NCBI GenBank assembly: GCA_918797485.1 | Contig: CAKKNE010000006.1 | Location: 3,348,001-3,412,000 of the forward strand | Direction: 5' to 3' | Source: Pelagomonas calceolata | Taxonomy: Eukaryota | Length of the DNA stretch: 64,000 nt | Shown: piece by piece, positions 1 to 64,000 of the stretch | Position numbering within the stretch: position 1 is the stretch's first letter | How the letters are laid out: each line of letters starts with the position of its first letter | Notes under the pieces: generated by a model | The model's database searches: none | The model's input: only the letters and a program-made list of their open reading frames with translations | Told to the model about the DNA's origin: nothing | Position numbers and translations under genes: made by a program

Positions 1-648
1 GAGCCGGTCGAGGCGGACGGTGGCGACCTGTGTGGAAACCAACCAGTGCGTCGGGTGCACCCGACAATTCTTCACTAAGTCATTCCTCGGCGATGACGCT
101 GCCGTGCTGGCTCCGTCGAGCGGTGAGGAACCGGCACCGCCACGCCATCGAGCACGCGCAACGCGCCGTAAAATTTTGATTTCCACACAGGTGGCGACAT
201 TTTCGTTCGGGCGGAACAACGCAGTGTCCGAGGCTGTGTGGAAATCAACCAGTGCGTCGGGTGCAATTCTTCACTAAGTCATTTCCCGGCGATGACGCGG
301 CCATCCTGGCTCGGTCGAGCGGTGAGGAACCGGCATCACCACGCCATCGAGCAGGCGGCGCGTCGATGGCGTGGAGGTCGACGCGAAGATTCAGCACGAA
401 CGCGCCGTAAAATTTTGATTTCCACACACAGGTCCGAGGCCTTCTCGCGGGGCATGCGCTTCCGCACGGACATGCTCTTCAACGGCAGCATCTGCGGCGC
501 GCAGCGCGACAAGAATGGGGATCCGGACTTCGGCGCGCCGTGCGCGTTCGACGCCGTCCGCGAGGACCTGGCGCGGCGGCCGCTGCGGGGCGTGCCGGAC
601 GGGAGGCCGTTCCTCGAGGCCCGCCGGGACCTGGCTCGGAGGCGATGA
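1..648 (+). CDS. 3' part of hypothetical protein (5' truncated by window), two introner introns
   Basis: Exons <2-19, 191-225 and 432-648 join into one open frame (SRSRRTVATFSFGRNNAVSEAFSRGMRFRTDMLFNGSICG...LARRR*) after removing GT-AG introns 20-190 and 226-431. Confidence 0.6.
28..190. mobile_element. Introner/MITE copy 1
   Basis: TIRs ctgtgtggaaaccaa / ttgatttccacacag; perfect 8-bp TSD gtggcgac at 20-27 and 191-198; intron 20-190 (+). Confidence 0.95.
234..431. mobile_element. Introner/MITE copy 2
   Basis: Same TIRs (right one has an extra ca); TSD gtccgagg at 226-233 and 432-439; intron 226-431 (+). Confidence 0.95.
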
Positions 649-701
649 CACGAGTAATTACCATCGGATGGACCATTGCGGGGCGGGCGGAGGCGAAGCG
701 A

Positions 702-3700
702 CTACGCGGGCGCGACCGCGCCGGTGCGGCTCGGCGCCCGCAGGCACCACACCGCGCACGGGTGGCAGAACATCGTCCAGCCCATCAGGCTAATTCCCAC
801 GAGTAGGCCCATCGGCGAGTAATAGAACCTGTGTGGAAATCAAATTTTTACGGCGCGTTCGTGGCCGTCGAGTCATCGACGCGACGCCGGCTCGATGGCG
901 TGGCGATGCCGGTTCCTCGCCGCTCGACCGAGCCAGGACGGCCGCGTCATCGCCGGGAAATGACTTAGTGAAGAATTGTCGGGTGCACCCGACGCACTGG
1001 TTGATTTCCACACAGAGTAGAACATCGTGGGGGCCTTGAACCAGTAGTCGTGCCTGCCGCATCTCCGCAAGTGCCCCTTCGATTCGTGATGCTCCCACCA
1101 AACGCACGTGTCAAAGCGTTGTGGTACAAGAGCGGAGACCATCCAGAGGCCGGTAAAGAAGAAAAACCAAGCGAAACTGTGGAAGCACAGATTATCCCAC
1201 GCGAACCGCGTGCAGCCGCAACTCGTCGCCTCGGAGAAGACCACCTTATCGAGTTCCTTCTGCGCGTCGTCGTCGGCCTCGGCCTGGAGCATCTCGGCGA
1301 TCTCCCGGCCGAGCCGCGACTGCGCCAGACCCTCCTCGCCGCCGGCAATCCTCAAAAACACCTTCTCCATCGTCGCGCGCGCGAGCGAAAAGTCGATCAC
1401 GCCGAGCCGCGCGCAAGCGTCGTCGTCGAACGCGCGGAACGCGAGCGCCGGCGTCCGCCGCGGGTCGACGCCCGCGAGCTCGAGCGTCGCAATGTCCGCG
1501 TCCGCGGCGGCGACGTCGACGTCCGGCGACGAAAAGGCCTCGCGCGCGAACGCCACGAGGTCCGCAACGTGCGCGTCGTCCCGCGTCTCCAGGCGGCACG
1601 AGATCTCGTAGCCCGCCGCGTAGCGCTCCTTGAGCTCCTGCGGCGTCCCGATGCAGCGCATGGTGCCCTTGACCATGATGCCGAGGCGGTCGCAGAGGAG
1701 ATCAGCCTCGCCCATCGAGTGTGTCGTCAGGACGACGGCGCGGCCCTTCATAGTGACCTTGATGAGGTCCCAGAGATTCCTTTGCGCTCCTGGATCCAGG
1801 CCCGACGACGGCTCGTCCAGCAACACCACCGAGGGGCCGCCGACCAGCGCCACCGCGACCGCCAGCTTGCGCTTCATGCCCCCCGACAGGCGGCCGGCCG
1901 CTTTGTCGGCGTGGTCGGACAGGCCGACGACGGCGAGCGCTTGCTCCGCGGCGTGGCGCGCGTCTCCTTCGATGTCGACGCCCCGGAGCCGCGCGAAGAG
2001 ACTCAGATGGTCTCGGCCTGTGTGGAAATCAACCAGTAATTCTTCACTATCGAGCAGGCGTCACGTCGATGGCGTGGAGGACGACGCGATGATTCAGCAC
2101 GAACGCGCCGTAAAATTTGATTTCCACACAGGTCTCGGCAGCTCAGGTGGTCCCAGAGGACGTTCTTCTGGTTGACGACCTGTGTGGAAATCAAAATTAT
2201 GGCGTGGCGATGCCGTTTCCTCGCCGCTCGACCGAGCCAGGTCGGCCGCGTCGTCGCCGAGAAAAAAATCTTCGTGAAGAATTGTCGGGTGCACCCGACA
2301 CACTGGTTGATTTCCACACAGTTGACGACGCCGAGCGACCGCGCTGCGCGTTCGAAGTCCTGTGTGGAAATCAAATTTCGGGCGCCCCACGCCATCGACG
2401 CGATATTTTCTCCGTAGCTGCGTCTGCTCGATGGCGTGAAAGTCAGCCTAACTCACTGGTTGATTTCCACACAGCTCTTGACGGCCAGCACGCTCTTCCC
2501 CGCGACCCTGGCGTCGCCGGACGTCGGTTCGACGGCGCGGCAGATCATCGACACGGTCGTTGTCTTTCCGGCGCCGTTCGCGCCTAGTAAACCAAAAACC
2601 TGGCCCGTCGGCACGCCGAACGCCGCGCACTGGACGGACTCGACGGCCGCACCGCCGAAGAATCGCGGCGGATATATCTTCCGCAGCTCCGAGACGACGA
2701 GGCCGTCGCGGTCCGCTGACTTGATGTCTCGCACGAGCGGCGGCGGGTACGGGTCGTCGCCCGGCGGCACGTTCCGCAGCATGGCGACGGTGTCGCGCAC
2801 GGCGGCGGAAAACCTCGTCGGCGGCGGCCGCGACGGCGGCGCTTCCTCCTCCGGCTCGTCTACCACAATCTGGAAGTCGTCTTCGTTCGTCGACAGGGCG
2901 TCGCCCGCGCTCGCGGCGTCGCCCGCGCCGGTGAGTGCCGCGACGCGCGCGCGCTCCGCGGCGACGTCGTCGGGCATCGCGTTCGCGCGCACCTTGGAGA
3001 CCCGCGTCTTCACCCAGGCGAGCGGGCGCAGGGCCCGTTGATCTTTAAAGAAGACTATTCCTTCATAAAGTATGATGTGGAAAAAGGCGAAGATCACGGC
3101 CGCCCAGCCGCTCGGTAAAGGCGGGTCCGCGCGCTGCCGCGAAAGGGGCCCGTCGCCCGACGCCTCGAGAAATCCCCTGCGCTTCAGCTGCGGGTGGAAA
3201 GCCACCTTGCAGACCTGGACCGCCAGGTTGCCGAACGGCGTTGCGATCGATGCAAGCCACCCGAACTTACAGGAGATATCCTGGTATAGGAGCTGGTTGG
3301 GGTTGCTTGTTGTGACCACCCACCAAAGTCCTGCGAGCCCGGCCGGTGCCGCGCCGCCCACGAAAGCGATGAAAATGGGCGTCGACGCGACCGCAATGAG
3401 CGGCGAGTCGAACGTCGTCGTCGCGAAGTGCGAGAAGCTCACGATCCCCGCGCTGCAGAGCGGCAGTAAAATCCACAACCACGGCCAGCGCTCCATCCAG
3501 CGGCGGACGACGAACTTCGTGGCGTTCTGCCAGGCCCCGGCCCCGATGCCGCGGTCCCAGATGCTGTCGCAGTACCACTGCGTGATGGTATCGTAGGAAT
3601 CGGAGCTCCAAATACCGTTCTGGTCTTCTTGAAAGCCCCCCGGGTACCGGTCGTGGAAGGCGGTTGCTAGCGACGTGGCGGTCGCGTTGTAGGGCCCGAG

Positions 3701-6700
3701 GTCGAGATCCCCCTTCCGAGCGGCCGCGTGGAGCTGCGCGTAGGTCGGCGCGCTGCTACATAACCGCTTGCGATATGCCATGCGCGTCGCCGCTAACATA
3801 AAAACGACGCAGACCGAGCCGCCCACGAGTACCAGCGCGTCGCCGAGCCAGTTTCCCAGCCAGTACGTGAAGGTGTCGAGGCCCGAGACCGCCAGCAGAT
3901 TCCGCAGACCCCTGGCGCGCTCGCGGACGTAGGGCTCCACCACGAAGCCCGCCACAAGGAAGTAGGCGCCCACCAGGACCCCGGCGACGAGTACGTTGTA
4001 GCCCTCCGCCCACTTGCTTCCGAAGCGCGGGACCTTCTTCCTTCTGCCCATGGTTCCGCGCACGACCAGCGGCATCGCCGCCGCCGCCACTTGGAGGAGC
4101 ACCAGGATCGTTCCATGTATCCCGGCGGAACAAAACGCCGAGGCGAAGACGGAGCCCAAAACTTCCACGACGAGGCCAACAAAGAACCCGGCGACGCCGC
4201 CGGCGGTCCGCGCTCGCGCGCGGCGGCCCGCCGCGCTCGCGGCCATGCGCCGAAACGTCTTCTTGTCCACTTGCCAGCCCACAATCCAGCCCACACTCCA
4301 CCCCGTCCCCGCACCCGCGATCGCACCAAAGACCGATGTTGGAGAACCAAAGTACGGCCGGAGCCCGGCCTCGAGGCCTACGGCGATCGCCGTGGCCACC
4401 AGCGACGTCAGCCCCCGCGCCAGGGACTCCCACCATTCGGTTTTCACGAGGACACATGTCATCCCCACGAAGGCGCCTACGACACCGCCGGCGACCGCGC
4501 ATGGCGCCGACACCGAACTTTTGAAACAGTAGTATCGCACGCCGCATTCCAGCGCCGCCAACAAAAAAACGAATGCTGAAAAAGCGACGGAGGTCGCGAA
4601 CCACAAACCCAGGCCGAGCCAGCCGCCTCCCTGCACGCCCACGGCCACGCCGAGGGTCGGCGCCCCGGCCAGCGCCGCGACCAGGACGGCAAATTTCGTG
4701 GGTACCGTGAAGGTCGTGTGGTCTTTGCTTGCGCGCGCCCGCGCCACCGCTTGCTTGAGCCCGCCGGGCACCGCCGCGCCGCCGAGGACGAACTTTTTGA
4801 TCCACACGAGGTCGTCTCTTATTTGCTGGAGCCTGTGTGGGAATCAAGAGGTGAGTCGAGGTCACTTTGATCTGTCTGCACCGCTGGGAGCCGAAACTGG
4901 ACCACGGCCGCGACGAGCCTCCCCGCCGGCACCGGCTCGCCTGGCGCCGACGGCAGCAAGGCCCCGCCAACCAACGTCTCTGCCTCCACGGGCGCCGCCG
5001 CGCCCTCGACCTGCTCGCCGACGGCTATGAACACGTCCTCGAGCGACGTCGCCGTCACCGAAACGTCGACGAGGCCCAAGCCGTCGGCCTCGGCCTCCAG
5101 CCCCTCAAAGAGAGCTGCGACGCGTGCCCTGGGTGCGTGGACGGTGTACGTCGTCGTGACGTCGCGCGCGGAGTCTTCGAGGAGGGGGGCCTCGGCGTTC
5201 GCCCAGTTCCGCGACGCGGAGAAGCTCGTGCCACGGGTCGCGTTCAGGAGAGGACTCTTAAATGATGACGAAAAGCTCTTCGGCGTCGACCCGAGCAGCG
5301 GGTTCGCGGCGTCCGTTTCGGTCGCCCGGCGGAGGTCCTCCTCGAGCTTCGAGGCCGCCGCCAGCTTGGCTCCGGGCACGTGCTGCGCAAAAATCCCTTT
5401 AAGTTGATCGCGCGCCGCGGCAGTCGTCGTCACCGCCACGTGGAGGCCGCCGGTCGACGTGTCCGCGCCGCCCTCGGCCTTGGCTCGAGCCTCGGCCGCC
5501 TCCCGCTCCAGACGAGCCTTCTCCGCGGCTAATCGTTCCCGCTCCTCGGCCCCGGCCGCGGCCATGCGTTCCGCTAACGCTTTGGCCTCCGCCTCCTTCC
5601 GCCTCGCCTCCTCCTCCGCCGCCTTGCGGCGAGCGGCGACCTCTGCGTCGTCGCCCCCGCCGAAGTGCCGCTTCAGGAAAGAGAGAGTGCCGCAGCACGT
5701 CACGCTCCCGGCCGCCATGATCGCCACCCGGTCCGCCAATGCTTCGGCCTCCTCCATGTGGTGCGTCGTGAGGAGCACCGACCGGTCGACGCGGACGTCC
5801 CGCAGCAGGGTCCAGACCTCGCGCCGCGCCACGGGGTCCATCCCCGCCGTCGGCTCGTCGAGGACCACGAGCCTGGACCCGCCGGTCAGCGCCGCGGCCA
5901 TCATCACCTTGCGCTTCTGGCCGCCCGAGAGCTTGAGCGGAAACCCCTCGGCCATTTCCGCGAGGCGGAAGAGCTCCAGCAGGCCAGTCGCCTCGTTCTC
6001 CGCTCTAGCTTCCTCGACGCCCTTGAGCCGTGAGTAGAAAATGAGGTGCTCCCGGAGCGTGAGCTGAGGGAACAGCGCGTCGTGCTGCGGGCAGAAGCCG
6101 AGGAGCTGGCGGAGCCGGTCGAGGCCGTCTGCTTCAGCTAAGGGGCCAAGCGTTCGTATACCAAAGAAACTTGCGCTGCCGCCGTCGGGCGCCATCGCAC
6201 CAGTCATCATGGACATGGTGGTCGTCTTGCCCGCGCCGTTGTGACCCAGCAGGCAGAAGATCTCCGAGTCGCGAATCGCAAACGTCGCGTCGGATACGGC
6301 GACCTTCTTCCCGAAGGCCTTCCGGAGGCCTCTTACCTGGACCGGCGCGTCGGCGCTTTCATCGTTCTCGAACCACTCGTCGTGGTCCACGAGCGGCGCC
6401 TTCTCCACGACCTCGTCCGGCGGCGGCGGTCGCCAGTACGCCTTCCGGATGCAAAAGAGCAGGTCCTTGCCCTTGCCCCGCGCCGCCGACGTCGAGACCT
6501 GGATCACGTACCACAGGACGGCCGCCCACAGCGCCACGGACACCATCAGCATGCAGTAGACCCCGGCCGTCCACGCGGACTCGGGCCGCCAGCCCCGATC
6601 CTCAGTCTTCTCGTACCAGAAGGGCCAAACGTCCTCGCACATGAGGTGCTCGTCGGCGCAGGGCGCCGCCGTCAGCGCCTGGCTCTGCAGATACTGCTCG

Positions 6701-9700
6701 AAAGCCTCGAGCCGCGGCCCCGGGGCTTTTTCCCAGCACTCTTTTCTACACTGCTTGCACGGGTAGCGCTCCCCCACAAAGCCGTCGGCGACGAGCCGGC
6801 ACCGCCAGCCCGCTCGCTTTCCCGTCGGGCTGAACGAGTCCACCAACAAATCGTAGGCGAACTGCGGCAGGAAAGCCGCGCCGGCGAAGTGCGCGCGCGG
6901 CCGCGCCCGCAGGGTCCAGTGCGTTCGGAGCCGGCCGCCACCGTGACGGTTCCAGGTCCGGAGCGGGTTCCAGGCGAGGTAGCACCCGTGCAGGGCCGCG
7001 TGCAACAGGGGCGGGAACCCCGCCGCGGCGATCTGCGACCGAAGGAGGCACGTGACCACCACGAAGGTCTGGAGGGTGAGCGCCAGCAGGAAGAGCCAGT
7101 GGAGGGCGAAGAGCTCGAGGAACGCGGCGACCTCGAAACTCTTGCCGGCGCGCCGGAAGAGGCCCGGCGCGGCGCCCGCGGCGATCGCGACGGCGACGCC
7201 GCCGCCGACGGCGACGCCCTCGACCAAAAAGGATGCGAGCCAGTAGGCCGCGTCGGCGCCGCCCGCCGCGCGCGTCGCCTCGCGCGTGCCTTGCGCGACG
7301 TCCCCCACCAACGCCGAGGCGACGACCTGGACCCACGGGAAGAAGAAGAACTGGAACACTTTGAGCTCGAGGTCGCCGTGGATCGTGTCGAAGCCTGCGC
7401 TCGCTTTGGTGCTCCGCTGTTTTCGATTTCGTTCCCTGGTGTCGTACAGTAACCACAGGACGCCGACGCCGAGGAGCGGGACGAATACTTGCTTGGCCAG
7501 GGCGCCCGTCGTGCGCTTTTTTATAATCCACGCCTTGCGCACGAGGAGCGCGGTGCGTTCCGTGAGCGACGGCGGCTCGGCGGCGTGTTTCGGCGCGGCG
7601 CCGTCGGCGCCCGCGGGCGCCGCCTCCGCGAGCGAGAAGAGCTGGCCCCTTTGGACGCCCTCCGGCACCTTGACCTTGATGCCGTCGGGGCGGGTCACGA
7701 TCGTGCCCGGCGGGCCCGGCGCCACGACCCAGGGGACCGTCTGCTCCGTCCCGTCCTCCGCGGTGTAGACGGCCGCGGGCGGCCGCTTGACCAGGAGTCG
7801 CCGCCAAAATTCGCCGCAGCGGCCACAGCAGCCACAGTAGAGGCAGCGGCCGAGGCGGGCCGTCCCCTTCTTCGGGCCCTTGTCCGCGAGCGGCGCGGCG
7901 ACGGCCCGCTTCCTAAGCGACGCGACGCCGGCCGAGAGCTTTTCCAGAAGCGCGACGACGGCTTGCTTGTTCTTAAGCGACGCGACGCGCGGCGCGACGT
8001 GGCGTCTGAAAAGCGCCGCGACGCCGGCCGAGAGCTTCTCCACCCGAGGCGCGACGTGGCGTCTGAACCAGGGGCGCCGCTCGCAGAACTTCTCGTAGCG
8101 CGCGCGCGCCTCGTCGCGGAACACGATCAGCAGCCCGCCGAAGAACAGGAAGAAAAAGAGCGGCGCGGCGCCCGCCCCTAATTGCCAGCTGAGCGTCGAC
8201 ACGAGCACTATGGGAACGATCGTGGCCGGAACCACTCCGGGCCGGCGTCGCAGCAGCGCCGGCAGGGTGCACAACAACTCGAGCCAGCCGCCGCAGCAGA
8301 CGAAGTAGCAGTAGCGGGCCCCGACCCCGTCCTCTATCTGCCGATTGACCCAGTTCCGTAAGCGTTGGAGGTGCGCGTATCCAAGGCACGCCGGCTGCGA
8401 GACGCAGCACGCCGCCGCGACGCCGACGACGTAGATGAGGCCGACGCCCAGCCACGCGACGATTTGTCTGGCCGTGACCCAAGTTACAATGTGGGGGTCG
8501 TAGAGTATACGATAAAACCCCTCGTGGGCATTCCAACGCGCCGCGGCCGCCCGCGACGCGAAGCCGCAGGCGTCCGGAATCGCGTCGCCGCCGCCCTTGT
8601 CGGGCCACTTCTTCACGGCGGCCCTGAGCTTCTCGAAGAGGACGGGGTCGTGGCCGAGCTCGGCGCACGTCTTCCCGCAGGTCCCGAGGCAGCCGCCGTG
8701 GAACTCGCGCGCCGCGGCCCGCGCGCACGCGTCGGCCGCCGCGGTCGTCGGCGCCGCGTCCAGGCCCCGCCAGCGGCGGGGCGCGCGCGTCGAGGCCCAG
8801 AAGTTGTCCCACGGGTGGCCCCAGTTCGGGTCGGTGTTGGCGTAGTGGCCGTCCCTGTACAGCCACGCCTCGTCCCAGGCCTTGCCCCCCGCGAGCTGCG
8901 CGTGGAAGAAGTCGCCGTCCGCGGTGACCACGCCGCAGGCCCGGATGCGCTGGCGCTCGCCCACGCGCCGGTTCTTCCGCGAGGCCGGCCAGGGCTCCTG
9001 CTCCCGCAGGTCGGCCCGGAACCAGTTGCGGACGCAGGCGTTGTCGCCGAGTCTTTCCTTGTACTCCCACGACCAGAGGCGGTCCCACCAGCGCCACGAA
9101 TCCTCGCGGACGTAGTAGAGCGCGCCGGACGCCGGGTCGCACCGCAGGCCGTCGCAGGCGTAGGGCTCGCCCCTAAAGTCGCAGGGGGGCGTGCGGGCGT
9201 GCTCGCCGTCGTAGTCCATGGTGCCAAAATACTTCAAGAGGACGTCGCACCGCCGGGGACCGCTGCGGTGGAAGCATTCCGGCGCGGGCGCGACGCATTT
9301 CGCGTCGTCGGAAGTCCCGTTCGTGCAGCACGCGCCGACGCCGGGGACGAAGTCCACGCCCGCCAGCGTGTGGTCGTCGGCGCAGTACCGGGACTGCGGC
9401 CCAAAAATGCGGGTCCGTTCCCAGAAGGGAGTCTCGTAATGCATGCCGTAGCAGTCCTCCTTGATCGTAAACCCGCTGTGTTCATCCAAAGGATCCCAAA
9501 AACGATCCACGGCGGCGCCCCCGGGCATCATCCCGCGGCACGCGTCGTCGACGCAGTCGGCGCGGGGCGACGGCCGCGCGAAGCACGCCGCCGGCGCGTC
9601 CGCCTTCGGCCGGCAGGTCGTCTCGCGGAACCACTCCTCGCGGTCCGGCTCCTCCCCCCAATCCTCCCCCCAGTGCGCCTCGCAAAAGTGCTGAGAGCAG

Positions 9701-10650
9701 GCCTCTCCTGCAAGGTAGACCGTCCGACACGTGGAGGTGCCGTCGCCATCGTCGGCGGGTTTATCTCCGCACTCGGCTTCGCAGCAGTCGCGCCACTCCA
9801 CCGGGCGCCGCCCCTCGTTCGCGTGGGCCTCCCAGCAGATGCCTTCGGCGTCCACGTCCGCGGCCGTCGTCAGGTTGTCGACGGCGCCCTCGCAGCACGT
9901 GAAGACGCAGGGCGCGTCGCCCGCCACGACCGTGTACCCGTCCGCGCACGCGGCGGTCTCGTTCGGCCCCGCGCAGCAGGCGCCGGCCTCGGTGGCCAAG
10001 GTGCCCCAACTGCTCCCCGCGAGCGGCGGGTCGTCGAGGCCCTTGTGCACGCTGCACTCGAAGTCCCGGAGCGCGCCGTCGTGGCCCGTCGGCCCGGGAC
10101 CGCAGTGCTCGTTGAAGTTGCCCGTCCGCCACGCGCCGTCGCACTTGCAGTCGCTGTTCCAGTCGCAGCAGTCGTGCTGCTGGCCGCAGTCGTGGTAGCC
10201 GACGGGGCACCAACCGTGGGGCTTGGACGCGTTCTCGTGGTACGCGAGGCTGCAGTCCACGTTCGCAGGCAAATCTGAATTGCACGGTCGGTACTTTTTT
10301 CCATTTGTCTTCCCACGTTCCCGACGCAAGCACGACGGGGCTCGAAAGCGTTCGCACTGGTCGTCGCAGGCGCAGTCCGCGTCGCGGTCGCAGCAATCGC
10401 CGCACTCGTAGTAGCCTTCGGGGCACTTGGGCGTGCGCCAGGCGTGGTCGTAGGCGTCGCCGCCGTGGCCGTCGCAGTTGCAGTCCGCGTCCTCGTCGCA
10501 GCAGCTGGCGCACGTGTAGTAGCCCGCGGCGCAGATCGGCGCCGCGCTCGCGTTTCGCGGTTCGACGCGGCACTGCGTGTTGTCGCAGACGAAGGGCGGC
10601 TCGGGCAGCGCCCCGTAGGCGGCGGCCAGGCCCGCGAGCCGCCGGAGCAT
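702..10650 (-). CDS. Full-size ABCA-family transporter (~3099 aa) with N-terminal Cys-rich ectodomain
   Basis: Exons 10650-4892, 4832-2483, 2359-2330, 2179-2140, 2017-1024 and 828-702 total 9300 nt in frame. Two NBDs (GHNGAGKTT/LSGGQKRK/LDEPTAGMD and GANGAGKTT/LSGGMKRK/LDEPSSGLD), two multi-TM regions, ABCA-type SLEDVF/TMEKVF motifs. Confidence 0.88.
829..1015. mobile_element. Introner/MITE copy 3
   Basis: TIRs intact; TSD aatagaac (821-828) / agtagaac (1016-1023), 7/8 match; intron 1023-829 on the - strand. Confidence 0.93.
2018..2131. mobile_element. Introner/MITE copy 4 (GC-AG intron)
   Basis: TIRs intact; TSD gtctcggc at 2010-2017 and 2132-2139; on the - strand the donor is GC; splicing restores WDHLSCRDHLSLFARLRG. 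Confidence 0.92.
2180..2321. mobile_element. Introner/MITE copy 5
   Basis: TIRs intact; TSD ttgacgac at 2172-2179 and 2322-2329; intron 2329-2180 (-). Confidence 0.95.
2360..2474. mobile_element. Introner/MITE copy 6 (no matching TSD)
   Basis: TIRs intact; GT donor 8 nt outside the TIR (2482); splicing gives GKSVLA|DFERAARSLG, but the flanking 8-mers do not match. Confidence 0.88.
4833..4891 (-). mobile_element. Degenerate short introner intron (copy 7)
   Basis: One recognisable TIR (ctgtgtgggaatcaa) supplies the acceptor; the other end is decayed; TSD-like gctcccagc/gctccagc. It joins the 1980-aa and 784-aa ORFs in frame. Donor position uncertain (GC). Confidence 0.7.
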
Positions 10651-11011
10651 CGCGTGCCCCAAAGAGTTTTTCACAGTGTGCTGGAATCGATGGGGCAGCA
10701 GCGCTGGCTCTGATTGCTCGGCGCTGCCTGCCTGCCTTGCAAATGCAGCAAAGATCTTCACAAAGGCGCTGGATTGGTGGGGCAGCGCTGATTAGATAGC
10801 TGCCCCGGCGCCGGAGCTCTGGGCGCTGCTGGTTTGCAAATGCAAATCTAGTGGGCAGCCCTAGAGGTGGGTGACATAAAACGCGCCTCTTCTCTCCTAG
10901 ATTTCCCACGGTACGACCTCTCCGGAACTGCAACTTATTTAGGCGAGGCGGCCACGATCGCCGCGAGGCGCCCGCCCGACGATACCACCACACTATTACC
11001 ACACTATAATA

Positions 11012-11755
11012 TTAAGATGCCTGTCCCACGGCCGCCGACGACGCGGCCAGCGCGTCCTCCGCGGCCTCCCAGGCCGTCCGCGCCCGGTGGAGCCGCCGCC
11101 AGCAGGCCGCCGCCGGCGCGCCCGGCGCCCAGGCCACCTCGACGAGCTCGCAGTTGTCGAACTGGAACTTCGGGTCTCGGAACGTGTCCATCGCGCCCCC
11201 GAGCGCCGCCGCGACCATGCACCGCCCGAGCGCGCCGTGCGACACGACGAGGCTGCACGGCGGCGCGTCGCGACGCAGCGCGGCCCAGTTGCCCACGGCG
11301 CGCGCCCACAGGTCGGGCAGCGGCCGCGCGCCGTCGTCCATCACGAAGGCGGCAGGGTCCGCCTTCCAGCGCGCCCAGCCCGTGTCCATGACCTCGCTTT
11401 TGAGCTTTCCCTCCCAGGTATGCAATTCGATCTCCCGCAGATCGTCGCGCACGACGGGCTCCGGTAGTAATGTGCCGCAGGCCTCCTCGATGCACGCGAG
11501 CGTCTGCCGCGCGCGCGTCATGGGCGACACCCAGACCTTGGATATCCTCGCGAGTTCCTCGTCAGCAATGTAGCAGCCCAGCTCCTCGGCCTGGCGCACG
11601 CCCCGGGCCGTCAGCACGGACGTATCCAAAGTGCCCTGGATGCGGCCCTCCGCATTAAAGTTCGTCTCGCCGTGGCGCGCGATCAGGAAGCGTTGCGCGC
11701 CTTGCGGCGGCTCGAGCGCCATCGTCAGTGTGATTGTCACTGCTGCGATGCGCAT
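11012..11755 (-). CDS. Histidine phosphatase / phosphoglycerate mutase family protein
   Basis: RHGETNFNAEGRIQG, SPMTRARQT, LREI and VSHG motifs; hydrophobic N-terminus. Confidence 0.88.
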   Translation of the reverse strand: MRIAAVTITLTMALEPPQGAQRFLIARHGETNFNAEGRIQGTLDTSVLTARGVRQAEELGCYIADEELARISKVWVSPMTRARQTLACIEEACGTLLPEPVVRDDLREIELHTWEGKLKSEVMDTGWARWKADPAAFVMDDGARPLPDLWARAVGNWAALRRDAPPCSLVVSHGALGRCMVAAALGGAMDTFRDPKFQFDNCELVEVAWAPGAPAAACWRRLHRARTAWEAAEDALAASSAAVGQAS

Positions 11756-11942
11756 GGGTGTGCACGCCTTGATGCTCTATGCTCTCCGGGACTCGTGTCT
11801 CTGCACGGCTCTCCCGCCCTCTTGGTGGCGCGCAAGGTTTGCACCTGGGCGCGCACGACTATGACCTCTCTCGGAAGGAGCTCTAGTGATGATCTATGCA
11901 GCATAGCACCCAAAACGAGCCACAGCTTGTGAAATTAGCGGG

Positions 11943-11965
11943 GCTAGCGGCCTGTAAGACACTAG
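11943..11965 (+). promoter_or_regulatory. Recurrent intergenic motif GCTAGCGGCCTGTAAGACACTAG, copy 1
   Basis: Identical copy at 23194 and near-identical copy at 17487; lies between divergent genes. Confidence 0.5.
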
Positions 11966-12262
11966 GGATGCCTAGCAAGCAAGCATGCGCCTCCCGAAGC
12001 TTCGTAAAACGATTAAGATTATCCCGTTTTGAACCATTTGCATGACTCTGCACACCGTTCTGTTTTTCGTAAGCAACCCGCACCAAAAAAAAGAGATCCC
12101 AAAATTTAATGCGCTGCGCGACGGCAGCCGCCCTCGACGCGAAACCGCCTCCACGCACCGCCGGGCAGCCAAGAATCACTCGGGCGCGTCCACTGCTTGC
12201 AGCCGGGCAGCCCTACCGATTGACCGGTGAGCTCCCACGCCATCTAACACACACCCGGTACC

Positions 12263-14396
12263 ATGAACGAAGCGCGCCGCCAGGCGGCCCGGCCCGGTGA
12301 TTTTGGAGGCGGCCCTGATGGCGGCCGCAAGCTGCCCAACGAGGTCAAGGCCATGGCGCGGCAGATGGGCATCAGTGCCAAAGAATTAAGTGAGGTCGGC
12401 GACACGATGTGGGCTCGTCTCACGGAACTGTCCGAGAAAGATCCAGTCGCGTACGCCGAGCTCATGAAGGAATCCGCCAAACACGTCGCGAAGAACGCCG
12501 GGGAAGAGCTCGCCGAGGAGCCGGACGACGCCAAGGCCAACGAGTTGATGAACCGCGTCCTCAGTCCTTCCGTGTTGACGCCTGTTCCTGGGTTTGTCGT
12601 CAAGTGTCAGCTTAAGTATGGAGGTGGCAAGGTCATGGTCAATATCTGTTCGCATCAAGCCGTCGTGCCGCCGAACGATCAACGAGGCAAGGACGCTACT
12701 AAATACAAGGCAGGAATTTCGCCTAGAGGGCTGCAGATCCCGCTGGTCGTCGGTCGCGTGCGTTCGTGCGCGGTGGCCGGCAAGGCGTCGAACACGGTGG
12801 CCGAGGGCAAGGCCGTCGATGTCTTGGTGCACCCGTGGGTCATGGACCAGATCAACGGAGAGGGTCCGCGCGGCGGCCCCTGGCGCGCGGAGATCGCGGC
12901 GCTCGCGGTCAGCTGGGTCGCGAAGGAGACGAAATTACCTCTGGATTCAGGATGGAAGCACATCAACTCCAAGTATAAAGGAGGGTTAGGGAAGAAGAGC
13001 GACGAGCCGGTACCTTTTGATATCGAAGAAGCGCAGCAGCAATCGAAGCCGCCGGACGAGCGGAAGAAATCAGTGGAGAAGAAGATCGAGAAGCCCGAAG
13101 GTGTGGCGGCGTCGCCCGCGCAATTACTCAAGCGCGCGAGGGATCTGGCCTCGAAGGAAGAAAAGGAGAACCATGTGTCATTGAAACTGCCCACTCAAAA
13201 GAAATCATCGAAGAAGCCGCTCGTGCAAGAAGTAGACAAGGACGGCGCCGTCGTCGAGTGCACCGATGAGGGCTTCGACATCTCCGACGACATCGACAAG
13301 AGCGAGCGGAAGAAGAAGCCCGCCGTCAAGAAGGGCTTCTTGAGGACCGCAAAAGCGCGGAAGGCGGCCTTGTATCCTTCGGGATCGGAGCAGGGCGAGT
13401 CCCAGAAGGAAGGGACGTATTCTCGGTTCATGTCGAAATGCAAGGTCGTCGACACGACGACGATGTCCAAGGAGGAGGTCGACGCCGCGACGCGCCAGTA
13501 CGCCGGCACGGGCACGGTCTCGCAGCCGCCGCAGGTGCGTGAATCAGCGTCGTTGCGATGCCGCACCGCCGCGATGCCCTCTCCATGATCATCAGAGAGT
13601 CTACACGTCTCGTGAGTGAATGGAGACAGTTTCGCGACACCATCGTTCGACACAGGCACCTCCGCTGCCGTCGAAGAATACGACGGCGAAGCCGCCCGCG
13701 CCACCCTCCAAAGCCTTCGACGGGGCCAAGAAGGGCTTCCTCAACTCCAGCAAAAGTAGCCTGTACGACGAGAATGAGTCGAAAAAACGTACTCCGGAGT
13801 ACGAGCCCGAGTTCGACGCCGCGATGGCCGAGCTCGACCCCGAGTTCTCGAACGCCCACAAGAATGAAGATGTCGGGAACGACGAGGACGACACGATCGC
13901 GCAGCTGCGCGACTTCGCGGCGAAGGTCGACTGGGCGTCGTCGGACTTTTCGAAGCCGCTTCATCCCGCGAGGGACTCCACGAAGCACGACCACTCGCAG
14001 CGCCCGAAGCCGGCCGTGGAGACCGAGGTCAAAAAAGCGCCCGGTTCGCGAAAGCAGGACCCCGGCGAATTGCAGCGAGGCTTCATGGCCCGCGACGCGG
14101 AACGGAGCGCCGCGAAGGCGGCCGTGCGGGCCGCCAGGGCCGAGACCTTTTCCTGTAAAGTGGATCGCACCGACGACGGCCGCGTCCGCGTCGTCGCGGA
14201 TTTGTCCGGTGTGGCCAGCTTCGCGGACGTCGACCTCGACGTCGCGGCGAAGACGCTGCGCGTGCGCGAGAAATGTGGGCGAAGGCGCGCTGCACGTGTG
14301 GAGCTCCCGTGCGATGTCGACGCCGCATCAGCTTCGGCGAAGTTCTCGAAGAAGCGGGGGCAGCTCACGGTTGTGTTGAGTCCGTCGGCAGACTAA
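12263..14396 (+). CDS. PIH1-domain protein with C-terminal CS-like domain (~670 aa)
   Basis: PVPGFVVKC...KVMVNICSH...IPLVVG PIH1-N signature; C-terminal ASAKFSKKRGQLTVVL; GT-AG intron 13535-13655 joins the two ORFs in frame. Confidence 0.8.
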
Positions 14397-14441
14397 GATT
14401 AGCGAATCATACAGCACTTACAGGGGCGAGGAAGGGAGGGA

Positions 14442-14978
14442 CTAGTACTGCACGCAGATCCGAGCACCGGGCTCCGTCCGCGGCGGCACGCGCACGTTCA
14501 GGACGATGTTCTCCGGCGTCGTCGTCTGGAGCGTGTCGCCGACACGGACGCCGGGAGGCACGACGACGAAGACCCGCCGGTTGCGGCGGCGCGCGACGCC
14601 GTCGGGCTGGACGGTGACGACCTGGGCCCGGTCGCACGGCGAGAAGCAGGGAATCAGCGCGCACGGCGGGAAGACCGTGAAGAGGAGGCACGACGCCAGG
14701 AAACTGACGGGCCCGTAGTACTGGGATTCCACGACCGCGACGCGGCCGGCCGGCGGGCCGGGGCGCACGAGCAGCGCGCCCTGTTCTTCCTCGCGCTGGA
14801 GCCGCTGCGCGAGGACCGCGTCGCTCTCGATGGTTGCGGCCGCGAGCGGCTCGATGGTCTCCGCGACGCTCTCGGCGATGGGCACGGTCTCGTCCGCGAC
14901 GACGACGTCGGCTACGGGGAGTTGGGCGTCGTCCGCGCCGCCGTCGACCGGCTTCGCTGGGGCCGTGGGTGGGGCCAT
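14442..14978 (-). CDS. Small hypothetical protein with Cys-rich hydrophobic segment and VPPG-repeat module
   Basis: ATG at 14978 in the 406-aa ORF frame; YYGPVSFLASCLLFTVFPPCALIPCFSPCD followed by VVVPPGVRVGD...VRVPP. Confidence 0.55.
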   Translation of the reverse strand: MAPPTAPAKPVDGGADDAQLPVADVVVADETVPIAESVAETIEPLAAATIESDAVLAQRLQREEEQGALLVRPGPPAGRVAVVESQYYGPVSFLASCLLFTVFPPCALIPCFSPCDRAQVVTVQPDGVARRRNRRVFVVVPPGVRVGDTLQTTTPENIVLNVRVPPRTEPGARICVQY

Positions 14979-15434
14979 TTTCGCTCGCTCGCAAAGAAGT
15001 TGCTGGCGCTGGCAGAGGCCAGATGAGCAACGAACCTCGCCTCGCGCCGCGGGCAAAAGATTTACGCGCCTGGCTAGAGGGCGTCGAACAGGTACCCTAC
15101 ACGCTGCGGTGAGCCAATATGCGCTCCGCTGCGAGCTGTCGAGCCGGCGCTGCGTAAAGCTTGTTCTTCCTAGTGTGTCGAAGACGCTAGGTAGGGCAAA
15201 TTTCAAGTGACAAAAAACGACTGACACTGCCTCCAGAATTGGTTTCCGCGTGATATTTGACGCATTGGCTTCAGCTGCTTGCAATCTGAACGCTGCGTGA
15301 GTGCCGTGCCGTGCAGCAGTGCACCCATCAATAGGCTGCCACTGCCACAGTGTTGCTGCACAGCACAAGCGAGCGGCGCTGCAAAATAAGCTCAGCAGAG
15401 TATCCTCGCACACTGCACAAATCAACGAGTAGAA

Positions 15435-16082
15435 ATGCGCAAGTTCGCTCTCGCGTTCGCTTGCGCGGCGAGCAGCCTGCAGACTGCGCCGCGACGCTGC
15501 TACAAGGCACGGCGGCGCCACGCGACGCCCGACGACGACGACAACACAAAGTGGAGCGTCGACGTCGACGAGTTCGCGGAGCGCATCGAGTCCGCCAAAG
15601 CCGCGGTTGTTGGTGGTCTCGCCGCGTCGGTCGCGGCTTCGCCGGCGGAGTTCCTCACGCATACGAACAACATCGCCCAGTTCGAGTTCGACGTCGACCA
15701 GATCTCGATCGCGGGCGCGCTCTTCGGACTCGTGTTCCGGTCTGTGTGGATATCAAATTTCAGGCGCCCCACGCCATCGAATAACCTAGCTCACGGTTGA
15801 TTTCCACACAGGTTCCGCTACGCGGTGCGGCGCGACAACAATCCACAGCTGCGCCAGGGCGTCGTCGGCGCTTTTACAATTACGCGCGCGGTGGCCACGG
15901 TGCGCGTGAGCGACGAGTGCCTCGCGGTGCCGCTGCGCTGCGGCCCGCCGCTGTCGTACCTCGACTACGCCATGCTCGGCCAGCTCGTTTCGGGCCTGCT
16001 CGTCTCGGGCGTCGCGTTCGCGGCCGCGGCCGCCGCAGTTGATGCGGGCGTCGACCGGGGGTGGCTTAAGAGGTTTCCTTAG
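15435..16082 (+). CDS. Probable plastid-targeted membrane protein (~189 aa)
   Basis: Signal peptide plus transit-like N-terminus; removing introner intron 15734-15811 gives LFGLVFRYAVRRDNNPQLRQGVVGAF; several TM segments. Confidence 0.75.
15742..15811. mobile_element. Introner/MITE copy 8 (70 bp)
   Basis: TIRs ctgtgtggatatcaa / ttgatttccacacag; TSD gttccggt / gttccgct (7/8). Confidence 0.92.
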
Positions 16083-16083
16083 T

Positions 16084-17307
16084 TCAATTTACTCCTTGGT
16101 CGACAAAAAGCCCCACAAGCGATTCCTCGTCCGACGTGTCGCCCTCGTCGAAGTCGCCATCCGAGTCATCACTAGAATCGCCCTCGGGGGTCATGCCAGG
16201 CGGGTAGCCGCGGCCCCAGGCTGAGCCACGGCAGAGGACGGTCTCCAGATGCCTCCTCTGTTCGTCGGGCAGCTTTAAGGGCGCCTCGGCCCCAAAGTTG
16301 ACCGTGACGCTCAGCGCGGGCGAGTCCATGCCGACGACGGCGTAGAGCGGCCCCGCGCCGTCGATGAGATAGGCGACGCCCAAAGGCTGCGGCGCCTTGT
16401 CGCGCCTCGTCAGCACGAAGTAGACCGCAAGTAAGTTCTCGTCGTTCGCTCTACACAGCCCGCAGCCGACCACATCCCCGGCGCCAAACCTAGGCCCGTA
16501 GCGCACGCCCGAGACCCCGCTGCCGTGGTAGGCATTGCCATCGTCGCCGTGGTAGGCCCACGACGACCGCGTCCAGCCGGGCTGCTTGCCGCGCAACTTA
16601 AAAGCGCGCTGGCAGACCCCGACGGCCACGCAGGGCGTTACGCCGGGGACCCGGGTCCTGCCGCTCGCGATCGAGACCTCGAAGTAGGCGCCGCCCACGC
16701 AGGCCCAGCCGTTGTTGTGCGGCACGACGAGGCCTGCGCCGCGCGGGGCGCGCACGTCGAAGGGCGCGTCGCTCCGCACGCAGACGTCGTAACCCGTGCC
16801 GTCTAAAGCAGTGAGGTACTCGCAGGCCGTCTGGCCGAGCGGTGACAGGTCCCGCGTTTGAGGTCTGTCGTCGCGGCGCCCTGTTGATAGGGCGCGCGGC
16901 GGCGGCGGCGGGCGCATCGACCGCGGCCAGGACTTCGGAAAGGACGCCCGGAGCCACGGCGCGAGGCTGCGGCCGGCAACATCCCAGTTCGCGGGAAAGG
17001 GCCGCGCGCAGTCGTGCCGCTGGAACGCGGCCCTTCCCAGCGCGCTCCAGAGCGACGGCGCCTGGCAGGCCCGCAGCAGGCGCTTGGCGGACGCCGCCGC
17101 TCGCACGACGCTCGCGCTCGTCGTGAACGCCAGGGTGTGTTGCAGGATCGCGTCCGGCAATGCTTCGAGGAAGCACGGTTGTGCCTCGTCTTCTTCGACC
17201 GTCGCGGGCGAGTTCACGTCGTCGAGGCTCTCGTCGTCCGAGGAGGCGAACCTAGTGTGCGTGGCGCCCTCGGCCGTGATAGTGGTGTGGGCCCTGCCGC
17301 GAGACAT
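16084..17307 (-). CDS. F-box + SPRY domain protein
   Basis: LEALPDAILQHTLAF F-box-like segment; YFEV...VAVGV...PGW...SWAYHGDDG...YGPRFGAGDVVGCG SPRY signature. Confidence 0.82.
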   Translation of the reverse strand: MSRGRAHTTITAEGATHTRFASSDDESLDDVNSPATVEEDEAQPCFLEALPDAILQHTLAFTTSASVVRAAASAKRLLRACQAPSLWSALGRAAFQRHDCARPFPANWDVAGRSLAPWLRASFPKSWPRSMRPPPPPRALSTGRRDDRPQTRDLSPLGQTACEYLTALDGTGYDVCVRSDAPFDVRAPRGAGLVVPHNNGWACVGGAYFEVSIASGRTRVPGVTPCVAVGVCQRAFKLRGKQPGWTRSSWAYHGDDGNAYHGSGVSGVRYGPRFGAGDVVGCGLCRANDENLLAVYFVLTRRDKAPQPLGVAYLIDGAGPLYAVVGMDSPALSVTVNFGAEAPLKLPDEQRRHLETVLCRGSAWGRGYPPGMTPEGDSSDDSDGDFDEGDTSDEESLVGLFVDQGVN

Positions 17308-17486
17308 CGAGGCGAAGTGAGGCCTCAGGTGCTGCACACAGAGCTGTGTGCCTCCGTTCGCCTCTCGTTCTCGTCGCTTCTGCAAGCTGTTAAAAATAGC
17401 AACAGCAGTGAGCCGGCAATCGTCTGGCACCAACTCCCCAGCAATGCCGGAAAAAAGCGGTCCTGAAAAGCGTGAACCAAAACGCT

Positions 17487-17509
17487 GCTAGCGGCCCGTA
17501 AGACACTAG
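17487..17509 (+). promoter_or_regulatory. Recurrent intergenic motif, copy 2
   Basis: GCTAGCGGCCCGTAAGACACTAG, 22/23 identical to copy 1; 180 bp upstream of the F-box gene ATG. Confidence 0.5.
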
Positions 17510-19164
17510 CCAGCAAACCCGGAACGCGCATGCAGCTGTTTGAGTATCCTTCAGTTCGCCACTGGTCCAATGAGATCAATGGGACACGTACTGGGGGCCG
17601 AAAAATATGTTTATTGAATTCGCGCCGACGATGCCGCAATGGTCCAAAGCGGCCGCGCCGGTGGAATCCTGTCAATCCCTGCCCCAGAGGTCTCCCTGGG
17701 ATTGCTTAGGGTCGGGGCTATACACGGTTAGTCGCCTACACCGCATGCGCCGCCGCTTCCAGCATATTTGGCCAATTCTCTCAACATGGCAACCCATTAA
17801 AGCATGAATTACTTGGCAATGGCTTCCAGGGCCCTCGGTGGGCCCAAGCGCCGGCGTATGCGGCGCAAGCGACTACCCACTACCAGACCTACCCCGAGAG
17901 ACCTCCAGGAGCCGATCTGCCCCCGAAAAAAGTGTGCAATTTGGACCCGATGGCACCTAGTTCCCGTCAAAAACGCCAATCACCCGAGGGCCCCCAGTAG
18001 TCGCCGTAGCGGTCTCGTCGGCCCCCATACTACCCCACCGATAGTCAATTACGAGTATATGACATCTACATTATAAGAAGGGTACTTTTGGCTGCCCATG
18101 CTCGGGACGTGAACATCTTGATCTGGACCGCGCGCAAGTCGGTCGGTCATAAAACAAATGATCGCGTCATGGTCCATGGTAATGGTACACGGGCTGATGG
18201 CCGCAGGTCCAGGTTTGGTGCCCCATTTGTAGAAGATGGTGGGCTCGCTAGACCGACGACCCGCGCCGAGCATCTTGGGGTCTCGGAGCAATGTAGTACA
18301 CACACAGGCCAATTATCTGGCCCTTCCTAGGACCGAAGCGTCTGAAACGCAAATTTATTTTATAAACCACCGGTCTGGGGCCAATTCAGTGCCCCGCGTA
18401 CGCACCGTCGTCCGCGGAGAACGGGCAAGTCGGTCGATTGTGAATAGAACAACGGCGTTATGGTCTATCTGGATAGTGTCGTCGCTGATACTCGCAGGCT
18501 TAGGAACTGGGCTCTGCTTTATGTGAACGCGGGGTCGCGAATTCGACGAATCGCGAGGCCCTAACGGAATATCTAAAATAGCTCAGTGGCCGCTGATTCG
18601 GCCTAGATGGACTCTACCACTAACAAACGGATAGAAACGAACATAAACGCGAGAGTTGTCTAGTAGAATTCTTTTCCCGCCCTCCGAGCGCGGGCCGTCG
18701 GCTCCGGTTCCGTCGATTGTGCATGAAAACTGGGCTGGAGTTGATATGATGTATCAATTGGACGGTAGATGGCGGCGTCAATCGCTGGTGTATTTTGGCG
18801 AGCCGTAAGACTCATTCGTGAATGTCGCGGGCGGTGCCTTCCGGGAGGCGCGAGGGTATGTTCCCGGGCCGCTACACTGAAATATTTGGTCGCAGCGAAC
18901 GAACAGGATGTTTTCTGAATTTGGATCATTCTCTTGACGCTATCGCGGCGTATCTTTGAATTTACTAGTATGTTGATTACGCTAGCTCTGGTTTCTTGTG
19001 TCATTGCTGCCGGCTAGCCCACGATTTCCTATCTCGAGATAGAATGCGTGCGTGCGGTCTTCGGAAAGTACGACAACGAACGGTAGAAGGAGGTACAAGG
19101 CAAGCAGGTTACGCAGGGCGCGCGGGATGGGACTCGGGAGCGCGCGGGCGGACCAGGATGGCAT

Positions 19165-19761
19165 TTAGACCTCATCCTGGTCGAAGTCGTAGGCCGGGCC
19201 GATCATGGGCGTCCGGCGGCGGCGCTGCTGTGGCTGCTCGTAGCCGAGGAGGTGGCTGCGGCCCCCACGCGCGCTTCGAAACTCCTCCTCGAAGCGGTCC
19301 AGGGCTTGCGGGTCGGCGTCCATGTTCTCGATCGTGTCGAGGGTCCGCTCGTCGCCGTGCTCGTCTCTTTCTTTCAACACCGTTCTAGCTCTATCCCCGA
19401 TGCGGCGGCGGCAGCTCAGCGTCTCGCGGTCGCGGTCGCGATTGTGCTCGCGGCGCTCGCCGACGACAGGGCCGGCCCCGTGCCTTTGAGCCGTCTCCGT
19501 GACCGTGCGCGACCGGCCGTCGGCCGAGACTGTGGTCGACGAGCTCATCATCGTGAAGCTCGAGTTCCCGCCGCCGCCCATGCGGCCGAAGTCCTCACCG
19601 AAGCCTCCTCCCAAAAGACTGCCGCCGCCCATCATCTGCCCCAGCAGACTCCCGCCGAAGGGGTCGCGGCGCCGGCCACCCTCACGAGAGGCGCTGCCCC
19701 CACCGGTGAAGAACGGGTCGTCGAAGGGGTCGCCGCCGCCGAAGGGGTCGCCGCCGAACAT
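19165..19761 (-). CDS. Myeloid leukemia factor (MLF)-like protein
   Basis: FGGDPF/DDPFF N-terminus, SSFTMMSSST, RRIGDRARTVLKER...NM...FEEEF pattern typical of the MLF family. Confidence 0.7.
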   Translation of the reverse strand: MFGGDPFGGGDPFDDPFFTGGGSASREGGRRRDPFGGSLLGQMMGGGSLLGGGFGEDFGRMGGGGNSSFTMMSSSTTVSADGRSRTVTETAQRHGAGPVVGERREHNRDRDRETLSCRRRIGDRARTVLKERDEHGDERTLDTIENMDADPQALDRFEEEFRSARGGRSHLLGYEQPQQRRRRTPMIGPAYDFDQDEV

Positions 19762-20042
19762 CGTGAGGCTGCCCCACGCTGCGGGCGCGGGGCGTACGCT
19801 GCCCTGACGCGCAGGCTTCGTGCAGGCTTCGTGAGCCGAGCAACGAGCGGTCTAGTAAGTTAAAAAAGCTAGAGTGTTTCATTACTTTAGCTCCTCCAGG
19901 CCCCAAATCGCGCGTGGCTGTGTAAGGCTGCGTACAGATCACCAAAATCGCTGGTGGAACTGTGCCTGACCCCAGCGCGCAGCGAATCACCGCCAGAAAT
20001 CCATCAATCAACCAGCAGGGAGGTCAGGGAGCATTGGATAAG

Positions 20043-21986
20043 ATGTCCGCCCAAATGCAGCAGCACAAAGCACACGTGCGCAAGACCATGCGCCAAGCGT
20101 CCAGCGAAAACACCTTCGCGCTCGAGGAGCTCGCAGACGAGCTCAAGGACGCCAAAAACTGCCTCACGCGAGCGAAGCGGCCGCACGTCAAGGCGCTGCT
20201 CGCGGCGCAGATTAGATATGCGGCGGCCGAGGAGCTCCGGTTATTATCGGGCGACGACGCGCCGGCGAGCGTTCCAAACGACCGCATGGCGTTCAGTGCG
20301 GACGCGGAGAATCTCGCGGCGGACCTGGCCGAGGCCAAGACGTTGTTAGCGAGGGCCAAACGACAAGAAACCAAGAGTCGGTTAGTAGCCTACGTGCGCG
20401 CCGCGACCGCCCGGGAAGTGGAGGTGCTCGCGGCGCAGAATACGCCCAAGGCCGAGCCGTCCAAGGAGCACGAGCCGCAAGACGACGCCCCCAAGGCCGA
20501 GGCCGCGGGCTACGTCGAGCGCGAACCGTCGCCAGAAGACGCGCGGGCGCTCCACGCCCTCGCGGCGGACGTGGGCGTCAAGGCGCCGCCGAAGAAGCTG
20601 CCTCCCTCAAAAGGTGTGGTCGTGTCGGCGCCCGTCGAAGCGAGAAAAGCGCCGCCCGCGGCGGCGCCGCGCTTCGACCGCAGCGGGGCCGAGGCGCCGC
20701 CGCCGCTCGGCGCGGGTGCCGACGTGCCGGACCGGGTCGCGTCGATCTGGGAGAAGGCGAAGCAGGACACGCTCGCCGACGAGATGGAGGCTGCTGCCGC
20801 CGCTGACCGCGCCGCGGCCGAAGCGCCAGCGCCGGCGCCGCCCAGGAGGAAGGCGGACCCGCCGCGGTCGCGCGCCTTCGACGGCTGCAAGAAGGGCTTT
20901 TTAGGTGGTTCTGCGCCGGCGAAGAAAGTTACAGAGCCGCCGCCGCCGCCGCCGGTGCCGACGAAGAAGCCGTCGGCGAGCCTCTCGGACTTCGCGCGCA
21001 AGCTGCCGCCCGCGAAGGACCCGCAGATGCACCACCGCCGCGCGGCGGCCTACGAGCGGCACCGCGAGCGCGAGGCCGCGGAGAAGGCAAAGCGCGAGGC
21101 CGAGGCCGAGGCCAAGACCGCGCGGGCCGCGAGCCAGGGCGCGGCGGAGGCCGCGGCCGTGCTCGAGAAGGCCGCCGCGGCCGCGTCGAAGGCCGCGGCG
21201 GCGGCGCCCGCCGCGCCGCCGAAGCCCCCGCCCGCGACCGGCAACGATCCGAAGGTCGACGCGCTCGCTTCTAAATTGAGAACCATGGGCAACAGCAAAC
21301 GCATGGACGAGGTGCCGAACTGCCCGCCACCACAACCAATCTCCGAGCCGGCGTCGACGGCGCCCCGCCCCCTCAAAGCGCGACCACCATCTACTACCGA
21401 AAAGACCTTCGTCGCCGTCACGGCGTTCGGCTGGGAGCAGGGCGATCGCAAGAGCCCCTGGGCGCGCGTCTCCGTGCCTTTGACCGGTGTCGCGCCGGAC
21501 CAAGTCACGTGCTCGTTCGGCGAGGACGCCTTCGACCTCCAGATACGAGGTTTAAGGGGAAAGGACTATCGGTTACGACGGAACGCTTTAGGTGGCAACA
21601 TCGATCCCGCGAAATCGTCCTACAGCGTGTCCGGCGGCCGCGTCGTCGTGAAGCTGCGCAAGGTTCCGCTCGAGGACGGTTCGTTTGTGGAATGGGAGGA
21701 GCTGAGCTGCCCCGGCGGCGACCGCGAGAAAGCCGTTGATAACGCGCCGCGCAAGCCCGGCGGCGAGCCCTACGACATCGCGCGCAAGCTCTACGAGACG
21801 GGCAACCCTATAATCAGAGAGAAGATTGGGGCCGCGGCGACGCGGCACCGCGACCGCATCTTCGCGCAGGGCTGCGACAGCCCCCTCGAGGATGTTTTGA
21901 AAGAGCACGGCGGCAAGCTCGAGGAGATCCTGCGACGGAACAATCCTTTGAAAGAGAAGCTGTTCGACTCGGGGCTCGGCGAGTAA
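20043..21986 (+). CDS. Calcyclin-binding protein (CacyBP/SIP)-like protein with CS domain
   Basis: Two N-terminal L..DL.EAK.LL.RAKR helical repeats, Pro/Ala linker, CS domain (FGWEQ...CSFGEDAFDLQI...VVVKLRK), SGS-like RKLYETGNPIIREKIG. Confidence 0.7.
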   Translation: MSAQMQQHKAHVRKTMRQASSENTFALEELADELKDAKNCLTRAKRPHVKALLAAQIRYAAAEELRLLSGDDAPASVPNDRMAFSADAENLAADLAEAKTLLARAKRQETKSRLVAYVRAATAREVEVLAAQNTPKAEPSKEHEPQDDAPKAEAAGYVEREPSPEDARALHALAADVGVKAPPKKLPPSKGVVVSAPVEARKAPPAAAPRFDRSGAEAPPPLGAGADVPDRVASIWEKAKQDTLADEMEAAAAADRAAAEAPAPAPPRRKADPPRSRAFDGCKKGFLGGSAPAKKVTEPPPPPPVPTKKPSASLSDFARKLPPAKDPQMHHRRAAAYERHREREAAEKAKREAEAEAKTARAASQGAAEAAAVLEKAAAAASKAAAAAPAAPPKPPPATGNDPKVDALASKLRTMGNSKRMDEVPNCPPPQPISEPASTAPRPLKARPPSTTEKTFVAVTAFGWEQGDRKSPWARVSVPLTGVAPDQVTCSFGEDAFDLQIRGLRGKDYRLRRNALGGNIDPAKSSYSVSGGRVVVKLRKVPLEDGSFVEWEELSCPGGDREKAVDNAPRKPGGEPYDIARKLYETGNPIIREKIGAAATRHRDRIFAQGCDSPLEDVLKEHGGKLEEILRRNNPLKEKLFDSGLGE

Positions 21987-22348
21987 AATAGAATTGGTAG
22001 CATACTAATGTACCGCATGCGGTACATTAGTGAAACTCAAAAACCCGCCTCATAAGGCCGCGGCGTACCGGGTCCTCTCGATCTGCGGCGCCGCGCCGCG
22101 GATGGACGGGTCGGACGCGGAAGCCTTTGTTCGTGGTGGACGCTGTGGCACCCCGCCGGCGGGGCATGCCGCGGCGACGCGCTCGATGCGGAGTCGCTCG
22201 AACTCCGCGGCTGCGAGGGCGTTTGTGTTGTCGGCGCGGCGGCGATGCCTGCGCTCCCGCGGGTCAACCCGTCGCTGTCCTGCTACGCGATGGGCTGGCG
22301 CCTCGGGGAGCTCCTCGCCGCCGAATAAAATCGCACTCTTGTTAAAAT

Positions 22349-23107
22349 TTACCGTCGCCGATCGCAGGCCGGGGCCGCCTCCCACGGGAGGTGGTGGACC
22401 ACGCGCGAGTCCGCGGTCGCGCTGTCGACGCGGCAGCCGCCCCGCCCCCGCCCGGATGTCTGGGGCAGCTCCGCGTAGCGGCCCGACGCGACGATGGGCG
22501 CGAGGGCGCGCATCGCGTGGCGTTCAGCGTTACATTCCATCACGCCCGGCTGGGCGCAGACGGTCGTCGCGTTCGGCGGCAGCGCGAACTGGCCGCGCGG
22601 TAATGTCGCCGGGCGCCACGCCATGAAGTCCGTGTGGACACGGCTCGTGGTACGAGAAGGCGAGGACCGCCCGCAGAAGGCGAGGACCGCGTCGATGCCG
22701 TCGCGCGCCATGTGCGTGCGCAGGAAGCGGTCCTCGCTGACGATGACGTCCGGGTTGAGTCGTACGACCCAGTCGTAGCCGTCGAACCAGCCCCGCGCCT
22801 CGGCCTCGCTCAGCGCCAGGATGGCGCCCATCTGCTTCTTCGTCGAGCCCCGCGTAAAGGCCTTGCGATGCACCTGCCGCGTCGCCTCGGCGGAGAAGAT
22901 TTCCACGGAGCGATTATTGTAGCGCGGGAACGCCGCGGCGACGGCGGCGAGCTGCGCGGCGGTCGCCGGCCGTCCGCTGTTGAAGACGACGACGTCGGCG
23001 TCCCGGAGCAACCGCGCCCGCCGCGCCGCGGCCGGCCACAGGCACCTGAGACCCGACGTGTGCCACTCGCTCAGATGAGTCGTGACGTACAGGAGCGTTC
23101 GCAGCAT
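22349..23107 (-). CDS. Hypothetical protein, possibly glycosyltransferase-like
   Basis: Open frame with coding-like composition; YDWVVRLNPDVIV segment. Family not certain. Confidence 0.55.
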   Translation of the reverse strand: MLRTLLYVTTHLSEWHTSGLRCLWPAAARRARLLRDADVVVFNSGRPATAAQLAAVAAAFPRYNNRSVEIFSAEATRQVHRKAFTRGSTKKQMGAILALSEAEARGWFDGYDWVVRLNPDVIVSEDRFLRTHMARDGIDAVLAFCGRSSPSRTTSRVHTDFMAWRPATLPRGQFALPPNATTVCAQPGVMECNAERHAMRALAPIVASGRYAELPQTSGRGRGGCRVDSATADSRVVHHLPWEAAPACDRRR

Positions 23108-23193
23108 GGTACCGGTCACGGGCTGCCCGTCATCAGATGCTGCCCCGGCAAGTCCCTGCTGCTCCAAGGCAACATGCGAGTTAACGAAACGCA

Positions 23194-23216
23194 GCTAGCG
23201 GCCTGTAAGACACTAG
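23194..23216 (+). promoter_or_regulatory. Recurrent intergenic motif, copy 3
   Basis: Identical to copy 1; lies between divergent genes 23107(-) and 23328(+). Confidence 0.5.
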
Positions 23217-23327
23217 CCAGAGACGGGAAAGCAGCCCATGCGTCAAAAGACGTGCGCACCGCTGCCCGACGGCCGCGAATGGGCAGCAGCGATGACGCAT
23301 TGATGCGCAGAAACAGGCCGGAAGAGG

Positions 23328-25421
23328 ATGCGCCTCCTCGCTGCCGCGGCGCTTCTGTCGACGACGTGCAGTCGCCTCTACACGCCGCGCCTCTTCCCGC
23401 CGCGCCCGGAACCGCCGCTCCCACCACTAACGAAGGAGGCCTGCGACCGCCAGGCCCGCGACGAGCGGCGGGCGCGGCAATACTCTAATACCACGTGCGC
23501 ACCGCTGGTGGACGGTGGTTGCGCAACGAGCTGCTGCCGCACGGGTGCCGAAGAAGATACGGCGCGCGCCCGGCGCTGGGTCGCGGCCCGAAGCTATATC
23601 GTCGCCTCTCTGGCCACGTCAGATCCGGCGTGCGCCGCGCGCGCGACGGTCGAGAACCTGCTCGCGCATACGACGGACGTCTTAGTCGTCGTGCACCGCG
23701 GCTGCGGGTCGGAACGCTTCACTCTATCCGATGCTCGCGTCGTGCTAAACCCGGTCTGCGTCCCCACGCGACGGGCCTACGGGTCGCTGCTGCACGCCCA
23801 CCTGCGCAACGTGCTGTACGCGAAAACAACGTTTTCAAAACCTCCGACGCACGTCCTCCTGACGGCGGCGAATTTGTACTGGATCGCGCCCGGCGTCGAA
23901 AGTTATATCCGCGCCGTCGGTTCGAGCGTCTACGGCGCGCCGCGGGTCGCCCCGCCCGCGACCCACCCGCCGGATTTAGATCCGGACTGGGCCTCCATCG
24001 TGAGACGCCTGCCGTCCGAGGGCGCGCTCCAGCAAAAACACGAGGGGAGCTTCTACCCCTGGGCCGCGGCGGCGCACATGGTCCACACGATCGACTTGAA
24101 CCGCCTGAACCACCGCTCCTGCTTCTGCGGCGGTTTTTGTATCGAAGAATATTACCTGCCGAACCTGTTCTATCTTCTGGAGAAGGACCGCTTCCCTTCG
24201 GGAATCGACGCGGCCTGCTACGCGCGAGCCAATCCCGATTTAAGACCGGGCTACTGCGTCGATGGCGAGTGCGACGCGCGGGGGCTAAGAAGGCACTGGG
24301 ACGACTTCGGACGGTGCGAGGGCCGCCCGGTCGCGTGTCCTCCTACGACCATGGAGTCTCCAACACTCAAAGCGCGCGTCACGGTCTTCTACAACGTCTT
24401 CGCCAAGGCCACGGGCGCGGCCGCGGCCATCGTCGCCGAGCAGATGAGCCAGTTACGAGAGGCGCCGCTCTGGCCGTTCATCGAGGAGGTGCGCTACGCG
24501 ACGATCGGTCCGGACGCCGCCGTAGCCGCCGAGGTCGCGAAGCACTGTACGGACGTAACGTGCGTCCACCTCGGCCACGACGCGGCGGGCAGCGAGCTGA
24601 ATAGTTTGGAACCGCTCCACGCGTATTGCGTCCAAAACCCGGAGGCGTCCGTGGCCTACCTCCACGACAAGGGCTCGTTCCACGAGTCGCCGCGCAACGC
24701 CCGGCTGCGGCGGGTTCTATTACGGGGTCTGGCGTCGCGGCCGTGCGCCGCCGCGATCACGGCTCCTAGTGCTTGCGACGTCTGCTCCAGTCGCTTCGCC
24801 GTAACGCCCCACCAGCACACGTCCGGGAACATGTGGCTCGCGAGATGTTCGTACGTTCAACGGCTCCACGCGCCGCGGGACTTCCGGCGACGGATGGAGC
24901 TCCATTATGGGAGAAAAAAGGGCGGCGAGGCCTGGCCCCTGGGGACCTGGCGCTTCGCCTACGAGCACTGGGTCCACTCGCACCCGTCGTTACGGGCGTG
25001 CGACGTCCTCGATCACGAATTCCAGGAGGGCTACGGGAACCTGCCCCCGACGGATTTTGAGATCTCGTTCGCGCTGGCGCCGCGGTATAACAGAGGCCAC
25101 GCGTTCTTCGCCGCCGCGACGGCCTTCCGCGGGCGGCCGGCGGCGTTCTCCCTCGACGACCGCATCCCGGAGATGGAGCGCGAGTGGCGCGCGCTCTACA
25201 ACGCGACGCCTCCACCACTATCGCGGCTCCGGACCTACTACGGCGGCCGGGCCTGCGTCGCTCCCGCGCCGGCGGCGGGCGGCGGGCGGCGCGACGACTT
25301 CCTGTTCGCGGGGACGGTCGCGAGTCGCGACCGGGTCCTGCGGAGGGAGGTCGGACGCACGAAGTTCGCCGTCAAGCACCGCGCGCACAACGTCAGCTGC
25401 GCGCGGTCGGGGATTAGTTAG
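23328..25421 (+). CDS. Secretory-pathway protein with two putative glycosyltransferase-like domains
   Basis: 697-aa ORF with signal peptide/anchor; second domain has YLHDKG...SGNMWLARCSYV...RFAYEHWV. Confidence 0.65.
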   Translation: MRLLAAAALLSTTCSRLYTPRLFPPRPEPPLPPLTKEACDRQARDERRARQYSNTTCAPLVDGGCATSCCRTGAEEDTARARRWVAARSYIVASLATSDPACAARATVENLLAHTTDVLVVVHRGCGSERFTLSDARVVLNPVCVPTRRAYGSLLHAHLRNVLYAKTTFSKPPTHVLLTAANLYWIAPGVESYIRAVGSSVYGAPRVAPPATHPPDLDPDWASIVRRLPSEGALQQKHEGSFYPWAAAAHMVHTIDLNRLNHRSCFCGGFCIEEYYLPNLFYLLEKDRFPSGIDAACYARANPDLRPGYCVDGECDARGLRRHWDDFGRCEGRPVACPPTTMESPTLKARVTVFYNVFAKATGAAAAIVAEQMSQLREAPLWPFIEEVRYATIGPDAAVAAEVAKHCTDVTCVHLGHDAAGSELNSLEPLHAYCVQNPEASVAYLHDKGSFHESPRNARLRRVLLRGLASRPCAAAITAPSACDVCSSRFAVTPHQHTSGNMWLARCSYVQRLHAPRDFRRRMELHYGRKKGGEAWPLGTWRFAYEHWVHSHPSLRACDVLDHEFQEGYGNLPPTDFEISFALAPRYNRGHAFFAAATAFRGRPAAFSLDDRIPEMEREWRALYNATPPPLSRLRTYYGGRACVAPAPAAGGGRRDDFLFAGTVASRDRVLRREVGRTKFAVKHRAHNVSCARSGIS

Positions 25422-25980
25422 GCCCGTTTTTTACATCGCCCTTAACTAGCTTTTTGCCTGGGCGGCGGGACCCTGCGACCTGCGCGCTGGCGACCGCGAT
25501 CGGTCCAGTCTTCGAAGATAGCGCCCTCCTCCAACTCGAGGCGCCGGTCGACGCAATAATTGTGCAGTTTAATGCACGCGCCGATACGCTGGGGATGGCT
25601 TGTTTTGCCGCGCTGACTCCTACTCTCTCAAAAAGCGGGGCGACGTGTGGACAGCCAAGAGTCGCGGCGGCTGCCTCCTCACCGAGATCACCGCCACAAT
25701 AAAAAGAAACGGAAAGGACGTTCGTTGCGACCCGTACACTTCGTCGGGAACGAGCTACTCGAAGTTCGTCATCGAGGCGTCAGGTCCAGATCCATATCTC
25801 GGCCTGCCGTTTCATTGTGGTGCTTATCGCGACACCGGCCCGCCGTACACTGACGATGATGCTCAGCGCGCGTCCACATGCTCACGAGGGACACTGCCCA
25901 CCCTCAAAGCTTTCCTCCCGCCCCTTTCCCAGATACATACTCGCTCCTAAAAACCGTACGACGAAAGATGAGCGCTCTAC

Positions 25981-28900
25981 TTAGGCCCTCCGCACGACGT
26001 GCGCGCACGCCGCCGGCAGCTGCAGACAGTTCCGCCTTGATAGATCGAGCGTCTTCGCCAGCACCGCTCCGTATAGAGTAGGTGGTTCTACCACTCCAGC
26101 TAACACACCCGCATCGAGCTTCGACAGAGCGCCGATGCACCGCGTCGCGATCCTATCGGACCCTTCGACTAATTCTTTGCACCCAATGACCAACACCCCG
26201 CGCGGCCACAGTTCCTCGGACGAACCTCTGGGAACAGTAGACAGCCACCGGCCGCCCGCGCACTCGACGATGTCCTGCAGCTCCGAATCGGACGGGAGCA
26301 TCATCGAGGCGTCGCGGGCGCCGGGCGCCAAAGCGACCGCATAACCCGACAATACTTTGACGGAGGGATTTTGAGCTAACGACCTCGCAAGATTGAAGCC
26401 CCAGAGCTGCTCCTTGGCTCTATCCTTCACTAAAAATGGCTTCTCGTCGGCCCGGCCGTCCGAGGCCAAACAAGCCCCGAGCCACTCGCCCGTCACCACA
26501 TAAGACGCCGTAGATAACCCGATCATGAGCTTCGGCGTCCGCTTGAGGGGCGCCTTCGTGATGACGTGCGTCGCGTCCCGCGCACCGACCTCGCTGAAGC
26601 CAAGCAGTTTTAAGATACCGCGCTCCGAGATCGACGGCTCGTAGTTCGTGAAGACAATGCGTACCGAGTCGTCGGGCGGCTGCATGGTGGTCTCGGGCTC
26701 GGCCTTGCGCTGCTTCGCCTTCGTCGCGGGTTCCTTGGGCGCCTCCGGAGGCTCAGCGGCCTTGCGCTTCTTCGCGGCGGGCTTCTTCGGCGGTGGTGCG
26801 GGCGCGGGCGCGGGCTCGGCGGCCTTGGGCGCGCGGCCGCGCTTCTTCGGCGGCGCCGCGGGCTTCTTCGGCGCGGGCGCCGGCGCCGGTGCTTCCTCCT
26901 CCTCGGGAGCGGCGGCGGCCTTGGGCTGCCGGCCGCGCTTCTTCGGCGGCGCCGCGGGGTTCTTCGGCGGCTCGGCCGCGGCGGCGGGCTTCCGGCCCTT
27001 CTTCGGCGCCGGCGCCGGCGCGGGCGCGTCCTCCTCCTCGGCCTCGGGAGCTGCCGGCGCGTCCAGCGGCGTCGTCGTGTTCGCGCGGAGCGACTTCCGC
27101 TCGCCCGCGCCGCCCTCGTCGTTCGCGTCGCCGTCCAACTCCACGAAGAGCCAGCCGCGCGCGCGCCGCTCGAGGATCGTCGCGACGCGGCCGCCGGCCG
27201 TGCGCACCTGCTCCCGCTCCTCGGGCTCCGCGGCCGCGGGCGCCTTGGCCGCCGCCGGCTTCTTCGCCGGCGCGGCGGCCTTGGCGGCCTTGGGCGGCCG
27301 GCCGCGCTTCTTGGGAGGCGGCGCCTCCGCGGCCGCCTCCTCCGGGGCCGCGGGCGCCTTTTTCCGCCCGCGCTTCTTGGGAGCCGGCGCCTCGGCCTCC
27401 TCCGCGGCCTCCTCGACCTCCTCCGGAGCCGCGGGCGTCTTGGCCGCCGCCGCCGGCTTCTTGGCCTTCGGCGGCCGCCCGCGTTTTTTGGGGGCCGGCG
27501 CCTCGGCCTCGTCGGCGGCCGCGGGCGACTTCGGGGGCCGCCCGCGCTTCTTCGGCGCGGGCGCCGCGTCCTCGGCCGCGGGCGACGGCGCGGCCTCTTC
27601 TGCGGTCGCAGCTCTCGCCGCCGCGCCGCCCGCGGCGCGCCGGGGCGCCTTGGCGGGCGGGCTCGACGCCGGCTCGAACTTGTCGCGCCGCGCGCTCCGC
27701 ACCGTCTCCTCGCCGTCGAGGCGCAGCTTCCACCAGCCCCGCTCCGGCAGCGCCTCGATACGACCGGGCGCGCCGCCCATGGTGACGCGGGCGCCCACGG
27801 CCAGGCCCTCGGCGGCCGTCGGCGACGCCGGCGCCGCCGCGGCCTCGTCCTCGTCCGCGCGCGGGCTGTTCGACGCGCTGCGCCCGCCGATGAGGGCCTC
27901 GCCGGACGTCGACCGGCGCATCTTGTCCCGCCCCGAGGGCTCCGCGTACGACACGGGCGACCCCGCGCGCCGCGGCCGCCGCGCCTGCGGCTTCGACGCC
28001 TTCTTCGCCGGCTTCTTGGACTTGGGCGGCGCCGGCGCGGCCGCTTCCTCCTCCTCCTCGTCGGCGGCGTCGGGGCTCGGCGGCGGCGGCGGCGCGTCGG
28101 GCGACTTCGGGGGCCGCCCGCGCTTCTTCTTCGGCGCCGGCGCCTCCTCGGCGGGCGACGCCGGCGCGGCGTCCTCCTCGGCCGCGGGCGACTTCGGGGG
28201 CCGCCCGCGCTTCTTCTTCGGCGCCGGCGCCTCCTCGGCGGCGGGCGACGCCGGCTCGTCCTCCTGGGATGCAGCGGGCGACTTCGGGGGCCGCCCGCGC
28301 TTCTTCTTCGGCGCCGGCGCCTCCTCGGCGGGCGACGCCGGCGGCTGAGTGGTCGACACGGCGTCCTCAGTCGCCTCGCCGACGCGGAAGAAGCCGCCCT
28401 TGAGGTCGTACTTGAGGTCCCCCTTCTTGCCGCCGCCCTCCAAGTACTCGCGCGCCGTCGTCGCCGCCTCGATGCTCGCGGGCCGCCCGCGCCCGCCCCG
28501 CGGCTTCTCCGTGCGCGCGATGGGCGCGTTGCGCGCGATGAGCGCGTCGACGTCTTGGCTGGCCGGCGAGGGCGGCGGCGGCGCGGGGGCGGCGTCCTCC
28601 TCGTCGTCGTCGTCCGCCGGCGGCGGCGGCGCCTCGTCCTCGTCGTCGTCCGCGGGCGCCGCGTCCTCCTCCTCCTCCTCCTCCTCCGCCACCGCGTCGA
28701 GCTGCGTCTCCGCGTCCGCGGCCGCCGGCGGGGGCGCGTCGAGCTGCGTCTCGGCGTCGTCGGCCGGCGCGCCGCCGCCGAGCTGCGTCTCCGCGTTCGC
28801 GTCGGCGGCGTCGTCGTCGTCGTCCTCGGGCGGCGGCGCGCAGGGCGTCAGCGACGAGGCCCGCCGCGACAGGGGTTTGGCCGCGCCCGGCGCCTGGACC

Positions 28901-30560
28901 GTCCACCAGCCCTTGGTCTTGCCTATCACATGAAACGCCTGGCCCGTCTCCTTGTCCACGGCGCCGCCGCCGACGCGCAGCTCCTCAACAACCTCCTCTT
29001 CAACGACCGCTTCCTCCTCGCCCCCGGACTCCGCGAAGACGCCGTCGGCCGTGCGGTCGTCGGCGATGGGCCCCTCGTCGTCGGCGGGCGCCGGCGCCGG
29101 CGCCTCCGCTTGGTCGTCCTCGAAGGAGAAGAGCTCGCGCGCCGCGCCCTTGCCCGGCGCGGACGGCGGCCCCTCGTTTGACTGAGAGCCGCGGCGCCGC
29201 GGCGCCGGCGACGCGAGGTCCGGCGCCTGGGCTTGCGCGATGCGCGCCGCGCCGTCGAGCACGGACGGCGACGCGTGCTCCGGCGCCACGGGCGGCGGCA
29301 GCGCCTCCTGAGGTGGCGGCGCGTCGAGCTGCGTCTCGGCGTCCGGCGCCGCTTCACTGTTATCGTCGTCGTCGTCGGCCTCCTCGAACCTTAATTCGTC
29401 ATCATCATCATTTGGTGGAGGCGGCGGCGCCTCGAGCTGCGTCTCGTCGTTCTCCTCTATCTCTGTACCGTCCGGCTCCTCCTCTTCGGCGACCGGTTCC
29501 AGTTGCGTCAGCGTCGCCAGCGGCGGCGCGGGCTCGAGCTGCGTCTCGTCGCCGGCCGGCGCAGCTGGCTCCTCTTCTAGTTGCGTCTCGTCGCCCTCGG
29601 GCACCTGTGTTGATCGACGCCGTCGCGAGACGCCATGGCTCGACGTTCAAAAAAAGACGCCGCGTCACGGACCGCCGGCATCTCGTCGAGCTGCGTCTCG
29701 TCGTTCTCGGGCGAGCCGTAGTCGAAGCCCCCGCCACCAGGCGAGGGCAGGAAGCCCGAGGCGTCCGTGCCCTGCGTGTGCAGGTCCGGCGTCGCGCGCA
29801 GAAATCCGGTAGCATCAGACCCTTGCGTCTCCCCCTCGGGAGGGTCGCCGCGCGTTACTGTGGATGCCCTTATGTTCTTCCGCTCGAAGGCCGCGCCCTC
29901 ACCGTTCGCGTTGCCGTCGAGCTCGACGTAGAGCATGTCGTTCGACCTTCGCTCCAGCACCGTGGCCACTCTCCCCGAAGCGGTGGTCACCGTATCACCA
30001 CTGGAAGCGGCGGGCGTGGCGGGCACGGGCGCGACGGCGCTCCGAGGCGTCGCCGGTGGGCTTCCTGGTGGAGTAGTAGACGCTCTCCGGTAGGCCTGGG
30101 TCTCGGGCTCGTCGTAGGCCTGCGTCACGGCCTCCGTCGAGCCCCAGGTCGGCTTGTACTTGAGGGGACCGAAGCTTACGGTACCGGTGGCGGGTACCAT
30201 CACCGGTCGGTCCTTTTTTTTTGATTTGATGGGCTGCCACCCGACTTGTAACGTGACCGTCGTCCCGCAGCGCGAGTTCTGATCTCTCACGAATAACTCC
30301 TGGGCTTTGGGGTCCGGCTCAATAATAGCATGCCTCCGCGAGACCTTGTCGTGGTCGATGCGGTGGTAAGGGGCTCCTTGATCCCATCCACTTTCTGCCC
30401 GGCCGATGTGGTTCTCTCCCGACGATAGTAGTAGCTCTTTAGGTACATTGGGTTCGTCGGACACTAAAACTAACCGGCACTGGACCTCGTTCTGGTCGTC
30501 CAGGAGCAACTTCGCGGCCTCGTGCTCGTCGTCGTCGCTTAGGGCTTGGGTCTCGTCCAT
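25981..30560 (-). CDS. FHA + TQ repeats + AT-hooks + tandem BRCT protein (MDC1-like architecture, ~1503 aa)
   Basis: FHA (IGR...VSRRHA...DQNSRCGT); GT-AG intron 29672-29605; many ETQL and KKRGRPPK repeats; C-terminal ATHVI...KRTPKLM...EWL and LQDIVECAGG BRCT motifs. Confidence 0.82.
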
Positions 30561-31149
30561 CGTCGTTGGCTTGTGCTACGCTGTCCGAAGCACGGCTGAT
30601 CTCGCGCTGCGCGTCCCGCGCGCGCGCGTTTCTGTAAAATGGCGCCTCTGGACGGTTTCGCGCGCTGCTGCGCGTTCTCTTCAGCAGCGCTCGCTTTTCA
30701 CAGCGATGGGGTAGTCAAACGACCGTCTAGGGTGTCCGCAAGCTCGTCTTAGGGCGAGCGCGCGTCGATTCGCTTGGCCGCTCTCGGCGCCGCTCTCTAG
30801 TACCTTTTATCTAGCGTTCAAAATCCAACGGACGCTCTCTCACCCGTCAGCTCGCAAGAGCACGGCCTGCGCGACGGATGAGAGGCATCGCGAGCAAAGC
30901 GCAGGAGGCATCCTCGTTTGGTGATATTTGCCGATCCTGCCTTTGACGATGCATCTAGCTACGCGCGTCGGCAATTGCCGGCTGCGGCGGCTGGCGAAGA
31001 TGCTCTCCTAGTTAGGTCCCAGCCCTACGCACACCGATTTTAGCGGAGCGTGCGCGTAAGCGACGTAGATCCGCATTGCGCCCCTAGAGGTTGCACAAGC
31101 CGGCGGCGCGCGCGAGCACGCACGCATCTAGGCGCCGCGGCACCGAACC

Positions 31150-32433
31150 ATGTCCTCGCGCAAGCGCCCCCACGCCAAGGTCGCGTCGAGCGACGTGCCC
31201 CTGCGCACCGGCCAGTGGACGCAGGCCGAGATCGCCTTTGCGAACCAAGTGATCGCCCACTTCCACGCCGGCGTTCTTCCCAATTGCGACAACGGGGCGA
31301 CTTTGAGAGCGTTACTTGCCGAATTGTTGCACTGCTCGCCGATGCGGATTTCCAAGAAGTTTGCTGGTGATGGGGCTATTGGTAAACGTACTTTTACTCG
31401 CTCCGGCGCTTTGGCGGATGCCGCTCGGGCCGAATTGTATCGGTTGGAGAAGGCCTTCCACGAGTCGATAGATGGGCAGCAGCGGTGGCCCCTCGCGCCC
31501 TGGCACACGCTTTTACTTGGAAGGGACGAGCCTGTTAGGGGTCCGGCGCCGCCGCCACCTAGTAGACCCGTGGCGCCGACCGTGCCTCCACGATCTCGCG
31601 GCGCGCCGCCGCGCCAGACGCCTATCACTTTGTCAAGGCTGAACTACGACCAGCAGCCCCAGGGCGCGGTCGCGCGACGAGGGAGTCGAGGCGGCATCAC
31701 CATGCCCGAGGGTGCGGCGTTGAATGCGTCTCGGCCGCGAGGTGCTCCACCTCGACCACCAGCTCCCGCCCCAGCACCAAATAGACCTCCTGAACAATAC
31801 GGTTCCCTGTACAACCGCCAATTGCTCCACCGAGAAGTCTACGGCTGGGTGCCGAATGAGCTGGGCGTCGAGCAGTCGCCCCAGACTTTAGCAAGGATGC
31901 TCGATCCCACGGGCCAGCCCCAACCACGGGGCCCGCCGTCGATGGCGCAGCAGATGTTCTGGCCGAACCTGCCGCCCGGCGCGTCGCCGCTCGACTTGCA
32001 GCGCCAGCTCCCGCCCGGCGCGTCGCCCCTGGATTTGCAGCGGCAGATCCCGCCACCCGTTCCAGGCCAGGGCGGGCCGTCGCCGCCGCTGCCGCAGGGC
32101 TCGCCGATCGGCTTCAGTCCTATGATCGACTTCGCGCGCATGCCGCCGCCTCCACCAGTGGCGACGGGGCCGTCGCCGGCTCCGTTATCTCGTGCTTTGT
32201 ACGCCGCGGCGCCGCCTCCTCAGTCGGTCGTGGCGGCCGCGCACGCCGCGGCGCAGGCGGCGGCCGGCGTGGCTTCGTCGGACACGCCGCAGAGCGTGAC
32301 GTCTGAATTATCTGCGGGTTCTCCGGCTTCACAAACAGCCGGTACGCTGAGCGGCGCCGACAACACGGCTGAGTCGACGCAGCGGTCCCTGGCCGACGAC
32401 GCGACGCCCGCCGAGGCGTCCGAGACGAGCTGA
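31150..32433 (+). CDS. Putative transcription regulator with Myb-like stramenopile domain
   Basis: LRTGQWTQAE...TLRALLAELLHCSPMRISKKFAG followed by a Pro/Gln-rich tail. Confidence 0.7.
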   Translation: MSSRKRPHAKVASSDVPLRTGQWTQAEIAFANQVIAHFHAGVLPNCDNGATLRALLAELLHCSPMRISKKFAGDGAIGKRTFTRSGALADAARAELYRLEKAFHESIDGQQRWPLAPWHTLLLGRDEPVRGPAPPPPSRPVAPTVPPRSRGAPPRQTPITLSRLNYDQQPQGAVARRGSRGGITMPEGAALNASRPRGAPPRPPAPAPAPNRPPEQYGSLYNRQLLHREVYGWVPNELGVEQSPQTLARMLDPTGQPQPRGPPSMAQQMFWPNLPPGASPLDLQRQLPPGASPLDLQRQIPPPVPGQGGPSPPLPQGSPIGFSPMIDFARMPPPPPVATGPSPAPLSRALYAAAPPPQSVVAAAHAAAQAAAGVASSDTPQSVTSELSAGSPASQTAGTLSGADNTAESTQRSLADDATPAEASETS

Positions 32434-32662
32434 TTCTCCTTTCCTTGTGACCGCGTCTGCGCGATGGCGTGGTGGTTCACGGTCTAGGTTCACGGAGGCC
32501 GCGCCTGCGACACGGCCCGTCTCCGACACGCCTCGCTTGGCGAATAATACTATTACTAGTACTAGAAGTATACTAGTATGATTTTCCGAGTCGCTCCCGG
32601 CGACGTCCCGCGGCGGCACTTCTCGCGGCGACGACGGCGTATGGCGCATAATAGTATGGATA

Positions 32663-33451
32663 TTAGTACCAGTCCCCGCTCCCGTCGAGCGACACGCGCT
32701 GCAAATCTCCGCTGAGATCATCATTCTGGGTCCACGTGTCGACGACGCACGCCTGGCGCGGGAACCACAAAGGTTCTGAAGGGCAGTCCAACCGCAACGC
32801 ATCTCTGTCCAAAGAGTGCTCGAGCACGGAAAAAACGCCGCCGCAGCACCGTTTATGCGCGTCCGTAAAAGCCTCAGGCTCTCGGAATTGGACCAGGGTC
32901 TCGACCTCGTCCGCTGCTAATAATTCCACGAGCGTGCCCTTTTGTATGATAACGCTCCGCCGCCGCTTCGGTGGGGAGACCACGGGCGTCCGCCGCTTGC
33001 CCCGGATGAAGCCGAGTTTTCTCGAAGTTCCGTTGTCGGCCGCCGCGACGTGGATCAAGTAGTTCGCACCATTTACTTGGATACCGTTGACGCTCTGCAG
33101 GGTGTCGCCGGGCCGGATCTCGCCAACCAGCGGCGAGTCAAAAAAGACCTCCCTGACAATCGTCGACTTGCGACTTTCAAACGCGACGCCGAGCTTCCCG
33201 GACGGCGCCTCTACCTCATAAGTGCACCCTTCGTCGTCCGACGCTACCGAATCCGAGTCCGACTCGAGCAGCGGCGGCGTGTCCAGGCGCGGCCCGGCGA
33301 GCGTCATATCCACCGAGACCTTGGCCAGCTCGCGCTGATCCGGGGAGAGGATGTCGTCGTCGTCACTGGAACCGTCGAAGGCGTCCAAGAAATTTTGTTG
33401 TTCGGGGCTGAAGGCGCCGCCCGCGTTCTTCTTCTTGGCGAAGAGGCCCAT
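32663..33451 (-). CDS. PDZ-like domain protein
   Basis: APSGKLGVAF...SPLVGEIRPGDTLQSVNG; N-terminal MG possible myristoylation site. Confidence 0.65.
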   Translation of the reverse strand: MGLFAKKKNAGGAFSPEQQNFLDAFDGSSDDDDILSPDQRELAKVSVDMTLAGPRLDTPPLLESDSDSVASDDEGCTYEVEAPSGKLGVAFESRKSTIVREVFFDSPLVGEIRPGDTLQSVNGIQVNGANYLIHVAAADNGTSRKLGFIRGKRRTPVVSPPKRRRSVIIQKGTLVELLAADEVETLVQFREPEAFTDAHKRCCGGVFSVLEHSLDRDALRLDCPSEPLWFPRQACVVDTWTQNDDLSGDLQRVSLDGSGDWY

Positions 33452-34028
33452 CGTTCCGACGGCGCGCGCGCCTCACGCAGGGTCGGGTCGAGGGCGGCGG
33501 CGGGGTTTGCCTCCGAACCGGAGTCCCGCGCAGCAGCCCCGAGGAGCTTGGCGCCAAGGCGGCCAAAGAGAGGGCTGGGCGCTCTGCCCGGCCGAAAGAG
33601 CTGGGAGCGGCCGGCGGACGGCTTTCAGAAACTCCGTGCGCCACCCGACCGGCTGCCTCGGTCGCCGGGGTGCGCGCGCGTGCCGGATTGACAGCCGGGT
33701 GCTCTCGCTGCCTAATCGGAAATATCTCTTAATTCGGCGCATTTCTATGAAGGCGACGCCCGCGGCGACGCGTCTCCCACGGCTCTTTGGGACCGCTCGC
33801 CCGAATTTCGCGCGGGCTATGCTATTCGATTCAATTAGGGTGCCAACCAACAGCCGGGTGCCGGCGCTGCGCAAAACGACCGTCGCACGGCCGACGACGC
33901 GGGCTCCCATGCCTTGCAGCCGATAATCAATGCGCACGATGCCGATCAACGCGCGCGGGTAGGCCGAGGGCTGCCCCAAAGCTGCCCCATCACGAAAAGC
34001 TGCGCCTGTACGCCATCGAGCAGCCACC

Positions 34029-37009
34029 ATGCGCCTCCTCATCCTCCTCACGTTAACGCGCGCCCAGCAGCTCGTCTACAAGTACAACGTGTCCTGCGAC
34101 AACGCCACCAATACCTTAGTGAAGGACGAGCGCCGCGGACCAGACGGCGACTGGGTGGGAGAGTGGGTGGAACCGGGCGGCGGCTGGGTCCCGAACTACG
34201 TCCGAATTAACTTAAGAGCGAGGTACATCCACGAGATGGGCGGCGACAACTCCAGCAAACTGGCCAAACAATTGTGCCATAGTATAGGCGCGACGATCGC
34301 CACGATCTACTCGGAGGAGGAAGACGAATTAGCCTACGCCGCCTGCAAGCCCGCGGACTGCTGGATCGGCCTCGAGGAGGACGGCGGCGTCCCCGACTAC
34401 CTGTGCGACGGGAAATGCGGCACGGCCGAGACGTGGTGGGGCGAGCAGGTCCACGCCAGCGTCCCGTGCTACTTCCTGACGGCGTCGACGCGACTCCTGT
34501 CCGTCAGACGAGGTAGTTGATTCGGTCCGAAACGGCCCAAATTTGGACCAGAGACGAGTCGCGTCGATGGCGTGGAGATCACACACGTGTCGCGCGCAGG
34601 TCTGGCTCTGGGTCGACGACATGGGCGGGCCGCTCGGACTCATCAACCGGCGCATCGGCGACGGCCTCGTGGGCTACCGGTGGCGCGCCGGCGGGTCGAA
34701 CGGTCTCAACATGCCCGAGGGCTACGAGAACTGGAACCGGTTGCAAGGGCAGCCGGACAACGGGAAGTTGAAGGGTGTGCCCGGCGACGAGCGCCACGCG
34801 CACATCGCGGGCTACGACGGCATGTGGCACGACGTGCTCGGCACCGACGAATATTACCCGTTGTGTCGCATGTGGCCGAACCGCTCCGACGGCTTCGTCT
34901 GGAACGGGACGGACTGCAAGCCCAAAGCAACGCCCTCGCCGACGACGTACAACGTCTTCCTCCACGACCCCGAGTACGTCTGGGGCGGCTTTCTGTTCGT
35001 CGTGTTCCATTGTTTGGTACTTGGTCTGTTATTCACGCTCTCGAAAAAAGTGCGAGATAAACGAGAACGGACCCGGGAGCACTACTACTACTCGTGGCGT
35101 AGTATGTGTGCGTCTGGCACTCTATTTTTATGTTTTCCGCCCTACGCGCTGCTACCTCTGTTAACGCCGTGCGATAAATATAATACGGCGATCGTCCCGG
35201 AAGGCGGCGGCGGCCCCGAGTCGCTCGTAGACGACGGCAAAAGTACATTAGCCCAATACTATGCGGCCTTCATCGAACTCGTCCAAGCGTGCACGTGGGC
35301 TATCGGTCTCCCTTTAAAGATGGCGATGTCGCGGACCGACTTCCTAGCCACGCGCTACAACGACTTCGGGGGCGCTAGTTACCGAGCCTTCGTCGACCTC
35401 AAGCTCAAGAAAGATGAAAGAATAAAATGGTTAGATGCGTGGGGTTCGATTGATGCGGACACGTCGAATTCTGTGGATGCCGCGGAGTTCTTCGACGCGT
35501 TTCGTCTAGACCCAAATGAATACGCGAGAAAATTGTATAATATCTATGATGCGAAGAAGAACAATAGCGTGCCGTTCCACGACTTTCTCATCACGTCCTG
35601 GCGCTTGTGCCACGTCAGTCGCGAAGCTTGCGAAGAAGTTTCGTTTAGATTGTTGCGACGGTCCTCGCGCTTCAATAAATTAGACTCGACGCTGGACGTG
35701 CGCGACGTCCAGCGCTTCGTGGAGCACCGCTACGGCTTCAAGAAGGCCAGTGCGAAGAAGAAGTCGCTGCAGATCTTCCAGTTTGTCGCTGTGTGGAATC
35801 AACCAGCGAGTTAGGTTCCTCCACGCCATCGAACTGACGCTGTCACGGCGACAACGTCGCGTCCATGGCCTGGATTCTCCACGCCATCGAGCCGCCGCGG
35901 TCACGGAGACAACGTCGCGTCGATGGCGTCGGGCGCCCGAAATTTGATTTCCACACAGGTTCATCGATAAAGATGGATCAGGGGGTATGGACTTCAAGGA
36001 GTTCCAGGTACTGCACGCGGCGTCCCTACTCGTCACCCTCCACGCCATCGGCGCGGCTCGATGCGCTCGTCGTGACGCCATCGCCGCGTAACGCGTCCGC
36101 ACGCAGGCCTTCGGCCGCACGAACCCCGTCTTCCTCGCCGTCGGGCATCGGATGCAGACCAAACTACGACACAAGCTCTTTGGGCGCCAGTACTGGCTTG
36201 ATCAAACAAAAAAACGGAAAGACCGGTATGCCTTCGACAAGAAGTTCGAGAGTGACATGGAGAAGTATGTTGGACTAAGATACGGCGACATGCCACCCGT
36301 CGAGCGGAAGTCGCGGGCGTCCTTCGGGAGTCGCACAGCGACGCCAGCAACGCCAAAGAAGAAGGAGGCGGCCGTCGACTTCTGGGGCGAGTTTCCCGAG
36401 GTCTACCAGCAGGTATTGACACAAATCAAGAAGGAAGAGGGCGAGAAGGCGACCTTAGCTGCCTTGCACCGGACGATGCGGGCAGAACTACACGGGAAAT
36501 TGATCAAGGCCGTCGAGACGCTATTTGGGGATGCTCGTTCATTGGAAGGGTGCTTCTCGCGGTGGAAAGCTAGATGTGTCCAACAACGTAGACTGTTGAG
36601 AGATGTTGACTCCGCGACGGGCACCGAGACGACCGAACTTGATGTGGACGACGCGGTGCACGCGGGCATCATCGAGACCATGAACCGGACGCTGCCGTCG
36701 CACGAGGTGCGCGACGCGACGTTGTTGAAGGCCCATGACATAGCTACGATGAAACGAACAAAACGAAGTCGATTAACAGCAGCCCAGTACGGGACGTTGC
36801 GCGGGGCGCTCGGCGACCATTCGATCATTGAAGATGGTGTTGGCTGGCGCGAACGCGAGTCGATTGTTTCGATCCAGCGGTCTTCATCTCTGAAGTCTCG
36901 GTCGCGTATCCGGTCGTACTACGACGACGGCGACACGTCCGACGAGGAGTCGGCGGCGTCGTTCTTGTATGACGATGATGGGTCGGTAGTGAGTAAGCTC
37001 ACTTTGTAG
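34029..37009 (+). CDS. C-type lectin domain / transmembrane / EF-hand protein (~850 aa)
   Basis: Exons 34029-34448, 34600-35780, 35959-36007 and 36107-37009 total 2553 nt in frame. Signal peptide; CTLD (LC...IATI, CWIGL, YENW...QPDN, WHD, LC); TM; EF-hands DADTSNSVDAAE and DKDGSGGMDFKE. Confidence 0.8.
35789..35958. mobile_element. Introner/MITE copy 9
   Basis: TIRs ctgtgtggaatcaa / ttgatttccacacag; TSD gtttgtcg / gttcatcg (6/8); splicing restores an EF-hand entry helix (IFQFIDKDGSG). Confidence 0.92.
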
Positions 37010-37142
37010 TTTTTGTGCGTGTTCGCGTCGGTGGCGTTCCCGGGGGTGCGTGTCGCCGACTCGGAGGACGCCGTCACGCCGCCGCATATGACTCCACGGA
37101 TACTTGCAAACAAACTTTACTTGATGATCACGCGACGCGCCT

Positions 37143-38006
37143 CTAGACGGACCCACCGCGCTTGGGCGCCTCCGAGGAGAGGAGGCCGTCCGCCGGCGGA
37201 GGGGGGCGCGGCCGCATGAGCGCCGCGGCCGACACGACGGCGACGAGGTAGCCGCCATAGGTGGCCACGTCCTTGACGACCTGGGGCGAATCGCCCTTGG
37301 TCATGCCGAAGCACGCCCAGCACGTCGCCGCGCCGTAGCCCAAACCGAGCGCTGCGGACCGCCCGAGGAACATGGGGACGGCGTAGCACGCGCCCGCCAC
37401 GACGCCGCCGAGCAACACCGCTCCCGCCTCCGGCGACGCCAGCGTCGCCGCTGTATTCTGCGCGACGAGTGTGAATCCAATTCCGGTAGCCGCCGCGAGC
37501 CAGGCCGCGTTGATGCCGGTGGGTAGCGCGACGAGCAATGATTCTGCGGCCGTGCCGCCCTTGATTAACGTGCCAGCTCTGATCATAGAAGCGAAGCCGC
37601 CCGCCAGTAAAAAAAAGCTCGGCACGAAGATCGCCAATTTTTGTGACGTGGTGCCGGAGGCCTTGCCGTCTTCCAGCGGCGCGTTTGCAAAGACCAGCTG
37701 CCAGGCACACTCGAAGGCCCACGTCGTGAGCCAGAGCGGGGCTACTTTGGCGCCGAGCGTTGGAGCTTTCCCGGCGGCCATGAGTACCGTGCCGGCGCCC
37801 TGCAGGAGGAAGATGGGGCCCCACACCGCGAATGTCAGGCCCGCTGGCGTCACGTTCGTCGGGTAGGCGTCGCTCACTTCCGCGTTCGTCGGCACGCCGA
37901 AGGCGCCGCTGCCGAAAATACCGTTCACGGCGAGCAGGACCGCGTAGCCGGCCGCTATCGCGACTCGCAGCTGTCCCGACATGGGACCAGATTGTGCCGC
38001 GCCCAT
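37143..38006 (-). CDS. Multi-pass membrane protein, TspO/tryptophan-rich-sensory-like
   Basis: VSDAYPTNVTPAGLTFAVWGPIF motif and about 7-8 hydrophobic segments. Confidence 0.7.
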   Translation of the reverse strand: MGAAQSGPMSGQLRVAIAAGYAVLLAVNGIFGSGAFGVPTNAEVSDAYPTNVTPAGLTFAVWGPIFLLQGAGTVLMAAGKAPTLGAKVAPLWLTTWAFECAWQLVFANAPLEDGKASGTTSQKLAIFVPSFFLLAGGFASMIRAGTLIKGGTAAESLLVALPTGINAAWLAAATGIGFTLVAQNTAATLASPEAGAVLLGGVVAGACYAVPMFLGRSAALGLGYGAATCWACFGMTKGDSPQVVKDVATYGGYLVAVVSAAALMRPRPPPPADGLLSSEAPKRGGSV

Positions 38007-38393
38007 GTTTGTGCTTGTGAGAGATCCTGCAGCGACGCGTCGATGGCGTACGGCGCTCTAGCAGGCGTCTGCTCTCTGAAAGTTGTGAGAGCACGAGATT
38101 ACTCTGTATATGCGAAGAGTTGCAACCGCAGCCGACTCTACGCTTGAGACAGGCTTTGATGCGCGTGAGCAATGGCACGGTGTATGCAGCAGGGAGGCCG
38201 TGCGTGGCCAGCAAAAGCGTGTTCTAAGTGACTTACCGCTAGCTGATTATGCTGCTTACGCGTGTCCTCTGCTCGCTCGGCCTGTGGTCGCTATCACACA
38301 CAGCTGAAGCGTTGCAGCACCCTCCACATTGCAACTGACCACCTGCGCAAGCAGCGAGCACCACACTGCATCGCTAGCTGCAAAGCCGACAGC

Positions 38394-40531
38394 ATGCGCT
38401 TCGCCATAGCATGCCTCGTCGCCACGGCGGCGGCGCGACCGACGGTGCGAGAAATACGCAACCTTGCTGAGTACGACCGCCTCATACAACACCATAAAAC
38501 GGAGACGGGATTACCGGTCGTCGTCGACTTCTACAGCGACTCGTGCGGCCCCTGTCGGATGATCGCGCCCGCGTTCAAGAAGCTCGCGAAGGAGATGAAG
38601 GACCGGGCGGTCTTCGCGAAGGTAAACGTAGCCATGGCCAGGGACGTGGCCTCGAGGATGCGGGTGTCGTCGATGCCGACGTTCCACTTCTACGAAGATG
38701 GTGTTAAAAGACATGAATTCAGCGGCGCTGGGGAGTATCAACTCAGACAGCTCGCGGAACGAGTCGCTTCAGATGCGGCGGCGAAGAACGTGAAGTTGTC
38801 CGCAGAAAGTTTGCGAGCGTTCTACGACGAACACGATTCAGGTAAAGATATAACAAAGATCATCAGCAAATGCGCTTCACTCGCGAAAAGTCGGGACTGC
38901 GTCGGCGGCGCCGCGCGGGAACTGGCCAAGAAACTGAAACAGAAATTCGGGAGCGCTCCGCAACTGTCGAAGCGCTTTGGAGAGCAAGAGCCACCGAAGC
39001 CGAAGCCGAAACGGACGTCTAGATCGTTGGATCAGGCCTCGACCGACGAACTACTCGCGGAGCTCGCGAAAAGATCCGAGGACGACGACCTCGCGTTCGC
39101 GGCGTCGGAGGCCGCGGAAGCGGCGCGGCGGGAGCTGGAAGAAGAGGAAGAAGATGAGGAGGACGAGGAGGACGAGGGCGCCTTGCCGTTGTACCGGCCG
39201 CACGGGCAATTCGCGGAGCGGGTTGTGATTGTGGGCGCGGGGCCGGGCGGGTTGAGTGCGGCGGTCTACGCGGCGCGCGCTGGTTTAGCTCCTGTGGTGA
39301 TAGCACCGTCGGATGGCGGGCAGTTGCTAGGCAAGGGCGTGACGGTGGAGAACTATCCCGGTATTGTCCAGCGTCCTTTTGTTGCGTACCGGTCACGCGT
39401 CGTTGGCGTGGAGGCGGCGCCACCGCAACGCCATCGACGCGACACGCCGTCGACGCGCCACGCTCAACGGCGCGGAGGCAGTCGCGTCGATGGCGTGGAG
39501 GAGGCGTAGCATTCCGCTTCGAGTGCCCTCGAGAGTACGACGCGCGTCGCGCCGACGGCGTCGGGGCGGCGCCGCCGATCTGACCCGCGTCGCGCGCAGG
39601 CGTCGTGGGAGACACGGGCCCCGGCCTCGTCCACAAGATGCAGGCCCACGCGGCGGACTGCGGCGCGGCGTTCTACCCCCACAAAGTGCACAACATAGAC
39701 TTGAGCCAGAGGCCCTTCCGCGTGGAAACCCCCGAGGCGAACATCTCCGCCCATTCATTGATCGTGGCGACGGGCGCGGACTCGCGATGGTTAGGTGTGG
39801 ACGGAGAGTCTACTTATAGAGGAGGCGGCGTCAGCTCGTGCGCCACGTGTGATGGCTTCTTATTCAGGGATATGGACGTCGCCGTCGTCGGCGGAGGAGA
39901 CACCGCGATGGAGGACGCGCTTGTGCTGGCGCGGACGTCGAAGTCCGTGACCGTGGTGCACCGGAGGGATGCGTTCCGGGCGTCGCGGGCTCTGGCGGAC
40001 CGCGTGAGAGAACACCCGAAGATTAACATAAGGTGGAACGCCACTGTGGAGCGGTTTAGTGGTGAGGAGGTCCAGGAAGATGAGGTAACGCGTCAGATCT
40101 TGACCCGCGTGGATCTGAGGGACACCTCCACCGGTGATTCAGACTCATTAGATGTGCGGGCGGCGTTTGTCGCGATAGGACATGACCCGAACACGAAGCT
40201 CTTCGGTGGTTTATTGAAGACGAACGACCAGGGTTATCTCGAATTGTCAGGTGGTCGCTTCGCGACCGAGTTGAGTGTGGAGGGCGTCTTCGCCGCGGGC
40301 GACGTGGCGGACCCGGTCTACCGGCAGGCGATCACGTCGGCGGGGAGCGGCGCGATGGCTGCTTTGGATGCCGAAAGGTACTTGTCGGAGCAAGGTATTC
40401 AAGATGAAAGCGAGCAGTTCGCCGACGATCTGATGGCGGAGCTCATGGGCGAGTTTGATAGTGAAGAGACGTACAACGCGTATGCCGAGGGCGTGGACCT
40501 GTCTTCCGCGAACGCGCGGGCGGAGCTGTAA
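38394..40531 (+). CDS. Thioredoxin / NADPH-thioredoxin reductase fusion with signal peptide (~632 aa)
   Basis: Trx VDFYSDSCGPC; TrxR GAGPGG, GGQL, VENYPG (across intron 39361-39599), CATCDG, GGGDTA, HRRD, FAAGDV, QAITSAG; ends RAEL. Confidence 0.9.
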
Positions 40532-40896
40532 GTGTTGTTTATATTTTTCTATCTCCCGGGTCGCGGCGATGGCGTCGATTGTAGGCTTGTATGCTTGCGC
40601 ACGCGGCATCGCGTCCCCCCCCCCCCCGGCTTTAGCAGGCTTTTTTTTCAGGCAAGTTTTTTGGCTTGTAATCGCGCCAGCAGCGCATACGTGAAAATCC
40701 GCGGGTGACAAGCTTGCGTCTGGTCCCAACGGATCGCCTACTCTCAAGCTCGAGTAAAACAGCAACGACGAAGGGGGAATATATTAAAATATTACAGAGT
40801 GCTGAAGCTCTGTGATACAAAGCCCTTGAGTCGACGCACAAAACACGCCGTCGCAACTGTTTCGAAACGCCAAGACATCCACTTTACGAAACCGTG

Positions 40897-41970
40897 ATGA
40901 AAATGAATGCCTGGCTCCTCCTCGCTCTTGTGGCCGCCGCCGACAGCGCTCTCGTCGTCGTCGTGGATGGCATACCCGCCGACCAGCTGACGAAGCGCGT
41001 CGTACAGCACGCGGTGGACGACGTCATTGCCATCGTCGAGGCGCCGGAGCAGGTAATAGACGTCCAGTTCTTTCCCGTGCCGGGCTACCCGTCGTCGGTT
41101 CGCATCGAATCCACCGTTCGGATGGGCGACCCCTGGAGAACGTGCGGCGAGGTCGGCTTCCGCAACGCGCAGGACTGCCACGACGGCGTAGATCTACCGT
41201 ACGACGCGCCGCCGTCGCTGGTCGCGTCGATGGAAAAGGCGATCGAGAACGGCAAGTTCGTCGACCGCCTGCTGTATTGGGCCCAGGAGTTCGACGCCGG
41301 CAGCGTCTGGGAGAACGTGACTGTCGTGCCGCCTCCCGATTCGCTGAACCCGGTTTTCCCCCCGAACAGCACGTACGTCTTCAACACGAGCTGGCGCTTT
41401 GCGACCCCCGCTCCTACCGCGACGGCGGCACCAACAGCTACATTCGCTCCGACGGCCACGGCTATGCCGACGGCGACGCCTGCGCCGACGACGCAGCCGA
41501 CTACCAACGCGCCGACGTACAGCTCGGCGCCGACATCAACTCCAGCTCCGACTCAGACCCACGCGCCGACGATCACGCCGGGACCCACTCCGGGACCCAC
41601 GCTGAAGCCGACGGTCCCGCCGAGAACACCGAAACCGATACCGGCACCGACGCCGACGCCGACGGTCGAGGTGCGCCCGCGCGGCTCCAAGAAAAAGAAG
41701 AAGTCGCGCGGCTTGGCCTCTGGAGAGATTGCGGGCATCATTATCGCGTGCATCGCGGGCGGCTGTTGCATCATCGCCATATGCCTAGCTCTTTGCGCGC
41801 ACCAAAACCGCGAGGGCAAGCACGACAAGCAGGCCAAACCGTGGGAGCCGTCCACTCCCGCGTCGCACGCGGGGCCCGCGCCGCACTCGCCCGACCTCGC
41901 GTCGACGAAGGAGGGCGACGACGTCCCCGAGGCCATCCGGAAGCTCGAGGCGAACGACAACGCCGTGTGA
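40897..41970 (+). CDS. Type I membrane protein with Pro/Thr-rich (mucin-like) stalk
   Basis: Signal peptide, APT repeats, TM IAGIIIACIAGGCCIIAICLALC. Confidence 0.75.
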   Translation: MKMNAWLLLALVAAADSALVVVVDGIPADQLTKRVVQHAVDDVIAIVEAPEQVIDVQFFPVPGYPSSVRIESTVRMGDPWRTCGEVGFRNAQDCHDGVDLPYDAPPSLVASMEKAIENGKFVDRLLYWAQEFDAGSVWENVTVVPPPDSLNPVFPPNSTYVFNTSWRFATPAPTATAAPTATFAPTATAMPTATPAPTTQPTTNAPTYSSAPTSTPAPTQTHAPTITPGPTPGPTLKPTVPPRTPKPIPAPTPTPTVEVRPRGSKKKKKSRGLASGEIAGIIIACIAGGCCIIAICLALCAHQNREGKHDKQAKPWEPSTPASHAGPAPHSPDLASTKEGDDVPEAIRKLEANDNAV

Positions 41971-42166
41971 TTCACTGTTCGCGCGGACGTCGTTGCATGA
42001 CCCACTCCGCGTGCCCCCCATCCGTGTAAGTTGAGCTGGTGACAGTGATATCCGGCGGTACAGTCTAGCGGCACAGGCGATTAATAAACGCCAACAGGCG
42101 CAATTAGACACGCTCGGCCCGTCGGCCGCATCAAGGGGGAGTTTTTTTTTCGGGGGAGGGACGCGT

Positions 42167-42418
42167 TTACTCGTCCGCGAGCGGCGGCGCGAGGAACACG
42201 ATGATCGCGGCGAGGAGCCCGAGGCCGAACGTCGGGAAGAAGTAGCCGCCGAAGTCGCCCTCGTTTGCTGCGATGAGCACGTTCGACATCGTCTGCAAGG
42301 CCTCGGCGGGGACCGGCGCGAGCGCCGGCGCGGCGGCGAGCGGCGCGACCGTGGAAACGATCGGCGCGAAGGCCGCGGCCGTCGAGCACACAACGGCGGC
42401 GAGGAGCTGGCGGGCCAT
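42167..42418 (-). CDS. Small plastid-targeted single-TM protein
   Basis: Bipartite presequence with AAA-FAP cleavage motif; mature part EGDFGGYFFPTFGLGLLAAIIVFLAPPLADE. Confidence 0.7.
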   Translation of the reverse strand: MARQLLAAVVCSTAAAFAPIVSTVAPLAAAPALAPVPAEALQTMSNVLIAANEGDFGGYFFPTFGLGLLAAIIVFLAPPLADE

Positions 42419-43154
42419 CTTAACAATTAATCTGCGAGGGGCGACGGGTTGCGCGGTTGGCAGCGATCTCATCTCTGTCGTCTCGAGGGCAATGGGCGGC
42501 CGCCGCGGTGCACAACTAGCGCAAGAGCGCTGCAGAATCCGCAGCGACGAGCGCGCTGCCGCGGAAGGGCAATGGCTGCGGTGCGAAGGGTCGGCGGGCC
42601 TGGTAGCCGCGGCCCGCTAACTTTGCATCATCAGCATGTCATAGCTCTCCGGGCCGCCGCGGCGTCGTCGCGCGCAGATTTTTGCACAGCGCGACTGTCG
42701 CCATCCGTTGCGGCACCGCTAGGTCGAATTTTGCGCCGTGGGCACGTCTAGGCGCTGGAATGGACAAGCTATGAGCTGCAAGCTTGCGGCTTTTGGCACT
42801 TCGAGCCGAGCACCCTGCTCGCGCTGTAGGCGTCGGCAGGCCGCAGATCACTCCCTTGCTTCACCGGAGAAGCCTATGTGGATTTTGGGCCCGGACAAAA
42901 CCCGCGCCCTAGATAACATGTCCCTTTGCGCCCCACGAGAGTCCACGACCCTCTCGCGCACGCCATCACACACAGCCGCGCCCCACGAGACCAATCACTC
43001 GCCCCGAGAACCGCCAAAACGACGTTCGCGGTCGCGTCACGTCGGCGACGCGGTGTCTCCCCCCCACCTGGGCAGGGGCTCCGCCCACGAGTCCTAGCAC
43101 CGTAGATAAAAGCCCAACAAGACCAATGACCACACACAACCTTACACACAGACA

Positions 43155-45056
43155 CTACTCCTCGTCGCCATCCATCGCCTCCCCCAGCGCGCGCGAAGCC
43201 GCCTCCAACAAAGAAGCCGGCGCGCGCCAGCCGTGCCGCGCCCGCAGCCGCCCCGCCAGCAAGCCCAGCGAGCGCCGCGCCTCGTGCGACGCCGCCGCGC
43301 GCGCCGCGACGGGCGCGACGAGCTCCGGCGCGTCCATGAGAACGCGCCACGCATTATTGTTTGGGGACTCAGAGGACGAAGTGAACCACGCCTCGGCGTC
43401 GTCCACCAATGCTGCGCGAGTACGAGCCCCGGCGTCGCTACAAACATAGTCGCACGCGTCCGTCAGAACACCGGCGACGGCGTCCCGGCCACCGAGAGCG
43501 ACTATGATGGAATCCATGGACCCCACGTCAGAAGCACTGAAAGCGGACTTGCCCAGGGCCTCCAATCGCCGCCAGCGCACCCGGCCATGCCTATCTAGCA
43601 CTAATCTGCGCAAAGCCTGCCGCGCTCGAGCATCACGATCAGCCAACAAAGCTCGAGCGACATGAGGATACGCCGCCGTGACGACCTCAAACTCCGGATC
43701 CACGGCCAGCACGGCTCCTTCCAACGCACCTAGAGCCCGCACGACCGACGCGAAGCGCGGCGGCAGCGCGAACCTGACATTCTCCGAAGAGTCGGCGGGC
43801 AGCGCCGCCCGCAAGAACGCAATCACGCCCGAGAAGGACATCGCTTTACCACCGAACATGGTTCTAGGTTCGCTCAGAGCTGTTTCTAAGGCTGTTTTCA
43901 GCGATCTTTCCGCATGGTCCGTGTCATCCACAAAGCCCAACCCGCGAAAGTCCCGCGCCAACCCACCCGCGTCCCGGTTCGCGAAATGAACAACAACAGA
44001 CATCAGCGCGAAGCGATCATCATCCTCAAGCCGGTCCATCTTGCCGAAGTCGAGGTAGGCCAAGCGATTCTCACTATCTACCAGTAAGTTTCCTGGATGA
44101 GGATCGGCGTGGAAGAAGCCGACCTCGAAGAACTGCCGCGCGGTGCACTTGACGCCCTCCTCGATGATGCGCTTCTTTTGGGCTGGCGAGGGTCCGGAGC
44201 GGCCCCACTCGTCGAGCTTCGTTCCTGGCAAATAGGAGAGTGTCAGCACTCTAGGACCGCAGAACTCCTGGAACACGCGAGGCACGCAGACGTCCTCATT
44301 CTTGTACAAGCGCGCAAAGGCCTCGCAGTCCCGAGCCTCCCGCGCGTAGTCCAGCTCATCCCCTATACGTCCCACGATCTCATCTGCTATGGCGGCGAAG
44401 TCGGTTTCAGTATTGAATAACTGTGAAATCATGGCTACGAACGATCGCACGGCCACCGCATCGATCGCCAGTGTCTCGAGGACGTCGTCCCTCTGCACCT
44501 TCACCGCAACCTCTTCGCCCGTCAACAGCCGGGCCCGATACACCTGGCCTAGTGACGCGGACGCCACCGGCACCGACGATGCATCTAGCCCCTCGAACAA
44601 CTCGCCGATGGGTTTCTCCAGGTCGTGCTCGATCACTCGAACTGCTTCCGCTCCACTCAGTGAAGGGTCGATGTCGTCTTGCAGCCTCGACAACTCGTCG
44701 CACAGCTCGGGCGGTAACACGTCTCGTCGCGTCGCCAGGGCCTGGCCGATCTTCACGAAGGCCGGTCCTAATCGCACGAAGGCCCGTCTGAATTTGACAG
44801 AGCGAATCGCGACGTCGACGCCTCTAGCTTTCCGTAGCTGTAGTAAACCTAACTCGCCCGCTATTCTCGCGACGCGCGCTGCTACCCTTGCGGACGACGG
44901 TGTGTTTGTTGTACTGCTGCTGCGGCGGTGCGGCATCATCACCGCGGCCTGCCGCGGCGTCGGCGTCGTTGCCACGCGTGAAACGCGTGCGGCACGCCTG
45001 GCTGCAGTGCGCATCGCTGCAGTCGAAGCCACGCGCAGGGCGTGACGCGGTAGCAT
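43155..45056 (-). CDS. ABC1/UbiB atypical kinase
   Basis: LGPAFVKIGQ, ASASLGQVY, VAVKVQ, FFHADPHPGN and LDFG motifs. Confidence 0.92.
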   Translation of the reverse strand: MLPRHALRVASTAAMRTAARRAARVSRVATTPTPRQAAVMMPHRRSSSTTNTPSSARVAARVARIAGELGLLQLRKARGVDVAIRSVKFRRAFVRLGPAFVKIGQALATRRDVLPPELCDELSRLQDDIDPSLSGAEAVRVIEHDLEKPIGELFEGLDASSVPVASASLGQVYRARLLTGEEVAVKVQRDDVLETLAIDAVAVRSFVAMISQLFNTETDFAAIADEIVGRIGDELDYAREARDCEAFARLYKNEDVCVPRVFQEFCGPRVLTLSYLPGTKLDEWGRSGPSPAQKKRIIEEGVKCTARQFFEVGFFHADPHPGNLLVDSENRLAYLDFGKMDRLEDDDRFALMSVVVHFANRDAGGLARDFRGLGFVDDTDHAERSLKTALETALSEPRTMFGGKAMSFSGVIAFLRAALPADSSENVRFALPPRFASVVRALGALEGAVLAVDPEFEVVTAAYPHVARALLADRDARARQALRRLVLDRHGRVRWRRLEALGKSAFSASDVGSMDSIIVALGGRDAVAGVLTDACDYVCSDAGARTRAALVDDAEAWFTSSSESPNNNAWRVLMDAPELVAPVAARAAASHEARRSLGLLAGRLRARHGWRAPASLLEAASRALGEAMDGDEE

Positions 45057-45156
45057 TGTCGTCGAGGGTTCAGGCGGTCATTGTTTCTTTGTTTTGCGCT
45101 TACTGTAAGCGCGTGTGGGCACGAATGGCGCCTGCTACGTACGTGCCACTGCAAAG

Positions 45157-45178
45157 CTCGTGTGTTACAGCCGCTAGC
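45157..45178 (-). promoter_or_regulatory. Recurrent intergenic motif, degenerate copy
   Basis: Reverse complement GCTAGCGG-CTGTAACACACGAG; lies between divergent genes. Confidence 0.35.
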
Positions 45179-45365
45179 TAATTGCCACCGAGCTGCCGGA
45201 GCGCGAGTTACGCTAAGTGCTGAGTTCGGACAGTCGTCTACGTTTAGACGTAGCGGGAGAAGCTGTGGAGCAACGAAAAACCGCTGCTCGCGCCGTCCAC
45301 CAGCGGGAGAGCCTGGAGTGCTCTCAGACACAGGCAGGCTGGCGCCCTCACGGCGCCGCCTGCTG

Positions 45366-46541
45366 ATGGCGGCCTGCGCCGCCTCCGCCCGAGGCCTGGC
45401 AACCCACAAGAAGCCGCAGCAAGTCGTTATTGCCGGTGGAGGTGTTATTGGATGCGCGACCGCGTATTTTCTGGCGAAGGAGCACGGCATCGGGCCCACG
45501 ATCGTGGACCGCAAGAGTATAGCGGCGGCGGCGTCCGGAAATGCTGGAGGCTTCCTGGCGCGCGACTGGAACGACGGCTCGCCTACACAAGAAATGACGC
45601 ACCGGAGCTTCGATCTCCACGCGACGCTCGCCGAGGATCTCAAAAAGTACGGCGCCACCGATTATAGGAGACTGACCTGCGTCGCCGTGGGTGTGGACGG
45701 CCGCACGGCGGTGCAGAAACCAGGAGGCAAGAAACTCGAAAACGTCGACTGGGCCGACAGCGCAGGAGTGATGGGCATGAGACCGATGGGCGACGAGAGC
45801 ACGATCGCGCAGGTGCATCCCCGCAAATTGTGTGATGCCTTCGTCGCCGCTGCTAAAGATTTAGCGGGGGCGTCGGTCGTCGAGGGCTGCGCGTCTGGTT
45901 TGAGAGAGGAAGATGGTCGCGTCACGGGCCTGGAACTTTCGGATGGTACTTGTATTGAGGCCGACGCCGTCGTTTTGTGCATGGGGCCCTGGTCGCACGC
46001 GCTCGGCCGACCGAAGACTGAGAAACTAGGATTGAGGGGCGACTCCGACTATAGTGGCTGGGGCCTACAAAACTGCCCACTAGTGGTGGGCACGAAGTAC
46101 CACGCCGTGTTGCTGCAGGCGCCGCGCGTCCTGTCGCAGTCCGTCTTCTTCCAGGGTTTGGGGGATCCAGAAGTGTATCCCCGGCCGGACGGCGAGGTGT
46201 ACGTTACGGGGTCTCCTGATCCCGCGGACATCGTAAGGGACCTCCCGGGCGAGACGGAGGTGCGGGACGAGGTCTGTGACCAGCTCGTCGCGAAGATGAA
46301 TGTGCTGTCGTCGGAGCTCAAAGATGCGCCGATCAACCACAAGCAGGCGTGCCACCTGCCCTCGGCCGTCGACGGCGTGCCCGTCGTCGGGGAGTTGCGC
46401 TCCGGAGCGTATGTGGGCTACGGCCACGGCTGCTGGGGGATTTTATTGGCGCCGGCGACGGGCGAGGCTCTGGCGAATCAGATCGCCACCGGTGAATCGC
46501 CTTTCCTTGATTTGGGGCGCTTCGACCCGAGGCGGTTCTAA
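45366..46541 (+). CDS. FAD-dependent oxidoreductase, DAO family
   Basis: VVIAGGGVIG, ASGNAGGFLARDW and GHGCWGILLAPATG motifs. Confidence 0.88.
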   Translation: MAACAASARGLATHKKPQQVVIAGGGVIGCATAYFLAKEHGIGPTIVDRKSIAAAASGNAGGFLARDWNDGSPTQEMTHRSFDLHATLAEDLKKYGATDYRRLTCVAVGVDGRTAVQKPGGKKLENVDWADSAGVMGMRPMGDESTIAQVHPRKLCDAFVAAAKDLAGASVVEGCASGLREEDGRVTGLELSDGTCIEADAVVLCMGPWSHALGRPKTEKLGLRGDSDYSGWGLQNCPLVVGTKYHAVLLQAPRVLSQSVFFQGLGDPEVYPRPDGEVYVTGSPDPADIVRDLPGETEVRDEVCDQLVAKMNVLSSELKDAPINHKQACHLPSAVDGVPVVGELRSGAYVGYGHGCWGILLAPATGEALANQIATGESPFLDLGRFDPRRF

Positions 46542-46955
46542 GTCCCCTAGTTATGTGACCGCGAGTCCACGACCACGGCACGGCGGCACAAACATGGAGA
46601 GTAGGAGTGCGCGAGTTCAGCGGCGATGGCGTGTTTGGGTGGGCAGCCGCGCCGCCGGGGGGGGGCCGCTGACATTCGCTAGAGCGCTCCGAGCCCGCAT
46701 AGGCCGTCGAGGCCGTCGGGTACGAGTCCCCACAGGCCACGAGGTGATCCCGGCGGGGCGGCCGCGGAAGGGGGGGGTCCGCAACCGCCAACTGAAAAAT
46801 AACACAGGGCGCAAAACGGCAGTGCTGTGGGCCAGGTAACGGCGCACGAGGGCACGAACGCTGCCCAAGGAGGCAGAAGGCAGCCCGTCGCGTCGTCGAC
46901 GCGAAGCTGCCACACGAGACACGCCGCCGGCGACCAAGCGCCAGCCGGTAAGCCG

Positions 46956-49676
46956 ATGGGCCGCCACGGCGAACGCGAGTGGGCCCAGTGCTGCCGCCAG
47001 CTCCAGTCCGTCGTCGAGTCCGGCGCGCGGGCGGTGGGCGCCGAGGCGGGCACGTCGGCGTACGGCGTTTGGTTGTCTAGAGCTTTAGGCGACCGTAGAT
47101 TACCGAGGACCGTGCCGGCCAGTGTGAGAGATGTAGCTAAACTGTTAAAGTGCTACGGGCGGGAGTTCGGCTGGCGGTTAGGACGGCCGGAGCTCGCGAA
47201 GTGGGCCGAGGCCTTCGATAGTGATGGGGACGGGTTAGTCTCCGCGAGTGACGTCGAGACGTTCGCTCAGAGAAGGGGTGGAGCGTGGAGGGGAGGCCCC
47301 GAAGAACAAAAGGGTCCTTGGAGGGTATCGTTTGACACGGGCGACGCGGAAGCGACGGAGTTCATCTGTCTGTTGCGAGATGCGTTACGTAGCAAACAGT
47401 TGGACGCCAGTGATTTGGAGAGGTGCTTCGGCGACCGGTTCCCGAAGCCCAAGCCCAAGTCTTTTATGAGTTTGACCTGGTCGCGGCCCAAACCCATGGA
47501 GAAGCCCAAGAAACTCGCCCTCGTGAAGGCTGTCGAGGCAATAGTAGAACCCTTGTCGAGGGAGGACGCGGGGAAGGTGCAGCGGGCCGCGGGTCGGGCG
47601 TTCCGAGCCGGAGCGTTCGCTGCGGAGCGAGACGAGGTCATCCAGACGCACGGTGCCTCTGCTCTCATTGGGGAACCGCCGCCGCGAGGCGGCTTGATCG
47701 ACACGCAGGCCGTCTGTCGAGCTGTTCGTAGATCGGGCTTGGCGCCATCCGGTGGCAATGAATCCTCGACGACGGGGGACGAGAAGACCGATAATAAAGT
47801 GAGGGCGGTCCAAGGTGCTCTGCGGAGGTGGTCCCGAGCTAGAGTTCTAGCTGCGTTGCGCGCGGCTGATGCTGATAACGTCGGGAGAGTCGACGCGTCG
47901 CAGTTCCTCTCGGCGTTAGATAGACTAGACGTCTTTCCGCTCGACGGTGGGCTGGCCGCGCTGCAAACGAGTGAAGTGCGGAAGCTGTTCGTCTTCTTCG
48001 ACGATTCGGGAGAGGCGTCGTCGGCGTCCGTCGAGGAGCTCCTTGAATTCTTGCTGGACAACGCCGTGCAGACGCACTGCCATCGCTTCGCGGCGATTGT
48101 GGCGAGGGCGGCGCGCGCGGCCCAAAGATCGGGTGCCGCCGCTGATGCTGACTTAGTGAGAGAAGTCGCAGCTTACTTACGCCGCCACGATAAGAAGCGC
48201 GACGGGTCCTGCCGCCAAGCAGCTTTGGAGAAGACGTTGCACTGGACGGGAATAATACACGAGCTCCAGCCTCTAGAGGTCGAGGACTTGCTCGGGGCGC
48301 TTAAATTGGAACAGGTCACGCGGCGGGGCGAGCCCGTCGTCGACTACGCTTTGTTCCTGAGACAGGTGCTGGGGGATGATGCGTTGCAGGCGTATCCCGA
48401 GCGAGGCGTCGTGAATCGGGGCCCGGGGACCTCGCGGAAGGAACGGCCGACGACGGCTCGTAGGAGGCGCTACGACTCCGACGATAGTGAGGAAGAGGAG
48501 GAGCCGAGAAGGCGACGCGGCGATCCGACGAAGAAGCTCGCGAATGTTTCTCGGAAACTGGAACGGTCTGGCTCGTCCCTAGCGGAGTTCCTCGAAGAAG
48601 GTGCCAAGAGGGGCAATCTGACGGCGCGCCAGTTCTCGCGATGTCTGGAGGACGTGGCGCAAGAATTGGATGTGGACGAAGTGCTGAGTAGGCGAGACGT
48701 GGACTCTATTCTGAATGACGTCGGGGACGGCCGCCGCATAAGAGTGGAGGATTTGTTGGAGGCGTGCGGTTTGGACGGCTATGATGAGAACGACGACTAT
48801 CCTACCACCAGTAAAAAGTACCCGCGGACGCCAGGCCTAGCGAGGACGCCGGCGCGGTTCCGCGACGATTCGGACGACGACGACGATGAACCACGTACAA
48901 GGCGCACTTCAAGGAAGCCTACCACGGCCGTGAAGGATCGGAAGTTGACCGAGGTCCAGCACCGCGTCCGCGCGGCGCTACGGCAGTGCAAGGTGCGGCA
49001 TGGCTCTTCCTATGATCTTAATAGGGCTTTTGACCGCCTAGACAGATCGGGACGAGGCGTCGTGTCCGCGTCGGACTTCGATCGCGTGTTATCCACATTG
49101 GGCGTGGACCGAGACGACGCGCGCAAGCTCCGGAAGCGCTTCGACCGGTTTGGCAGTGTGGACTATGCTGATTTCTGTCGCTTCGTGGAGGCTGACGTTG
49201 ATGGCCTAAGGTTCGCGGCGTCGAAGATCGCTGATAAGTTAGCGGAACAGCAGAGGAAGGGTCTTGATGTGTTGCTGCCGTTCCAGATGGCCGATAGTGG
49301 CGACCACGGCATCGTGCCGGCGCGCGACTTCCAGGACGCGTTGCGAGCGTTAGATCTGGGAGACCTGCAGGATGCTGATAGGAGAGAGTTAGCTGCTGCG
49401 TTCGCGCCTAGTGGCGATCCGGACGCCGTCGATTACCGAGAATTTCTCAAGTTTGTGAGGGACGCGGGCGGCCACATGGAGTCGACGGGGCCGTCGGCGA
49501 CGCCGCGACTCGTCGATGCGTCCTCCAAGGCCTACGACGGGTTTTATGGAGGTGCATCTTCGGACGACGAGTACGATCGGCCGCGGCGCCGGAACCCGCC
49601 GCGGTCGCCGGTCACGCGGCAGCGGCGGACGCTGTTCCAGGGCGACTCGGCGCCGGAGACGGCGTGGCGCGCGTGA
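46956..49676 (+). CDS. Multi-EF-hand protein
   Basis: DSDGDGLVSASD, DADNVGRVDASQ, DRSGRGVVSASD and DSGDHGIVPARD loops. Confidence 0.78.
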   Translation: MGRHGEREWAQCCRQLQSVVESGARAVGAEAGTSAYGVWLSRALGDRRLPRTVPASVRDVAKLLKCYGREFGWRLGRPELAKWAEAFDSDGDGLVSASDVETFAQRRGGAWRGGPEEQKGPWRVSFDTGDAEATEFICLLRDALRSKQLDASDLERCFGDRFPKPKPKSFMSLTWSRPKPMEKPKKLALVKAVEAIVEPLSREDAGKVQRAAGRAFRAGAFAAERDEVIQTHGASALIGEPPPRGGLIDTQAVCRAVRRSGLAPSGGNESSTTGDEKTDNKVRAVQGALRRWSRARVLAALRAADADNVGRVDASQFLSALDRLDVFPLDGGLAALQTSEVRKLFVFFDDSGEASSASVEELLEFLLDNAVQTHCHRFAAIVARAARAAQRSGAAADADLVREVAAYLRRHDKKRDGSCRQAALEKTLHWTGIIHELQPLEVEDLLGALKLEQVTRRGEPVVDYALFLRQVLGDDALQAYPERGVVNRGPGTSRKERPTTARRRRYDSDDSEEEEEPRRRRGDPTKKLANVSRKLERSGSSLAEFLEEGAKRGNLTARQFSRCLEDVAQELDVDEVLSRRDVDSILNDVGDGRRIRVEDLLEACGLDGYDENDDYPTTSKKYPRTPGLARTPARFRDDSDDDDDEPRTRRTSRKPTTAVKDRKLTEVQHRVRAALRQCKVRHGSSYDLNRAFDRLDRSGRGVVSASDFDRVLSTLGVDRDDARKLRKRFDRFGSVDYADFCRFVEADVDGLRFAASKIADKLAEQQRKGLDVLLPFQMADSGDHGIVPARDFQDALRALDLGDLQDADRRELAAAFAPSGDPDAVDYREFLKFVRDAGGHMESTGPSATPRLVDASSKAYDGFYGGASSDDEYDRPRRRNPPRSPVTRQRRTLFQGDSAPETAWRA

Positions 49677-50248
49677 TGCGTCTTCCTTTCCTTTTTGGGG
49701 TACTAAGGACTCTTCAATGGGGCTTTGCTTCGCTATCCCGTCACGATTCCCGTGTGCGGTCCCGTCCCGCTCCGAGCGCGCGTTGTACTTCTAGTAACCT
49801 ATGCGCTTCCCGGCCCCGGGCGCCGCCGGGAACCGTCCGGGAGGGCTTCCTGGAGCCTTTTTGGTCTGCTTGCCTCGGAGCCGCCCGTCGATGCTCTCGA
49901 CTCAATCTCCAATCTCACAGCCACCAGTCGTTAGCACTGATCAACTTCAACCGCAAACGCGCGTTCGCCGCGGCGTCAGAAGCTCGCGAGAGCCCTTTTA
50001 TTCGTGTCCGCGTTGGCTGTTCGAGTCGCGCGCGTTGAGGCCTCAAACTCGCACTCCTTCACTGCTTTCAGCTAATTCCTGAGTCCGCGGCGACGAGTTT
50101 GAGTCGTAGCGAGACGCGGGGTGCGAGCCTTGGCGCTGTCGCCGCCGCGACGAGAGAAAATTCGGGGCTTTGCGCGAGCACGCGTCGCGCGCGGGCCCGG
50201 CACGCGGTCGTTCGCACAGGCTCTTCATCCCTAGACAACACAAGCACA

Positions 50249-51154
50249 ATGTCCGCCCTCGACGAAGAATCAACCCTCCTCCGCGGCAACGCCGCCCCGA
50301 AGTACCGCACGAACCTGATCGTCGGGGCGCTCGCCGCGGCGAGCTTCATGTTCGGCGTTGGGGTCGCGACCACGCTGGACCGCAACGCGGCACGCGCGAC
50401 CCGCCTCGACATCGCCGCTCAGGCCGGCATCGTCGTCGAAGATTACGTTCCGACGGTCACTGACAAAGCTGGAGATTACATAAACGACCCGTCGTCCATT
50501 CCCGTCGAGGACGTTGTTGACACCGTACAGCCTATCGTTGAGAAGGTGATCGACAACTTCGACCCTGATGATGTTCCGAGCTGGGTCGAGCCGATCGTCA
50601 AGACCGTGAACGGCATCGTCGGCTGGATCAACGGCCTTCTCTCGGGCAATGGCGGCGAACCAGGGTGGGACGAAGACGACGAAACGAACGCGAAGGTCCT
50701 CTGCCCCGGCACCACGCTAGGAGATGACCCGTCGTCGTCCGATTACTGCGACTGCATGGGCGATTGCACGGACCCCGAGCGCTCCGCGTGGTGCTCCTGC
50801 TCGGAAGCCCAGCTCTGCTGCGCGATCCCAGAGACGAAGGACGACGACACGACCGACGACACGAGCGGCACGGGCGGCGAGTCAGACGACATGAGCGGCA
50901 TGAGCGCCGGCGACGACACGGCAGTCATGGCGATGGCGTCGCCGTCCTTGCGCAGCGCCGCCGCGAGACGCTCGCGCCGGCCGCGGTTTCGCTTCTCGGC
51001 GATGCGCGGAAAAACAAAGGCCGTCGAGTCGTTTAGAGCCCATGGGTGGAACGCGTCGGCCGCGTCCGCGGCGCACGCCAAACTCAGGAGGGCAATCATT
51101 TTTTTACTTGCTTTAAAATGTCATCACGGATCGCCGCATCGCCCTGAGAATTGA
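50249..51154 (+). CDS. Type II membrane protein with Cys-rich module; 3' end uncertain
   Basis: DEESTLL N-terminus, TM, YCDCMGDC...WCSCSEAQLCC. The last ~80 codons overlap an antisense signal-peptide ORF. Confidence 0.55.
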   Translation: MSALDEESTLLRGNAAPKYRTNLIVGALAAASFMFGVGVATTLDRNAARATRLDIAAQAGIVVEDYVPTVTDKAGDYINDPSSIPVEDVVDTVQPIVEKVIDNFDPDDVPSWVEPIVKTVNGIVGWINGLLSGNGGEPGWDEDDETNAKVLCPGTTLGDDPSSSDYCDCMGDCTDPERSAWCSCSEAQLCCAIPETKDDDTTDDTSGTGGESDDMSGMSAGDDTAVMAMASPSLRSAAARRSRRPRFRFSAMRGKTKAVESFRAHGWNASAASAAHAKLRRAIIFLLALKCHHGSPHRPEN

Positions 51155-51512
51155 GGACGGTCCCCTGGTATCCAGAGGAGCTAGACAACGGCACGCCGGT
51201 GCCCAACAAAGACGATCGAGGACAATAGAGCTAGCGTTACACAGGCACTAGCCCGCCGTCGTCGGCTTGATAAATTTTGGCAGGCTGCTATATAGGCAAG
51301 CTCGCAGCAGAGCTGCCAGCGAGTCGATTTGCTGCAGCGCGCCACCCGCCGACCATCTTTTCGCCGACCGACGCCCGCCGACGCGTGACGTCGACCACCG
51401 CTCTCCGAAAGCAATTCACCAGCTGCCGACCGCTGAAGCGCGGAGGAAGCCAAACTCACCACCAAGCTCCATCGTCCCGCTGAAGCGCGGAGACCCAAGC
51501 AATAGTCAGTAC

Positions 51513-52607
51513 ATGAGCGCGCGCAGCGGCAGCATGACCGCGCGCGAGACGAGCCCCAAGCCCGCCGAGGACAAGGCCTCGCTCCTCGAGAAAGGAGCGC
51601 CCGCGCCCGCAGCCCCACCGGCCCCGGGCGCCAAGCAGTTGTTGTTCTGCTTCATCGGCCTCCAAGCCAGTTATTTAACGTGGGGCTACGTGCAGGAAAA
51701 AGTGATGACAAAGGAGTACTCCACGGGGAGATTCCCCTCGGCGACGTTCTGCGTCTTTTCGAACCGTGTCTTAGCTGTTACCGTAGCGTGGGCGGTCACG
51801 ATGTATAAACATGGAGGCAAGTTAAATATTCCTGCACCGTTGTGGGTCTTCGCGCCTTGTGCTCTCAGTAACACGCTATCGAGTTTCGGCCAGTACCAGG
51901 CTCTCCACTACGTCTCCTTCCCTTTGCAGACCATCGCCAAGTCCACAAAGGTCATCCCCGTGATGATCATGGGAAAAGTTTTAAATAAAAAAACGTACCC
52001 CTGCGTCGATTACATCGAGGCCGTCCTGATCTGTCTAGGCGTATCACTATTCAGCTTGGCGAACGTCACCACGGACTTTTTTGGGGGAGGCACGTCCGGA
52101 GACGCCTCGTCGTACGCGGCTATGGCCGGTGTGGCCATGCTGGCCCTCTACATCGTCTCTGACTCCTTCACGAGCCAGTGGCAAAGTCGCTTGTACCAAG
52201 CCCACCCGACGGTGGACCAGTTCCAGATGATGTTCGCCGTCAACACCTGGGCCATCATCATGACGACCTTCGCCCTCGTCACGTCGGGTGAACTCTGGAT
52301 CACGCTGCAATTCATCGGAGACAACCCCATCGCGTTCCTCGACAACGTCACGATAGCCATAACCAGCGCCACAGGACAGCTCTTCATCTTCTACACGATC
52401 AAGACCTTCGGGCCCATCGTTTTCACGATCATCATGACGACGCGGCAGATGTTCTCCATCGTCCTCAGCACGGTGATATTTGGGCATGCGATCAAGCCGC
52501 TCATGGGGATGGGTGCGATTATCGTGTTCGCGACGATCTTCAACCGCATCAAGCGCCAAGCTGCCAAGCGCAAGCAGGCCGCGCCGGCGGCGCCGCCCTC
52601 CAAATAG
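51513..52607 (+). CDS. UAA-family nucleotide-sugar transporter, PAPS transporter (SLC35B2)-like
   Basis: GLQASYLTWGYVQE, QYQALHYVSFPLQTIAKSTKVIPVM, DSFTSQWQ, GQLFIFYTI and IMTTRQ motifs. Confidence 0.88.
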   Translation: MSARSGSMTARETSPKPAEDKASLLEKGAPAPAAPPAPGAKQLLFCFIGLQASYLTWGYVQEKVMTKEYSTGRFPSATFCVFSNRVLAVTVAWAVTMYKHGGKLNIPAPLWVFAPCALSNTLSSFGQYQALHYVSFPLQTIAKSTKVIPVMIMGKVLNKKTYPCVDYIEAVLICLGVSLFSLANVTTDFFGGGTSGDASSYAAMAGVAMLALYIVSDSFTSQWQSRLYQAHPTVDQFQMMFAVNTWAIIMTTFALVTSGELWITLQFIGDNPIAFLDNVTIAITSATGQLFIFYTIKTFGPIVFTIIMTTRQMFSIVLSTVIFGHAIKPLMGMGAIIVFATIFNRIKRQAAKRKQAAPAAPPSK

Positions 52608-52741
52608 ACTAACGTGATAGCATGTGTTATATTTGTCTTCTACGCGTTGCGGCGACGGCGCGCGCGTCGCGGCGATGCGTACTGGGGGTTTTAGGAGTGG
52701 TCCTCTTGCTAGCCGCCGCGGCGAGGCGAGGATGAGGGGAA

Positions 52742-53403
52742 CTACACCTCATAAAGCGCCGCGAGGTCGTGCGCCAGCCCGAGCGCCCCCACAAACAGCG
52801 TCTCGACCGCGTCCGGCTCCTCGCCAAGATCGTCGACGGCGTACTGGAGGCGGTGGCCGTGCTTCCGTATTATAGACTGGCGCCGCGCGATTTCTTCGGA
52901 CGGGATCCTCCTAAGAACGTCGAGCGCCTTGAACGTACCATTTCCATACTTTCTCTCGGAGAGCCGGACGGCCACGCCCCTGGGCACGAACCATGGAGCG
53001 ACCAGCTCGTTCTGTAACGAAAAGATCACGGGAATGCACCCGGCGAGCATCGCGTCGTAGAACCCCTTGCGGTACGGACTGTCGCCGCCCGGCTTGAAGC
53101 AAAAAATCGCGCTCCTATGTATCGTCGCGAAGCCGCACTTGTGATCCATGTCGCGCGGGTCATAAACCTGACAAGTGGCGTTGGCCGCGTCGCGGCATTC
53201 CGCGTAGACCCTGTCGCGCGTCGCGAGGCCGTACTTGCCGTGCTGCTGTCCGACGTACATGGCTAATCTAGCTCGTCTCGTAACAGATACTTGAACGAGT
53301 CGCCGCCCGTTTTGGGGACGTGGTAGAAGCACACGTCCTCGGCGCAGAGGTGGTCCTGGCGCGCGCTTACGACGACGGCCGCGAGGGCGAGGGCGCGGCG
53401 CAT
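52742..53403 (-). pseudogene. Chimeric fragment: sulfotransferase N-terminus out of frame with exostosin (GT47) C-terminus
   Basis: ATG 53403 signal peptide + FYHVPKTGG ends at a stop at 53263; another frame carries FCFKPGGDSPYRKGFYDAMLAGCIPVIF...RLQY to 52742. Confidence 0.55.
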
Positions 53404-53585
53404 GGTCTGCTCGATGGCGTGAGGGCCCTGCACTGGGCCTGCAGTGTGCTCAATGTATGTCAACTCGGCGCCTTCTGAGGCCTCATTTTTGGCCGCCGGC
53501 CAAGCGACGGATTAATTCCAAGTACTACGCGTTCCCCTTGCACGGCGGGGTCTCAAAGCTCCTAGGTAGGGGTTGCTTATGCCTG

Positions 53586-53608
53586 CTAGTGTCTTACAGC
53601 ACGGTAGC
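53586..53608 (-). promoter_or_regulatory. Recurrent intergenic motif, copy 4
   Basis: Reverse complement GCTACCGTGCTGTAAGACACTAG; lies between divergent genes. Confidence 0.45.
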
Positions 53609-53822
53609 TGCAGGTGCGCGCCGCGGCGGCATTTTTGCCATTCACCGGCATAACAGGACAAACGAGTTGTCTCTGGCACCGCACCAGTTCCGTGGCAGCG
53701 CGCTGGAAGCGTGGGAGCATCGGTGCGCCGCGGGAGATCTCGCTTGGACCATTGCGCTTCACAGCTGAGATCAGTGTGCGCGCCACGCCAGAGCCGTATC
53801 GGTAGAAAAAATACTGGCAGCA

Positions 53823-54395
53823 ATGGACAGCGAACCACCGCTGGACGGCCCCGGCGAAGAATCTCAATTGTACTGCAAACCCGTAGCCAAGAAGCCGAAG
53901 ACGACGAACGCGGCGTCCTCGGACGACGACTCGTCCGCCGACGAGGCCGGCGCGGCGGCGCCCGCCGACGCGGCGCCAGCTCCGGAGCCCATCGACGTCG
54001 ACGCGGACGACGCCAGCGACGGCGACGACCTGGACCGTTTCGGACCTAGAACGGAGGTCGACCTGCGCCTCGGCGACGCGTACGCGTCGGGCGTCGTCGT
54101 CCTCGCGCCGGAGCACGAGGCCTGGTGGAACGCGGATACGAAAAAACGGCTCGCAGACCTCGAACGCGCGGTCGCGACGCATCCGGCCCTCGCGGTGGCG
54201 CCGAAGGAGGGCGCGAAACTGCCGCGCGCGACGGTGCTCGGCGACGACCTCGAGGCCACGGTCTCCTTCGCCGCGGCGCCCGCGCCTTATCTATTACTCG
54301 TCGCCGACGCGGACGCCGGCGCGGGCGGCTACCGCCAGCTCTCCCACGACGGCTACCGCCTCACTTGCGTCGTGCGGCCGCGGTCGAGCCAGTGA
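53823..54395 (+). CDS. Hypothetical protein
   Basis: 190-aa ORF with ATG start and high GC3; no recognisable domain. Confidence 0.55.
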   Translation: MDSEPPLDGPGEESQLYCKPVAKKPKTTNAASSDDDSSADEAGAAAPADAAPAPEPIDVDADDASDGDDLDRFGPRTEVDLRLGDAYASGVVVLAPEHEAWWNADTKKRLADLERAVATHPALAVAPKEGAKLPRATVLGDDLEATVSFAAAPAPYLLLVADADAGAGGYRQLSHDGYRLTCVVRPRSSQ

Positions 54396-54506
54396 CTGAC
54401 GCGTGTGTGAAATAATGTGCCATCGAACCTGCCCGACGGCGTATGGGGGGTGTGTATTAGTCGATTCTTATAGACAAGCGCCTTGTGCGCACGGCCGGAT
54501 AGGGCC

Positions 54507-57500
54507 TCAGGCGACGCGCTGCGCCGACGGGTCCGGCACGTACTCCCGGCCGACGACCCCGTCCAAGCGCTTCTCGTCCATGCCGGCGTAGCCCGCGCCG
54601 GCGTGGTAGCCGTGGAAGACCTTCGCCGCGATCTCGACCTGGGCGTCCTTGGGCACCATCTCCGGCGGGATCTCGACGCGGTTCACTATTTTAATACCGG
54701 ACTCGACGATGGCGTTGTACTTCATGTCCGACATACTAATAAAGTTGTGGATCTTCGTGATGCCGAGCCAGTGCAGGACGTCCGGCATCAGAGCTTGAAA
54801 ACGCGTATCTTGAACACCGGCAACACTTTGAGTGCAGTTGAAGTACTCCTTGGCTTTATCCCCTCCTTCTTGACGCTTGCGCATGTTGTACACTAGGTAT
54901 TTGGTGACCTCGCCGAGGGCCCTACCTTCCTTGCGGAAATACACCACAACGCCCGTGCCGCCGCGCTGCGCCGTCTTGATGCACTCCTCGATGGCGTGCG
55001 TGAGGTACGGTCTACAGGTACAGATGTCGCTGCCAAACACATCACTCCCGTTGCACTCGTCGTGGACCCTCACTGTCAATTCGACGTCCTCGTCTTCTAT
55101 TTTGGACGCGTCGCCCCATATATAAGCCGTCATGCCGCCGATGGGCGGCAGGAAGATCTTCAAATCGTCCCTCGAGATTAACTCAGGATACATCGAGTTC
55201 GTCTCCGCGAACAGCGCATCGCGCAAAACCCTCTCAGAAACCCCAAACCGCTTCGCCACGCCCGGCAGGTACCAGACCGGCTCGATGGCTGCTTTGGTGA
55301 CGACTGAAGTACCGTCGTCCGTCAAAACGGTCCCATCGGGAGTCAGCCTTTGCATGCGCAGGGCCTCCAAGCACTCCGGGAGTTGGACGTGAGCTTTCGT
55401 GATGGCGATCGTCGGTCTCACGTCATAGCCCTTGTCGAGCCAAGCGCCGAAGCCCTCGGAGATGGCGTGGCCCCAGGGATCCATAGTAACAATAGCGTCG
55501 GAGTTGCGCCACGCTTCATGAGGACCGATCTTGGCGGCCGGCGTCGTCAAGCCCAACTGCGGTAAGGCATCTCTATCAATTTTCCCCGCGGCCACCGCTA
55601 ACGCGCGATACACGGAATAACCACCAGCATGCGCACCGATGGCGTTGCGTTGCGTCGTATGTCGCGTCGTCGCCAGGACCGGGCCTCGGTCCGACGGTGT
55701 CGTGGCGCCCCACCTCATTCTACAGGGATCGGGCCCGAAACTCCCATCGTGCGTCGTGAGCTGCGTGGCCGCCTCGTCCTCCGATTTTGGTAAGGGGATC
55801 TCTCCAGTATTACCGGAGACGTCTCCTAGTATGAGGGTGGAAGGCTCCGATCTAACACGTGTGAGACTTTCAGCCGAGTCGGCGCGCGGCCGTCTCGGTC
55901 TCGTAGGCCGCGCCCCGGCCTCCTCCCAGGCGTACGTCGCGCCCAACGCCAACTGCTTCTCGAGGGCCTCGTTGGCGACGATGTCTTTTGCAGATAACAC
56001 TCCAGTAGCTCCGAACAACCGATCCCCGGCATCCCCCAACCCAGGTAAGAGCCCACCATCTCGCGCCAATCGCCCGTCCACTTGTATGGCGTAGACCTCG
56101 ACGTCTGGATGCGCCTCGTGGAGCGCCCGCAGGCCTTCGGCCGACCTGTGTGGAAATCAAATTTTACGGCGCGACACCTGCTCGATGGCGTGGCGATGCC
56201 GGTTCCCCACCGCTCGACGGAGCCAGGACGCACTGGTTGATTTCCACACAGCGGCCGACGCGAGCACCGTGCACGCCACGATGCGGTGCGCGCCCCAGGC
56301 CTTGAGCTTGGCGATGACGGGAGTCATCGTTTTTGCAGTGGCCACCACAGGATCCAAGATGAAGGCGATATCACAACTATCGCCGCCGTGCTTCGGGAGT
56401 CGCGAGTAGTACTCGACGGGCCGATCACTCCCGCTCCGCTTGAACATGCCGATCTGGTGCACGGCCGCGTTCGGCAGCAAAGCTTGCATGCTCTCGACCA
56501 TGCCTAATCCTGCCCTCATTATAGGCACTAAGGCACACCTCGCGGCGAGCCGCGTCGCTCTACCATCAGCAGGAACGTGGACGCCGCGCGGCGTGACGCA
56601 GTCGTGGCGCGGCACCGTCGACAAGGATCGCGTCGCCTCGTAGCCCACGTAGCTCGCAAGCTCCCGCAGCAGCCCGCGGAAGTCGCGCGGCTTCGTCCTG
56701 CGGTCTCTTAGTAAAGTGACCTTGTGCGCCGCGAGGGCGTGCTTGATCAAAGTTGTTTGAGGCGGCAGGTCGTAGGTTACAGGTGAAGGACTTGGGGCGT
56801 CGGGGTCGTCCCAGCCAATCGCGTCCAATGCAGCGCAGACCGCCCAGGCCCGATTCACGTCGAAGCGCTCCGAGCCGTCTATATCACTCCTCAGACCGCT
56901 CTCCATGTCGATCCAGATTGATCTACCTCTAGCGGCGCCCTTCCGTAATTGATCTAAGACGGTAGCGACGTTGTCCCTGTTTAAGCCTCCCGCAAAACCC
57001 TGCGGGATTGACGTTTCTACTGTTGTAAGAGACGCATCTAACGTATGACCACGGCCGCAGGACGCGTCCCACAGCAGCGACAGGTTGGCCGGCGGCTCGT
57101 CCAGCAACGCGCGCCAGAGCGGCGCCGTCTCGTCGTTGGCCTGGACGATGAACTCGACTTCGGGAACGAGTGAGCAGGCCTTTCGGACTTGTTGAGCTGC
57201 TTTTGCAAGTAGTGAGGGGTCCTCGGCGGTCTTGCAGCCGTTCGGCGCCGTCGCGTTGAGCTGCACGCGCCGGAAGCCCAGCCCGACGAGCGTCTGCACG
57301 AAGGCGACGTCGCCCCGTTGCAGGACGTCGTCGACGGCGGAGCCGCACAAATGGCCGGCGAGCTGCGCCGGCGGGCTCGTGTTCCGTGCGGTTTTCGCGA
57401 GCTGCTCGAGCCACCTTCTCGTGGGGAATCTAGGTTGGCCTTCTTTGCCCGGCCGGAAGAGCACGCCGAGTTCCACACGCGGCCAGCGGCTCACGATGGC

Positions 57501-57563
57501 ACTCAATAAGCTCGGGTCGACGCTGTCGTCGACGCCGCAGAGGCCTACTCGGTGTAGGGACAT
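54507..57563 (-). CDS. TrpF-like TIM barrel + uracil phosphoribosyltransferase + Urc1/Urg1-type GTP cyclohydrolase II fusion (~980 aa)
   Basis: Exons 57563-56260 and 56145-54507 total 2943 nt in frame. [28 protein letters not shown]. Urc1: [57 protein letters not shown]. Confidence 0.88.
56146..56251. mobile_element. Introner/MITE copy 10
   Basis: TIRs intact; TSD cggccgac at 56138-56145 and 56252-56259; intron 56259-56146 (-) restores [11 protein letters not shown]. Confidence 0.95.
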
Positions 57564-58167
57564 GCTTTCAGACGTTCTTCTGGCGGTTTCACTTGGTGAG
57601 CGGCTGCGTAGTAGGTGTGCTTTGGCACGGCGACCGCGTGCGCTGGGGAGGTGCTTCAAATAACGCGTTTGCGCCTCGAAGAACACCTTTTTTTGATATG
57701 ATGTCACACGCGCAGAACTCTTGCAGCGCGATGCCGTGGGCGCTGCAGGCTCTCGTGCAGCTAGAACTGTTTGTTGCTGAGCCTCAACCGCTGTTGCACA
57801 GCTGAAAGGGCCTCTATGTGCGTCGTAAATGCGGATTCAGAGCTGGGCAAAAATCTCTGTATACCCGTTATATTCGAATTAAATTTCAAACGCAAACCAG
57901 TTTTAAAGCTCCACAGGAGTCGCGCGCGAAAGGTTGATGCACGACTCGTCGCTGTGGACCGCGGCAGCGGCGCCGTATTTTCATCTTTTTGCCAGCCTCT
58001 CCCACTCAAAACCGCGTCGCCTTTGCGCACATTTGCAGCCAGGGCTTACGCGTGGGAGTACTCCGAGCCGTTCGCAGCGCTGCGAGGATTTTGCGCCGCG
58101 CGAGCCGCTTGTAAAGCGAGGAGAGACTTGCAGCAATCAGCAGCACAGCTAAAAAGCCGCCGCAGCG

Positions 58168-60834
58168 ATGGGCTTCGGCGCAGCGAGCCCGGCGGAAGCA
58201 CGCGCAAAGCTCGAAAAGCTCAAGCTCGAGGCGACCGCCGCCGCGGCGGCACCGCCAACACCAAGCAAACCGGAGGACGAGGACGCCGTCGCCCGGCTCG
58301 CCCAGAAGATCCTGCGATCGTCATCAATAGAAGAAGCGCGGCAGCACGCGCGCGAGGCGACGAACACGACGAACGACCCGCGGCTAGCGCCGCTCTTCCA
58401 GTCGCCGAGCAAGGGCCGGGACAAGGCGACGCCCGGGTGGCCGGAGAGCGTCGAAATGTACCTGGGCCCGACTAATTCCGGAAAGACGCATCGCTCGCTA
58501 GATTTCCTCGCGAAGATTGGTTCGGGTTGTTATGCGGGGCCGTTACGCGCATTAGCTTGGGAGGTCCGCCATAGCGTCGAAGCGCGCGCCAAGAAGGTCT
58601 GGGGCGAACATCCACCTACGGTCGGATTGTGGACCGGTGAAGAATCAAGAGATCCGGACGCTCCGGTACTATGCTGCACCGCGGAGGTCGCCCCGTCGCA
58701 CGGCAACGTTTTGGTATTGGACGAAGCGCACTGGTGCGCGGACCCGCAGCGGGGCCACGCCTGGACTCGTCTATTATTAGCGGCTAGATCTGGTAGATAT
58801 AGGCACGTTCGCATCTGCGGCCCGGTCCAGTCCGAGCCGTTACTACGGCGAGTCTTCGAGAAGCATGAACACGCGGTGACGGTCCATCGCACGCAACGGC
58901 GCAGTCGATTGCATTTTGAAAGGGACCCCATCGCGGACTTTCCGGCCTTCCTACAGCAAGCGAAGTCCGAAAGGCGCTTCGTTGCAGTAGTCGCGTTTTC
59001 TCGAGCCGCCGTGTTATCATTAGCGGGCATTGCTCGCAAGGCCGGGGCAAGGGCGTCGGTGATCTTTGGCAAATTACCCCCCGAGGCGAGACGGAAGCAG
59101 CTAGATGATGCTCTGGCGGGCAGGTTAGATGTCCTCGTTTGTACCGATGTGATAGGGCACGGTATTAATCTCCCGCTCGACGACGTCGTTTTCGCCGAAA
59201 CTAAAAAATTTGATGGAACACAAAGACGAGATTTGTATGTGTGGGAGGCGGCGCAGGTGGCTGGTAGGGCGGGGCGCGACGAATTGCCGGGGAGGTGCTG
59301 GTACTTACCGAGATATGGTGCTAATGTGAAGCTGCTGACCAAAGCCGTCAAGGCAGCAAACGGTGATCCCGGTGATGGGTTTGATTTAGATTTGTCCAAA
59401 GCGGTCTTAGCGCCGGATCTCTCTGCTTTGACGCAGTTGACCGGGAGCGTGCCATCTATACTCTTACTACCGAAGTGCGTAACGCAGTGGCGGGACGAAT
59501 TGCAACGGTCGCTGAATGATTCAGATGATCCCTTGGACTGGGTGAAATCGGGAGACATCGATGAGCTTCAGCGACGCCTGGACATCCTCAGGAACAGTAG
59601 TTTGGTGCCGGACGACGTGCGCAAAGCTTTGTCGGCGTCCGATCTGTGGCATCTCGCGCGGTTGCCCGTGCGGGAGCAGCATTTCGAAGCTGTCGCTAGA
59701 GCAGCTTGTCTGGGGGAACAGGTCGTGTTCGGTTCGTTAGATTCGTTAGTCGATGAACAATTGGAGGATGAGGTGCAAAGATTAGGAGACGTCCTGATGG
59801 CGTCGCGACGATTTCCAGCCATCCTAGTCGGGGACGACGCTGTGGATGAAGATGACGCGTGTCTGGCGGCGGTCGCGTGCCACGAGGCCTTGTATTTGTA
59901 TGGAAGCAGATTGATCGGCCACGGGGTTGGAAGACAAATAGACGACGCCCACCTGTGCAAAGTCTGCGGCCAGCCCAAGGGTCCCAATTCAAAGATAAAG
60001 GACCGGCAATGTAGGAGATGCTTCGCCATTCAAGATCGGGAAGCGGCCCAGGCCGCGCGCCAGCTCGCGCGCCAGTACGCGCGCGTCCAAGCCCGGTCGC
60101 AACCGCCGCAATTGGGTTACGCGCTCAGCGGCGGGCAGCCGCCGCCGCAGCCGTACGCAGCCGGCGCCTTCGCTTCGCCGCCAGCGCCGCCGGCCATGAG
60201 CGTCGGCGACCGCGCTCGTTTAAGAGCGCAACAGGAGGCCGCGGCGCGCGTGCGGGGCCTGCCGCCCGAGCTCCTGCGCGACGCGGAGTCGGCGCGGGCG
60301 TCGCGTGAGGCGTCGGCGGCGTCGCGCGAGGCGCGCATGGGGCAGCTCGCGGCGGCATCGGCGGCCGCGCGCCGCGTCGACACCGAAGCCGAGATCATCC
60401 GGAACCAGGCCGCGCGCGGCCGGCCCCTGAACGCCGCGGAGGCCGAGGCCATCGCGGCCCAGGTCGTCGCGGCGCGAGGCCAGCACCGGCCGCCCGGGAA
60501 GCCGGCTCGGGAGCCCGGGAAGCGTATCCGGGGCGGCAAGAAGCACGCGGGTGCCCGGGAGGCGGCGCGGGCGCGCGAGCGCGCGCAGGAAAGCGGCGCC
60601 ATCAATCGAGGTAAACCGGTCATCCGGCCGCCGGGTCAGCAGAAGCCGGGGCCCCTCGAGATCGCGCGCGCGGCGAATCGGGCGCCCCGGGCGCCGCGGC
60701 CCGTGCCCCCGACGCCGGCATACTTACCAGCCGGCGAAGTTTACTTCCACCCGCCTCGGAACGGGCTCGGGCGCGGGCGCGGCGGGCGCGGCGGACGCGG
60801 CGGACGCGGCTCGGGCCCGCCGGGGTTCATCTAG
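58168..60834 (+). CDS. Suv3-like SF2 helicase with low-complexity C-terminus
   Basis: GPTNSGKT, YAGPLRALA, DEAH, RGHAWTR, VAFSR, TDVIGHGINL and QVAGRAGR motifs. Confidence 0.85.
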   Translation: MGFGAASPAEARAKLEKLKLEATAAAAAPPTPSKPEDEDAVARLAQKILRSSSIEEARQHAREATNTTNDPRLAPLFQSPSKGRDKATPGWPESVEMYLGPTNSGKTHRSLDFLAKIGSGCYAGPLRALAWEVRHSVEARAKKVWGEHPPTVGLWTGEESRDPDAPVLCCTAEVAPSHGNVLVLDEAHWCADPQRGHAWTRLLLAARSGRYRHVRICGPVQSEPLLRRVFEKHEHAVTVHRTQRRSRLHFERDPIADFPAFLQQAKSERRFVAVVAFSRAAVLSLAGIARKAGARASVIFGKLPPEARRKQLDDALAGRLDVLVCTDVIGHGINLPLDDVVFAETKKFDGTQRRDLYVWEAAQVAGRAGRDELPGRCWYLPRYGANVKLLTKAVKAANGDPGDGFDLDLSKAVLAPDLSALTQLTGSVPSILLLPKCVTQWRDELQRSLNDSDDPLDWVKSGDIDELQRRLDILRNSSLVPDDVRKALSASDLWHLARLPVREQHFEAVARAACLGEQVVFGSLDSLVDEQLEDEVQRLGDVLMASRRFPAILVGDDAVDEDDACLAAVACHEALYLYGSRLIGHGVGRQIDDAHLCKVCGQPKGPNSKIKDRQCRRCFAIQDREAAQAARQLARQYARVQARSQPPQLGYALSGGQPPPQPYAAGAFASPPAPPAMSVGDRARLRAQQEAAARVRGLPPELLRDAESARASREASAASREARMGQLAAASAAARRVDTEAEIIRNQAARGRPLNAAEAEAIAAQVVAARGQHRPPGKPAREPGKRIRGGKKHAGAREAARARERAQESGAINRGKPVIRPPGQQKPGPLEIARAANRAPRAPRPVPPTPAYLPAGEVYFHPPRNGLGRGRGGRGGRGGRGSGPPGFI

Positions 60835-61011
60835 TAGGCTCTGTTCTAACTTATACGTTGTGTAGAAATCACATCACCCGTTTTTCCCTAAAGGAGGGCG
60901 TCTGTAGAGCGTTCGCGATGCGCGGCGGCGTTTTTGCGAGGCGAAAAATCGGGTTTTTCAAGCCGAGTCAAGCCGCCGCGCAAACCCAATAACTCGCCGC
61001 AAAAACGCAAG

Positions 61012-62226
61012 ATGATCCTCACAAACTGCGCCGCCTGCGCCGCCCCACTGGCCCACACCGCGCCGCGATGCGTGCGGTGTCATACAAGATATTGTGATTC
61101 AAAATGTCAGCATGACCACTGGCGCCGCGGCCACAAGCAAATGTGTAAGAAAATACACCGCGGCGGCAACGCGGAACAATACTACGCCGACAAAAAATAC
61201 AAGGAGGCCGTCGCGGAGGCCGTCGAGGCGTGCGCGGACGACACGAAGGGCCAGAAATGCTACATCTGCCTCGAGGCCGTCCATCCGCGCACGGGAGAAG
61301 GTCTCGTAAGCGGTTTTTGCGCGTGCCGCGGAGGATCGAGCTTTGCGCACATTTCGTGTTTGAAACGCAAGGCTCAACTCGCTATGGATGAGGCCCTGGA
61401 GAACAATTTGGACGGTGACCGGATGGAATCGAGGTGGAGAAAGTGGTATTCTTGTGAGCTATGCGGGCAGGAATATCACGGCGTCGTATATAGTGCAATG
61501 GGCTGGGCGTGCTGGGGAAGCTATCTTAGCCTACCAGAAACGAAGAGACTCGGCAAGCTCTCTCCTCGGCAAGACGCGATGAAGGAGCTCGCTAACAGTC
61601 TACTGAGCGCCAACCGCGTCGAAGAAGCGCTCGCTATCTTCCGGACGCTGGTGGGTATCTGTACTCGCCTTGGACACGAGCGCGATGATGTACCTGGATT
61701 ATTATACAGCATCGCCAGTTGCCTCATGAGGCTAGGACGCAGAGAAGAGGCACTGCAACTAGACCGCGATGTCTACAATTTGAGGGTAAAGTGGCGGGTA
61801 GGGCCCGCCAAGATACTCCAGTCGGCTACGTCGCTCACGATGTCGCTCGTTCAAAATGAAAAGTTCTCGGAGGCGAGGGACTTCGCGCGCGAACAGATCC
61901 CAGTCGCGACGCGTTCGCTCGGACCTCACGCGGAATTGACGCGCAACCTTCGCACTTATTACGCAAAAGCCATACTCTGTGACACGGCGCTCCCTCTCGA
62001 CGACGTGGCCGAGTCCGTAGCTATTTTTGAGGATATTGAGATTATTACCCGGCGAATCTTCGGCAACGTTCATCCAGACACGCTGCAGGCGCAGAAGGAC
62101 ATGGACTCTGCGCGAATGGTTTGGCGCGCGAGATTCAGCAAACCTTTCCCGTCGAAGCTCCCCCGTCTCAAGACTGACGACGCCAAACACGAGGAGCTCA
62201 TGCGCAAATTTGAGTTAGCTAAGTAA
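61012..62226 (+). CDS. MYND-type zinc finger + RINGv + TPR-like repeat protein
   Basis: CAAC...CVRC...YC...CQ..HW...H...C; CYIC...CACRG...AHISCL...CELC; helical repeats ending FGNVHPDT. Confidence 0.82.
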   Translation: MILTNCAACAAPLAHTAPRCVRCHTRYCDSKCQHDHWRRGHKQMCKKIHRGGNAEQYYADKKYKEAVAEAVEACADDTKGQKCYICLEAVHPRTGEGLVSGFCACRGGSSFAHISCLKRKAQLAMDEALENNLDGDRMESRWRKWYSCELCGQEYHGVVYSAMGWACWGSYLSLPETKRLGKLSPRQDAMKELANSLLSANRVEEALAIFRTLVGICTRLGHERDDVPGLLYSIASCLMRLGRREEALQLDRDVYNLRVKWRVGPAKILQSATSLTMSLVQNEKFSEARDFAREQIPVATRSLGPHAELTRNLRTYYAKAILCDTALPLDDVAESVAIFEDIEIITRRIFGNVHPDTLQAQKDMDSARMVWRARFSKPFPSKLPRLKTDDAKHEELMRKFELAK

Positions 62227-62253
62227 GTAAGAGTCAAATACTAGCAAGTCATA

Positions 62254-63225
62254 TTAACTGGCGCGCTTTCGCGCGCTCGGTGGAGGCTTCGGCGGCGTCC
62301 GCGGCGCCTCCGACGCCGCCGCGACGACCGCGCGGTCCACAGAAGCGTCGCGCGCGTGCCGCTCAAGGACGTCGTACAAGGATCGGGGCACGCGCGGCGC
62401 GATAGCACAAGCGCGCGCCACGATGCGCCGCGCATCTAAAGGCGCCAAGCGCCGCGGCTGGAGCCGCGCAACAGTTTGATCGCCAGATTCAAACCGCTCA
62501 AGGATCAAGGCAACCACGCACAGGACCGGAAAGTGCCCGCCGAGCGCGAACGTGGCATCCCACAGCACCGCGACCTCGTCTAGTGGAGGCACGACCGTAA
62601 ACAGCGACGCGAGCAGGGGATACGCTACCAAATCTTCCACGGGGGTCCGCGCGTCGTCGTCCAGTAGTAAACTGTCTCCTAGTAATGTCCCATGTATTTC
62701 CGGAGAGATGCACCGCAAGATATGATCAACCAGCGCCGCGCCGACGACGCAGCCGTCCAGCGTCGGCGTGAAGTAGCGCGGGCACAGCTCCGCCAGCTTC
62801 TCGAAGCACGCGAAGGCTTCCAGTTCGGACGGTAGCGCGTACAAGAAACAGGCCGCCACTGCTGAACGGTTCGCGCCGTTCGAGACCTCGTTGTTGCGAC
62901 TGCGCGCTAAAGCTGTCACGCAGCGCACGATCTGGGCGTCTCTGACCTTCTGCCGTACGCTATCGTCGGCCCGGAACGTCCTCCTCGCATCATCTCGGAT
63001 CTTTTGGGCGTCGTCGCTGAGGCCGTCGCAGAGATTCGAGTAGCGCCGCGCTTCTATTCGGCCGCAGCCGAGCAAGAGCGTCCAGGCCAAGGGCCGCGTA
63101 TTGGCGTCGAGTCCTTCGGTGACGGCAACTCGGCGGAGGCGTGCGACGCGCTCCGATGGTGGTAGGGTGCTCTCATACAAGAGGTGATGTGCCGTGACCT
63201 CCGCGTCTGGCGTGCACTCGGTCAT
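62254..63225 (-). CDS. TBC-domain Rab-GAP-like protein (Bub2/Cdc16-like)
   Basis: RPLAWTLLLG, IRDDARRT, ELEAFACF and PPLDEVAVLWD motifs; the YxQ finger appears degenerate. Confidence 0.72.
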   Translation of the reverse strand: MTECTPDAEVTAHHLLYESTLPPSERVARLRRVAVTEGLDANTRPLAWTLLLGCGRIEARRYSNLCDGLSDDAQKIRDDARRTFRADDSVRQKVRDAQIVRCVTALARSRNNEVSNGANRSAVAACFLYALPSELEAFACFEKLAELCPRYFTPTLDGCVVGAALVDHILRCISPEIHGTLLGDSLLLDDDARTPVEDLVAYPLLASLFTVVPPLDEVAVLWDATFALGGHFPVLCVVALILERFESGDQTVARLQPRRLAPLDARRIVARACAIAPRVPRSLYDVLERHARDASVDRAVVAAASEAPRTPPKPPPSARKRAS

Positions 63226-63634
63226 CTCAGCTCATGCGTATCACTGCCGCGCAGCAATGCATCGAACCCGACCAGTTTTAACGACCGATTCGTGCAGCAC
63301 GACGGCCGTGAGCCAGCGAGATTGCTGCTCGATGACAAGGCTAGTGCGGCATACGCTAGGTCTAATTGCACCGCACACGCGACACCGACGCCTCGTAACA
63401 CGATCGCGACGGCTGGAAGTCGAGAAACTGGGCCTGGCCGATTAGGAGAGCATGAATGATGCATGCTGAGCATCGAGCTGGCTCTGGCGTCTCAGGCCAT
63501 TCAGACAGCAATTCGACGCGTGCAGTAGCCGCACGGCTCTGGTTTTAAGGTGTCGTCTTAATTTCAGATCGATACGTGCGCTAGATCACACAACACATTT
63601 GCCCACACCAGCTCATTTGCAACAAACAAAAGCC

Positions 63635-64000
63635 ATGCGACGACACGCCGCACTGCTGTGCGCCGCCGTCGCGACGCACGCCTTCGCGCCGCCGACGCAC
63701 AACCACTTCCTACAAAAACAACAGCAACCAACGCGCGTCGCGCCGCTCGCGCTCGGGGGCAAGGAAGGCGAGGGCCTCGGCGACGTTTTGAGGAAGTACG
63801 GCGTCGTTGCTTTAGTGTTCCACTTTAGCGTCTGGCTGACGACGCTGAGCGCGAGCGTCGCGGCGCTGAGTGTCTACGACACAAGTACGCTCCTCGAAGC
63901 GCTGCCGGAGCCGCTGAGGGGCCAGATCCCAATATCGAGCGGCGCGGCGACGCTGCCCGTCGCCTTGGCGCTGTGCGAGGTCGTCGGGCCGGCACGGTTG
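63635..64000 (+). CDS. Plastid-targeted FAM210/DUF1279-like protein (3' truncated by window)
   Basis: MRRHAALLCAAVATHA-FAP presequence; LRKYGVVALVFHFSVW...ALCEVVGPARL. Confidence 0.65.
   Translation, partial: MRRHAALLCAAVATHAFAPPTHNHFLQKQQQPTRVAPLALGGKEGEGLGDVLRKYGVVALVFHFSVWLTTLSASVAALSVYDTSTLLEALPEPLRGQIPISSGAATLPVALALCEVVGPARL

What the first reader, a model, noticed from the sequence alone, without database searches (positions are those of the whole stretch)
20..56259. Family of intron-generating DNA transposons (introners): 10 copies, all spliceable without changing the reading frame
Seen: ten elements share the TIR CTGTGTGGAAATCAA...TTGATTTCCACACAG (starts 28, 234, 829, 2018, 2180, 2360, 4833, 15742, 35789, 56146); copy 7 keeps only one TIR. 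Most have 8-bp TSDs. In host-gene sense every upstream 8-mer begins GT or GC (donor) and the TIR ends CAG (acceptor). Splicing removes the element plus one TSD and restores the host frame, with recognisable motifs recovered (ABC NBD, EF-hand, UPRT). All ten are in coding sequence and no transposase is in the window. Established: this mechanism is described for introner elements of the pelagophyte Aureococcus, so the class is not new. Inference: recent activity of this family.
Basis: partly seen in the sequence, partly recalled or inferred. Interest (0 to 1): 0.8.

Follow-up and report, generated by a model that had tools for sequence, protein, structure and literature searches.

The report
Transposon-made introns in a marine alga
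Ten copies of a short jumping-DNA element interrupt genes of a marine alga and are likely cut out of the RNA as exact introns, a real but already described way for new introns to arise.

Summary
Ten copies with the 15-bp TIR are at the stated places. Five have perfect 8-bp TSDs, three near-perfect, one an indel and one (copy 6) none. Removing element plus one 8-mer gives GT/GC..AG introns and restores the ABCA, UPRT-GTP cyclohydrolase and EF-hand frames; copies 1-2 lie in an unverified gene. In 93 further copies from metagenomes, 93 have GT/GC at a TSD end (background 32%), and 59 of 64 one-sided donors face the coding strand. RNA against DNA supports real splicing only for copy 7. The copy 4-6 RNA joints may come from paralogues, since DNA also holds empty forms at copies 4 and 5. 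Orthologues show presence/absence at four sites of one gene, including copy 10. No transposase was found. The host is a pelagophyte. The family matches the published Pelagomonas calceolata introners (202-203 bp, TIR DNA, co-opt 5'/carry 3') in every feature I could compare, but I could not compare sequences. Small additions: GT preference, three interiors of equal 203-bp length, TIR-less relics. The scan has noted other introner families before; none shares this sequence.

The parts
20..190 (+). Copy 1: predicted intron (171 nt) = TSD 20-27 + element 28-190, interior type A; GT donor; open frame if retained; host gene unverified
226..431 (+). Copy 2: predicted intron (206 nt), element 234-431, type A, perfect TSD, GT donor; host gene unverified
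   Evidence: right end plus flank present without differences in DNA runs X1, X3, X7
829..1023 (-). Copy 3: predicted intron (195 nt), element 829-1015, type A, GT donor, in the C-terminal tail of the ABCA frame
   Evidence: end plus flank in DNA runs X7, X8; homologue alignment stops 25 residues before the junction
2018..2139 (-). Copy 4: intron (122 nt), element 2018-2131, type A, GC donor, in ABCA NBD2; empty form exists in DNA and RNA
2180..2329 (-). Copy 5: intron (150 nt), element 2180-2321, type A, GT donor, in NBD2; open frame if retained
2360..2482 (-). Copy 6: intron (123 nt), element 2360-2474, type B, GT donor in an 8-mer that does not match the exon side (no TSD)
4833..4891 (-). 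Copy 7: intron (59 nt), GC donor, acceptor-side TIR kept, donor-side TIR decayed; kept in DNA contigs and skipped in RNA contigs
15734..15811 (+). Copy 8: predicted intron (78 nt), element 15742-15811, type B, GT donor, stop if retained
35781..35958 (+). Copy 9: predicted intron (178 nt), element 35789-35958, type B, GT donor, splits an EF-hand-like motif
56146..56259 (-). Copy 10: intron (114 nt), element 56146-56251, type A, GT donor, splits the UPRTase domain at profile position 160; absent from orthologue P0122
702..10791 (-). Host ABCA-type transporter frame (3146 codons, open only when copies 3, 4, 6, 7 are removed; copy 5 adds 50 residues if kept)
54507..57836 (-). Host frame: UPRTase + GTP cyclohydrolase II-like fusion (980 aa spliced); empty targets at 55328, 55127 and 54908 are filled by the family in other genomes

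Best explanation
The ten repeats are deleted copies of a short, non-coding element with 15-bp inverted ends that sits in exons and is likely removed by the spliceosome as an exact intron, so the family likely works as a non-autonomous cut-and-paste transposon that makes introns (an introner). Shown: TIRs, 8-bp target duplication, GT/GC at the start of the upstream 8-mer, CAG at the element's end, either orientation of the element, frame restoration, and empty sites in related DNA. Inferred: a transposase encoded elsewhere (hAT-like by the 8-bp TSD) cuts at the TIRs and inserts at GT- or GC-starting targets; the first TSD copy becomes the 5' splice site; the TIR end (TTGAT as a likely branch site, a pyrimidine run, CAG) becomes the 3' splice site, in both orientations because both ends read alike; the second TSD copy stays in the mRNA, so the protein is unchanged. 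Targeting to GT and loss of wrongly oriented insertions probably both act. Afterwards the interior, the intronic TSD copy and the donor-side TIR decay (copies 6, 7).
For: Window anatomy. Removing element + 8 nt scores best against 119, 118 and 114 of 120 ABCA homologues for copies 4, 5, 6 and 11 of 11 UPRT-fusion homologues for copy 10; UPRTase profile 2-159 then 161-205. Transcriptome-derived P0124 equals the spliced copy-10 protein: 980 of 980 columns, no gaps, 97.6%. Copy 7 is skipped (59 nt) in 3 of 4 RNA runs and bridged with the element in DNA contigs of 3 of 4 DNA runs. Metagenome set: 93 of 93 paired copies have GT/GC at a TSD end against 0.318 background; 59 of 64 one-sided donors agree with the codon-model strand and 79 of 85 frames join best at element + 8; orientation 34:34; 59 of 93 TSDs have 0-1 mismatches. 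Empty site at copy 4 with one TSD in 4 of 4 DNA runs. Three window-empty targets, all starting GT/GC, are filled in orthologues, and copy 10's site is empty in P0122.
Against: No transposase or long element found (window; 24 ORFs beside unpaired TIRs; longest of 93 paired copies 294 nt). The copy 4 joint stands in DNA too, and the copy 5-6 RNA joint carries a variant mini-exon that DNA run X8 shows directly behind the copy 5 site, so these joints may be paralogues without the element and do not prove splicing. One RNA run (X15) holds a contig that keeps copy 7. P0124 could come from a strain without copy 10. Copy 6, and 10 of 93 metagenome copies (4 or more mismatches), lack a recognisable TSD. 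5 of 64 donors disagree with the strand call and 6 of 85 fail the frame test. RNA and DNA runs are from different samples and are contigs only.
Confidence: 0.93

Rival explanations
1. The introns spread through RNA: an excised intron (donor 8-mer plus element) reverse-splices into another mRNA and is copied back into DNA; the TIRs are a legacy.
For: Copy 6 and a few metagenome copies (e.g. L040:611-782) have a GT 8-mer unrelated to the exon side and no TSD, with the frame intact or the flanks joining cleanly. Almost all copies are in coding sequence (7 of 85 non-coding-like).
Against: 42 of 93 copies have perfect TSDs that differ from site to site; elements lie in both orientations, 34:34, which an RNA route would not give; no donor 8-mer was seen carried in the same orientation between two sites. 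TSD-less cases can be decay or chimeric assembly.
Confidence: 0.04
2. Ordinary MITEs that are not spliced: the genes are broken or the copies are tolerated, and frame restoration only reflects that removing an insertion plus one TSD always rebuilds the target.
For: Removing an element plus one TSD restores any target by arithmetic; joints for copies 4-6 can come from element-free paralogues; element bins are far deeper than unique bins in RNA libraries, and X15 keeps copy 7.
Against: Arithmetic does not explain GT/GC at 93 of 93 sites, nor its agreement with gene sense in 59 of 64, nor copy 7 being kept in DNA and skipped in RNA, nor a 3146-codon frame without other breaks around five insertions.
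Confidence: 0.02
3. Assembly artefact: repeats misplaced into genes by the assembler.
For: High-copy repeats can cause chimeric joins; some mismatched TSDs in metagenome contigs may be such.
Against: Element ends with their flanks recur in independent DNA runs of different studies (copies 2, 3, 7); site-specific TSDs.
Confidence: 0.01

Closest known systems
Pelagomonas calceolata introners: 956 putative IEs (PMC9481584, Supplementary Note 3) and families fam2, fam3, fam39 (PMC12130899, supplementary file 8, sd07)
   Same: Intron length peak near 210 bp; GT and GC donors, AG acceptor, conserved TIR. fam2: 340 copies, TIR DNA, hAT, 202 bp, gt 281 / gc 42, 'co-opt 5' carry 3''; fam3 and fam39 are 203 bp. 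Here: 203-nt mode (14 of 93), GT 63 / GC 13, same splice-site logic.
   Different: Sequence identity not tested: the logo is a picture, and the TIR string was not found in the supplements searched. That table gives no TSD length for fam2 and lists 13-14-nt TIRs; I measure an 8-bp TSD and a 15-nt TIR. Presence/absence between genomes did not appear in the passages I read. The species of the window was not determined.
Aureococcus anophagefferens introner elements (Huff, Zilberman and Roy 2016; paper not held, details recalled; mentioned in PMC7789003, PMC9860276 and the PMC12130899 table)
   Same: TIR elements with direct repeats of constant length and canonical splice sites; fam1 'co-opt 5' carry 3''; the 8-bp TSD and codon-phase bias are recalled, not read.
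   Different: Different host: window proteins are 64% (UPRT fusion) and 47% (ABCA part) identical to A. anophagefferens homologues. GC donors are commoner here (13 of 76 against 10 of 316). Three exons between neighbouring copies are only 30-40 nt, below the nucleosome-sized spacing recalled for that system.
Micromonas introner elements (PMC4540971 abstract; PMC11282704 passages)
   Same: MITE-like, one splice site carried and one co-opted from the TSD; presence/absence polymorphism and insertion hot spots reported.
   Different: 3-bp TSD; donor carried and acceptor co-opted, the reverse of this family.
hAT-superfamily non-autonomous elements / MITEs
   Same: 8-bp TSD, short TIR, no coding capacity; published fam2 has a RepBase hit named hATv-2N1_EHux.
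   Different: No transposase linked here; the TIR begins CTGTG rather than the usual hAT start (recalled as YARNG).

Membership tests
Introner, TIR-DNA type (co-opt 5', carry 3') | Many sequence-similar introns at unrelated gene positions | tested here: met
   10 in the window, 93 paired in 120 metagenome loci; 87-99% identity to full-length copies
Introner, TIR-DNA type (co-opt 5', carry 3') | Terminal inverted repeats | tested here: met
   15-nt TIR at both ends in 9 of 10 window copies
Introner, TIR-DNA type (co-opt 5', carry 3') | Target-site duplication of fixed length, with an empty site holding one copy | tested here: met
   8 bp; 8 of 10 window copies within 2 mismatches, 73 of 93 metagenome copies; empty site at copy 4
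Introner, TIR-DNA type (co-opt 5', carry 3') | 5' splice site from the TSD, 3' splice site from the element, in gene sense | tested here: met
   93 of 93 GT/GC; 59 of 64 on the coding strand; acceptor AG unchanged in 34 of 34 freely varying acceptor TIRs
Introner, TIR-DNA type (co-opt 5', carry 3') | Spliced out of RNA at the predicted junction | tested here: inconclusive
Introner, TIR-DNA type (co-opt 5', carry 3') | Non-autonomous (no coding capacity) | tested here: met
   54-294 nt
hAT superfamily | 8-bp TSD and short TIR | tested here: met
hAT superfamily | TIR starting with the common hAT motif (recalled as YARNG) | tested here: not met
   TIR starts CTGTG; the motif is from memory and not universal
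hAT superfamily | Autonomous partner with a hAT transposase and the same TIR | tested here: inconclusive
   None in the window or beside unpaired TIRs; no whole genome held
Published P. calceolata fam2 / fam3 / fam39 | Length, donor ratio and splice-site mechanism | tested here: met
   203 against 202-203 nt; GT:GC 63:13 against 281:42; same mechanism
Published P. calceolata fam2 / fam3 / fam39 | Sequence identity with the published consensus | not testable with these tools
   No consensus found as text in the supplements searched

The most novel reading that the evidence does not exclude
This family is still moving in wild populations, aims at GT sites in exons by itself rather than only through selection, keeps a fixed 203-bp length across three different interiors, and loses its TIRs and TSD fast enough that many ordinary-looking introns of this alga are its relics. 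With four or more polymorphic sites in one 3-kb gene, it would allow the whole life cycle of an intron (gain, decay, loss) to be measured within one abundant species.
Probability: 0.3. Interest if true: 0.6.

Novelty: already known. Interest (0 to 1): 0.3.

Why it matters
As a class it is known and, most likely, already catalogued for this lineage, so it adds a clean example rather than a new mechanism. Its value is practical: a defined TIR and TSD to find the missing transposase, a marker for strain-level intron presence/absence in ocean metagenomes, and a warning for gene calling (GC donors, 30-40-nt exons, read-through of elements in database proteins such as P0122). If the targeting and relic readings hold, it would make rates of intron gain and decay directly measurable.

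Tried and rejected
Whole-genome scan: no genome is held. Viruses as carriers: 14 and 53 single exact matches in viral contigs, 0 of 67 loci with a TIR pair within 420 nt and no interior match, so chance. Prokaryote genomes: 1 hit, at the end of a short 64% GC MAG contig, probably a mis-binned algal contig. Autonomous element: none among 93 paired copies or 24 ORFs beside unpaired TIRs, chosen from 102 listed. Empty sites among the metagenome loci themselves: none. Rfam: 0 matches in the window. Faster decay of the donor-side TIR: 15 of 49 against 4 of 41 with 2 or more edits (p 0.02; 19 truncated, 7 weak and 6 short-flank cases left out), but 26 against 22 substitutions among paired copies, so only a weak hint. 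Copy 6's 8-mer travelling with the element: L079 has the same 8-mer, at the opposite end of the element, rejected. Search for shorter homologues gave no further same-species fragments. The host gene of copies 1-2 could not be identified: the two remote protein searches gave no answer. Copy number from contig depth (place 956 against single-copy contigs: about 1300, 900 and 240 in X1, X3, X7) is an order of magnitude only. Copy 3's intron folds with z -4.4, which the TIR stem and internal palindromes explain; not used as evidence of function. Huff et al. 2016 is not held. A search for a hAT GTnnnnAC target motif found no paper.
Full report
Observation. The 15-nt TIR matches 19 places in the window at up to 3 mismatches, against 0.56 expected from shuffles; 18 are ends of the ten elements. 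TIR-to-TIR lengths are 163, 198, 187, 114, 142, 115, 70, 170 and 106 nt; copy 7 keeps only the TIR at 4833. The 8-mers on the two sides are identical for copies 1, 2, 4, 5, 10, differ at 1 base for 3 and 8, at 2 for 9 and at 6 for copy 6; copy 7 has a 9-nt version with an indel. In gene sense all ten predicted introns start GT (8) or GC (2) and end CAG.

Host frames. Removing copies 3-7 gives one open frame of 3146 codons (10791 to 704, minus strand). Keeping copy 3, 4, 6 or 7 brings a stop; keeping copy 5 adds 50 residues without one. Pfam finds ABC_tran positions 5-49 before copy 6 and 80-136 after copy 4. Against 120 ABCA homologues, removal of element + 8 nt scored best among five frame-keeping variants in 119, 118 and 114 cases for copies 4, 5, 6. 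Copy 10 splits UPRTase at profile position 160; element + 8 was best in 11 of 11 fusion homologues, and transcriptome-derived P0124 aligns to the spliced 980-aa protein without a gap at 97.6%. Copies 3, 7, 8, 9 are supported by a codon model and by stops or frameshifts on retention; homology does not reach copy 3's junction. For copies 1 and 2 the gene is cut by the window's start, has no Pfam hit, and the codon model did not favour the predicted join, so 'all ten in coding sequence' holds for eight and is open for two. No transposase family was found in 47 ORFs or exon pieces.

Host. The best ABCA hit and a 64%-identical UPRT fusion are from Aureococcus anophagefferens; GC is about 59-74% by 2-kb bin and holders are marine. 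The host is thus a pelagophyte other than Aureococcus; Pelagomonas is an inference from the published intron features, not a test.

RNA and DNA runs (contigs only, different samples). Four metatranscriptomes laid on 1-16500 show the copy 4 joint (122 nt) in 4 of 4, a joint across copies 5 and 6 with the mini-exon between in 3 of 4, and the copy 7 joint (59 nt) in 3 of 4; 134 further joints were not shown, and those for copies 1, 2, 3, 8 are not among the 15 shown. Four DNA runs laid on 1-5200 change the reading: the copy 4 joint is in 4 of 4 of them, the ABCA region lies at a few times single-copy depth with variant letters, and run X8 shows the RNA's variant mini-exon directly behind the copy 5 site. 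Those joints are therefore best read as element-free paralogues or alleles: proof of an empty site with one TSD, not of splicing. Copy 7 is different: DNA contigs of X3, X7 and X8 bridge it with the element in place, and its joint is not among the 15 DNA rows shown (366 hidden), while RNA skips it; one RNA run keeps it. Ends of copies 2 and 3 with their flanks recur in independent DNA runs, which excludes an assembly artefact there.

Independent copies. TSD mismatches: 0 in 42, 1 in 17, 2 in 14, 3 in 10, 4 or more in 10. All 93 have GT/GC at the start of the left 8-mer or, on the other strand, of the right one; background is 0.318. A codon model trained on window genes (self-check 56 of 56, not held out) was applied to the 85 copies with enough flank: 59 of 64 one-sided donors agree with the coding strand, 21 work both ways, and 79 of 85 frames join best at element + 8. 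Among 76 oriented copies the element points either way (34:34, 8 unassigned), with GT 63 and GC 13. GT is used in 52 of 62 well-kept TSDs although it makes up 31% of available GT/GC sites; targets end in AC in 8 of 62 against 5% (p 0.012), a faint palindromic bias; only 7 of 85 flanks look non-coding, and these too have GT/GC. Intron phases (35:9:30) follow GT availability (516:179:436). These loci need not all be one species, and some may be chimeric.

Structure of the family. 14 of 93 copies are exactly 203 nt and only 3 are longer. The 203-nt copies fall into three interiors, A, B and C, with low alignment scores to one another; A and B share a short internal word. Window copies 1-5 and 10 are deletions of A; 6, 8, 9 of B; identity to the nearest full-length copy is 87-99%.

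Presence/absence. Members of the protein cluster nearest the copy 10 gene (15 of 101 listed) include products called straight from DNA that run into or out of the TIR. P0122 and P0131 enter it at the window-empty target 54908, P0125, P0127, P0130, P0131 leave it (and P0123 enters a decayed one) at 55127, and P0134 enters it at 55328; these targets start GT, GC and GT in gene sense. P0133 suggests a fourth site near 55172 with an unclear target. P0122 reads through copy 10's site without an insert. The matched parts are 97-100% identical to the window's protein.

Mechanism. Shown: TIR, 8-bp TSD, empty sites, GT/GC donor in gene sense, CAG acceptor, both orientations, frame restoration. Inferred: mobilisation in trans by an unseen, probably hAT-like transposase; spliceosomal removal, with TTGAT in the TIR as a likely branch site (position unchanged in 34 of 34 free acceptor TIRs against 3 changes in 34 donor TIRs; the branch consensus is recalled). 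Sense orientation needs selection or a transcription-linked bias; the lack of any GT/GC-free copy among 93 suggests targeting as well, but that is not separated from strong selection in a gene-dense genome.

What is known. PMC9481584 (passages; supplementary PDF part 1) reports 956 putative IEs in Pelagomonas calceolata with GT and GC donors, AG acceptors and TIRs, and a 210-bp intron peak. PMC12130899 (passages; table rows) lists 11 families for that species, among them fam2 (340 copies, TIR DNA, hAT, 202 bp, gt 281 / gc 42, co-opt 5' carry 3'). PMC9860276 (passages and section 7; table rows) describes the same splice-site logic in general. PMC7789003 and PMC11282704 were read as passages, PMC4540971 as abstract and outline. 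Huff et al. 2016 is recalled only. The TIR string was not found in the supplements searched; a picture logo, two files cut when stored and two unsearched files could hold it. Searches for Pelagomonas with introner and with intron polymorphism returned no paper on presence/absence in this lineage; the library lacks most subscription papers. Earlier notes of this scan hold no look-alike of this sequence and describe other introner families in other genomes; none changed my reading.

Verdict. Real, well supported, and very likely an already catalogued pelagophyte introner family. It works like the Aureococcus-type introner and meets the tested membership features, with direct splicing evidence limited to copy 7; hAT membership is unproven. 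Interest 0.3.

Noticed in passing
window 39361-39599 (+), about 36008-36106 (+), ending at 34599 (+): Three predicted introns without TIRs carry the family's internal word, and in all three the next exon starts GT or GC: possible old, decayed copies. Donor positions of the last two are not fixed.
   Followed up: partly
window 32439-32481, 38030-38056, 53405-53421: Short TIR-less matches to interior types A/B (best 86% over 43 nt, E 2.6e-9) between or near genes.
   Followed up: no
window 1-4891: Seven of the ten copies lie in the first 5 kb, with exons of only 35, 40 and 30 nt between copies 1-2, 4-5 and 5-6; neighbours in metagenome loci are 131-4957 nt apart. Possible local hot spot.
   Followed up: partly
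window 54851 and 54725 region (minus strand); P0122, P0125: Orthologues appear to have two further TIR-less introns with the internal word at GT sites where the window has none: intron loss in this lineage or old polymorphism.
   Followed up: partly
L019:3199-3401, L023:560-762, L112:117-319: Three different interiors share the TIR and the exact length of 203 nt, hinting at a length constraint on transposition.
   Followed up: partly
window 2475-2482; L040:611-782: Donor 8-mers unrelated to the exon side beside intact TIRs (no TSD); decay, gene conversion or misassembly not separated.
   Followed up: partly
window 54507-57836 (-): Three-part fusion: weak PRAI-like barrel, UPRTase, GTP cyclohydrolase II-like; the UPRT fusion is shared with other algae.
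   Followed up: no
window 702-10791 (-): Very long ABCA-type frame with a cysteine-rich N-terminal region of about 800 residues; its C-terminal half is multi-copy in DNA runs while 400-1253 lies at single-copy depth.
   Followed up: partly
window 38247-40531 (+): Thioredoxin fused to a thioredoxin-reductase-like domain across a 239-nt predicted intron.
   Followed up: no
window 25984-30575 (-): Acidic repeat-rich protein with FHA, Shugoshin_C-like and BRCT matches, MDC1-like in layout (name recalled).
   Followed up: no

What the first reader, a model, noticed from the sequence alone, without database searches (positions are those of the whole stretch)
54507..57563. Three-domain enzyme fusion suggesting a variant URC uracil-catabolism pathway with an uncharacterised TIM-barrel step
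Seen: removing introner 10 joins two ORFs into one ~980-aa protein. It has an N-terminal barrel ([47 protein letters not shown]; TrpF/PRAI-like), then UPRT, then Urc1/Urg1-type GTP cyclohydrolase II with its N-terminal extension. Established: in Lachancea kluyveri the URC pathway uses Urc6 (UPRT) and Urc1 (cyclohydrolase-like) with Urc4 to degrade uracil via UMP to urea; TrpF barrels act on phosphoribosyl-amine substrates. Inference: the fusion channels uracil to UMP to a ring-opened product, and the barrel acts on a phosphoribosyl intermediate, supplementing or replacing Urc4 (none in this window). This would suggest a function for an orphan barrel family and a route to pyrimidine nitrogen. 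Caveat: the PRPP loop (DPVVATAKT) is somewhat divergent.
Basis: partly seen in the sequence, partly recalled or inferred. Interest (0 to 1): 0.85.

Follow-up and report, generated by a model that had tools for sequence, protein, structure and literature searches.

The report
Algal uracil-degrading fusion with orphan barrel
One spliced algal mRNA encodes a three-part protein that joins two enzyme domains of a known uracil-breakdown route to a widespread orphan barrel domain, which likely frees urea from the route's last sugar-urea intermediate in place of the usual Urc4 enzyme.

Summary
A 114-nt introner intron (56146-56259) is spliced in RNA, giving a 980-aa protein: PRAI-like TIM barrel, UPRT, then a Urc1 domain 60% identical to solved UTP cyclohydrolase. 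The fusion is one clade shared by pelagophytes, dinoflagellates and diplonemids. It was already tabulated for Aureococcus in 2014, but as the tryptophan PRAI.

A URC-type uracil-catabolism role for UPRT plus Urc1 is well supported (~0.85). Direct UMP channelling is not, because the solved homologue is a UTP enzyme.

The barrel is probably not the working TrpF. It belongs to a large unnamed TrpF-paralogous family (4,267 clusters; protists, phages, megaplasmids) with its own invariant residues, and Pelagomonas has a canonical InGPS-PRAI.

That the barrel replaces Urc4 is plausible (~0.4). It fills Urc4's slot in the bacterial urc1-urc4-upp trio, and no Urc4 appears in the 88% of the Pelagomonas annotation I could see. 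Against this, the fusion arose once, and stand-alone barrels were never found near urc genes.

Verdict: new variant of a known pathway, with a testable substrate lead for an orphan family.

The parts
57564..57847 (-). 5' UTR (many molecule ends at about 57832); contains no ATG, so no upstream targeting peptide
56260..57563 (-). Coding exon 1 (barrel plus first three quarters of UPRT)
56808..57563 (-). Orphan TrpF-paralogous (beta/alpha)8 barrel, aa 1 to about 252
   Evidence: AF2 pLDDT 94; best structural matches PRAI, Z 17.6; Pfam PRAI 22.3 bits, under cut-off 22.7
56010..56747 (-). Uracil phosphoribosyltransferase domain (Urc6/Upp-like), split by the intron
   Evidence: PF14681 positions 2-159 and 161-205; NF001097
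56146..56259 (-). 114-nt introner-element intron (GT..AG, terminal inverted repeats, 8-bp TSD, in-frame TGA if retained)
   Evidence: spliced joint 56137-56252
54507..56145 (-). Coding exon 2 (end of UPRT, variable linker of about 80 aa, Urc1 domain, stop)
54543..55778 (-). Urc1/UrcA UTP-cyclohydrolase-type domain (GTP_CH_N plus GTP_cyclohydro2)
   Evidence: NF005536 650.5 bits against cut-off 403; PDB 7EEV/7EJ3 E 1e-161, TM 0.88, 60% identity
54460..54506 (-). 3' UTR, ending at a read pile-up at 54460
   Evidence: table 6

Best explanation
The gene makes one spliced mRNA for a 980-aa barrel-UPRT-Urc1 protein that likely runs a URC-type uracil breakdown in the cytosol, with the orphan barrel likely taking over the Urc4 step. 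Shown: gene structure, splicing, domain identities, conservation. My odds: URC role of UPRT plus Urc1 about 0.85; barrel acting on the phosphoribosylurea product about 0.4-0.45.
For: Splicing and a full-length transcript. Urc1 domain matches UTP cyclohydrolase structures; its Cys motif [21 protein letters not shown] is intact in 26 of 26 fusion proteins. Bacterial urc1 is followed by urc4 in 8 of 8 genuine bacterial loci and 3 of 4 annotated plasmid loci opened, with upp next in 5 of the 8 and 3 of the 4; the fusion holds upp and urc1 with the barrel as third member. Among 120 long Urc1 proteins: 25 barrel+UPRT+Urc1, 44 Urc1+Urc4, none with both barrel and Urc4. The barrel keeps TrpF-equivalent Cys9, Arg45, Gln101, Asp166, GxAGG and D-x-E/S-S-G, and all 22 fused barrels keep the family-invariant E31, H71, C73, R99, Q101, N103, D166, E221, R225. 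The P. calceolata annotation (about 14,640 of 16,667 rows visible) has a canonical InGPS-PRAI, two RibA genes, urease and uridine kinase, but no DUF1688 and no entry named dihydropyrimidin* or ureidopropionase. No upstream ATG in the 284-nt 5' UTR.
Against: All fused barrels form one clade (SH 94) and all fused Urc1 domains one clade (SH 100), so this is one fusion event, not repeated evidence. No urc1, urc4 or upp was found near 74 stand-alone eukaryote-type barrel loci (many short) or 80 phage barrel loci. The 15 barrel-bearing and 16 urc1-bearing plasmids share no record. So most of the family works without URC. The Urc4 absence is incomplete: 12% of the table is unseen, the fusion itself is not in the seen part, and the window's species is inferred. 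The gene's Pfam/InterPro marks are not in the P. calceolata nitrogen DEG tables. The search only saw proteins of 749 aa or more, so barrel-less UPRT-Urc1 fusions (about 650 aa) could not appear. No activity data.
Confidence: 0.42

Rival explanations
1. UPRT and Urc1 do URC-type catabolism, but the barrel is a general phosphoribosylamine or ribose-5-phosphate-adduct clean-up (damage-control or salvage) enzyme that became fused once; urea release is done by an unseen Urc4 or another enzyme.
For: The family has 4,267 clusters at 50% identity, mostly stand-alone. It is common in phages and megaplasmids without urc genes. Single phage neighbours include NUDIX, RNA ligase, HAD_SAK_2, RlaP, Thg1, a nucleoside-deoxyribosyltransferase-like protein and a dCMP deaminase, which is also ordinary phage content. 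N-glycosidases fused to RibA as damage control are a precedent (recalled, from no call).
Against: The fusion has been kept with an intact active site in three distant lineages. No Urc4 in about 88% of the P. calceolata annotation.
Confidence: 0.33
2. The barrel is the organism's working tryptophan-pathway PRAI (TrpF), as tabulated for Aureococcus in 2014, and is only incidentally fused.
For: Closest solved folds are PRAI. TrpF-equivalent Cys and Asp are present in this protein. PMC3942023 Table 1 lists the fusion as Aureococcus's only PRAI beside an entry named InGPS.
Against: P. calceolata has a canonical InGPS-PRAI (Pca_4p06120). Diatoms have InGPS-PRAI as well as stand-alone barrels. A TrpF profile scores the barrel 11.9 bits (best of 151 barrels 21.7) against at least 196.5 for its own training members. 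NCBIfam TrpF 21.5 against cut-off 215. The beta-1 Cys is Thr in 11 of 11 plasmid and phage members and 74 of 80 viral members. No N-terminal targeting extension.
Confidence: 0.08
3. The protein serves salvage or riboflavin synthesis (UPRT for UMP salvage, true GTP cyclohydrolase II) rather than uracil catabolism.
For: No other PF14681 UPRT in the visible 88% of the P. calceolata table, so this domain may also be the salvage UPRT. Databases name the protein 'GTP cyclohydrolase II'.
Against: RibA models score far below cut-off (63.8 against 148; 54.1 against 205.9) while the Urc1-type model scores 650. 60% identity to UTP cyclohydrolase against 14-18% to RibA. Separate RibA genes exist.
Confidence: 0.07
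4. The barrel in the fusion is non-catalytic (ligand-sensing or structural).
For: No functional data; some TrpC-TrpF fusions in ochrophytes are pseudoenzymes (PMC11528492 passage).
Against: Putative catalytic residues are invariant across the 22 fused barrels (21 of 22 at C9, D12 and R45) and shared with stand-alone and phage members.
Confidence: 0.06

Closest known systems
URC pathway (L. kluyveri URC1/4/6, S. pombe urg1-3, bacterial urc1-urc4-upp cassette)
   Same: Urc1-type cyclohydrolase and UPRT together; urea as likely nitrogen product (PMC7530994 and PMC3869809 passages; operons).
   Different: One polypeptide; no Urc4 found; a TrpF-paralogous barrel is the third module; urease rather than urea amidolyase would finish the route (inferred).
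UrcA UTP cyclohydrolase (PDB 7EEV, 7EJ3; Zhang et al. 2021 ACS Catal, seen only as a reference line)
   Same: 60% identity, TM 0.88, identical Cys/His motif.
   Different: Here it is the C-terminal domain of a eukaryotic three-domain fusion; activity untested.
Phosphoribosylanthranilate isomerase TrpF (PF00697; 1NSJ, 1PII)
   Same: Best structural match (Z 17.6, rmsd about 3 A); equivalent Cys, Arg, Gln, Asp and phosphate-site motifs.
   Different: 15-20% identity; below all curated cut-offs; about 50 aa longer; own invariants E31, H71, C73, R99, N103, W217, E221, R225; Cys replaced by Thr in prokaryotic and phage members; coexists with canonical TrpF.
Aureococcus 'PRAI-UPRT-GTPCH' fusion (Imanian and Keeling 2014, PMC3942023, Table 1)
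   Same: Same architecture; the Aureococcus cluster is the nearest named relative (69% barrel, 84% Urc1).
   Different: The paper lists it only as a tryptophan-pathway PRAI; in the passages and section part I read there is no URC interpretation and no mention of it in dinoflagellates or diplonemids.

Membership tests
Urc1/UrcA UTP cyclohydrolase | GTP_CH_N plus GTP_cyclohydro2 and NF005536 above cut-off | tested here: met
   247.9 and 61.1 bits; 650.5 against 403
Urc1/UrcA UTP cyclohydrolase | Fold and Cys/His motif as in 7EEV | tested here: met
   TM 0.88; motif identical, 26 of 26 fusions
Urc1/UrcA UTP cyclohydrolase | UTP ring-opening activity | not testable with these tools
   needs an assay
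Uracil phosphoribosyltransferase | PF14681 above cut-off; R(A/S)GLGM and PG(L/F)GDxGDR motifs | tested here: met
   124.2 plus 40.3 bits; motifs in 26 of 26 and 25 of 26 fusions
Uracil phosphoribosyltransferase | Canonical PRPP loop DPMLATGGS (consensus recalled) | tested here: inconclusive
   DPVVATAKT here; the same variant type DPLIATADT in 3 of 4 bacterial urc-operon UPRTs; TIGR01091 below cut-off on the split exons
TrpF / PRAI | Curated HMM cut-offs (PF00697, NCBIfam TrpF equivalogs) | tested here: not met
   22.3 under 22.7; 21.5 under 215; own TrpF profile 11.9 bits
TrpF / PRAI | (beta/alpha)8 fold with PRAI as nearest structure | tested here: met
TrpF / PRAI | Catalytic Cys (beta-1) and Asp (beta-6), phosphate site | tested here: inconclusive
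   C9, D166 and GFAGGL present here (D166 and GG aligned by hhalign and MAFFT; C9 matched by motif and strand register only); Cys is Thr in prokaryotic and viral members
TrpF / PRAI | PRA isomerase activity and role in Trp synthesis | not testable with these tools
   a canonical InGPS-PRAI exists in P. calceolata
URC pathway (system) | Urc1 and Urc6/Upp present | tested here: met
URC pathway (system) | Urc4 (DUF1688) present | tested here: inconclusive
   absent from the window (the profile finds 44 control proteins); 0 in about 14,640 of 16,667 P. calceolata rows; no whole genome held
URC pathway (system) | Induction by and growth on uracil | not testable with these tools
   published N-source DEG tables searched lack the gene's Pfam marks; the conditions seen in those rows were nitrate levels, urea and cyanate
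Pelagophyte introner element | TIRs, 8-bp TSD, GT..AG splice sites, many copies, clean splicing | tested here: met

The most novel reading that the evidence does not exclude
The barrel founds a large unnamed enzyme family (thousands of clusters in protists, phages and megaplasmids), descended from TrpF, that cleaves or rearranges 5'-phosphoribosylamines. In pelagophytes, dinoflagellates and diplonemids it has replaced Urc4 in a horizontally spread one-gene uracil-nitrogen scavenging pathway.
Probability: 0.35. Interest if true: 0.82.

Novelty: new variant of a known kind. Interest (0 to 1): 0.6.

Why it matters
It gives a concrete, cheap substrate hypothesis for a very large orphan TIM-barrel family that databases label PRAI or hypothetical. 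It points to a route by which abundant oceanic algae and other marine protists could take nitrogen from pyrimidines. It also questions a published assignment of the Aureococcus fusion to tryptophan synthesis, and shows a three-domain metabolic gene shared by three distant eukaryotic lineages, likely by horizontal transfer (differential loss not excluded).

Tried and rejected
No whole genome held, so Urc4 and TrpF could not be searched directly.
phmmer of the barrel against PDB sequences: 0 hits; the profile gave only weak PRAI hits.
Barrel pattern scans with the eukaryote-type alignment found nothing in genome contigs or viral contigs.
Barrel profile: 0 of 9 genomes behind the urc1 loci (one, L014, is not a true bacterial urc locus), 0 of 301 and 0 of 301 in two phylum samples; positive control 5 of 5 plasmids. 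The prokaryote-type profile gave 7 weak partial hits (E 5e-5 to 1e-3) in 301 genomes; one of them (G628) lies on the TrpF gene found, the others look like TrpF by length but were not checked.
No conserved neighbour for barrels on plasmids, eukaryotic contigs or phages; the commonest real neighbour was an HNH endonuclease in 8 of 62 groups.
30 longer barrel proteins showed no enzyme domain above cut-off.
Supplements of PMC13284251, PMC11375080 and PMC9133084 gave no usable annotation rows; picture-only PDFs were not searched.
Primary URC papers and the UTP cyclohydrolase paper were not held.
pdb_via_wide was never run.
Our findings index returned nothing.
Run X9 showed no spliced contig and X1 only a short-sided one; contigs cannot show levels, so nothing is concluded from that.

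Full report
Observation. The minus strand carries ATG 57563 to stop 54507. A 114-nt intron (56259-56146) starts at a GT inside an 8-bp target-site duplication, ends at the AG of a terminal inverted repeat and holds the only in-frame stop; removal gives 980 aa. It splits the UPRT domain between Pfam positions 159 and 161. PolyA reads from 4 runs of one sample show the skip in 38, 24, 18 and 63 reads, with no step in depth across the intron. Single contigs from two other studies cover the whole CDS spliced (2 of 4 runs). The 284-nt 5' UTR has no ATG, so no targeting peptide precedes the barrel; a cytosolic location is inferred.

Source. The nearest named relative is Aureococcus. With the introners and about 64% GC, I infer a pelagophyte, likely Pelagomonas calceolata. 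No call confirms the species, and no genome was held.

Domains. The C-terminal domain scores 650.5 against a cut-off of 403 on the Urc1-type model and far below RibA cut-offs. Its model matches PDB 7EEV and 7EJ3, titled UTP cyclohydrolase, at 60% identity and TM 0.88, against 14-18% for RibA. The UPRT keeps its motifs, and its unusual PRPP loop resembles that of UPRTs in bacterial urc operons. The N-terminal domain folds as a TIM barrel (pLDDT 94) whose best matches are PRAI (Z 17.6; the first 8 rows are PRAI, PdxJ follows at 15.9), but it fails all TrpF cut-offs.

Distribution of the fusion. Contiguous three-domain proteins occur in pelagophytes (Aureococcus, Chrysophaeum, CCMP2097), dinoflagellates (Crypthecodinium, Polykrikos) and diplonemids (Namystynia, Artemidia), several from transcriptomes. 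Of 120 listed Urc1 proteins of 749 aa or more, 25 have barrel+UPRT+Urc1, 1 is a truncated member whose cluster mate has the barrel, 44 have Urc1+Urc4 and 50 have neither partner; none has both barrel and Urc4. Shorter barrel-less UPRT-Urc1 fusions could not appear in that search. FastTree trees give one clade for fused barrels (SH 94, 151 rows; the three rows labelled solo inside it are two barrel-UPRT fragments and a 95%-identical short relative of this gene) and one for fused Urc1 domains (SH 100, sister Pythium; 95 rows after dropping 27 near-redundant rows). Both split as pelagophytes against diplonemids plus dinoflagellates. One origin followed by transfer is likely; direction and loss scenarios were not tested.

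The barrel family. A profile finds 4,267 clusters at 50% identity (1,459 at E 1e-30 or better). Stand-alone members occur in oomycetes, diatoms and haptophytes, phages and megaplasmids. Invariant across 22 fused, 117 stand-alone and 11 prokaryotic rows are E31, H71, C73, R99, Q101, Q141, D166, S168, G170, G172 and GxAGG; D12, R45, W217, E221 and R225 are nearly so. Several map on TrpF's site (R45, Q101, D166, GG, D219). The beta-1 Cys, crucial for TrpF according to a passage in PMC11528492, is present here but is Thr in 11 of 11 prokaryotic and 74 of 80 viral members. I infer an active enzyme that binds a 5'-phosphoribosyl substrate and may need ring opening by Asp without TrpF's Cys base, which suits hydrolysis of a glycosylamine. 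This is an inference from conservation only.

Pathway context. In yeast, Urc1 and Urc6 make 3-hydroxypropionate and ribosylurea, and Urc4 releases urea (passages of PMC7530994 and PMC3869809). Bacterial urc1 is followed by urc4 in 8 of 8 genuine loci (the ninth, L014, is a eukaryote-like fragment) and in 3 of 4 plasmid loci opened (the fourth is sparsely annotated). None of those genomes has the barrel (control). The window has no Urc4. The published P. calceolata table (PMC9481584 supplement file 4, cut after about 14,640 of 16,667 genes) has a canonical InGPS-PRAI, two RibA genes, urease and uridine kinase, but no DUF1688 and no named reductive-pathway enzyme. It also lacks the fusion's own Pfam marks, so the gene lies in the unseen part, is mis-annotated, or the species differs; the Urc4 result is therefore only suggestive.

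Results against. Stand-alone barrels had no urc1, urc4 or upp neighbour in 74 eukaryote-type loci or 80 viral loci, and the 15 barrel plasmids and 16 urc1 plasmids do not overlap. The gene's marks are absent from the nitrogen DEG tables of PMC12054182, while a xanthine/uracil-family permease is strongly induced by low nitrate. Since the solved homologue is a UTP enzyme, direct UMP channelling is unsupported.

Literature. PMC3942023 (abstract, passages, first part of Results) lists the Aureococcus PRAI-UPRT-GTPCH fusion as a tryptophan enzyme. Ten full-text searches found no URC reading of it and no description of the barrel family; subscription papers are largely missing from that library. Zhang 2021 and Andersen 2008 were seen only as reference lines, so the UrcA products I give are recalled. 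The supplements of these unseen papers and the cut part of the P. calceolata table may bear on the Urc4 claim.

Verdict. A real, expressed fusion, already noticed in Aureococcus but probably assigned to the wrong pathway. URC-type function about 0.85; barrel as Urc4 substitute about 0.4; general phosphoribosylamine clean-up about 0.33; true TrpF under 0.1. New variant of a known kind, interest 0.6.

Noticed in passing
ESM Atlas row 7 for L130:4001-4726: A 661-aa bacterial cluster (60 members, commonest Chlamydiota) carries GTP_cyclohydro2 (98%) and a methyltransferase (100%) plus an unannotated barrel that superposes on this family at TM 0.74, above true PRAI rows (0.69-0.70). Possibly a second barrel-cyclohydrolase fusion; could not be fetched.
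   Followed up: no
P0171-P0186, P0200: Proteins with two tandem Urc1 domains (one named Diacronema, a haptophyte); the two copies form separate clades.
   Followed up: partly
P0202-P0217, P0249-P0277: Urc1-Urc4 fusions in Hoyosella and in protists (Cercozoa, Ammonia, Lapot, Ancoracysta).
   Followed up: partly
L014:4792-5561: A bacterial MAG contig ends in a piece 84-91% identical in DNA to this gene's Urc1 region, preceded by an introner-like repeat: likely a eukaryotic contaminant or chimera.
   Followed up: partly
L007, L010-L013: These urc operons add an aldehyde dehydrogenase upstream (5 loci) and, where annotated, a uridine-kinase-family gene downstream (L010-L013), fitting C3-aldehyde disposal and uridine entry.
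   Followed up: partly
window 28-2474, 4833, 15742-15811, 35958: Further copies of the same introner terminal repeat; reads from other expressed copies pile up on the intron.
   Followed up: no
window 58153-60834 and L053: A Suv3-type helicase gene lies head-to-head with a closely related barrel in metagenomic contig L053, and the window ORF in the same position looks like the same helicase by its motifs.
   Followed up: no
P0164: An NCBI-sourced gene call from a close relative reads into an intron at the same position and misses Urc1, showing how the introner breaks automatic annotation.
   Followed up: no
P0016, P0307, P0320, P0328, P0332, P0346: Barrels at the C-terminus of long proteins with no Pfam match; low-complexity N-terminal part seen in P0016.
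   Followed up: no
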